Part shown: positions 1 through 64,000 of the stretch, one piece after another
Layout of the letters: every line of letters begins with the position of its first letter
Numbering within the stretch: the first letter of the stretch is position 1
Assembly: GCA_948502395.1 (NCBI GenBank)
Contig: CAOPES010000006.1
Coordinates: 49,101-113,100 of the forward strand
Source: an uncultured Clostridia bacterium
Lineage (GTDB): Bacteria; Bacillota; Clostridia; TANB77; CAG-508
Direction of reading: 5' to 3'
DNA: 64,000 nucleotides
Notes under the pieces: generated by a model
The model's input: the letters and a program-made list of their open reading frames with translations, nothing else
What the model was told of the DNA's origin: nothing
Databases searched by the model: none
Program-made: the position numbers and the translations under genes

Positions 1-2
1 AA

Positions 3-860
3 AGAGTAGCAGAAGTAAACAACTATTATTATCCAGTATTCAAAGGAAGAAAATATGGATATAACTATGTAACAGTATCAGAAGCATATAAATTATCATT
101 AGGTTTAAGTAAAAAAGAAAATCCATATGGATTAACAGCAACATCAAATAGCCATTTAATGAAAAATAGTGAATGGGGAGCAACGGCATATTTGTCAATT
201 AGTCAATATGGATATTCAAATGGTACTAGTAATAACGAAAAATATAAAAATAATTTAAGTATTGCAAGTGCTAGCAATGTTCCAGTATCACATCCGAATA
301 ATAGTGGATGGAAAATAACTGGAATAACAGGATATTCTGCAACATCAGGAAAAGAAGCAGAAAATGTTATGACATTTACAGATGCAACTGATTTTACAGA
401 TAGTGTAACAGGAACAAATGGAACATCTTATGCATGGAACAATGTAGAAACAGGAACAGATACAGGAGAAGGAACAAAATCAAGTACAACAGGAAACATA
501 TATGGAATATATGATATGGGTGGGTGTTTGGCAGATTACCTTTCAGCATATGTAAATGCAGAAGGTGTGTCATATTTAACAACATATGGTGGAGCATTTG
601 TAAATGGACAATCAACATATTTAGCAACAGCATATCCATATAATCCAACAACAACAGACTATAAAGATTTTAACTCAGCGTATCCAGGATTTAGTAAAAT
701 ATTTGGAGACGCAATATATGAAGTTTCAAGCGATGTAGGTGCAACTAATGCTTGGTTTGGGCAAACATTAGAAAATGATACCAGTACAGGAGAAGTTTTC
801 TTCCCGCGTGGTGGGGCTTGGTATTATACGGGCCCTGTCGGGCTAGTGCGGCTTGGGTGA
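3..860 (+). CDS. 3' end of a gene for a secreted/surface Gly/Thr/Tyr/Asn-rich protein (5' end lies outside the window)
   Basis: The frame is open from the window edge to the TGA at 858-860. The last ~25 codons and the ~60 nt downstream (786-915) are anomalously GC-rich with non-native codon usage. The gene ends with an in-frame CGG at 849-851. Confidence 0.5.
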   Translation, partial: RVAEVNNYYYPVFKGRKYGYNYVTVSEAYKLSLGLSKKENPYGLTATSNSHLMKNSEWGATAYLSISQYGYSNGTSNNEKYKNNLSIASASNVPVSHPNNSGWKITGITGYSATSGKEAENVMTFTDATDFTDSVTGTNGTSYAWNNVETGTDTGEGTKSSTTGNIYGIYDMGGCLADYLSAYVNAEGVSYLTTYGGAFVNGQSTYLATAYPYNPTTTDYKDFNSAYPGFSKIFGDAIYEVSSDVGATNAWFGQTLENDTSTGEVFFPRGGAWYYTGPVGLVRLG

Positions 861-946
861 CAGTACTGGGGGTGCCGTTCAGTATTGTGGCTTTCGTAGC
901 GTGCTAGTAGCTGAGTAGTTCGTAAATACAAATAATAAATATATAA

Positions 947-974
947 AACACTTCAACATTGAAGTGTTTTTTTG
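947..974 (+). terminator. Rho-independent terminator
   Basis: Hairpin acacttcaa/ttgaagtgt followed by a T7 run. Confidence 0.7.
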
Positions 975-1047
975 AAAAACGATAGACAAATTATTAATAT
1001 AAATATATAATTATAGTAAATTATGCAAAACAAAAAGGGGAAAACAT

Positions 1048-1464
1048 ATGAAGAAAAAAAGAAAAGAAATAGGAGAATGCTTAGAAGAATTATTAGGTAG
1101 ATTAAGAAGAGAAAAAGGTTGGACCTATATGGAAGTTGCATCAGAATTGAAAAATAAATCAATAACAGAAAAAGACATAAAAAAATGGGAAGTAGGACTA
1201 AAATATCCTGACTTAGATATGATTTATGAACTATCAGAACTGTATCAAATTCCAAGTGCCGAAATAATACAAGCAAAAAATAACAGTTATGAAAAAGGAA
1301 TGGCATCTATAAATATGTATACAATAAAATGGATTTGCTATATACTAAATGTATCAATATACGTTGGTGGAGTGCTTTTAGTAATATTCTATGTATTAGC
1401 ATTTGCGTTTGCAATATGGTTTTTAGTAACTATGGCAGGCCAAGTTGACAAAAACTTGATATAA
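1048..1464 (+). CDS. XRE-family HTH transcriptional regulator with C-terminal transmembrane anchor
   Basis: N-terminal HTH_3-like helix-turn-helix; C-terminal hydrophobic segment VGGVLLVIFYVLAFAFAIWFLV; SD GGGG upstream. Confidence 0.6.
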   Translation: MKKKRKEIGECLEELLGRLRREKGWTYMEVASELKNKSITEKDIKKWEVGLKYPDLDMIYELSELYQIPSAEIIQAKNNSYEKGMASINMYTIKWICYILNVSIYVGGVLLVIFYVLAFAFAIWFLVTMAGQVDKNLI

Positions 1465-1474
1465 AGGAGAAGAT

Positions 1475-1834
1475 ATGAAACAACAATCTAAAAAAATGGT
1501 AAATAGTTTTAAATATGCATTTTGTGGAATTGCACAATCATTTAAAACAGAGAGAAATATGAAAATACATATATTGATAATGATATTAGTTATAATTGCA
1601 GGTTTTGTATATAAAATAAGTCCAATGGAATGGATTATATGTATTATATTGTTTGCATTTGTGATTTCAGCTGAATTAATGAATACTGCAATAGAGACTG
1701 TTGTAGATATGATTACTAAACAGAAGAGAGAAGATGCAAGAATTGCTAAGGATGTTGCAGCAGGTGCTGTTTTGGTTACTGCAATTGCTGCTGGAATAGT
1801 TGGAATTTTGATATTTTTACCAAAGATATTTTGA
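1475..1834 (+). CDS. dgkA: Diacylglycerol/undecaprenol kinase (DgkA family)
   Basis: 119-aa three-TM protein with the DgkA signature AELMNTAIE. Translationally coupled to the upstream gene. Confidence 0.75.
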   Translation: MKQQSKKMVNSFKYAFCGIAQSFKTERNMKIHILIMILVIIAGFVYKISPMEWIICIILFAFVISAELMNTAIETVVDMITKQKREDARIAKDVAAGAVLVTAIAAGIVGILIFLPKIF

Positions 1835-1860
1835 GCTAAAACTTACTTTATTATAAAATA

Positions 1861-1895
1861 CAAAGAGACCACTCATGATAGAATGGTCTCTTTAT
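1861..1895 (+). terminator. Rho-independent terminator
   Basis: agagaccactcatgatagaatggtctct hairpin followed by a T-run. Confidence 0.7.
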
Positions 1896-2121
1896 TTCTA
1901 TTATTTAATTTCATACTGACTTAAATCAGGTTCTACAAAAATACTATCATCAACATTATCAAAATCATAACTTCTCACAGACGAAGTACCACCAAAAGTT
2001 ACAAAAATAATCAAACCAGTATCTTTATTATTACAATTTCGTAAGCTAATGTAAGATAAATCGATGGCAAGTACTTTCAAATTTAATTATAATTAAATTA
2101 AAAGAAAGCCAAGGTGATAAA

Positions 2122-2817
2122 ATGAAAACAATAGTAAAAATAATTCTAACAATAATGTTAGTATCAATAAGCATAGGACTATTAGTAGTAGGAAATGGCT
2201 ACGACATGTATAAAGAAGCAATAGAGCAAGAGCCATTAAAAGAAAAAGTAGCTCAAATAAGAGAAAAAAGCAACTACACAAAAATAGAAGAAGTGCCACA
2301 AATATACAAAAAAGCAGTAATATCAGTAGAAGACCACCGATTTTATGACCATAATGGGATAGATATAATTGCAATAGGAAGAGCAGCAATTAACGACATA
2401 AGAGCAATGTCATTTGTAGAAGGTGGAAGTACAATAACACAGCAAATAGCTAAAAATGTATATTTTACACAAGAGAAGAAAGTTACAAGAAAAATTGCAG
2501 AAGTGTTTATGGCTTTTGAAATAGAAAAAAATTATGAAAAGGACGAAATCTTAGAGATATATTTAAATACAAGCTATTACGGAGATGGCTATACAACTGT
2601 AAAAGAAGCATGCAAGGGATATTTTAATAAGAATTTAAATGAGATGACAGATTATGAGGCTATATTGTTGGCTGGAATTCCAAATGCGCCTTCGGTATAT
2701 GCTCCTACTAAAAATCCAGGACTTGCAAGGCAAAGGCAAAAGCAGGTAATGGAGAAAATGGTTAAGTATGGGTATTTGACAGAAAAAGAAGCAGAGAAGA
2801 TAGTTAACGAAAAATAA
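2122..2817 (+). CDS. Monofunctional biosynthetic peptidoglycan transglycosylase (GT51)
   Basis: N-terminal TM plus GT51 motifs EDHRFYDHNGID, GGSTITQQ and RKIAE. Confidence 0.8.
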   Translation: MKTIVKIILTIMLVSISIGLLVVGNGYDMYKEAIEQEPLKEKVAQIREKSNYTKIEEVPQIYKKAVISVEDHRFYDHNGIDIIAIGRAAINDIRAMSFVEGGSTITQQIAKNVYFTQEKKVTRKIAEVFMAFEIEKNYEKDEILEIYLNTSYYGDGYTTVKEACKGYFNKNLNEMTDYEAILLAGIPNAPSVYAPTKNPGLARQRQKQVMEKMVKYGYLTEKEAEKIVNEK

Positions 2818-2830
2818 AATAATAGATAAA

Positions 2831-2862
2831 AAACTGCAATTAAAAATATTGCAGTTTTTATA
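2831..2862 (+). terminator. Rho-independent terminator
   Basis: ctgcaattaaaaatattgcag hairpin followed by a T-run. Confidence 0.7.
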
Positions 2863-2960
2863 TATACAAAAAATAAAAGTTATGATAATATGGAGCAGGA
2901 AGATTACAAAAAGAAAAAAATGGACATAATTTAACTAAAAGAAGTCTAAGGAGGAAAAAG

Positions 2961-5570
2961 ATGAGTGAAGAAAACAAAATAGTAGACAGTATGGAAAATC
3001 TAGAAAGACTAATTGAAAGAGTAAAACAAGCTCAAAAAGAATTTTCAACATACACACAAGAGCAAGTCGACAAAATCTTTTTAGCAGCAGCAATGGCTGC
3101 AAACCAAGCAAGAATACCACTTGCAAAAATGGCAGTAGAAGAAACAGGAATGGGACTAGTAGAAGATAAAATAATAAAAAACCACTATGCAGCAGAATAT
3201 ATTTATAACAAATATAAAGCTGATAAAACATGTGGAGTAATAGAAGAAGACAAAGCATATGGAATTAAAAGAATAGCAGAGCCAATAGGACTAATTGCAG
3301 CAGTCATACCAACAACAAATCCGACATCAACAGCAATTTTTAAAACACTAATAGCTTTAAAAACAAGAAATGGAATAATAATAAGTCCACACCCAAGAGC
3401 AAAAAAATCAACAATAGAAGCATCTAGAACAATATTAGAAGCAGCAGTTAAGGCAGGAGCACCAGAAGGAATAATTGGTTGGATAGATGTTCCATCACTA
3501 GAATTTACAAATACATTAATGAAGTCAGCAGATACAATACTTGCAACAGGTGGACCTGGAATGGTAAAATCAGCATATTCAAGTGGAAAGCCAGCACTGG
3601 GAGTTGGAGCAGGAAATACACCTGCAATTATAGACGAATCAGCAGATATTCTTTTAGCAGTAAACTCTATAATTCATTCAAAAACATTTGATAACGGTAT
3701 GATATGTGCATCAGAGCAATCAGTAATAGTATTAGATAAAATTTATGATGAAGTAAAAGCGGAATTCCAAAAAAGGGGTTGTTACTTCTTAAATACAGAA
3801 GAGACAGAAAAAGTTAGAAAAACCATAATAATAAATGGAGCATTAAACGCTAAGATAGTTGGTCAAACAGCACATACAATAGCTAATTTAGCAGGAATAG
3901 AAGTACCAAAAGAAACAAAAATACTAATAGGTGAAGTAGAAAGTGTTGAACTATCAGAAGAATTTGCACACGAAAAATTATCTCCGGTTTTAGCAATGTA
4001 TAAAGCAAAGGATTTTGATGAAGCAATAGAAAAAGCAATACACTTAATAAATGATGGTGGACTAGGACATACGTCATCACTTTATATAAATACAAATACA
4101 CAAAATGAAAAAATAGAAAAGTTTTATCGAAATATGAGAACGTGTAGAGTAGTAATAAATACTCCTTCATCACATGGTGGAATAGGAGATTTATATAACT
4201 TCAAACTAGCACCATCACTAACACTTGGTTGTGGTTCATGGGGTGGAAACTCGGTGTCAGAAAACGTAGGAATAAAACATTTATTAAATATAAAAACAGT
4301 AGCTGAAAGGAGAGAAAATATGCTTTGGTTCAGAGCACCTGAAAAGGTATATATAAAAAGGGGTTGCTTACCAGTAGCCTTAGAAGAATTAAAAAACGTA
4401 ATAGGAAAAAAGAAAGTATTTATAGTAACAGATACATTTTTATTTGAAAATGGATATACAAAGCCAATAACAGATAAATTAGATGAAATGGGAATTATGC
4501 ACACAACATTCTCAAATGTTGAACCAGACCCTACACTTGCAAGTGCAAAACAAGGTGCTAAAGCTATGAATGACTTCAAACCAGATTGCATTATTGCAGT
4601 TGGTGGTGGTTCTGCAATGGATGCAGCAAAAATAATGTGGGTACTATATGAACATCCGGAAGCAGATTTTATGGATATGGCTATGAGATTTATGGATATA
4701 AGAAAAAGAGTATACACATTCCCTAAAATGGGAGAAAAAGCATATTTTATAGCAATTCCTACATCAGCAGGAACAGGTTCAGAAGTAACACCATTTGCAG
4801 TAATAACAGACGAAAAAACAGGAACAAAATATCCATTAGCAGATTATGAATTAATGCCAAAAATGGCAATAGTAGATAGCAATATGATGATGGATGCACC
4901 AAAAGGATTAACATCAGCATCAGGAATAGATGCAGTAACACACAACTTAGAAGCGCTAGCATCAATGATGGCAACAGAATATACAGACGGTTTAGCAATA
5001 GAAAGTTTAAAAAATATATTTAAGTATTTACCAAGAGCATATGAAAACGGAGCAAATGACCCAGAAGCAAGAGAGAAAATGGCAAATGCCGCAACAATGG
5101 CAGGTATGGCCTTTGCAAACGCTTTCTTAGGAGTATGTCACTCAATGGCTCACAAATTAGGAGCATTCCACCACTTACCACATGGTGTGGCAAATGCAAT
5201 AATGATAAACATTGTATTAAGATTTAATAGTAGCGAAGTACCAACAAAAATGGGAACATTCCCACAATATGATCATCCAAAAACATTAGAAAAATACGCA
5301 TATGTTTCAAGATGCCTAGGGTTTGGTGGAGAGACAGACGAACAAAGCTTAGAAAATTTAATTAATGCAATAGAAGAATTGAAAGAAAAAATTGGAATTA
5401 AAAAGACTATCAAAGATTATGGTGTTGATGAATCATATTTCCTAGAAAAATTGGACGAAATGACAGAGCAAGCATTTGATGACCAATGTACAGGAGCTAA
5501 CCCAAGATTACCACTTATGAGCGAAATTAAAGAAATGTATTTAGAAGCATATTATGGAGGTAAACAATAA
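2961..5570 (+). CDS. adhE: Bifunctional acetaldehyde-CoA/alcohol dehydrogenase
   Basis: 869 aa. N-terminal aldehyde dehydrogenase domain, C-terminal Fe-ADH domain (GGGSAMDAAK) and a His-rich Fe site. Strong SD AGGAGG. Confidence 0.95.
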   Translation: MSEENKIVDSMENLERLIERVKQAQKEFSTYTQEQVDKIFLAAAMAANQARIPLAKMAVEETGMGLVEDKIIKNHYAAEYIYNKYKADKTCGVIEEDKAYGIKRIAEPIGLIAAVIPTTNPTSTAIFKTLIALKTRNGIIISPHPRAKKSTIEASRTILEAAVKAGAPEGIIGWIDVPSLEFTNTLMKSADTILATGGPGMVKSAYSSGKPALGVGAGNTPAIIDESADILLAVNSIIHSKTFDNGMICASEQSVIVLDKIYDEVKAEFQKRGCYFLNTEETEKVRKTIIINGALNAKIVGQTAHTIANLAGIEVPKETKILIGEVESVELSEEFAHEKLSPVLAMYKAKDFDEAIEKAIHLINDGGLGHTSSLYINTNTQNEKIEKFYRNMRTCRVVINTPSSHGGIGDLYNFKLAPSLTLGCGSWGGNSVSENVGIKHLLNIKTVAERRENMLWFRAPEKVYIKRGCLPVALEELKNVIGKKKVFIVTDTFLFENGYTKPITDKLDEMGIMHTTFSNVEPDPTLASAKQGAKAMNDFKPDCIIAVGGGSAMDAAKIMWVLYEHPEADFMDMAMRFMDIRKRVYTFPKMGEKAYFIAIPTSAGTGSEVTPFAVITDEKTGTKYPLADYELMPKMAIVDSNMMMDAPKGLTSASGIDAVTHNLEALASMMATEYTDGLAIESLKNIFKYLPRAYENGANDPEAREKMANAATMAGMAFANAFLGVCHSMAHKLGAFHHLPHGVANAIMINIVLRFNSSEVPTKMGTFPQYDHPKTLEKYAYVSRCLGFGGETDEQSLENLINAIEELKEKIGIKKTIKDYGVDESYFLEKLDEMTEQAFDDQCTGANPRLPLMSEIKEMYLEAYYGGKQ

Positions 5571-6325
5571 TGTATATAAATTTAGATAATCCAATAGTAG
5601 AAAGAAAAACGAAAACTGTATATAGAGACAATGACAAAACGATAAAATTATTTGTAGAAAATTACTCAAAAGCAAATATTTTAAATGAAGCTCTAAATCA
5701 AGCAAGAGTTGAAGAAGGCACAGAACTAGCTGTACCTAAATTAATAGAAGTAAGCAAAATAGACAATAGATGGGCATTGGTATCAGAACACATTGAAGGA
5801 AAACCGCTTGATAAACTAATGGAAGAACACCCAGAAAAAGAAGATGAATATTTGAACAAATTTATAGATATTCAATTAGAAGTGCTATCAAACAGAGTGC
5901 CTTTGCTAAATAGAATGAAGGAAAAATATAGAAGGAAGATAAATGAAGCAGATATAAATGAAAATACTAAATATGATTTATTACAAAGATTAGAAGGAAT
6001 GAGAAGTGATTTAAGTTTGTGTCATGGCGATTATAATCCAAGTAATGTCATTATAAAAGATGATGGCACTGCATATGTAATTGACTGGGCACACGTAACT
6101 ATGGGGAATAGCGCAGCTGATGCTGCTAGAACTTATTTAATATTTTCATTAGACAGTAAGGAAAATTTAGCTGATAAATATTTGAATTTATTTTCTGAAA
6201 AGAGTGGGATTGAGAAATCAAATATTCAAAGGTGGATTCCTATTGTTGCTGCTGCTCAACTTGCTGATAGTAATGCAGATAGAGAGTTGCTTCATAAATG
6301 GGTGGATGTTATAGAGTATCAATAA
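5570..6325 (+). CDS. Phosphotransferase-family protein (APH/choline-kinase-like kinase fold)
   Basis: Brenner motif LCHGDYNPSNVII and the VIDW motif. Overlaps the adhE stop (ATAATG). Confidence 0.6.
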   Translation: MYINLDNPIVERKTKTVYRDNDKTIKLFVENYSKANILNEALNQARVEEGTELAVPKLIEVSKIDNRWALVSEHIEGKPLDKLMEEHPEKEDEYLNKFIDIQLEVLSNRVPLLNRMKEKYRRKINEADINENTKYDLLQRLEGMRSDLSLCHGDYNPSNVIIKDDGTAYVIDWAHVTMGNSAADAARTYLIFSLDSKENLADKYLNLFSEKSGIEKSNIQRWIPIVAAAQLADSNADRELLHKWVDVIEYQ

Positions 6326-6345
6326 AAGAAGAAAAGGAATAAAAA

Positions 6346-6945
6346 ATGAAAAATATAAATATAACAAGAAAAATTACACAGGGAATGTACGTATTAACAA
6401 CAAAAAATGGAGGATGCATAGTAGATGCAGTATCACAAATAAGTAGTAGTAATAATCCCCTAATATCAGTTGCAGTAATGAAAAGAAATTACACAAATGA
6501 ATTATTAAAAGTAAACGACAGATTTGCGATATCCGTATTAGGGAAGGATGTAAATCCAAAAATAATAAAAACATTTGGATTTAATTCATCAAGAGATATT
6601 AATAAATTTGATAAGACAGAAACAATTAAAATAGAAGATATAGATGTTATAAAGAATTCATTAGGCTATATGATTTGTGAAATAGTCGATAAAATTGAAA
6701 ATGATACTCACACATTATTTATAGGAAAGATAATAGAAGCGGATATTTTTGAAGATACAGAGCCTATGAGTTATGGCTATTATCAAGAACATAAAGATGA
6801 ATTGCTAAAAGTTACGACTGAAAAGGGAAAGACTGCTTGGATTTGTACAGTATGTGGGTATATTTATTATGGCGAAGAATTGCCCGAAGATTTTAAATGC
6901 CCTTTATGTGGAGTTGGAAGAGAATTTTTTAAGAAGAAAGAATAA
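6346..6945 (+). CDS. Flavin-reductase-domain/rubredoxin fusion (high-molecular-weight rubredoxin, Hrb-like)
   Basis: N-terminal flavin-reductase-like domain. C-terminal rubredoxin CTVCGYIY...CPLCG (two CxxC pairs). Confidence 0.7.
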   Translation: MKNINITRKITQGMYVLTTKNGGCIVDAVSQISSSNNPLISVAVMKRNYTNELLKVNDRFAISVLGKDVNPKIIKTFGFNSSRDINKFDKTETIKIEDIDVIKNSLGYMICEIVDKIENDTHTLFIGKIIEADIFEDTEPMSYGYYQEHKDELLKVTTEKGKTAWICTVCGYIYYGEELPEDFKCPLCGVGREFFKKKE

Positions 6946-6985
6946 ATTAGCATTGGGAAATAATAAATAAAAAATTCAAAAGAAC

Positions 6986-7007
6986 TTTTTGGGACAGGTC
7001 AAAAAAA
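6986..7007. repeat. GC-rich palindromic intergenic repeat, half copy (tttttGGGACAGGtcaaaaaaa)
   Basis: Member of the GGGACRG-core repeat family seen at 8 loci in this window. Confidence 0.5.
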
Positions 7008-7010
7008 TTA

Positions 7011-7040
7011 TTGACAAAGTGAATAAAAAAGTAGTATAAT
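7011..7040 (+). promoter_or_regulatory. Sigma-A promoter driving the toxI-like repeats and toxN
   Basis: TTGACA 7011-7016, 18-nt spacer, TATAAT 7035-7040. Confidence 0.65.
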
Positions 7041-7100
7041 AAATATATTAAGAACAGCAATCATCTGATTACTAATAGGGAGTTCTTACTAAAAAAGGAC

Positions 7101-7194
7101 GATTTAAAATTAGGTAAAGTTCAAGCCTTATAAATGAACTGATTTAAAATTAGGTAATGCTTAGCCTTATAAGTAAGCAGTTTTAAAATAAAGG
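7101..7194 (+). ncRNA. toxI: ToxI-like type III antitoxin RNA: 2.3 tandem 40-nt repeats
   Basis: 7101-7140 and 7141-7180 are near-identical 40-mers (gatttaaaattaggtaa[ag]g[tc]t[ct]a[ag]gccttataa[ag]t[ga]a[ag]c...). A partial third repeat spans 7181-7194. The array sits between a promoter and a terminator directly upstream of a ToxN-family gene. Confidence 0.7.
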
Positions 7195-7223
7195 GGCACA
7201 TTTGAAAAGATGTGCTCTTTTTG
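7194..7223 (+). terminator. Rho-independent terminator between the toxI repeats and toxN (canonical type III TA attenuator)
   Basis: gcacatttgaaaagatgtgc hairpin followed by tcttttt. Confidence 0.7.
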
Positions 7224-7247
7224 TATTCTTTTAAGAAAGAGGTAAAA

Positions 7248-7763
7248 ATGGAAGAATTATTATTTTACGTTGTTGATAGAAAATATATACAATATTTAAG
7301 TGAGTTCGAGAAACATATAAGTTACAATAAAGATGATATAGGGCATAGTAGACCATATTTAGGAATCGTGCTGAAAATAGATAATTATGAATATTTTGTA
7401 CCACTATATTCATATAAAGAGCATTACAAAAAATACAAAAATAATCCTAGTTTTTTCTTTGTAAAAGATAGAAAAGATAGACCACTGGCAATTATCAAAT
7501 TTTCAGCAATGATACCTGTACCTAAAACAACAAATGTAACAGAACTGTTAAGATATGGAGAGCAAGATAAAAAATATAAAGATTTAATATCAGCAGAATA
7601 TAGATACATCAATTCAAACAAAAGCGAAATTTATAAAAGAGCAAATAAAATGTATGTAGCAGTTACACAACATAAAAATAATTTTTTAAAAACTATTGCT
7701 TGTGATTTTAAACTATTAGAAGAAAAAAGTTTAAAGTACAAAGAAAATTATAGTAAAAATTGA
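7248..7763 (+). CDS. toxN: ToxN/AbiQ-family type III toxin endoribonuclease
   Basis: Clear similarity to Pectobacterium ToxN and Lactococcus AbiQ: KYIQYLSEFE, GIVLKIDNYEYFVPLYS, IIKFSAMIPV and CDFKLLEEK. Start chosen at the ATG at 7248 with SD AGAAAGAGG. The upstream ATG at 7212 lies inside the terminator. Confidence 0.85.
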   Translation: MEELLFYVVDRKYIQYLSEFEKHISYNKDDIGHSRPYLGIVLKIDNYEYFVPLYSYKEHYKKYKNNPSFFFVKDRKDRPLAIIKFSAMIPVPKTTNVTELLRYGEQDKKYKDLISAEYRYINSNKSEIYKRANKMYVAVTQHKNNFLKTIACDFKLLEEKSLKYKENYSKN

Positions 7764-7874
7764 ACAGTTTGTTGCAGAATATACGACAACTAAACAAAAT
7801 ATTATTTTTAAATGGACAAAAACTTAAATATGTATTACAATATTACTTGGATAAAAATAAAAGGAGAAAGCAAA

Positions 7875-8597
7875 ATGTTAAATCAATTCTCAAGAACAGA
7901 GCTGTTAATAGGAAAAGAAGGAATAGAGAAACTAAAAAAAGCAAAAGTAGCAATATTTGGAATAGGTGGAGTAGGTTCATTTGTAGCAGAAGGACTAGCA
8001 AGGGCAGGAGTAGAAAAATTCGTATTAGTAGACAATGACCAAATAAGCATAACAAACTTAAACAGGCAAATAATAGCTACAATAAAAACAATAGGAAAAA
8101 ATAAGGTTGATGTAATGAAAGAAAGGATACTAGAAATCAATCCAAATGCACAAGTAGAGATATATCGAGAATTCTATATGCCAAATTCAGAAACCCAAAT
8201 AATAACACAAGACCTAACATATGTAGCAGACTGTGTAGACACAGTTACTGCAAAAATAGAAATTATTATGCAATGTAAAAAATTAGGAATTCCAGTAATA
8301 TCATCAATGGGAACAGGAAATAAGCTAGACCCATTAAAATTTGAAATTACAGATATTTATAAGACAAGTGTATGCCCACTAGCAAAAGTTATGAGAAAAG
8401 AATTGAAAAAAAGAAATATAGAAAGCTTGAAGGTGTTATATTCAAAAGAAGAACCAATAAAAGCAACCAATAATACAGAATGTTTATCAGAAACAAAGAA
8501 AGCACAAGTACCAGGAAGTATATCATTTGTACCATCTGTTGCAGGATTAATAATTGCAGGAGAAATTGTAAAAGATATTATAAAAAATAATGAATAG
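7875..8597 (+). CDS. tcdA: tRNA threonylcarbamoyladenosine dehydratase (ThiF/MoeB E1-like)
   Basis: GxGxxG FGIGGVGS, LVDNDQISITNLNRQ; SD AAGGAG. Confidence 0.8.
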   Translation: MLNQFSRTELLIGKEGIEKLKKAKVAIFGIGGVGSFVAEGLARAGVEKFVLVDNDQISITNLNRQIIATIKTIGKNKVDVMKERILEINPNAQVEIYREFYMPNSETQIITQDLTYVADCVDTVTAKIEIIMQCKKLGIPVISSMGTGNKLDPLKFEITDIYKTSVCPLAKVMRKELKKRNIESLKVLYSKEEPIKATNNTECLSETKKAQVPGSISFVPSVAGLIIAGEIVKDIIKNNE

Positions 8598-8609
8598 GAG
8601 TGATAAAAA

Positions 8610-8867
8610 ATGGAGTATAGATATAGACCAGAAGGGGTTTGTTCAGTTGAAATGATTTTTAATATTGAAAATGATATTGTAAAAAAGTTAAAAATAGTAG
8701 GTGGATGCCCTGGAAATACAGTGGGAGTGTCAAAGTTGATAGAAAATAAATCTATTGAAGAGATAATTAGTTTATTAAAGAGTATTCAATGTGGAAATAA
8801 AGGAACTTCTTGTCCAGACCAAGTAGCAAGAGCTTTAGAAAAATATAAATTACAAAAATTGAAATAA
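8610..8867 (+). CDS. TSCPD-domain protein (TIGR03905 family)
   Basis: 85 aa with the TSCPDQ motif. Confidence 0.6.
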   Translation: MEYRYRPEGVCSVEMIFNIENDIVKKLKIVGGCPGNTVGVSKLIENKSIEEIISLLKSIQCGNKGTSCPDQVARALEKYKLQKLK

Positions 8868-8933
8868 ATACATTAAAAATTATACATGTTTTCAAAAATA
8901 GATAGAAAATAAGAAAAAAGGATAGAATTAAAA

Positions 8934-9242
8934 ATGAAAATAATTACATTATGTGGAAGTTTAAAATTTCAAAAAGAAATGATGGAAATTGCAGAAAAAA
9001 TGGCATTGGAAGGATATTGTATCCTTACACCTGTTTATACTGTATCAAAAAATATTGAAATAAACAAGGAACAATTGGTAAAATTGAAAGAAGCACATTT
9101 TAAAAGAATAGAATTATCTGATAGCATATTAGTAGTAAATGTAAATAATTACATTGGAAATAGCACAAATTTAGAAATAGAATATGCTAAAAAATTAGGT
9201 AAAGAAATTATATATTATACCGATTTAATGAAAAATGATTAA
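8934..9242 (+). CDS. Hypothetical 102-aa protein (possibly nucleoside 2-deoxyribosyltransferase-like/SLOG fold)
   Basis: ORF with an SD. ITLCGS...ILVV pattern. No confident family assignment. Confidence 0.35.
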   Translation: MKIITLCGSLKFQKEMMEIAEKMALEGYCILTPVYTVSKNIEINKEQLVKLKEAHFKRIELSDSILVVNVNNYIGNSTNLEIEYAKKLGKEIIYYTDLMKND

Positions 9243-9333
9243 AGCAACAACATACAACTTTGAAAAATGAAAGAAAAGACAGTAACTTTTGGCAAGAGAT
9301 AACTAATGCAGTCCTTTTACCCACAGTAAGGAG

Positions 9334-10129
9334 ATGTTTATATTGGAAAAATTAGATTTTTTAATTGATTATTTATTACAAGAAAATAAAAAAATAAAAA
9401 TAGAAAAAATGCCATCAAATTTAGAAGAGAAAAAGAATTTATGGAGAAGCTTATGTAATATAAGAAATGCAAAGCCAATTTCTAATGAATACCTAAAAGT
9501 AGAAAAAGAATATTTACAAGAAGAATTAAAGAATAAAATAGTAACAAATGTAGAAGATATAAAACCAATTTTTGATAAAATATGTTTATGGAAGGGTGAT
9601 ATAACAACATTATCAATAGAGTGTATTGTAAATGCAGCAAACTCCTCAGGACTTCGGATGTTTTACTCCTTGCCATAAGTGTATTGACAATCAAATAAAT
9701 ACATTTGCAGGAGTAGGATTAAGATTGGAATGTAATGAAAAAATGAAACAAATTGGTAAATTAGAAACAGGAAAAGCATTTATTACAAAAGCACATAATT
9801 TACCTTCAAACTATGTTATTCATACTGTTGGGCCAATTATATATGAAAATGTCACAGAAAAAGAAATACAAGAACTAAAAAATTGTTATATTAATTCGTT
9901 AGAATTAGCAAAAGAAAATAACATACGAGAAATTGCATTTTGCTCTATATCAACAGGAGAATTTAGATTCCCAAAGGTACAAGCGAGTAAAATAGCGATA
10001 AATACAGTAAAGGAATACTTAAAGAAAAATGAAAAATACTTTGATAAAATAATTTTTAATGTATTTAAAGATGAAAATTACGATATTTATTTTAAAAATT
10101 TGAATCCAATAATAGTAAAGAGTATATAA
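9334..10129 (+). CDS. Zn-type macrodomain protein-ADP-ribosylhydrolase (SauMacro/SpyMacro class). Needs a +1 shift at the in-frame CGG at 9655-9657.
   Basis: IVNAANSS(G)L|GCFTPCHKCIDN...VIHTVGP macro signature with Cys/His Zn motif. Frame 1 stops 7 codons after the CGG. Skipping the C of cttCGGatg gives a continuous 265-aa protein. Confidence 0.7.
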
Positions 10130-10269
10130 TGTACCAGAAACAAAAGCATATAGAAAGATAAGATTAGAAATATAAAAAATAAAGATAGGTAATAGTTTAA
10201 ATATTATCTATCTTTTGTGTTATAATTATCATATAAGGGAGATTATTTTTGTAATTTCTCTTTTTTTGC

Positions 10270-10321
10270 TTGACAATCAAAAAATAAAATAGTATCATTG
10301 TATTATGCAAGTAATACAATG
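10270..10321 (+). promoter_or_regulatory. Promoter and palindromic operator of the gntR-ABC operon
   Basis: TTGACA 10270-10275, TATCAT 10293-10298. Perfect 10-bp inverted repeat cattgtatta-N6-taatacaatg (10296-10321) overlapping the start codon region. Confidence 0.6.
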
Positions 10322-10702
10322 ATAGAAAGGAAAGAAAAAGTGGAGTATATTTTTGATAATGAAAGACCAATTTACATACAACTAGTTGAGATAATAAGAA
10401 CTCAAATTATTTCAGGGAAACTACAAAAAGGAGAAAGATTACTATCTGTAAGAGAGCTAGCACTTACAATGAAAGTAAATCCAAACACAATGCAAAAAGC
10501 ACTAGTAGAACTGGAAAATGAGGGCCTAGTTTATACAGAAAGAACAAACGGAAAATTTGTAACAGAAAACGAAGAACTAATTGAAAAAGTAAAAAGAGAA
10601 TTGGCCAAAGAAAAAGTAAATACATATTTAAACAGTATGAAAAATATAGGAATTAACTTTGAAGAAGCCATCAATTACTTGCAAGAACTAGGAGGAAAGT
10701 AA
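10298..10702 (+). CDS. GntR-family (YtrA-like) transcriptional repressor
   Basis: Winged HTH LSVRELALTMKVNPNTMQKAL. Start is either TTG 10298 or ATG 10319. First gene of a regulator-ABC-permease operon. Confidence 0.7.
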   Translation: MYYASNTMIERKEKVEYIFDNERPIYIQLVEIIRTQIISGKLQKGERLLSVRELALTMKVNPNTMQKALVELENEGLVYTERTNGKFVTENEELIEKVKRELAKEKVNTYLNSMKNIGINFEEAINYLQELGGK

Positions 10703-10703
10703 T

Positions 10704-11399
10704 ATGGAATTAGTACAATGTAAAAACTTATACAAAAAATTTGATAATCAAGAAATTCTAAAAAACATCAACTTAACAATTCCAAAAGGAAAAATTATAG
10801 GCCTACTTGGAAAAAATGGAATGGGAAAAACAACATTAATAAAACTAATAAATGACTTACTAACACCAACAAGTGGAGAGATTTTAATAAACGGAAAAAA
10901 TCCAGGAGTACAATCAAAAAAAGTAATATCATATCTACCAGAAAGAACATATTTAGATAAAGGTATGACTGTAAAGCAAGTTTTAAAATACTTTGAAGAA
11001 TTTTACGACAATTTTAATAGAGAACGTGCAGAAAAACTTTTAAAAGACCTAGACTTAGAAATTAATAAAAAAATTTCACATATGTCAAAAGGTATGCAAG
11101 AAAAACTACAATTAATATTAGTAATGAGTAGAGAAGCAGAACTGTATATTTTAGATGAGCCATTAGGCGGTGTAGACCCAGCAACAAGAGATTATATATT
11201 AGACACAATACTATCAAATTTTAAAGAAGGTGCAAGTGTTCTCATTTCAACTCATCTAATTGCAGATATTGAAAGGATATTAGATGATGTTATATTTATA
11301 GACAAAGGTGAAATTAAACTGACTTCATCTGCTGATGAATTAAGAAGAAAAGAGAATGCAAGTATAGACGAAATATTTAGGAGGTCTTTTAAATGTTAG
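10704..11399 (+). CDS. ABC transporter ATP-binding protein
   Basis: Walker A GKNGMGKTT, signature MSKGMQEKL, Walker B LYILDEP. Confidence 0.85.
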   Translation: MELVQCKNLYKKFDNQEILKNINLTIPKGKIIGLLGKNGMGKTTLIKLINDLLTPTSGEILINGKNPGVQSKKVISYLPERTYLDKGMTVKQVLKYFEEFYDNFNRERAEKLLKDLDLEINKKISHMSKGMQEKLQLILVMSREAELYILDEPLGGVDPATRDYILDTILSNFKEGASVLISTHLIADIERILDDVIFIDKGEIKLTSSADELRRKENASIDEIFRRSFKC

Positions 11400-12184
11400 G
11401 AAAATTATTAAAATATGATTTAAAATGGATATATAAAGTAGTAATAGTTTTTTATGCTTTATCATTTATATTTGCTATTATTACAAGAATATGCTTTAGC
11501 ATAGAAAGCTCAGCTTTATTTGGAATTTTAGGACAAATAGCCGCCGGATTTACTATAAGTATGCTTGCAAGTAGTTTGATAAATGGAATAATGAGGTCTT
11601 GGGCAAGATTTATTATAAATATTTATAAAGACGAAAGTTATCTAACACATACATTACCAATTGAAAAAAGACAAATATATCTATCAAAAGTTTTAGCAGC
11701 TATAATTTGTATATTTGTAACAGTTGTGGTTGCATTAGTATGTTTATTTATATGCTACTATTCTAAAGAAAACATAGAATTTTTGAAACAAATCTTAGAG
11801 TTAGCTGCAAACACCTATGACACAACAGTTATTAATTTATTATTAGTAATTTCATTTATATTATTCCTAGAAATAGTTTTTGTAGTTTTAGTAGGCTATG
11901 TAGGAATTATAATTGGACATAGAGCTAATAAGAACAAAATGGTTAATTCAATTGCAACAGGATTTGGATTATATATGTTTACAAATGCTTTATCTTTATG
12001 TCTTGTTGGTTCGATAGCTATGTTTAATAAAGATATTATGAATTTAATAAATACAATGGAGATTATAAATATTGATGTGATTAAAATAATTATGATATCG
12101 GCTATTGCAATCTATATGTTCTATAATGTTGTTTATTATTTTATTGGAAAAAGATTGCTTGAAAAGGGTGTTAATGTGGACTAG
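11393..12184 (+). CDS. ABC-2-type membrane permease component (YtrC/YtrD-like)
   Basis: Six predicted TM segments. Overlaps the ATPase gene stop. Confidence 0.6.
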   Translation: MLGKLLKYDLKWIYKVVIVFYALSFIFAIITRICFSIESSALFGILGQIAAGFTISMLASSLINGIMRSWARFIINIYKDESYLTHTLPIEKRQIYLSKVLAAIICIFVTVVVALVCLFICYYSKENIEFLKQILELAANTYDTTVINLLLVISFILFLEIVFVVLVGYVGIIIGHRANKNKMVNSIATGFGLYMFTNALSLCLVGSIAMFNKDIMNLINTMEIINIDVIKIIMISAIAIYMFYNVVYYFIGKRLLEKGVNVD

Positions 12185-12195
12185 AGTGTAAAACA

Positions 12196-12232
12196 AAAGT
12201 TGTGATAGGAGTTAATTTAACTCCTATTTTTT
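12196..12232 (+). terminator. Rho-independent terminator
   Basis: ataggagttaatttaactcctat followed by tttttg. Confidence 0.7.
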
Positions 12233-12390
12233 GTATTTATTAATTTAAAAAATAAATTAATAAAAAAATATTGACAAATAAGTAAAAGAGATGTAAAATA
12301 CAAACAGCAGTTCAAATGGAGAAATAAATATAGTCTAAAAGTAGAAATATAAGTAGCAGGAACTAAATTTTAGAGAAAGGATGTGTACTT

Positions 12391-13344
12391 ATGGAAGAGA
12401 AGAAAAACGAGATTATTTTATTTGAGAATCAGGGGGTGAAATTAGAAGTAAATTTAAAAGACGAGACAGTATGGCTAACACAAAAGCAAATGTCTAAATT
12501 ATTTAATAAGGACAGAAGAACAATAACAAGACATATTCAAAATATATATAAGTGTGGAGAATTAGACGAAAATTCAGTATGCTCATTTTTTGAGCATACT
12601 GCGGAAGATGGAAAAATATACAAAGTCCAATATTATAATTTAGATATGATTATTTCCATTGGATATAGGGTAAACAGCAAACAAGGTGTTGCATTCAGAC
12701 AATGGGCAAACAAAATCCTAAAAGACTACATGTTAAAAGGATACGCTGTAAACCAAAAAAGATTAGAATACTTAGAAAAAACAATAAAACTAATAGACAT
12801 AGCAAACAGAATAGACGAAAGACTAGAAAACAATGATGCAAAAGAAATACTAAAAGTAATAGGAGAATACTCAAAAGCATTAGACCTATTAGACGATTAT
12901 GACCACAGAACATTAAAAAAGATAAAAGGCAATACAGACGAAAGAAAAATAGAATATAGTGAATGTATAGACATAATAAATAAACTTAGATTTAACGAAG
13001 AAAGTACACTATTTGCAGTAGAAAGAGACAAAGGATTACAATCAATAATTGGAAACATATATCAAAGTTTTGCAGGACAAGATATATACAAAAGCATTGA
13101 AGAAAAAGCAGCAAACTTTTTATACTTAATAGTAAAAAATCATGTATTTGCAGACGGAAATAAAAGAATAGCAGCAACACTATTTATATATTTCTTAAAC
13201 TTTTATGGAATTTTATATAAAGAAAACAAGCAAACAATCGATAACAACACATTAACAGCTTTAACTTTATTAATTGCAGAATCAAATCCAAAAGAAAAAG
13301 AAATAATAGTAGATTTGGTAATGAACTTTTTAAATAATGAATAA
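12391..13344 (+). CDS. RhuM-family N-terminal domain fused to Fic/Doc domain
   Basis: RhuM signature ...ETVWLTQKQMSKLF...HIQNIYKCGEL. Degenerate Fic motif HVFADGNKRIAA (HxFx[DE]GNxR). Confidence 0.75.
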   Translation: MEEKKNEIILFENQGVKLEVNLKDETVWLTQKQMSKLFNKDRRTITRHIQNIYKCGELDENSVCSFFEHTAEDGKIYKVQYYNLDMIISIGYRVNSKQGVAFRQWANKILKDYMLKGYAVNQKRLEYLEKTIKLIDIANRIDERLENNDAKEILKVIGEYSKALDLLDDYDHRTLKKIKGNTDERKIEYSECIDIINKLRFNEESTLFAVERDKGLQSIIGNIYQSFAGQDIYKSIEEKAANFLYLIVKNHVFADGNKRIAATLFIYFLNFYGILYKENKQTIDNNTLTALTLLIAESNPKEKEIIVDLVMNFLNNE

Positions 13345-13418
13345 GAAATCAAATTAGCTAGCACATATATAATTATGTAATAGCTAATTTTATTTTATAA
13401 AAACATTATAAAAAAGTA

Positions 13419-13477
13419 TTGACAGTTGAGTACTTATTCACATATAATACAAGTAAAGTTGAATGAATACTCAATTA
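13419..13477 (+). promoter_or_regulatory. cadC promoter with flanking imperfect inverted 15-mers (likely ArsR/CadC operator)
   Basis: TTGACA 13419-13424, TATAAT 13443-13448. TTGAGTACTTATTCA at 13426-13440 and its near reverse complement at 13461-13477. Confidence 0.5.
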
Positions 13478-13504
13478 TAATATAAAAAGTAAGGAGGCAA
13501 TCAA

Positions 13505-13867
13505 ATGTCTAAAAATGAATTTATATGTGATTGCAATGTAATCCACCAAGATGTGGTTAACAAAACAACAGAAAATATGCTAGAAGAAGACACATTTAAT
13601 AAATTAGCAGAATTTTTCAAAATTGTTGGAGATACCACAAGAGTAAAAATATTATTTGCATTAGACAAAAACGAGATGTGTGTATGTGATATTGCAAACG
13701 TATTAGGAATGAGTAAATCATCTATTTCACATCAACTAGGAACATTAAGAAGAAGCGGAATTGTTAAATGTAGAAAATCAGGGAAAGAAGTTTTCTATAT
13801 GTTAGATGATGAACATGTAAAAAAAGTATTTGAAATAGGTGTAGAACACATAGAGCATAAAAAGTAG
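13505..13867 (+). CDS. cadC: ArsR/SmtB-family metalloregulator (CadC-like)
   Basis: HTH plus metal-binding Cys pairs (CDC N-terminal, CVCD). Confidence 0.8.
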   Translation: MSKNEFICDCNVIHQDVVNKTTENMLEEDTFNKLAEFFKIVGDTTRVKILFALDKNEMCVCDIANVLGMSKSSISHQLGTLRRSGIVKCRKSGKEVFYMLDDEHVKKVFEIGVEHIEHKK

Positions 13868-13880
13868 GAGAAGTAATGAT

Positions 13881-15956
13881 ATGAAAAGTAAATTTAAAAT
13901 AAATGGATTAGATTGTGCAAATTGTGCTAATGAATTAGAAAGAGCAATACAGAAGGTAGACGGAATAAAAAGTGCAAATATAAACTTTATAGCACAAAAA
14001 ATGGAACTTGAATATGACGAAGATATAAAAGAAGAAATTATAGTAGAAGTAAAAAAAGTTATAAAAAAAGAAGAGCCAGACGTAACAATAGAAGAAGTCG
14101 GCAAAGCTGTACCAATAAAGAAAAAAGCAATTAAGATTATTCTTGCAGCCATACTATTTTTCATTGCGATTACAATAAAATTTAATAGTGAATTAATAAA
14201 TAATACAATATATATAATATCTTATATTATCGTTGGACTAGAAATTGTAAAAAAAGCAGTAATGAATATTATAAAAGGAAAAGTGTTTGATGAGAACTTT
14301 TTAATGGCTATTGCAACATTAGGTGCATTTGGAATTGGAGAGTTTCCAGAAGCGGTAGCAGTTATGCTATTTTATCAAGTAGGAGAATTATTCCAAAGTT
14401 ATGCAGTAGATAAATCAAGAAAATCAATTTCAAAATTAATGGACATTAGACCAGACTTTGCCAATGTAGAAAGAGAAGGAAAAATCCAAAAAGTAAACCC
14501 AGAAGACGTAACAATTGGAGAAATAATTGTAATTAAGCCAGGTGAAAAAGTTCCATTAGACGGATATGTAATAGAAGGAAAATCAAGTTTAGATACAAAA
14601 GCTTTAACAGGAGAAAGTTTGCCACGAGAATTAACAGAAGGAGAATTAGCGTTAAGTGGTTCAATAAATTTAAATGGTTTAATAAAAATCGAAGTAACAA
14701 AAGAATATGGAGAATCAACAGTAAGCAAAATATTAGACTTAGTAGAAAATGCAAGTAACAAAAAATCAAAATCAGAAAACTTTATTACAAAATTTGCAAG
14801 ATATTATACACCAATTGTCGTAATTATTGCAGTTATACTTGCCATAGTACCACCACTTATTATAAAAAATACAGAATTCTCTGTTTGGTTATATAGAGCA
14901 CTATCATTCTTGGTAGTATCTTGTCCTTGTGCATTGGTAATCTCAATACCACTAAGCTTTTTTGGTGGAATTGGTGGTGCTTCTAAAATGGGAATTTTAA
15001 TAAAAGGAAGTAACTATTTAGAGCAATTATCAAATGCAGAAATAATTGTATTTGATAAAACTGGAACATTAACAGAAGGGGTTTTTGAAGTACAAAAAGT
15101 TAATGCGATAGATATGTCAGAAGAAGAATTACTAAAAATCACAGCATATAGTGAGAATTATTCAAATCATCCAATTTCTATATCAGTGAAAAAAGCATAT
15201 GGAAAAGAAATTGATGAAAAACAAATTATAGAAACACAAGAGTTATCTGGACTTGGTGTTTTTGCAAAAATTGGAGAAAAAGATGTATTAGTAGGAAATG
15301 AAAAACTTATGAATGAAAATCAAGTTGAATTTACAAAGTGTAAAGAGATAGGTACAGCACTATATGTAGCAATAAATGGGAAATATTCAGGTTATATATT
15401 AATATCAGATAAAATAAAAAAGGATTCAATCAAAGCAATTAAAGATTTAAAGAAAAATCATATTAAACAAACAGTAATGCTAACAGGAGATAGAAAAGAC
15501 GTTGGCGAAAGTGTAGCAAAAAAACTAGGAATAGATAAGGTTTATACAGAATTGTTGCCAGATGGAAAAGTAGAAAAAATGGAAAACTTATTAAAAGAAA
15601 AAAGTGAAAAGGGTAAACTAGCATTTGTGGGTGACGGAATAAATGACGCGCCAGTTTTGGCTTTGGCAGACATTGGTATTGCAATGGGTGGACTTGGTGC
15701 TGATAGTGCAATAGAAGCGGCAGATGTTGTGCTTATGACAGATGAACCTTCAAAAATTGTAGACGCTATTCACTTGTCAAAAAGAACGATGAAAATTGTT
15801 AGAGAAAATATTGTTTTTGCTATTTCTGTAAAGGTGCTTGTTTTGATATTGAGTGCATTTGGAGTATCAACTATGTGGGAAGCTGTGTTTGCTGATGTTG
15901 GTGTTTCTGTAATAGCTATTATAAATGCTTTAAGAGCGTTAAGAGTGAAGTTTTAA
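13881..15956 (+). CDS. cadA: Heavy-metal (Cd/Zn/Co/Pb) translocating P1B-type ATPase
   Basis: N-terminal HMA GLDCANCA, CPC transmembrane motif, DKTGT, GDGINDAP. Confidence 0.9.
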   Translation: MKSKFKINGLDCANCANELERAIQKVDGIKSANINFIAQKMELEYDEDIKEEIIVEVKKVIKKEEPDVTIEEVGKAVPIKKKAIKIILAAILFFIAITIKFNSELINNTIYIISYIIVGLEIVKKAVMNIIKGKVFDENFLMAIATLGAFGIGEFPEAVAVMLFYQVGELFQSYAVDKSRKSISKLMDIRPDFANVEREGKIQKVNPEDVTIGEIIVIKPGEKVPLDGYVIEGKSSLDTKALTGESLPRELTEGELALSGSINLNGLIKIEVTKEYGESTVSKILDLVENASNKKSKSENFITKFARYYTPIVVIIAVILAIVPPLIIKNTEFSVWLYRALSFLVVSCPCALVISIPLSFFGGIGGASKMGILIKGSNYLEQLSNAEIIVFDKTGTLTEGVFEVQKVNAIDMSEEELLKITAYSENYSNHPISISVKKAYGKEIDEKQIIETQELSGLGVFAKIGEKDVLVGNEKLMNENQVEFTKCKEIGTALYVAINGKYSGYILISDKIKKDSIKAIKDLKKNHIKQTVMLTGDRKDVGESVAKKLGIDKVYTELLPDGKVEKMENLLKEKSEKGKLAFVGDGINDAPVLALADIGIAMGGLGADSAIEAADVVLMTDEPSKIVDAIHLSKRTMKIVRENIVFAISVKVLVLILSAFGVSTMWEAVFADVGVSVIAIINALRALRVKF

Positions 15957-16026
15957 TAAAGCATTGACAAGTTTTATATAGTGTTATACAATGTTTAAGA
16001 AAGGAAAAATAAAGGAGGAATTAAAC

Positions 16027-16746
16027 ATGTCAGGACATAGCAAGTGGCATAACATACAAGCGAAGAAAGGGAAAGCAGACGCAGCAAGGGGAAAAATATT
16101 CACAAAACTAGGAAGAGAATTACTAATAGCAGTAAAAGAAGGTGGACCAGACCCAGCAGGAAACTCAAAACTAAAAAACGTAATAGCAAAATGTAAAGCA
16201 GCAAACATGCCAAACGACACAATAAACAACGCAATAAAAAAAGCATCAAGTAGTAACGAAAACTACGAAGAAATAACATATGAAGGATACGGACCAAGTG
16301 GAGTAGCAGTAATAGTAGAAGCATCAACAGACAACAAAAACAGAACAGCAGCAGACGTAAGACACGTATTTGACAAAGCTGGTGGAAATTTAGGAACTAG
16401 TGGATGTGTATCATACATGTTTAACAAAAAAGGAATAATAGTAATAGAAAAAGAAACAACAAAAATGGACGAAGAAGAATTAATGATGTTAGCACTAGAC
16501 GCAGGAGCAGAAGATTTTGAAGCATCAGAAGAAATATATGAAATAACAACAGACCCAAGTGATTTTTCAGAAGTTCGTGAAAAATTAGAAGAAGCAGGAT
16601 TAGAATTCTTAGAAGCAGAAGTACAAATGGTACCAACAACAACAGTAAGCTTAGATGAAAAAGGCGTAGAAAAAATGGAAAGACTAATAGAGAGACTAGA
16701 AGATTTAGACGATGTTGCAAATATTTATCACAACTGGGAAGAATAA
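16027..16746 (+). CDS. yebC: YebC/PmpR-family transcriptional regulator
   Basis: [11 protein letters not shown]... start with SD AAAGGAGG; conserved YebC fold signature. Confidence 0.85.
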
Positions 16747-16757
16747 AAAATAGGGGA

Positions 16758-18458
16758 ATGAAAGATATGGAACAAAGGAAAAATGCAAAAATATTAAAAA
16801 TTTTAATTATAACAATATCAATAACGATATTAATACTAATAGGTGTAATTGCATATTTATACTTTCAAACAGACATGTTTAAAAGTAATAAAACGCTATT
16901 TTTCAAATATGTAGCACAAGCAGGAAATGAAGAAACAGGATTTGCGGACAAACAAACAACTCAATATTTCGAAAAGAAACAAACTACACCATATACAAAT
17001 AGTGCAACATTCAAAGCTGACATCAAAATTGAAGGCGAAGAAGAGCAATTTAAAGCAGTAAATGACTTTAATATCAGCTTTGAAGGAAAAACTAATAATC
17101 AAACAAATGAAACAGAACAAGAAATATCATTAAATTATTCTAGTGATGTAAACTTTCCAATTACATATAGAAAAATAGAAGACAAATTAGGAATTCAAAC
17201 TAAATATATTGGGAAAAACTTTGTAGCAATAGATACTGCTAGCACGGATACAACGTCAAATCCTATTATAGAATTTATAAATCAAATAAAGGACGCTTTT
17301 GATAAAGCAGACGAAACGAAAGAAATAGAAATAACAGAACAAGAAAAAGAGCAAATAGTAAGCAGATATATAGAAGTTCTAATGCAAAGTATAAATGACG
17401 ACAAATTTTCTAAGGTGGAAGACACGAACAGTACAGGTTATAAGTTAACACTAAAATTGGAAGATATAAAAACTATATTATTAAAATTATTAGATACGTT
17501 AAAAGATGATGAGCTAGCCTTAGACAAACTAAACCAATATATGGAAGCTATGGGAGCAACAGAGAAGTTAGGAAAAAGTGAAATAGAAAAAACAATTGAA
17601 AGTTTTGAAGAAACAGAGATAGAAGAAAATAAACAGTTTGAAATTACAGTATATAGTAAAAAAGGAAAGCTATCAAAATTAAAAATATCAACAGAAGAAA
17701 CAAATGTTACAATTGATAAAATAAGGGGAAATAACCAAAATAGTACAAGTATTTCTTTTGAAATTAACAATGGAGAAGATGTGTTTAAAGTCTTAATAGC
17801 AGGAGCTTTTAATGGACTAGAAACTATGGAAAGCGTGCAAGAAACTTATCAAGTAACAATACAAGTAAATGAAGATGAAAACATAACATATATGGTAAAT
17901 AATAATGTAAGCTTTGCTGAAAGTGTAGATATAGAAGGTTTTACAGAAGACAATAGTATTACTTTGAACGATTTTGAAGAGGAACAAGTTACAAACTTCT
18001 TAGAGGCAGTAACACAAAGAATAACAGAAGTAAACAAACAACAAATGGAAGAGTTAGGGCTAGAAGAAAGCCAAAATCCATTATTTAAGTTATTTCCAGT
18101 GAATTTATTATCAAATTTAATATTAAATTCAGTTATAAGTGAGCAAGCAAATGATATCATAAGCAATCAATTAGATGAAACTAATATAACTGAAACAAAT
18201 GCGGAATACGAAATGTATGCAAATACAAACTCGCCAGGAGTAACAACAAAAGGCTTAATGACAATAATAAGTGAAAACAACGAAAAAGACGGATACAAAA
18301 TAAAAGAAATAAACTTCAATGGAGAAGAATATGAAGCAACAAGAGAAAACATATCATTCATTAAACAAGAAATATCAACAGAAAAAAATTACAAAATAGA
18401 ATTTGAAAAAGAAGAAAATACAGGAGCGATATACAGAGCTGTAATAAACGAAAAATAG
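16758..18458 (+). CDS. Hypothetical membrane-anchored Glu/Asn-rich protein (566 aa)
   Basis: N-terminal TM helix, long acidic low-complexity ectodomain. No recognised domain. Confidence 0.5.
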   Translation: MKDMEQRKNAKILKILIITISITILILIGVIAYLYFQTDMFKSNKTLFFKYVAQAGNEETGFADKQTTQYFEKKQTTPYTNSATFKADIKIEGEEEQFKAVNDFNISFEGKTNNQTNETEQEISLNYSSDVNFPITYRKIEDKLGIQTKYIGKNFVAIDTASTDTTSNPIIEFINQIKDAFDKADETKEIEITEQEKEQIVSRYIEVLMQSINDDKFSKVEDTNSTGYKLTLKLEDIKTILLKLLDTLKDDELALDKLNQYMEAMGATEKLGKSEIEKTIESFEETEIEENKQFEITVYSKKGKLSKLKISTEETNVTIDKIRGNNQNSTSISFEINNGEDVFKVLIAGAFNGLETMESVQETYQVTIQVNEDENITYMVNNNVSFAESVDIEGFTEDNSITLNDFEEEQVTNFLEAVTQRITEVNKQQMEELGLEESQNPLFKLFPVNLLSNLILNSVISEQANDIISNQLDETNITETNAEYEMYANTNSPGVTTKGLMTIISENNEKDGYKIKEINFNGEEYEATRENISFIKQEISTEKNYKIEFEKEENTGAIYRAVINEK

Positions 18459-18465
18459 TTCTAAA

Positions 18466-18501
18466 ACGCAAAAAAGAGCATATATATATTATATATGTTC
18501 T
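18466..18501 (+). terminator. Rho-independent terminator
   Basis: agagcatatatatattatatatgttct followed by ttttttt. Confidence 0.65.
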
Positions 18502-18536
18502 TTTTTTATGTAAAAAACAAAAAGGTGGGATGGATA

Positions 18537-19410
18537 TTGAACATTAAAGAAGAAATATTAAGATATTTTCCAAGCAATATATACTCATTGCTAGATAATA
18601 CAATAAATCAAAATAGACAAGTTGCAGAAGAATTACAAGAAATTAGAATACGTTCAAACAGACCAATCTTATTAAAGCTAAGAAGAACAACAATATTAAT
18701 AGAATATAATGTAAGTGGAGCAGAGATATTGCAAACAGTAGAAAGACTTTGCAACAATTCCATTTACGCATATAAAAATCAAATATGTGACGGATTTTTA
18801 ACTATAAAAGGCGGACATAGAGTTGGAATAACAGGAACAGCTGTAATGGAAAACAATAATGTAATTAATTTAAAATACATAACAAGCTTAAATTTTAGAA
18901 TTGCAAGACAAATAATAGGATGTAGCAATAAGATATTGAATGAAATTTTGGATATGGAAAATAAAACAATTTACACAACATTGATTGTATCTCCGCCAGG
19001 CATGGGGAAAACAACTATGTTAAGAGATACAATAAGGAACATAAGTAATGGAATTGCAAATATAAATTTCCAAGGGAAAACGGTGCGGTGTAGTTGATGA
19101 AAGGGGCGAAATAGCAGCAATGTATCAAGGAATACCGCAAAACGATATAGGAGTAAGAACAGATGTGATTGAAAATATATCAAAATCAAAAGGCATGGAA
19201 ATGCTAATTCGTTCTATGGCACCAGAAGTAATTGCATGTGACGAAATCGGCTCAAAAGAAGATGTACAAGCAATACGGAAAGGCAATAAGGTCAGGTGTC
19301 AAAGGGCTATTTACAATGCACGGAAATTCAATTGAAGATGTGAAAATGAATAAAGAAATCGATTTTTTAATAGAAACAAAACAAATAGAAAAAATCATTT
19401 TTTTGGGCTA
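18537..19410 (+). CDS. spoIIIAA: Stage III sporulation protein AA (AAA ATPase). Needs +1 shifts at two in-frame CGG codons (19086-19088 and 19276-19278).
   Basis: Walker A SPPGMGKTT. After skipping the first C, GKTV|GVVDERGEIAAMYQGIPQNDIGVRTD matches SpoIIIAA. After the second, ...AI|GKAIRSGVKGLFTMHGNSIED matches the SpoIIIAA C-terminus. TTG start at 18537 has an SD AAGGTGGG. The ATG at 18495 lies in the terminator. Confidence 0.75.
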
Positions 19411-19509
19411 AATTTAAAATATAAAAATCCGTATATAAAAAATATTAAAACGGTTCTAAAAAAATTTGGCAAGCATACAATATAAGAAAAAGGAAAGGAC
19501 AAACTTATT

Positions 19510-20019
19510 ATGCAAATAATCAAATATTTTATATTATTTTTAATTTTGCTAGGGACAAGTCTAATTGGGAAATTTTTAGCAAAAAAATATGTGTACAGAC
19601 TAGAAGAATTAGAAGAGATAAAAAATGCCTTAAACATATTAAAAACAAAAATTAAATTTACATATGAACCGATACCAGAAATTTTCAAAGAAATTTCATC
19701 AAACACCAACAAAAATGTTGGAAACATATTTAAAAAAGCAAGTGAAAAAATGGAAACAACAACAGCCAATATTGCTTGGGAACAAGCGGTAGAAGAAACA
19801 GAGACAAATTTGAAAATGCAGGATAAGCAAACAATAAAGAAATTATCAAAATTATTGGGACAAACAGATGTGGATGGACAAGTAAGTCAAATAGAAATAA
19901 CGGAAAACTTCCTAGAAAGTCAAATAAAAGAAGCATTTTGCGAAAAACAAAAAAACGAAAAATTATTTACAAGACTTGGTACAATAATGGGACTAGCAAT
20001 AGTAATAGTATTATGTTAA
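19510..20019 (+). CDS. spoIIIAB: Stage III sporulation protein AB
   Basis: 169 aa, N-terminal TM, position within the spoIIIA operon. Confidence 0.75.
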   Translation: MQIIKYFILFLILLGTSLIGKFLAKKYVYRLEELEEIKNALNILKTKIKFTYEPIPEIFKEISSNTNKNVGNIFKKASEKMETTTANIAWEQAVEETETNLKMQDKQTIKKLSKLLGQTDVDGQVSQIEITENFLESQIKEAFCEKQKNEKLFTRLGTIMGLAIVIVLC

Positions 20020-20058
20020 AATGCTAAATTCTAATTTGTAGAAAGGATAAAAACGAAT

Positions 20059-41318: not shown

Positions 41319-43064
41319 ATGAAAAAGAAGATAATTTCAGGTGTATTATTATGTACAATGGTTTTTTATACAATGCCAGTAATGGCATTTACAAAAGATG
41401 AAACAGTATATTCTAAAATAGACGCAAGTGGAAGTTCATATAGCACAATTGTAAGCAGTCATACACAAGACGAAAATGGAAGTGATAAATATGACCAAGA
41501 AAAATCAGAAAAAGAATTACCAATTGAGTGTAATGTAAAATATGAATTAGACGGAAAAGAAATAGACGCAAATGAGTTAGTAGGAAAGTCTGGAAAAGTA
41601 AAAATAACAATAGAATATAAAAACAAAGACGCACACACAGTTAAAGTAAATGGTAAAGACGAGACTTTATATACTCCATTTGTAGTAATTTGTGGAACTA
41701 TATTAGATAACGAACATCATAAAAACATAGAAATAACAAATGGAAAAGTAATAGATGACGGAAGCAAAACAACGGTAATAGGAATGAGCTTACCAGGAAT
41801 GCAAGAAAGTTTAGGAATTGAAAAAGACAAATTAGAAATTCCAAACAAAGTAGAAATCACAATGGATTCAACAGAATTTGAATTAACTAATATAGTTACT
41901 TTTGCAACACCTAAAATAGTTGAAGAAAAAGACCTAGAAATATTTGACAAAGTAGATGAAATATATAGCCAAGTAGATACTCTACAAAGTTCAAGTAGAC
42001 AATTAGAGGAAGGCGCAAATACATTAAAAACAGGAATAGATACTTATACAGAAAAATCAAAAGAATTTAACAATGCTATGAGCCAAGTAGCAGAAGGAAC
42101 AGGAACAATAAATTCAAATTACAATAAAATAGATAGTGGTATAAGTTCTTTAAATTCAGGAAGTGCTGAACTAAAAAACGGAGCAGAACAACTAAATAAC
42201 GGAATAGAAACATTATCAACAAATTTAGGAAGCTTACCACAAGGAATAAGTGCTTTATATCAAGGAAGTAAAGATTTAAGTAATGGAATGGAAGGGTTAG
42301 CAGCAGGAGTAAATACATTAAAAGGTGGACTAACACAAACTACAACCACAGCTATAACAGAATTAACAAAAAATAACGCAATATTACAAAAAACAATAGA
42401 AGCATTAGGAGAAGAACAACCTGAATTAGTAGCAACTTTAAAAGCTCAAAAAGCAGAAAATGAACAAGTAATAAAAGCACTAACACCAACACAAGAAACA
42501 AATTCACAAATGCAAGCATTAGAAAATGGAATGCAAGCAGTAAAAACAGGAACAAAATCATTAGAAGAAAACTTAGGAAAAGTAAACCAAGCAGCAGGAG
42601 CTCTACCAGAGGCAATAGCAAAAATTCAAAATGGGTCAAAAGCAGTAGCTAATGGTTCAAAAACTTTGAATTCAGGTGCAGTAACATTAAATAATGGTTC
42701 AAAGGCTTTAAAAAATGGAATTCAAACATTAGATACAAGCACACAAAAATTACTAGACGCAAATAATCAATTAACAGAAGGAACATCAACAATATCAAAT
42801 GGTATGGATACTTTGGCAGAAGGGATTAAAAAATTCAACAGAGAAGGTATAGATAAAATTTGTAATTATATTAATGGAGATTTAAAGGATATTACTAATA
42901 GAGTTCAAAAATTACAAGAATTATCAGAACAATATGAAGGATTTAATGATGATAGTAATGGAAATTCTAAATTTATTATGATTATGGATAGTATCAAAAA
43001 AGATAAAGAAAATAAACAAGAAATAATTTTAGAAAATAAAAATAATGAAGATAAAAAAGATTAA
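41319..43064 (+). CDS. YhgE/Pip-domain secreted protein with repetitive coiled-coil (NxG...L) repeats
   Basis: Signal peptide MKKKIISGVLLCTMVFYTMPVMA. Repeated xLxxGxxxLxxG units typical of the YhgE/Pip N-terminal domain. Paired with the MMPL gene. Confidence 0.55.
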   Translation: MKKKIISGVLLCTMVFYTMPVMAFTKDETVYSKIDASGSSYSTIVSSHTQDENGSDKYDQEKSEKELPIECNVKYELDGKEIDANELVGKSGKVKITIEYKNKDAHTVKVNGKDETLYTPFVVICGTILDNEHHKNIEITNGKVIDDGSKTTVIGMSLPGMQESLGIEKDKLEIPNKVEITMDSTEFELTNIVTFATPKIVEEKDLEIFDKVDEIYSQVDTLQSSSRQLEEGANTLKTGIDTYTEKSKEFNNAMSQVAEGTGTINSNYNKIDSGISSLNSGSAELKNGAEQLNNGIETLSTNLGSLPQGISALYQGSKDLSNGMEGLAAGVNTLKGGLTQTTTTAITELTKNNAILQKTIEALGEEQPELVATLKAQKAENEQVIKALTPTQETNSQMQALENGMQAVKTGTKSLEENLGKVNQAAGALPEAIAKIQNGSKAVANGSKTLNSGAVTLNNGSKALKNGIQTLDTSTQKLLDANNQLTEGTSTISNGMDTLAEGIKKFNREGIDKICNYINGDLKDITNRVQKLQELSEQYEGFNDDSNGNSKFIMIMDSIKKDKENKQEIILENKNNEDKKD

Positions 43065-43180
43065 AATGTAGATTTTTTAGAAAATTTGCGTTATTATATA
43101 ATTATAGTTTGATAACTTAGTAGAAACATTAAGAGTGGTTACTACTAAGTTATTAAATTTAATAAATAGAGGTGTAATAA

Positions 43181-43861
43181 ATGTTCAATATATTAGTAGT
43201 AGAAGATGACAAAAATTTGCGAAAACTAATAACAACATGTTTAAGAAGAGAGAAATATAAAACATATGAAGCAACAAATGGAGTAGAGGCATTAGAAGTA
43301 TTAGATACAAATTATATAGATTTAATAGTAACAGACATAATGATGCCAAAAATGGATGGATATGAGTTAGTAAGAGAACTGAGAAATGCAAATTTCAATA
43401 CACCAATTTTGCTGATAACAGCTAAAAGCACAATAAATGACAAAAAGGAAGGATTTTATTTAGGTGCTGATGATTATATGGTAAAACCAATTGATATAGA
43501 AGAATTATCTTTAAGAGTAAAAGCATTACTAAAAAGAGCAAAACTTACAGCAGAGCAAAAAATTAAAATAGGAAAATTGGTAATAAATTATAATCAACTA
43601 TCAGTTGTAAGAGAAGACAAAATTTATACTTTGGCACAAAAGGAGTTTTATTTGTTATATAAATTGCTAAGTAATCCAGACAAAATCTTTACAAGACAAG
43701 AATTAATGGAAGAAATTTGGGGCTTGGAAAACGAATCAGATTATAGAACAGTAGACGTCCATATCAAAAGGATTAGGGAAAAGCTGGCAGATGTAAATGA
43801 ATTTGAAATTGTAACAGTAAGAGGAATAGGATATAAATCAATAATAAATGGAGAAAAATAA
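43181..43861 (+). CDS. OmpR-family response regulator
   Basis: Receiver domain (DD...D54...K) plus winged-helix trans_reg_C. Confidence 0.9.
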   Translation: MFNILVVEDDKNLRKLITTCLRREKYKTYEATNGVEALEVLDTNYIDLIVTDIMMPKMDGYELVRELRNANFNTPILLITAKSTINDKKEGFYLGADDYMVKPIDIEELSLRVKALLKRAKLTAEQKIKIGKLVINYNQLSVVREDKIYTLAQKEFYLLYKLLSNPDKIFTRQELMEEIWGLENESDYRTVDVHIKRIREKLADVNEFEIVTVRGIGYKSIINGEK

Positions 43862-43863
43862 AA

Positions 43864-44980
43864 ATGTTTGAAAAAATTTTAGGAAAAAGAAAATCAATAC
43901 AAAGGTCACTAACAAGAAGTTTTATAATATCAATCTCAATGGTAATAATAATTACACTTATAGGATTTTACATATTTGTTGTCCCATCAATGAACACAAA
44001 ATTGATAGAATTTAACATAAGTGGAAAAGAAGACATTGGAGAAATTTTATTTATTGCAACAAGTTTCTTGGCATTGGCGATAATAAATATAGTGTTAATT
44101 AGTGCAATATTAATAAGAATAAATACCAAGAAAATGTTACAACCAATCAAACAACTAAATGATGCAACAAAAAAAGTTGCTTCACGGAGACTATGACATA
44201 GAATTAGAAACTAGAAGAGAAGACGAAATAGGAGAAGTTACGCAAAACTTTAATAAAATGATAAAAGAATTGCAAAGCACAGAAAATCTACAAACAGAAT
44301 TTATAAATAATGTATCACACGAAATAAAAACTCCAATAACTTCAATAGAAGGGTTCGCAAAATTACTAAAAGAAAAAGACTTATCAGATGAAGAAAGAGA
44401 AGACTATTCAAATATTATTATAGAAGAATCAGAAAGACTTACAAATTTAGCAGGCAAAATGTTAAAACTATCAAAATTACATAATCAAGACAGAATTACT
44501 AATAAACAAGAAATTTTAGTAGCTGAACAAATCAGAAGAGCAGTTTCTCTGTTAGAACCAAAATGGGGAGAAAAGGACATAAAAATAAATGTTAACCTAG
44601 AAGAATGTTGCTTTTTAGGTGATGAAGAGTTATTATTTCAAGTATGGGTCAACTTATTAGATAATGCAATCAAGTTTTCAAACCAGAATGGAAAAATAGA
44701 TGTAAAAGTTGCTAGTAAAAACGGATATATTAATGTTGCAGTTAAAGACTATGGCGCAGGAATGCAAGAAGCGGAACTTGATAAAATTTTTGAGAGATTT
44801 TATCAAATAGATAGGTCACACTCAGAAGAAGGCTGCGGATTAGGATTAGCAATTGTAAAGAGAATTATAGAGCTTTCAGAAGGAAAAATTGATGTAGAAA
44901 GTGAAGAAGGAAAAGGAACAACTGTAACAGTTAAGTTGCCACAAGTTAAAGAAAAAAATAATAAAATAATAATAAGCTAA
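43864..44980 (+). CDS. Sensor histidine kinase (BceS-like, intramembrane-sensing). Needs a +1 shift at the CGG at 44185-44187.
   Basis: Two TMs plus HAMP ...ATKKVAS then G DYDIELETRREDEIGEV. H-box SHEIKTP. HATPase_c (GLGLAIV). Frames join only after skipping the C of tcaCGGaga. Confidence 0.75.
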
Positions 44981-45070
44981 GGAGTGTCCCCTTTGGCAAA
45001 AAATTGCCAACAGGGACGGAGATAAATGGCAATAAATTGCCAAAAAGGACCGTCCCCAATGGCAATATTG
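44981..45070. repeat. GC-rich palindromic repeat (two units; same family as 39166-39219)
   Basis: GGAGTGTCCCCtTTGGCAAAAAATTGCCAA...TTGCCAAAAAGGaCCGTCCCCAATGGCAA. Confidence 0.65.
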
Positions 45071-45087
45071 GAAAGGAAGATAGTTTT

Positions 45088-45789
45088 ATGTCATATATTG
45101 AGTTTAAGAATATTGTAAAAGAATATAAAATGGGAGAAGTTACGATTAAGGCTTTGGAAGATACGAATTTTGAAATTAATAAAGGCGAACTTGTTGTTAT
45201 TGTTGGACCATCAGGGGCTGGAAAGACTACTGCTCTTAACATTTTGGGTGGTATGGATATACCTACTTCTGGACAGGTTTTTGTTGATGGGAAAGAGATT
45301 TCGAAATTGAATAACAAGAAGTTAATTGAATATAGAAGAAATGATATTGGTTTTGTGTTTCAGTTTTATAATTTGGTGCAAAATTTGACTGCTAAGGAGA
45401 ATGTAGAGCTTGCAACACAGTTATGTGATGACGCGCTAGATGTTGATGAGATTTTGGATAAAGTGGAGTTAGGTAATAGGAAAGATAATTTCCCTTCTCA
45501 ATTATCTGGCGGAGAGCAACAAAGGGTTGCAATTGCAAGGGCGATTGCTAAAAATCCTAAGTTGTTGTTATGTGATGAACCAACAGGTGCGTTAGATTAC
45601 AAGACAGGAAAGAGTATTTTGAAGTTGTTGCAAGATATGGCAAGAAAAGAGAAAATGACAATTATTATAATTACACATAATGGCGCAATTGCTCCAATGG
45701 CTGATAAAGTAATTCATTTTAAAAATGGTAAAGCAGAAAAAGTAGAAATAAATTCAAATCCAGTATCAATCAGTGATATTGAGTGGTAA
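45088..45789 (+). CDS. ABC transporter ATP-binding protein (BceA-like)
   Basis: Walker [18 protein letters not shown], Walker B LLLCDEPT. Start at the ATG at 45088 with SD GGAAAGGAAG. The ORF-track start at 45004 runs through the repeat element. Confidence 0.85.
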
Positions 45790-45801
45790 GAAAGGGAAAA
45801 G

Positions 45802-48800
45802 ATGAAAAAGTCATTAATAAAGAATTATTTTAAATCAATTTATGTAACAAGAAGAAGGTTTATTTCCATATTAATTATGGCTTTTTTGGGTGTGGGATTT
45901 TTTGCTGGTTTAACAGCAAGTAGCCCAGATATGCAAGACACTTTGGAGCATTATTTAGATGAAAATAATATGCACGATATAAGTGTAATTTCTACAATGG
46001 GATTAAATAACGAAGACATAGAGGCATTGAAAGAAATTGACGGAATAAAAGAAGTGTATGGAATTAAAACAAAAGATACAGAGGCAAAGCTAGGCGAAGT
46101 GGAAAAGGCTATAAAAGTAATTGAATATAGTGAAAATATTAATTTGCCAACACTTATAGAAGGCCGTATGCCAGAGAATGAAAGTGAATGTTTAATTGAT
46201 GAAGGATATAACAGATATACAGGTGAAAAGAGCTGTATAGGCGAAAAATTGATATTAGAAAATAGCGATGTAGATGAAGATAAAAACCCTATTTTTACAA
46301 CCAAAGAATTTGAAATAGTAGGTGTTGCCGCTTCTCCACTATATATAGGAAAAGAAAGAGGAACAACATCAGTGGGAAATGGTTCAATAGATTTTTACAT
46401 ATACACAAAAGATAGTGTAATAAATATGGCCTATTTTACAGAAGCAGGGATTATAGTTGAAGGGGCAAAAGAACTAGAAACTAATGGAGATGCATATTTA
46501 AGGCTGATAAATAACGCCGCAGACAAGATAAAAGGAATACAAGAAGAAAGAGAACAAGCAAGATACAATTCTATAATAGATAAAGCAAACCAAAAATTAG
46601 CAGATGCACAAAAAGAATTTGATGATAAAAAAGCAGAGGCGGAAAATAAGATATCAGATGCAGAGAACAAGTTAAATGCTGCTAAGGCAGAAATTGAAAC
46701 ATCAGAAGTAAAAATAGAAGACGCGAAAAAAGAAATAGAAAAAAATACTAAAAAAGCTAATACTGAATTTGCGAATGCTGAAAAACAAATAAAAAATGCG
46801 GAAGAACAAATTACAATAAAAGAAAAAGAATTGCAAGAAGGAAAGAAAGCACTAGAAGAAAACAGAGCTCAGGCAAATGCAGGGATACAGCAATTAGAAA
46901 ATGCAATAAACAAAACAAATGAAACAATTCAAAATTTGCAGGAACAAAAGAAACAATTAGAAATTGCTGGAATGGACACAACACAAATAAATGCAGGAAT
47001 TTTACAAGCACAAAATGCTAAAAAAGAATTAGAACAACAAAAAAATCAAATACAAACTCAATTAACAGAGGCAGAAAATAAAATAAAGTCTCGGAGAGCA
47101 AGAATTAAACAAGGGAAAACAAGAGTTAAATAAGCAAAAAACAACACTTGTAAATACTAAGAGAACAACATATAGCAAAATCGAAAGTGGAAAAAAAGAA
47201 ATACAAACAAATAGCCAAAAACTGCAAGATGCTAAAACAGAGATTGAAAAAAATGAGCAAGAACTAGAAAAACAAAAAGCAGATGTAAAATCACAATTAG
47301 CAGAAGCACAAGAAGAGCTAAATAAGGCAAAGGAAGATATCAAAAAAATAGAAAAAGGAAAATGGTACATACAAGATAGATTAGATAACACAGGCTACAC
47401 TAGTATATTTGACGCAATAAAAACAATGTCTAATATTTCAAAGCTTTTTCCTGTAATATTTTATTTAGTTGCAGTATTAATAAGTTTAACATCAATGACA
47501 AGAATGGTTGAAGAAGAAAGAGTAGAAATTGGAACATTAAAAGCGCTTGGTTATACAAATACTCAAATTATATTAAAATACGTTTTATATGCATTACTTG
47601 CGTCTGTAATAGGTGGAATACTTGGAATGTCAGTAGGATTTTACTTATTGCCATATATTGTATGGAGTTTATATTCTATGTTATATACAATTCCGAAGTT
47701 TTATTACACGTACAGATTAGGGATAGGCTTACTAGGAATTATAATTGCATTCATATGTATAGGTGGAACAACAATTTTTGTTGCAAACCAAGAATTAAAG
47801 CAAATGCCATCAGTATTAATGAGACCTAAATCACCTAAAAACGGCAAAAAGATTTTTATAGAAAAAATAAAATTTATATGGAAAAGACTAAACTTTTCGC
47901 AAAAAGTAACAGTAAGAAACATATTCAGATATAAGAAAAGAGCATTAATGACAATAATAGGAATAGCTGGATGTACAGGGCTTATGCTAACAGGTTTTGG
48001 AATAAGAGATTCTGTTGTTGACATTCCAAAAGCACAATTCGGAGATATATTTAAATATGAAATCGGTGTAGCACTACTAAATACTGATGGCCTAGAAGAT
48101 ATAGAAAAATATTTAAATGAGAATGGAAAAATAGAAGACTACACAAAAATATGTGCAACATCAGGAACAATAACTAATGGAAATGGAAAATATGACGCAA
48201 ATGTATTTGTGCCAGAAGAAGCAAATCAGATAGAGAAAATATGTGAATTGTTAGACTATATTCAAAACGAAAAAATATCATTGTCAAATGAAGGAATTAT
48301 CATTACAGACAAAATGGCTGAACAACTAGAAATAAACAAAGGAGACGAGGTAACCTTTATTGACGGAGACAATGTAAATTATACATTTAAAGTAGACGGA
48401 ATAGTAAAAAATCATGTTGGACATTATGTTTATATGACAAAAGATTTATATGAACAAAATATTGCATCGTATAAAACTAATATGATTATGGTAAATACGA
48501 ATGAAATCACAAAAGAAGAACAAAATGAAATTTCAGCAAAACTCTTAGAAATAAAAGGAGTTGCAGCAGTATCTATAATTTCAGATTTGATGTCAACAGT
48601 AAGTGATATGCTAAACACTATGAATTATGTAGTGGTAGTATTAATTATAGCATCAGCATTACTTGCTTTTGTAGTATTGTACAATTTGGCTAATATCAAC
48701 ATAGGCGAGAGACAAAGAGAAATTGCTACACTAAAAGTTTTAGGCTTCTATGACAGGGAAGTTGATAATTACATCAATAAAGAAAATTTAATTTTTACGA

Positions 48801-49021
48801 TTGTTGGTATAATTTTAGGATTAATATTTGGAACTTTATTGACAGGTGCAATTATTGTTAGCATAGAAATTGACAATCTGAAATTTATGCAGAAGATATT
48901 ACCTTCTAGCTATATCTTTTCAGCTGTTATAACATTGACTTTCTCAATTGCTGTTAATTATATTATTCATTTCATATTGAAGAAAATTGATATGATTGCA
49001 AGTTTAAAAAGTGTGGAATAG
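45802..49021 (+). CDS. FtsX/MacB-type ABC permease (~1073 aa) with a ~400-aa coiled-coil extracytoplasmic insertion. Needs a +1 shift at the CGG at 47092-47094.
   Basis: ORFs 45802-47133 and 47426-49021 join with no stops after skipping the C of tctCGGaga (KIKS then G EQELNKGKQELNKQKTTLV...). Two FtsX 4-TM modules. Confidence 0.7.
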
Positions 49022-49028
49022 AAAAACA

Positions 49029-49063
49029 TCTGCCAAGAGGTACAGACCTTTTTGGCAGATTTT
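49029..49063. repeat. Hairpin related to the palindromic repeat family (ctGCCAAGAGGTACAGACCTTTTTGGCAg). Likely terminator.
   Basis: Resembles one arm-pair of 23934-23964. Lies immediately after the permease stop. Confidence 0.5.
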
Positions 49064-49136
49064 TAAAATTATGAACTATTTATGAATACAGCATAATAAA
49101 TCAGAATATATTTTAATATCAATTGGAGGGATTTTT

Positions 49137-50396
49137 ATGCGATTTTTAAAATTAGTTACTTGCATATTACTTATATCAATTTTTAGTTTATGTTTTGCGA
49201 CACATTGTTTTGCCGAAGCGACAGCTTATGTATGGTCACCATTAAATGAAACAAAAGAAACAAGCTCACAAATTTCAGCAGAAACAAATTCAACGGAAGC
49301 AACAACTGGCACATCAACAAATACTTTGTCATTAGAATCAGGAGCTGCAATATTAATTGAACAAACAACAGGTCAAGTTTTATATGAACACAACATACAT
49401 GAGCAATTACGTCCTGCTTCTGTTACAAAGGTTATGAGTATTTTACTTATTATGGAAGCATTAGACAGCGGGAAAATAAACTTAACAGATAAAGTACCTT
49501 GTAGCGAAAATGCCGCAGCTATGGGAGGCTCTCAAATTTGGCTAGACCCAAGAGAAACTTTATCAGTTGATGAAATGTTAAAAGCAATATGTGTAAATTC
49601 TGCGAACGACTGTGTAGTAGCGATGAGCGAGTTTATAGCTGGTTCAGAAGAAGCTTTTGTTCAAATGATGAATGACAAAGCAAAAGAACTTGGAATGAAT
49701 GACACAACATTCAAAAATTGCCACGGCTTAGACGAAGATGGTCATGTAACATCTGCCTATGATATTTCTGTAATGTCCAGAGAATTGTTGAACAATCATC
49801 CTAGTATCACAAAATATACTACAATTTGGACTGATTCTTTACGTGATGGCAAGTCTCAATTATCAAATACAAATAAATTGATAAGAACTTACAAGGGTGC
49901 AACAGGATTAAAAACAGGTTCTACATCACTTGCATTATACAATTTATCTGCAAGTGCGACCAGAGATGAATTATCTTTAATAGCTGTTATAATGAAAGCA
50001 CCTTCTACAAAAGTGCGTTTTGCAGAAGCTCAACGACTTTTAGATTTTGGGTTTAACACCTTTTCTTTTAAACAATTTGGGAAAAAAGATGATACCGTAA
50101 AAAATATTTCAATCGATAAAGGTGTAACATCTAATGTTGAGGCTATTTTAAAAGATAATTGTGGTACTTTAATTGAAAAAGGTAAAGATAAAAATATTGA
50201 ACAAACTTTAAATTTGCCTGAAAATATTCCAGCACCTGTAACTACTGGTCAAAAACTTCGGAGAAATTTCTTTTAGTTTAGATGGCAAAGTTATTTCTTC
50301 TACTGATATTATTGCTAAAACTAGTGTTGAAAAAATTAGCCTATTTACTACGGCTAAACGTGTTATTTATTCCTGGGTTGATTTGCTAAGAAGTTA
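49137..50396 (+). CDS. dacF: D-alanyl-D-alanine carboxypeptidase (DacF/DacB-like, S11 family). Needs a +1 shift at the CGG at 50259-50261.
   Basis: SxxK (ASVTKVM), SGN and KTG motifs. Unshifted frame stops at 50276. Skipping the C of cttCGGaga gives ...GQKL then G EISFSLDGKVISSTDIIAKTSVEKISLFTTAKRVIYSWVDLLRS, matching the conserved PBP5 C-terminal domain. Confidence 0.8.
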
Positions 50397-50510
50397 AAAA
50401 TATAGTGCGTACAAATTTGTATATCAAACTTGGCGCACAAACAATTGAATGGGCTTTGAAGAAAAATACAATTTTAAGTATATATAATCAAATTAAGCCA
50501 CTATTATTCT

Positions 50511-50542
50511 CCTAAATATTAAAAGATTTTTTAATATTTAGG
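50511..50542. terminator. Bidirectional rho-independent terminator between convergent dacF and the vanW-like gene
   Basis: Perfect hairpin cctaaatattaaaagattttttaatatttagg. Confidence 0.75.
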
Positions 50543-50546
50543 ATTT

Positions 50547-51240
50547 TTATATAGGTTTTCTACTTGTTATAGAAACATCAACAGTAGAGCCATTAGAAGA
50601 GCAATGTATAATTATATCATTTCCAGTATTATTAACAAATTTGAAATCATAACTACCATAGGCAACAGCTGCGTCTTTTCCTTTTTGGATATATGGTACA
50701 TAGTTACTGTGTGCATGTCTTTCTGTAACTGATAAGCTAGGTACAGCTAATACGGCATTATAAAGAGTGCTACTTATTTGACAATTTCCGCCACCAAGGC
50801 CTTTTTTCTTGTTTCCATCTTTGTCAAAAATATCTGCTTTTTGATATCCTTTTGCAGTTGTGGCTTGTCCGTACAGTGTTACAAAAAGAGAATGTTTCGC
50901 CGTTTTTTACAGTTGTATTGTTCAATGTGTTACAAGTAATATTTATGTTATTTTGCCTAGCAGACTCCTTATTATAGACTTTTGTAGAAAAGGTAGCAAT
51001 AGTTTCTTCTTTATATTGCGGTTGCGTTGCAGGGACTTCAATATTAGTTATATTTTTGTTATCTTCATTTTTATTATTTTCTGTTTTATTTTCTTCAGTT
51101 GTAGAGGTTTTGTTTGCTTCATATTCACTTTCTTTGTTTTCATTTTTAGTAGAGTTGTTTGTAAAGTATAGGTATGCTCCAATTCCGCCTGCTAAAATAA
51201 TTATAATAAGTATTATCCAAATCCATTTATTTTTTTTCAT
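50547..51240 (-). CDS. VanW-family protein. Needs a +1 shift at the minus-strand CGG (plus coordinates 50869-50871).
   Basis: Minus strand ...VKNGETFSFCNTV then G QATTAKGYQKADIFDKDGNKKKGLGGGNCQISSTLYNAVL (VanW core) only after skipping the C of gtaCGGaca. The unshifted frame stops at 50824. Confidence 0.75.
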
Positions 51241-51402
51241 TATTTAATCACCAAAATTAGTATGCCCAAAATCTTAGAAAATATTTAAATTTTGAAATTA
51301 TTTCAAAAACTAAAATTTCAATAAAAATTTGACCAGATATAAAAAATATGTTATAATGTAAACATAAAGTGCCGAAAGGCGATAGAAAGGTAAATAGATA
51401 AT

Positions 51403-51636
51403 ATGAAAAAGAAACTAGTGAGTTTATGGAGAAAAAAACGGAACAGTGGAACTTTTACGTTAATTGTATTTTCCATAACGATACTATTTCCAGCTCTTCT
51501 TTTTGGATTTATTATTGCGATGTTGCCAGTTAGTACATATCCATATGTTTTATTAGTGTTTATGACATATATTGCGATTGTACTAGTCGGATATCAATAC
51601 TTAGATAGAGTAGTTTATTATCTAGAAAAGAAGTGA
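51403..51636 (+). CDS. Hypothetical 77-aa two-TM membrane protein. Has an in-frame CGG at codon 13 (51439-51441).
   Basis: Preceded by TTGACC-N17-TATAAT (51329-51357). One of only two in-frame CGGs where the unshifted reading looks sensible. A +1 shift here would give a 19-aa peptide. Confidence 0.35.
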   Translation: MKKKLVSLWRKKRNSGTFTLIVFSITILFPALLFGFIIAMLPVSTYPYVLLVFMTYIAIVLVGYQYLDRVVYYLEKK

Positions 51637-51743
51637 GAGATTTACCAGAAAAATTAGTGTATTTATTACACTAATTTTTTCTATTGACATTTTTCGCAAA
51701 AAAAAGTATAATAAATATGCAAATAAAAAAGGAGAGAAGTTTT

Positions 51744-51905
51744 ATGCTTGCAAAATATTGGAAAAAAATTGGAATGTTAATATTAATAATAGCTTGTATA
51801 TTTAATATAATGGGCAAACTAGTAAATAAACTATCATTAAATAAAGAAATGATATATTCAGCACAATATATGTATGAACAAGAAGAAAAAAATGACAGAA
51901 AATAA
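51744..51905 (+). CDS. Hypothetical small membrane protein (53 aa)
   Basis: TTGACA 51685 - TATAAT 51708 promoter, SD AAAAGGAGAG, single TM. Confidence 0.35.
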   Translation: MLAKYWKKIGMLILIIACIFNIMGKLVNKLSLNKEMIYSAQYMYEQEEKNDRK

Positions 51906-51986
51906 AACAAAACACTTGAAAAAATAAAAGAACTATGATATTATAGAAAATAGTCAGTTATAAAATTGAGAAAGAGGTGAGCTTTA

Positions 51987-52187
51987 ATGAAAAAAGAAAT
52001 ACAACCAAAATACAACCAAACAACAATTACATGTGCATGTGGAAACGTGTTAGAAGTTGGTTCAACAAAAACAGATTTAAAAGTAGACGTATGTTCAAAA
52101 TGCCATCCATACTGGACAGGAAACCTAAGACAAGAAACAGCTGGTGGTAGAGCAGACAAATTTAAGAAAAAATATGGTCTTGCATAA
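51987..52187 (+). CDS. rpmE: 50S ribosomal protein L31
   Basis: CxxC...CxxC Zn-ribbon form of bL31, 66 aa. Confidence 0.9.
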   Translation: MKKEIQPKYNQTTITCACGNVLEVGSTKTDLKVDVCSKCHPYWTGNLRQETAGGRADKFKKKYGLA

Positions 52188-52200
52188 GACAGATAAAACG

Positions 52201-52232
52201 AGCAAAGGTTCAAAACTTTTGCTTATTTTTTT
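52201..52232 (+). terminator. Rho-independent terminator
   Basis: agcaaaggttcaaaacttttgct followed by tattttttt. Confidence 0.7.
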
Positions 52233-52237
52233 GTGGA

Positions 52238-52299
52238 TTTTTTGGGACAGGCCCAAAACGTCCGTGAATGAAACTTTTTTGGCCTGTCCCAAAAAGTCC
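52238..52299. repeat. GC-rich palindromic intergenic repeat (GGGACAGGCC ... GGCCTGTCCC hairpin)
   Basis: Perfect 10-bp GC stems flanked by A/T runs. Same family as 39010-39035 and 6986-7007. Confidence 0.65.
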
Positions 52300-52352
52300 T
52301 TGCAAAAATCGACAAAATGTAATAAAATAGGCTATATTAACAGGAGGTAAAA

Positions 52353-64000: not shown

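Follow-up and report, generated by a model that had tools for sequence, protein, structure and literature searches.

The GC-rich palindromes that lie between the genes of a 64,000-nucleotide stretch of DNA from an uncultured Clostridia bacterium (contig CAOPES010000006.1, hereafter the window) are probably members of a dispersed family of REP/REPIN-like hairpin repeats with an associated RAYT-like gene, and the host clade of this family is that of uncultured, low-GC, spore-forming gut Clostridia. The hairpin-repeat family, its structure and spread, and its association and co-variation with the gene were observed directly. A preliminary description of the window had compared the palindromes to REP/BOX/MITE elements, a likeness borne out by structured hairpins that occur genome-wide in multiple genomes, flank a RAYT-like gene in relatives and serve as terminal inverted repeats (TIRs) of composites of about 290 bp.

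Repeat units in the window

The motif GGGACRG occurs 11 times on the two strands of the window, against an expectation of 2.36 ± 1.38 from dinucleotide-preserving shuffles (maximum 6; none of 100 reached 11), and all 11 copies are intergenic. Across the window and 100 loci, 281 of 328 cores fall outside open reading frames, the crude ORF calls used for this count covering 80% of the sequence. By using the covariance model R1, which was built mostly from copies in other genomes, 12 hairpin units and two half-units were found in seven intergenic regions of the window (Table 1), all units being called at E ≤ 0.0034 and the next best match standing at E = 0.17. Over the window and those loci together, cores occur in tandem, convergent and divergent intergenic regions. 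A repeat search of the window recovered a type-A family (D2/D3) at 23929, 39182, 44997, 45030 and 49023, the unit at 49025..49063 having 83% identity to that at 23929 (D2); a type-B pair (D12) at 39009 and 52237 (81% over 62 nt); and the 122-bp palindrome (I3), whose 41-nt arms at 20678-20718 and 20759-20799 are 95% complementary.

The palindromes listed in the preliminary description all exist, at or a few bases from the positions given there. Its eight loci hold as loci, but they amount to seven intergenic regions, since 39010 and 39166 share one. The pattern with a trailing GTCC fits 39010-39035 but not 6986-7007, which lacks the GTCC, and the segment 49029-49063, placed among the type-A-like repeats, is a relative (E = 0.0034) but a degenerate one, with the core GGTACAG and no GGGAC. 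The elements at 39166 and 44981 do begin alike, with GGAGTGTCCCC, which on the opposite strand is the truncated unit GGGGACACTCC.

Table 1. Repeat elements of the window, with R1 scores, folding and genomic setting.
Position	Strand	Element	R1 (bits)	Folding (kcal/mol; z)	Setting
6977..7015	+	solo type-B unit (AACTTTTT-GGGACAGGTC-AAAAAAATT)	29.5 (E 1.2e-5)	-4.4; -1.8 (unit alone, weak)	between flavin reductase/rubredoxin gene and ToxIN promoter
20678..20799	+ and -	122-bp inverted doublet of type-C units, 20683-20721 (+) and 20756-20794 (-), 40-nt spacer	41.4, 44.2	-42.8; -12.3 (as single-stranded DNA)	fills gap from spoIIIAD stop codon to spoIIIAE Shine-Dalgarno
23931..24005	+ and -	head-to-head type-A doublet, 23931-23969 (+) and 23964-24002 (-)	37.0, 36.5	-33.7; -9.8 (long hairpin)	directly 3' of spoIIIAH stop codon
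39002..39070	+	type-B element, intact left unit 39002-39040, degenerate right arm (GACTTGTCCT)	28.7	-12.9; -4.1	directly 3' of ytfJ-like stop codon
39166..39222	-	truncated unit 39166-39184 (GGGGACACTCC) and full type-A unit 39184-39222	40.9		ends 6 nt before Shine-Dalgarno of MMPL gene
44981..45070	+ and -	cluster of three: truncated 44981-44999 (-), type-A 44999-45037 (+), type-A 45032-45070 (-)	32.9, 38.3 (full type-A units)	-20; -4.6	between histidine-kinase stop codon and ABC ATPase Shine-Dalgarno
49025..49063	+	degenerate type-A unit (TCTGCCAAGAGGTACAGACCTTTTTGGCAGA, then T run)	21.6 (E 0.0034)	-10.4; -5.7 (TTTTT next)	4 nt past FtsX-permease stop codon; form of an intrinsic terminator
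52230..52304	+ and -	inverted type-B doublet, 52230-52268 (+) and 52266-52304 (-)	29.7, 35.1	-21.6; -6.0	just upstream of promoter-like TTGCAA-N17-TAAAAT of miaB-like gene

Structure of the hairpin unit

The basic unit is a hairpin of about 30 nt with 11-14 stem pairs, in which the conserved core GGGG-AC(A/G)G-N-CC spans the top of the stem and a 5-nt loop. The lower stem is self-complementary throughout, yet differs between sub-families (e.g. TTGCCA/TGGCAA, GGGTGTTTTT/AAAAACACCC and AAACTTTTT/AAAAAAGTTT). Some units stand alone, some recur in tandem as copies of 33 nt, and others make up inverted doublets, which form long hairpins of -22 to -43 kcal/mol. At one fixed geometry, about 73% of 310 distinct units make at least 10 of the 14 pairs, in comparison with 1.3% of random positions. 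In a set of 85 units from different sub-families, hand-picked from 150 sequences with a resulting bias in favour of structure, 75% of pairing cells were paired, versus 57% after shuffling and 37-54% when the partner was slid; the covariation score was 0.49 versus 0.21 for shuffled sets (reached by none of 500), and 11 of the 14 stem pairs showed changes on both sides. The covarying stems indicate that selection probably acts on the folded single strand.

A RAYT-like gene between inverted units

In seven related species, a RAYT-like Y1/HUH protein of 245-270 aa is encoded between dnaB and tilS, and the gene order gdpP-rplI-dnaB-RAYT-tilS-ftsH is kept in all seven examined (47-100% protein identity). 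The ORF of 246-252 aa that inverted type-A units flank in L067 and L031 matches Pfam Y1_Tnp (E 1e-9); its best NCBIfam match is REP_Tyr_transpos, with a score of 65 bits that lies below the curated cut-off of 80. The sole PDB relative of the protein is E. coli TnpA-REP (4ER8), a weak match (E 0.002-0.01), and the HUH motif, the Y---NP motif and a C-terminal helix-turn-helix (HTH) are all conserved. These features, rather than a phylogeny, suggest a Y1 HUH tyrosine transposase of the TIRYT / TnpA-Y1 subclass 2.1 type. The gene is single-copy, vertically inherited and domesticated. It is absent from the window, as are dnaB and tilS, and none of its homologues was linked to the window's own species, whose genome presumably carries it as well.

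In all seven species, the units upstream of the gene have one orientation and those downstream the opposite one, and the downstream units lie in frame within tilS, where each adds 11 residues and leaves the ORF unbroken. The core of the flanking units varies by species (GGGGACGG, GGGACAG, GGGGTCGG or CGGTTCCGGG), with both flanks alike (29 of 29 positions identical in L128), and in L103 the variant flank core is also dispersed at other intergenic sites. The stems adjoining the transposase gene are of type A only, and the canonical 5' GT[AG]G was found at none of the units. L067 has the composite seen at 39166..39222 of the window as well, upstream of its RAYT-like gene (4946-4995).

Position relative to transcription

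Solo units lie at a median of 34 nt from the stop codon and 114 nt from the next start, with no bias of orientation relative to transcription (27 vs 22, p = 0.57). Their clustering just past stop codons would suit units that act primarily at the RNA level, as intrinsic terminators or as 3' hairpins that stabilise or process mRNA, alike through convergence or local duplication and served by no dedicated mobilising enzyme; the unit at 49025-49063, with its T tail 4 nt past a stop codon, the arm 20791-20759 picked by a terminator scan, and the position matrix of G-orientation type-A units, a hairpin and then a T run, fit the same picture. We consider this unlikely as the primary explanation, because the lack of orientation bias implies that half of the solo units would have no T tail and would expose the loop in its complementary form, units sit inside an operon directly before a Shine-Dalgarno (20678-20799, 44981-45070) or in frame within tilS, and a conserved apex of 8-10 nt on freely varying stems is not a property of terminators. 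Nor would it explain the link with the RAYT-like gene or the core that is specific to each species and present on either side of that gene. Some copies may nevertheless have been exapted secondarily for an RNA-level function.

Spread, turnover and composites

Copies are clearly not confined to the window: the commonest unit, a type-A 20-mer, is present at at least 97 places in about 20 uncultured Clostridia MAGs, and it has no match among 2.9 million viral contigs. A 93%-identical relative has other unit arrangements at both of two orthologous sites (other repeat units, for instance, at spoIIIAD/spoIIIAE, 20678..20799), with divergence beginning exactly at the stop codon. Same-species strains are invariant at the three sites compared and thus give no sign of current mobility. 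The unit at 6977..7015 is unchanged in 3 same-species contigs and the composite at 39166..39222 in 7; the arrangement at the spoIIIAH site (23931..24005) differs in L001, and several short-read assemblies break inside 44981..45070.

Type-A units (30 nt) also form the terminal inverted repeats of MITE-like composites of about 290 bp, which share a 225-nt interior and were found at L037 and L068, different loci of one MAG, and at L052 in another. Given these composites and the MITE-like look of the 122-bp palindrome at 20678, the units might stem, as ends or as remnants, from a conventional MITE family that a DDE transposase moves by acting on double-stranded TIRs, with the RAYT-like gene an unrelated neighbour. 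This appears improbable: the ends of the composites show no target-site duplication, the flanks at L052 simply continuing the palindrome; about 830 kb of repeat-bearing sequence holds no DDE transposase with such ends, and the Y1/HUH gene alone among transposase-like genes lies between inverted units there; the majority of copies are not TIR pairs but lone hairpins of 30 nt or tandem copies of 33 nt; and the covarying stems point to selection on a folded single strand.

The preliminary description had also proposed the TTGCCAA/TTGGCAA palindromes as operators of a transcription factor shared by the MMPL and Bce-like ABC operons, which is very improbable: the clusters at 39166-39222 and 44981-45070 do hold TTGGCAA-N4-TTGCCAA palindromes directly upstream of the MMPL and ABC ATPase genes, but they lie between an upstream stop codon and a Shine-Dalgarno, which at 44981 leaves no space for a promoter, solo units gather past stop codons and not near promoters, type-A units also follow spoIIIAH (23931) and the FtsX gene (49025) and recur at unrelated sites across the genomes counted above and within tilS ORFs, units lie within the spoIIIA operon, and the GGGGACRG apex is common to sub-families with wholly different stems, so that what is conserved does not lie in the TTGCCAA arms.

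Comparison with known systems

The arrangement of gene and repeats matches the TIRtron/TIRYT variant of REP-RAYT systems. Di Nocera and others described these TIR-associated tyrosine transposases, whose flanking TIRs have GGGGWSAS in common and are able to give rise to dispersed families that comprise dimers and clusters (Di Nocera et al., 2013, PMC3733652); TIRYT corresponds to TnpA-Y1 subclass 2.1 (Quentin et al., 2018, PMC6006769) and to RAYT Group 1 (Bertels et al., 2017, PMC5581495). As in TIRtrons, inverted repeats with GGGGWSAS (GGGGACAG and GGGGACAC fit exactly, GGGGACGG at 7 of 8 positions) accompany a RAYT-like Y1/HUH protein with a Y---NP motif and a C-terminal HTH, the flanking repeats are dispersed as singles, dimers and clusters, and the gene is single-copy and vertically inherited. 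Unlike in TIRtrons, each Clostridia unit forms a hairpin of its own that bears the motif at the apex, the units fall into several stem sub-families, and the gene keeps a constant place between dnaB and tilS, one repeat lying in frame within tilS. TIRtrons were previously known mainly from Proteobacteria and Acidobacteria, being noted for Clostridia only to “also occur”, and were generally reported without REP-like structures or with modest repeat families, whereas here the repeats are abundant.

With the REPtrons of E. coli, Pseudomonas and Stenotrophomonas, the family shares extragenic palindromes at gene 3' ends and within operons, a single domesticated Y1 transposase gene between inverted copies, co-variation of repeat and enzyme between species, and occasional in-frame intragenic copies; as in canonical REP/BIME/REPIN-RAYT systems, singles, tandem clusters and inverted doublets occur, the last giving long REPIN-like hairpins. 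It differs from REPtrons in having no GT[AG]G at the 5' foot of the hairpin, its motif being conserved at the top, in a protein with an additional HTH domain and a score under the NCBIfam RAYT cut-off, and in its host, a Gram-positive spore former of about 29% GC. The in-frame palindrome in an essential gene (tilS) recalls Rickettsia palindromic elements (RPE) and other intragenic REP insertions; however, the window copies are all intergenic, intragenic ones being found only at the transposase-proximal tilS site of related genomes, and RPEs are longer (about 100-150 bp) with no known dedicated transposase. The Firmicute intergenic repeats BOX/RUP/SPRITE (S. pneumoniae), STAR (S. aureus) and bcr1 (B. 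cereus) are similarly short, structured, GC-richer and scattered in AT-rich Gram-positive intergenic DNA; to our knowledge, none has a link to a RAYT-like gene or a sequence relation to the Clostridia units. Rfam, which includes some Firmicute intergenic repeats, gave no match in the window.

Proposed mechanism and significance

At the replication fork, the RAYT-like enzyme may recognise the single-stranded hairpin in its folded form, with the conserved apex, and is predicted to cut and rejoin the hairpin DNA. Over evolutionary time, such cutting and rejoining would have seeded, duplicated, inverted or removed units in intergenic DNA, and some copies, such as those at 49025 and 23931, may have become secondarily useful as terminators or mRNA 3' hairpins. 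Since hairpin repeats flank a domesticated single-copy HUH transposase gene in related Clostridia, the family probably adds a further case to those already known of a genome “parasite or tool”, and is very unlikely to be a regulatory operator.

Repeat units in the window

The palindromic repeats between the genes of the window form a real, structured family shared by multiple genomes, for which the best explanation is that, in uncultured gut Clostridia, it belongs to the REP/TIR-RAYT kind. Counting both strands, the core GGGACRG has 11 copies, all in intergenic DNA, compared with an expectation of 2.36 ± 1.38 from dinucleotide-preserving shuffles, none of 100 of which reached 11. By using a covariance model made from an alignment of the repeat unit, 12 units were found with E ≤ 0.0034, likewise all intergenic (next best E = 0.17), which corresponds to a density of about 0.2 per kb (12 model hits in 64 kb); a per-genome copy number would be an extrapolation from this figure. 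Two truncated units are present besides, at 39166 and 44981, where GGAGTGTCCCC is GGGGACACTCC on the other strand. An independent repeat search recovered the TTGCCAA-type family (type A, the commonest unit) at 23929, 39182, 44997, 45030 and 49023, a 62-nt similarity between 39009 and 52237, and the 122-bp palindrome at 20678-20799. The sequences quoted in the preliminary description were all found in their places, with the correction that the copy at 6986 does not carry the trailing GTCC attributed to it. The copy at 49029 is indeed a relative of the family, in a degenerate form without GGGAC, and those at 39010 and 39166, listed as two loci, are both real but share one intergenic region.

The window itself consists of ordinary chromosomal sequence from a spore-forming host of low GC content, with nearly all genes on the + strand, including the spoIIIA operon, RNase Y, ymdB, recA, recX, scpA, ytfJ, an MMPL gene, a two-component system with an ABC/FtsX transporter, a PBP5-type carboxypeptidase, miaB and mutS. 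It encodes no transposase gene, and a scan of its whole length at gathering thresholds returned no Rfam family. Identical proteins are encoded on contigs from many gut metagenomes and on MAGs labelled "uncultured Clostridia". Promoter-like hexamers belonging to the gene downstream often adjoin type-B and type-A elements, namely TTGCAA-N17-TACAAT after 24010 (24018-24046), TTGCAA-N17-TAAAAT after 52299 (52300-52330) and TTGACA-N17-TATAAT after 7004 (7005-7033). Directly downstream of a solo unit lies a ToxIN-like type III toxin-antitoxin locus (table). Elsewhere, a 230-nt direct repeat with 77% identity extends over the DNA preceding two putative surface-protein genes and into their first codons, and is probably the common promoter, leader and signal-peptide region of paralogues.

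Hairpin anatomy and covariation

Each unit is about 30 nt long, and one geometry holds across all copies aligned on the core: with the first G of GGGACRG as the origin of the count, positions i and 10-i form a pair, in a stem of up to 14 pairs whose top reads GG(GG)/CC(TT) and whose 5-nt loop is AC(A/G)G-N. The lower stem is wholly different among sub-families, yet self-complementary in each (table). At least 10 of the 14 pairs are formed in about 73% of 310 distinct units, in comparison with 1.3% of random positions. In a set of 85 units, picked by eye from 150 with chance- or genic-looking copies left out, a choice that favours structure, standard pairs fill 75% of cells versus 57% after shuffling and 37-54% with the partner slid; the covariation score is 0.49 versus 0.21, a value reached by 0 of 500 shuffles, with both-sided changes at 11 of the 14 pairs. 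None of these 85 units matches the right arm that served as the database query.

Arrangement and placement

Some units stand alone, others form direct copies spaced at a period of 33 nt, and others inverted doublets. For units no more than 400 nt apart (loci L004-L100 of other genomes and the window), 32 pairs of neighbours are direct, mostly with that sharp spacing, and 43 are inverted; in each of the 43 a + unit precedes a - unit and the T-rich arms face one another, with 0 in the reverse order. Outside ORF calls fall 281 of the 328 cores. The solo units show no bias of orientation relative to the flanking genes (27 versus 22), but they do lie close behind stop codons, the median unit centre being 34 nt past the stop codon and 114 nt short of the following start codon.

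The terminator form (a GC-containing hairpin and directly after it a U run, oriented with the upstream gene) is seen in 49025-49063 and in the + strand unit at 23931; such copies may have been co-opted, and an RNA-level function, as terminators or stabilisers, is plausible as a secondary role. As the explanation of the family, a purely RNA-level role is contradicted by the conserved apex, by the unbiased orientation of the solo units and by the copies directly before Shine-Dalgarno sequences inside operons, which, like the - strand and type-B units, lack the terminator form.

In other genomes, type-A units also serve as the terminal inverted repeats of MITE-like composites of about 210-290 bp, placed around a palindromic interior (table). 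The composites in L037 and L068, on different contigs of one MAG, have in common a 225-nt AT-rich interior with a central palindrome, and that in L052, from another MAG, carries a related interior in inverted order, nested within a larger palindrome. A MITE family of a DDE transposon could take such a shape, but this reading lacks both target-site duplications and a parent element: no duplication of the flanking bases is visible at these three composites, and no DDE transposase was found between inverted units in the loci examined.

Distribution and turnover

The type-A 20-mer GGGACGGWCCTTTTTGGCAA was found in at least 97 stretches from about 20 MAGs, with dozens in CATGLK01 alone, and the remaining sub-families are present in the same 8-kb blocks. 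These MAGs belong to uncultured Clostridia of low GC content from the gut of humans, mice, rabbits and other hosts, the sole exception being one locus (L024), apparently by chance. The distribution of the copies speaks against operators, the alternative raised in the preliminary description, and this reading is contradicted. A phage origin or vector is unsupported, as the 20-mer had 0 matches among 2.9 million viral contigs.

Within the species, presence/absence differences were seen at none of three sites, the elements being identical in all contigs recovered, whereas a relative 93% identical overall (L001, L003) carries a different set of family units at both comparable sites. At the spoIIIAD-spoIIIAE site, the window and this relative diverge from exactly the last/stop codon to the Shine-Dalgarno sequence. 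Turnover of the family thus proceeds at the pace at which species diverge, and not from strain to strain. Four short-read (Logan) contigs (L115-L118) stop at the same base, window position ~45008, inside the 44981-45070 cluster; repeats such as this one break short-read assemblies.

A RAYT-like gene flanked by the units

By listing ORFs between inverted type-A units about 1 kb apart, a protein of 246-252 aa was identified in two MAGs (L067 and L031; 54% identical). When all loci were searched by a regular expression for the N-terminal and HUH motifs of the IS200 type, there was no match, as this protein has a different N-terminal motif. Its Pfam match is Y1_Tnp (IS200-like), with E values of 1e-9 to 2e-14; its best NCBIfam match is REP_Tyr_transpos, with 65 bits, under the cut-off of 80; and its only relative in the PDB is 4ER8, the E. 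coli TnpA-REP (E = 0.01 with a single sequence, 0.0024 with the family profile), the IS200/IS608 transposase structures being unmatched in this search of solved structures. The scores that would tie the protein to RAYTs are modest. Across 19 homologues, with identities down to 45%, little or no change is seen in the HUH motif NHAHIL or in YIHxNPVKA, a motif with the Y---NP signature that marks class-2 TnpA-Y1 proteins (PMC6006769). All 19 aligned homologues share the conserved C-terminal helix-turn-helix segment ISYRxMEKxLGIsREkLRxL, and P0105, one of the homologous proteins, matches HTH_11 (1e-5), HTH_23 (2e-4) and HTH_28 (2e-3), with most other members under threshold, so that a C-terminal helix-turn-helix extension has moderate support.

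In all seven species examined the gene order is gdpP-rplI-dnaB-[RAYT-like]-tilS-ftsH (L067, L031, L101-L104, L128), which indicates that the RAYT-like gene is single-copy and vertically inherited. It follows dnaB immediately and immediately precedes tilS (gap of 12-75 nt, or overlap), and looks like a member of the dnaB-tilS operon. In each of the seven, the units between the dnaB stop codon and the RAYT-like gene share one orientation; those that point the other way follow the gene at a distance of 150-250 nt, in frame within tilS. The tilS reading frame holds 1-3 units between the SGGPDS and VAHVNH motifs, and each 33-nt unit adds 11 codons (e.g., KNCQKGPSPVA), recalling the Rickettsia palindromic elements, likewise in frame. 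The core of the flanking units is species-specific and equal on both sides of the gene (table); in L103 the variant core recurs elsewhere in the intergenic DNA of its contig. The stems observed next to the gene were all of type A. This positional association in seven species, together with the co-variation of the core, is the main argument that protein and repeats form one system.

The RAYT-like gene, dnaB and tilS are all absent from the window, where tblastn with the RAYT-like protein, DnaB, TilS and FtsH gave only spurious TilS matches through a repeat-encoded peptide. A homologue in the window's own species was not found, the cluster members and the contigs of the homologues P0052 and P0057 coming from other samples.

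Other known motifs, namely Chi, KOPS/SRS, DNA-uptake sequences, CsrA sites, integron attC sites and restriction sites, do not fit a conserved, intergenic-only hairpin apex that occurs in both orientations and beside a Y1 transposase.

Coordinates and sequences of units, composites and neighbouring features
Feature	Location	Sequence or value	Remark
Inverted doublet	window 20678-20799	-42.8 kcal/mol	z -12.3 (single-stranded fold)
Inverted doublet	window 23931-24005	-33.7 kcal/mol	z -9.8 (single-stranded fold)
Inverted doublet	window 52230-52304	-21.6 kcal/mol	z -6.0 (single-stranded fold)
Sub-family (5' arm / core / 3' arm)		TTGCCAnnn / GGGACGGACC / TTTTTGGCAA	
Sub-family		GGGTGTTTTTG / GGGACAGACC / TTAAAAACACCC	
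Sub-family		GATGTTTTTG / GGGACGGAGC / AAAAAAACATC	
Sub-family		AAACTTTTT / GGGACAGGCC / AAAAAAGTTT	
Sub-family		TGAGACAGGG / GGGACAGTCC / TTGAATGTCTCA	
Sub-family		TGTCCATCn / GGGACGGTTC / TGTTTGGACA	
MITE-like composite	L037 4462-4735		
MITE-like composite	L068 ~450-720		
MITE-like composite	L052 ~760-1030		
MITE-like composite	L010 3255-3465		
In-frame tilS units	L067 3843-3905		
In-frame tilS units	L031 ~762-800		
In-frame tilS units	L101 3070-3160		
In-frame tilS units	L102 4903-4931		
In-frame tilS units	L103 4885-4945		
In-frame tilS units	L104 4927-4999		
In-frame tilS units	L128 ~3410-3440		
Flank core	L067, L031, L101	GGGGACGG	7/8 of GGGGWSAS
Flank core	L102	GGGACGGAGG	
Flank core	L104	GGGACAG	preceding base A, hence not GGGG
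Flank core	L128	GGGGTCGG	7/8 of GGGGWSAS; flanks 29/29 identical as inverted repeats
Flank core	L103	CGGTTCCGGGTT	quite different, divergent core
ToxIN-like locus	window 7005-7763		type III toxin-antitoxin
ToxIN-like promoter	window ~7005-7033	TTGACA-N17-TATAAT	consensus
Candidate ToxI antitoxin RNA repeats	window 7101-7189	2.2 copies of 39-nt tandem repeat	then hairpin
ToxN toxin gene	window ORF 7212/7248-7763	PF13958, E 1e-42	
230-nt direct repeat	window 28664-28893 and 32039-32268		
BspA-type LRR protein gene	window 28821-30641		first codons within 230-nt direct repeat
Surface-protein gene	window 32190-33530	weak Laminin_G_3 match	first codons within 230-nt direct repeat

Comparison with known systems

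In canonical REPs, the tetranucleotide GT[AG]G is conserved and stands 0-2 nt before the foot of the hairpin on its 5' side (PMC6006769, PMC3733652). The family resembles canonical REPtrons in its short palindromic extragenic unit with many dispersed copies and in its inverted doublets that form long hairpins (as in REPIN/BIME). A single-copy RAYT gene between inverted copies of its repeat, as in REPtrons, has its counterpart in seven of seven related species but not in the window. The family falls outside the canonical REPs because its hairpin foot lacks the tetranucleotide: in the position matrix around the units no GTAG or GTGG was found at the foot, and it is the apex that carries a conserved motif, GGGGAC(A/G)G.

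TIRtrons, by contrast, are RAYT-like genes (TIRYT) flanked by inverted repeats that are not GTAG-type REPs; many of these repeats have GGGGWSAS in common, and in some species they form dispersed families arranged in dimers or clusters (Di Nocera et al., PMC3733652). The TIRYT proteins correspond to TnpA-Y1 subclass 2.1, which has a C-terminal HTH domain and for which no REP-like structures were found (Quentin et al., PMC6006769), and to RAYT Group 1, which is present in Clostridia too and was associated with only modestly repeated 16-mers (Bertels et al., PMC5581495). The likeness extends to the Y1 HUH fold with Y---NP, nearer to TnpA-REP than to IS200 TnpA, to the C-terminal helix-turn-helix extension (Bac_DnaA_C, HTH_23 or HTH_28-like in the known class), and to the flanking inverted repeats with a GGGGWSAS-type motif. 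In the window, GGGGACAG (20696, and 20781 on the reverse complement) and GGGGACAC (39176 and 44991, both on the reverse complement) each fit GGGGWSAS at 8 of 8 positions. From these fits and those of the flank cores, it is concluded that the family behaves as REP/REPIN-RAYT systems do and agrees with their TIRtron/TIRYT variant; the assignment to subclass 2.1, or RAYT Group 1, is a putative one, made by domain features and the TIR motif only.

In the literature, no paper was found on such a repeat family in Clostridia or Firmicutes, nor one joining RAYT, REPIN and Firmicutes, and Di Nocera 2013 makes no mention of Clostridia. An unexplained intergenic repeat, GGGACAG(N)15TGTCCC, has been reported in Bifidobacterium animalis, where the majority of its 21 copies lie close to gene 3' ends (PMC5217627); having the same core, it might be another TIRYT-type family.

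Proposed mechanism

Folded single-stranded DNA, chiefly that of the lagging-strand template, is the substrate of the IS200/IS605 TnpA and of the TnpA-REP from E. coli (PMC6006769). By analogy with Y1 HUH enzymes, the RAYT-like protein would bind the single-stranded hairpin, read its apex, and cut and rejoin DNA, thereby giving rise to new copies, tandem copies, inverted doublets and deletions. A process at the DNA level, filtered by selection, fits the lack of orientation bias and of target duplication, and fits the presence of copies only where insertions are tolerated, which would be just after stop codons, between genes and in a variable loop of TilS.

A more ambitious proposal, to which we give rather less than even credence, is that this is the first clear REPIN-like population tied to TIRYT/subclass 2.1 (Group 1) RAYTs, a large branch in whose surveys REP-like hairpins were not reported, that the enzyme reads the apex motif and not a GTAG at the foot, and that it is functionally coupled to the replisome. 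Reading of the apex would explain how one core spread on many covarying stems, and the coupling is suggested by a gene fixed directly downstream of dnaB and by a recognition hairpin in frame in tilS; adjacency to dnaB is suggestive, given that the enzyme family is one that works on single-stranded DNA at replication forks.

Significance

These results explain a conspicuous class of intergenic sequence in widespread uncultured gut Clostridia, as well as the breaks of short-read assemblies at these sites in these organisms, and the proper annotation for such sites is that of repeats, in place of operators or small RNAs. REP/RAYT-type systems, whose study has been nearly confined to Proteobacteria, are extended to spore-forming Firmicutes, and the poorly understood TIRYT branch is now linked to an abundant hairpin family. 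The dnaB-RAYT-tilS arrangement and the change of the core on both flanks furnish testable ideas on DNA recognition and on retention in the host. If the reading of the apex by a TIRYT enzyme is true, the clade would provide a ready-made set of enzymes and hairpins that vary together (GGGGACGG, GGGACAG, GGGGTCGG, CGGTTCCGGG) from which the recognition code could be worked out.

Follow-up and report, generated by a model that had tools for sequence, protein, structure and literature searches.

A probable ToxIN-family type III toxin-antitoxin cassette in the chromosome of an uncultured gut Clostridia bacterium

The window analyzed here, a stretch of 64,000 nucleotides from an uncultured Clostridia bacterium (GCA_948502395.1, contig CAOPES010000006.1), carries at positions 7011-7763 a block of about 750 bp in which a promoter, a leader, an array of toxI repeats, a terminator and a toxN gene follow one another along the + strand. 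This order is the canonical type III layout, and the cassette qualifies as such a locus by the criteria of Blower et al. 2012 (PMC3401426). The initial annotation had proposed a type III ToxIN/AbiQ-like locus made up of four elements (promoter, repeats, terminator and ToxN gene). Each of them was found at the place claimed for it, and the proposal as a whole was borne out by HMM searches, the predicted fold, conservation in 68 orthologous loci and covariation in the RNA pseudoknots.

The upstream boundary is formed by a sigma-70-type promoter at 7011-7040 (-35 box TTGACA at 7011-7016, 18-nt spacer, -10 box TATAAT at 7035-7040). This TTGACA/TATAAT promoter, already noticed ahead of the repeats in the initial annotation, matches the consensus at all 12 of 12 positions and suggests a transcription start at about 7047. 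Promoter-like sites in general occur in the region at chance level (six found versus 6.9 expected); the sole perfect one is that at 7011-7040, which recurs in each related locus for which sufficient upstream sequence is available. Being the single promoter upstream of the repeats, it is predicted from its position to serve both toxI and toxN.

Between the promoter and the repeats, RNAalifold predicts a 5' leader hairpin at 7056-7073 (AGCAATC at 7056-7062, loop ATCT, GATTACT at 7067-7073), which carries one C·A mismatch in the window. Among 24 distinct leaders, 98% of the cells of this hairpin are paired, and three of its seven pairs show two-sided changes, such as AGUAAUU/AAUUACU and AGCAAU/AUUGCU. 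It is followed by, and overlaps with, a degenerate "repeat 0" at 7067-7100 (GATTACTAATAGGGAGTTCTTACTAAAAAAGGAC) with an internal hairpin (GTTCTT at 7082-7087, AAGGAC at 7095-7100). By eye, repeat 0 matches the layout of the first regular unit (GATT..A..AGG..GTTC..CCT..AAA..GAAC, with one C of CCT missing in the window) and thus resembles a diverged first antitoxin unit, the 5' end of which may be sequestered by the leader hairpin. Its internal hairpin is paired in 94% of cells, with one-sided (G-U) changes only. Repeat 0 could not be accepted generally as a full third pseudoknot unit: L016, L020, L068 and the L059 group lack the AGG/CCT pairing, so the pseudoknot is not conserved, and conservation is confined to the hairpin. 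An outer helix suggested by the single-sequence fold (AAGAAC at 7050-7055 with GTTCTT at 7082-7087) was also rejected, since AAGAAC is not conserved in most orthologues.

The toxI array itself was detected by TRF as a tandem repeat at 7101-7189 with a period of 39, 2.2 copies, 82% matches and a score of 115. The 2.3 tandem 40-nt repeats first annotated at 7101-7194 are therefore real, the array ending at 7189 with 2.2 copies, and the differences are within rounding. Unit 1 (40 nt, 7101-7140) contains stem S1 (AGGT at 7112-7115, GCCT at 7125-7128), stem S2 (AGTTCA at 7118-7123, TGAACT at 7135-7140) and an A-rich loop, TATAAA, at 7129-7134; pair counts support both stems, S1 also showing covariation across the wider ToxI class, and the unit is invariant in 24 species-level loci. 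Unit 2 (7141-7179), likewise backed by TRF and pair counts, is 39 nt long owing to the deletion of one base, and has its S1 at 7152-7155 (AGGT) and 7164-7167 (GCCT) and its S2 at 7158-7163 (TGCTTA) and 7174-7179 (TAAGCA). Three pairs of S2 differ between the two units, each on both sides, and the stem specific to unit 2 stays at the unit 2 position in all orthologues. The array ends in a partial third unit, GTTTTAAAAT, at 7180-7189, which reads GTTTTAAATTAGG in most orthologues, where it continues into the terminator stem, and which supplies an AAAU junction 3' of unit 2.

Three such AAAU junction motifs are present (7107-7110, 7147-7150 and 7186-7189), and the surrounding unit columns 8-12 (AAATT) are invariant across 39 distinct units. 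By analogy with the cleavage motifs AA/AU of ToxN_Pa (PMC5086642) and GAAAU of E. coli ToxN (PMC10853763), they are predicted to be the sites at which ToxN processes the precursor, with cleavage positions that are ambiguous because AAAU also occurs within the pseudoknot loop of most orthologues' units, including unit 1 of the window (unit 2 of the window instead has TATAAG). An Rfam scan of 6900-7900 at E-values up to 10 gave chance matches only, the best with 17-21 bits versus cut-offs of 45-54. Elsewhere in the window, 11-mer matches to the unit were at chance level (seven found versus 7.7 expected); a covariance model built from the unit gives those at 9192 and 62475 scores of 10-16 bits. 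On distant loci this model (R1) reports about one unit per array, since adjacent 46-nt matches overlap; units of distant loci were therefore extracted by hand and aligned with MAFFT.

The repeats are separated from toxN by an intrinsic terminator at 7190-7231, consisting of a stem-loop of 14 pairs (7190-7221) and a T run, in line with the rho-independent terminator placed there in the initial annotation. Two terminator-like sites were found in the region versus 0.1 expected from shuffles, and orthologues differ from one another in the stem by G-U/G-C/A-U exchanges and by a single change affecting both sides. A ribosome-binding site (AAAGAGG, 7236-7242, GAGG being conserved in orthologues) lies 5 nt upstream of the ATG of toxN (7248-7763), which is predicted to encode a ToxN/AbiQ-family endoribonuclease toxin of 171 aa. 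The ORF list had a longer version of 183 aa with a GTG start at 7212. This start was rejected, as it falls inside the terminator stem and lacks a ribosome-binding site; the ATG at 7248 has one, and all relatives align from there.

The similarity of this protein to ToxN, which the initial annotation had claimed from the letters alone, was examined by an HMM search against PF13958. ToxN_toxin, the sole Pfam match of the toxin, was matched over its full length (E=8.4e-43; 146.7 bits with the cut-off at 25; positions 3-159 of the 159 in the profile). The AbiQ model of PADLOC matched with E=9e-42 and phmmer retrieved ToxN and AbiQ chains from the PDB with E=1e-13 to 9e-24; no family was matched in an NCBIfam scan. 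An AF2 model (pLDDT 88.3, pTM 0.86) gave Foldseek TM-scores of 0.82, 0.79, 0.77 and 0.79 to 4ATO, 4GLK, 2XD0 and 7D8O, respectively, and predicts the ToxN fold, with a twisted antiparallel beta core, surrounding helices and a long helix 3. The ORF is intact and full length, and all family-invariant residues are present. S55 and K57 align with the active-site residues S53 and K55 of ToxN_Pa, and S55 also with S51 of AbiQ; they are invariant or nearly so. Of the ToxN_Pa residues Y29, K33 and T52, the first corresponds to H33, the second to a gap (or R35) and the third to Y54, Tyr29 and Thr52 thus not being conserved; ToxN_Bt likewise has H-S-R-P at that position.

The same promoter-leader-repeat-terminator-toxN block recurs in 68 related gut Clostridia loci, 28 in species-representative genomes and 40 in metagenomes, and the host relatives are MAGs only. 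The homology sets in at the -35 box, at 7001-7011 for other species, and ends with the stop codon of toxN. The mean identity is 87.4% in the non-coding RNA region, and 84.0%, 91.4% and 66.5% at codon positions 1, 2 and 3 of toxN. Judged by these values, the antitoxin RNA is under strong purifying selection, being conserved beyond synonymous sites, and in most loci purifying selection also acts on the toxin (91% at codon position 2 versus 66% at position 3). Units were present in all 63 of the 63 fully viewed loci, with two canonical units in 58 and one in five. L017 and L052 have one unit in addition to unit 0. In nine of these 63 loci (about 14%) toxN is broken and toxI retained; loss of toxN before toxI is the order to be anticipated for an RNA that guards the cell against the protein. 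The toxins of this clade are at least 70% identical to one another; nothing else found exceeds 40% identity to them, and none of intermediate identity (between 40% and 61%) was found. At the DNA level no close relative of the cassette turned up on plasmids, a search of the IMG/VR viral contigs was likewise empty, and a protein search of phage records returned four distant matches (32-37% identity) and no close ones.

Covariance and pseudoknot modelling of the repeat, proposed in the initial annotation as a check of the 40-mer, revealed compensatory changes in both stems. Taken together, 97.9% of the cells of S1 and S2 are paired, versus 19-52% when the partners are slid. For S2, two-sided changes distinguish the unit types in three of six pairs. 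For S1, such changes affect three of four pairs across the wider ToxI class, and 13 two-sided cells were counted versus 4.6±1.7 after shuffling, a value reached in 0 of 500 shuffles; the S1 core AGG/CCU is invariant within the clade, so the support for S1 comes from relatives and from one-sided changes of the fourth pair. The loops of the unit (2-3, 0-1 and 6 nt) agree with the Group I ToxI template, an H-type pseudoknot with 3-4 nt between strands 1a and 2a, 1-2 nt between 2a and 1b and a longer stretch between 1b and 2b (PMC3401426). Each unit is thus predicted, with the support of covariation, to fold as a ToxI-type H-type pseudoknot that fits this template. Unit lengths of 40 and 39 nt, 2.2 copies and a toxin of 171 aa are mid-range for the toxIN family, in which repeats measure 31-62 nt (mean 38.1), copies number 1.9-5.6 (mean 2.8) and toxins average 168 aa (PMC3401426, Table 2).

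On these grounds we consider it highly probable (roughly 0.86) that 7011-7763 is a chromosomal type III toxin-antitoxin cassette of the ToxIN family, complete in itself. Its mode of action may be proposed by analogy with characterized systems. The strong promoter would give rise to a transcript of the leader and the toxI array. Most transcripts would end at the intrinsic terminator, so that antitoxin RNA would be in excess, and occasional read-through would yield toxN mRNA. ToxN, as a sequence-specific endoribonuclease, would cut the precursor at the single-stranded AAAU between units, and each released unit of about 40 nt would fold into the H-type pseudoknot (S1 AGGU/GCCU, S2 of 6 bp, A-rich loop). 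Held on ToxN by its single-stranded tails, the unit would block the active site and inhibit the toxin within a closed RNA-protein complex, presumably with 3:3 stoichiometry. Should transcription of the locus cease, for instance when a phage shuts off the host or when the locus is lost, the RNA, being unstable, would be depleted, and freed ToxN could cleave cellular or phage RNAs, leading to growth arrest or aborted infection.

A more speculative reading, which we regard as rather unlikely, concerns the differences among the units. Instead of a simple repeat, the array may consist of three antitoxin subunits that are not equivalent and come in a fixed order: the degenerate unit 0 with its 5' hairpin cap, then unit 1, then unit 2. 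From species to species, each would retain the stem sequence proper to its place. If so, one transcript would supply a defined hetero-trimeric RNA for the ToxN3 complex, and the capped unit 0, which would have no 5' cleavage site, would be shielded from 5'-end-dependent decay and might serve as a more durable anchor fixing the threshold of toxin release. Related loci of the L086 type, whose three units have a common pseudoknot layout and no common stem sequence, would then be an extreme form of that principle. Alternatively, the unit differences could protect the array against recombinational collapse.

Several other explanations of the locus deserve consideration. It is quite conceivable, if somewhat short of even odds, that the mechanism is as proposed and the cassette is a selfish, addictive module or a stress-responsive growth brake, not a phage defence system. 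The suggestion of a candidate phage-defence island proved weak when the neighbourhood was inspected. The RhuM-Fic protein reported about 5 kb downstream is real. Its gene is found at a distance of 4.6 kb, within a patch rich in AT, and PADLOC identifies it as the candidate PDC-S23 (E=3.5e-125), which speaks for a defence context; it is, however, the sole confident PADLOC match within 6 kb. Between it and toxN there are ThiF, TSCPD, macro, GntR and ABC-transporter genes, of which ThiF matches PADLOC models in its E1 domain only and the ABC ATPase by generic ATPase similarity. No clustering of defence systems recurring across genomes was observed: the flanks of the cassette differ in nearly every species, and in most species it stands alone amid core genes, for instance between LexA and SpoIVA or between an amidase and GH94. 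The lack of close relatives on phages or viral contigs points the same way, and the broken toxN genes mentioned above suggest relaxed selection in some lineages, as opposed to the purifying selection on the toxin in most loci. Characterized systems provide precedents for both roles, since ToxIN_Bt stabilizes plasmids and has no Abi phenotype in its native host (PMC5086642), whereas ToxIN_Pa, AbiQ and E. coli ToxIN abort phage infection (PMC5086642, PMC10853763). The two roles are not mutually exclusive.

The closed complex could also take a form other than the triangular 3:3 heterohexamer, such as the 2:2 assembly of CptIN. At 40 nt, the unit exceeds the three crystallized ToxI RNAs (34-36 nt; PMC3401426, PMC5086642) by 4-6 nt and has an S2 of 6 bp instead of about 3 bp, so that the geometry of assembly could differ; 40 nt is also the lower end of the CptI range of 40-48 nt (PMC3401426, PMC5086642), each transcript holds two full canonical units, and a review considers that the quaternary structure is probably determined by how long the antitoxin is and how it folds (PMC5086642). 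We nevertheless think such an assembly improbable: the toxin is of the ToxN type (TM 0.77-0.82, versus 0.59 for CptN), the loop lengths follow the ToxI template and not the one-base loop 1 of CptI, 40 nt also lies inside the toxIN-family range of 31-62 nt (PMC3401426), and the three solved ToxN-family complexes, from Pa, Bt and E. coli, are reported to be cyclic, those from Pa and Bt being triangular 3:3 (PMC5086642, PMC8860590). It is very improbable that the locus is an inactive relic, with a silent or dead toxin or with repeats kept only as a transcriptional leader or attenuator. Such decay might be read from the mismatch in the leader hairpin, the C missing from repeat 0, the 1-nt deletion in unit 2 and the broken toxN of about 14% of related loci; yet the same deletion occurs in L001 and L002, whose toxN is intact, and the window has an intact toxN, a perfect-consensus promoter, an undamaged terminator and ribosome-binding site, and an RNA conserved well beyond the level of synonymous sites.

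The cassette is a typical further member of the ToxIN type in a gut Clostridia chromosome. This type of system is already well described, and our understanding of type III systems is unchanged. What is peculiar to the present locus, namely its leader hairpin, degenerate first unit and position-specific repeats, amounts to minor variation. Characterized ToxIN-family members are mostly plasmid-borne, and the present locus adds a well-delimited chromosomal clade from uncultured gut Clostridia. Genome pipelines usually overlook the RNA half of such loci. The 68 naturally varied loci offer material for a covariance model of this ToxI class, the repeat of the window having no Rfam match, and help to annotate the RNA half of ToxIN-type loci.

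Comparison with known systems places the locus closest to ToxIN. With CptIN of Eubacterium rectale (4RMO) it shares the type III layout, about two repeats and a unit at the lower edge of the CptI range; the toxin differs (TM 0.59, 16% identity), no CptN-type HMM matched it, and the CptI pseudoknot, whose loop 1 is a single base and which also has a long A-minor-twist loop (PMC5086642), contrasts with the ToxI-like loops of the window unit. The remark in the initial annotation that the array is short as in the CptIN type is thus unnecessary, since about two copies are normal inside the toxIN family. That annotation had also suspected a distinct ToxI family. It was right that the primary sequence is no nearer to Pectobacterium or Bacillus ToxI than shuffled sequence is; a separate family is not warranted, as the unit fits the Group I template and related units accompany ToxN relatives of 30-40% identity.

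The closest solved toxin is that of ToxIN_Bt from Bacillus thuringiensis pAW63 (4ATO; E=8.8e-24, 32% identity, TM 0.82). Both loci have the part order promoter, repeats, terminator and toxN, units starting with AAAAUU(A/G)G and compensatory stem differences among the units of one array, and the window array comes to about three units if repeat 0 is counted. They differ in that ToxIN_Bt is on a plasmid and the window locus is chromosomal, and in that the Bt units are 34 nt long with a second stem of about 3 bp (40 nt and 6 bp in the window) and directly follow the -10 box, without a leader hairpin or degenerate unit; the two units match at 22 of 40 positions versus 21.4±2.2 after shuffling, i.e. 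not above controls. For AbiQ/antiQ of Lactococcus lactis (4GLK) the comparison was made on the toxin only. AbiQ has the ToxN-family fold (TM 0.79), and its active-site PLLSYK, with the essential Ser51 (PMC5086642), is matched by the motif PL(Y/L)SYK; it is 24% identical, plasmid-borne and has a demonstrated Abi phenotype, and antiQ is described as about 2.8 repeats of 35 nt that are cut in an A-rich stretch. ToxIN_Pa of Pectobacterium atrosepticum pECA1039 (2XD0/2XDD) and E. coli ToxIN (7D8O) share the locus layout and the toxin fold (TM 0.77 and 0.79) at 25% toxin identity, and the invariant (N)AAAU junction of the window is compatible with their cleavage motifs, AA/AU and GAAAU (PMC5086642, PMC10853763). 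ToxI_Pa has 5.6 near-identical 36-nt repeats (98% matches), in contrast to the 2.2 non-identical ones of the window (82%), and the active-site Tyr29 and Thr52 of ToxN_Pa are not conserved there.

Other ToxIN loci of gut Clostridia and Eubacteriales (L029, L090, L098, L102, L110 and others), whose toxins are 30-40% identical, usually have 2.9-3.3 regular units and no leader hairpin. They have the same promoter and terminator arrangement, and their 35-38 nt units carry the anchors of the window unit, (A)AAAG-nGGUGA-stem-AGCC-UAUAAAU-stem; the unit of L098 shares 30 of 40 bases with that of the window, versus a maximum of 27 after shuffling.

The initial annotation had placed a ToxIN-type locus at this site, and the layout, the scans and the protein family all show that the locus is present and that this main interpretation was right. 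A promoter on the + strand (TTGACA-18 nt-TATAAT, 7011-7040; 12 of 12 in the promoter scan) is followed by a 60-nt leader, two direct repeats (unit 1, 7101-7140; unit 2, 7141-7179) and a 10-nt partial toxI copy (7180-7189), all read from the sequence. A terminator, consisting of a GC-rich hairpin (7190-7221) and a T run, was recognized both by reading and by the terminator scan, which saw 2 terminator-like sites compared with 0.1 expected. The toxN gene has the ribosome-binding site AAAGAGG, a 5-nt gap and an ATG at 7248, and its open frame runs to the stop at 7763 (171 aa). Tandem Repeats Finder (TRF) delimited the toxI array at 7101-7189 (period 39, 2.2 copies, 82% matches). The ORF list also held a 183-aa version of toxN from GTG 7212; this start falls within the terminator stem and lacks a ribosome-binding site, which makes the 171-aa frame from 7248 the correct one.

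In line with the similarity to ToxN claimed for it, the toxin itself matched the ToxN family HMM (PF13958) end to end (E=8.4e-43, 146.7 bits, cut-off 25), and the PADLOC AbiQ model with E=9e-42. Among solved structures, only the four ToxN-family toxins were matched by sequence, the best being B. thuringiensis ToxN (4ATO, E=8.8e-24). The AlphaFold2 model, for which 30 relatives were used, was confident (pLDDT 88.3, pTM 0.86), and Foldseek gave it TM scores of 0.77-0.82 to 4ATO, AbiQ (4GLK), ToxN_Pa (2XD0) and E. coli ToxN (7D8O), followed by CptN (4RMO, 0.59), with MazF/Kid toxins far lower. Alignment with the ToxN proteins of Bacillus and Pectobacterium showed S55 to be invariant and K57 to be nearly so; these are the aligned positions of ToxN_Pa S53 and K55 and of the essential Ser51 of AbiQ. 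Y29 and T52 of ToxN_Pa correspond to H33 and Y54, as in Gram-positive relatives (roles of the ToxN_Pa and AbiQ active-site residues are from PMC5086642).

Scanning GTDB genomes, one for each species, detected 28 close toxin relatives (72-92% identity) and a single distant one (L029, 36%); the MAGs that carry them are all labelled as uncultured Clostridia, Clostridium or Clostridiaceae. The metagenome scan added 40 close loci and 40 distant loci at 30-40% identity, and just one locus, at 61%, falls in the gap between 40% and 74%. Except for two variants with promoter deletions, L065 and L072, all close loci with enough upstream sequence share promoter, leader, repeats and terminator, and their DNA homology to the window starts at 7001-7011 and ends at 7726-7761, limits that coincide exactly with the -35 box and the toxN stop. 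The mean identity to the window over 26 loci is 87.4% for the putative RNA (7047-7221) and 84.0%, 91.4% and 66.5% for toxN codon positions 1, 2 and 3. The putative toxI RNA therefore experiences purifying selection of much the same strength as the amino-acid-changing positions. Separately, one short, low-coverage metagenome contig (L061) has an intact toxN belonging to this clade, and at the expected position of toxI (L061:1-83) its sequence is unrelated; the contig could be a chimera of the assembly or a locus devoid of toxI.

Most of the difference between the two units falls in one 6-nt segment and the segment pairing with it (AGUUCA...UGAACU vs UGCUUA...UAAGCA), and the single-unit loci L027, L028 and L052 contain a third version of this stem (AGCUCA...UGAGCU). 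The proposed fold is an H-type pseudoknot of stem S1 (AGGU/GCCU) and the 6-bp stem S2. Over 39 distinct units, 97.9% of cells are paired compared with 19-52% when partners are slid, and three S2 pairs show two-sided changes. The S1 core is invariant inside the clade, where only the fourth pair changes (U-G to U-A in four cases, to C-G in two, broken in one); the relatives at 30-40% identity were therefore examined. Most of them have 35-39-nt units with the anchors of the window, (A)AAAG-nGGUGA-stem-AGCC-(U)AUAAAU-stem. In a MAFFT alignment of 30 units from these distant relatives, three of the four S1 pairs change on both sides: among the states seen, pair 1 occurs as A-U, G-C, U-A and C-G, pair 2 goes from G-C to A-U, and pair 4 from U-G to G-C or U-A. 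Such changes occupy 13 cells, compared with 4.6±1.7 after shuffling (none of 500 shuffles reached 13) and no more than 2 in slid controls, and some occur between units of one array (e.g. L110, L102, L090 and L083). The loops measure 2-3, 0-1 and 6 nt, the pattern of the 'Group I' ToxI RNAs of Blower et al. 2012 (PMC3401426).

In eight distant loci (L081, L082, L086, L088, L094, L103, L104 and L106), TRF finds no tandem repeat in the ~200 nt upstream of toxN. By eye, three ~37-nt units are visible there, with the pseudoknot layout kept and the stems all different (GGGU..UCUCA.GCCC..UGAGA, GAGC..UCUUG.GCUC..CAAGA, GAGC..UCGC.GCUC..GCGA). Antitoxins of this kind would be missed by screens built on repeat finders.

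The leader shows the same degree of conservation as the repeats. Its 5' hairpin (7056-7073; 7 bp) is 98% paired across 24 distinct leaders, with two-sided changes at three pairs; in the window itself, one pair is a C·A mismatch. A stretch resembling a diverged unit, GAUUACUAAUAGG-AGUUCUU-ACCU-AAAAAAGAAC, here termed repeat 0, occupies 7067-7100 and is made up of the 3' arm of the 5' hairpin and the 27 nt beyond it. Repeat 0 keeps its own hairpin GUUCUU/AAGAAC (94% of cells paired, wobble changes only), several lineages have lost its AGG/CCU pairing, and it has no (N)AAAUU motif on its 5' side. Many distant relatives have 2.9-3.3 regular units per array; the simplest reading is that the array once had ~3.2 units and that, in the clade, the first unit degenerated and gained a 5' cap hairpin.

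Related loci also show decay and rearrangement. Among 63 fully viewed loci, nine (L024-L028, L073, L074, L078 and L079) keep toxI with toxN interrupted by a frameshift or stop; MAG assembly errors are a possible source. Broken toxN genes were found in 3 of 5 loci with a single canonical unit vs 6 of 58 with two (Fisher p=0.018, the loci not being independent). Two single-unit loci, L017 and L052, have an intact toxN; repeat 0 and one unit may suffice there. Moreover, the L059 group of loci carries an orphan 29-nt copy of unit 1 (L059:1181-1209) ~60 nt upstream of the -35 box. L065 and L072 lack promoter, leader and repeat 0, and in them the upstream gene they share with the L059 group is followed directly by unit 1; they look like recombination deletions between the orphan copy and unit 1.

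On the model of the homologous systems ToxIN_Pa, ToxIN_Bt, AbiQ and E. coli ToxIN (PMC5086642, PMC8860590, PMC10853763), toxI would be made abundantly from the promoter and toxN expression held down by the terminator. ToxN would cut the precursor between units, and the pseudoknots would remain bound through their single-stranded tails, blocking the active site in a closed RNA-protein ring; once transcription stopped, the labile toxI RNA would be lost and ToxN freed. Between units, (N)AAAUU (7107-7111, 7147-7151 and 7186-7189) is the sole single-stranded stretch that never varies, and it reads GAAAU at the unit 1-unit 2 junction of most clade loci. These predicted cut sites agree with the motifs described for ToxN, AA/AU in Pa and GAAAU in E. 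coli (PMC5086642, PMC10853763), and the 3' cut for unit 2 would come from the conserved partial third unit. The ToxIN family features that can be assessed in silico were found, with the active site of ToxN_Pa matched in part (S55 and K57, as against H33 and Y54); toxicity, processing, stoichiometry and any phage defence are predicted by homology.

Upstream of toxIN (7011-7763) lie a long ORF of 869 aa (2961-5570; AdhE-like by eye), an APH-type kinase (5570-6325) and a flavin reductase-rubredoxin (6346-6945). Downstream are a ThiF-family protein (7875-8597), TSCPD (8610-8867), a DUF4406-like protein (8934-9242), a macro-domain gene in two ORFs (9334-10129), a GntR regulator with an ABC transporter (10298-12184), RhuM-Fic (12391-13344; Pfam PF13310 and PF02661) and an ArsR regulator with a P-type ATPase (13505-15956). 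The GC content is 25-27% over ~6.5-14 kb compared with 30-35% on both sides, and the kinase-to-GntR segment is unlike that of the close relative L002 (AdhE-kinase-toxIN-GntR), where toxIN alone fills it; this suggests that ~6500-14000 is a variable chromosomal segment. The candidate phage-defence island proposed earlier is not supported. The RhuM-Fic fusion matches the PADLOC candidate PDC-S23 along its whole length (E=3.5e-125), and PADLOC gave no other specific defence match near toxIN. The window synteny is shared only by L001, and in the species other than L001 and L002 the flanks are unrelated, e.g. LexA and SpoIVA, or amidase and GH94, in two examples resolved by gene calls. Thus, the cassette is a relocatable module that stands alone rather than belonging to a recurrent island, and neither a transposase or integrase nor flanking repeats were seen at it.

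Regarding neighboring gene calls, the ThiF-family ORF was listed from ATG 7812 (7812-8597). It probably starts at 7875, because this second ATG is preceded by the ribosome-binding site AGGAG and a promoter-like site occupies 7813-7841. Its PADLOC 'E1-E2' matches reflect the shared E1 domain only. The macro-domain ORFs overlap (9334-9678, without Pfam match; 9632-10129, Macro, E=6e-33), which could be due to a frameshift, a pseudogene or a sequencing error.

Compared with the 67 published toxIN loci, which are mostly chromosomal and mostly from Firmicutes (PMC3401426) and have repeats of 31-62 nt (mean 38.1), 1.9-5.6 copies (mean 2.8) and a mean toxin of 168 aa (PMC3401426, Table 2), the window locus (40 nt, 2.2 copies, 171 aa, Clostridia chromosome) is mid-range on all measures. 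The suggestion of a distinct ToxI family is not borne out: the window unit has no detectable primary-sequence similarity to ToxI_Pa or ToxI_Bt overall, but it shares their pseudoknot template and, with ToxI_Bt, the 5' AAAAUU(A/G)G, and units of other gut Clostridia ToxIN loci are clearly related to it. The three ToxI_Bt units of B. thuringiensis pAW63 (L030:410-515) also differ by compensatory stem changes, e.g. ACCU(U)AC/GUAGGU vs ACUC(U)AC/GUGAGU; therefore, non-identical, structure-preserving repeats are not peculiar to this clade. The window toxIN is a typical ToxIN of low novelty; it is unusual only in that its repeats are position-specific and compensated and in that its first unit is degenerate and capped.
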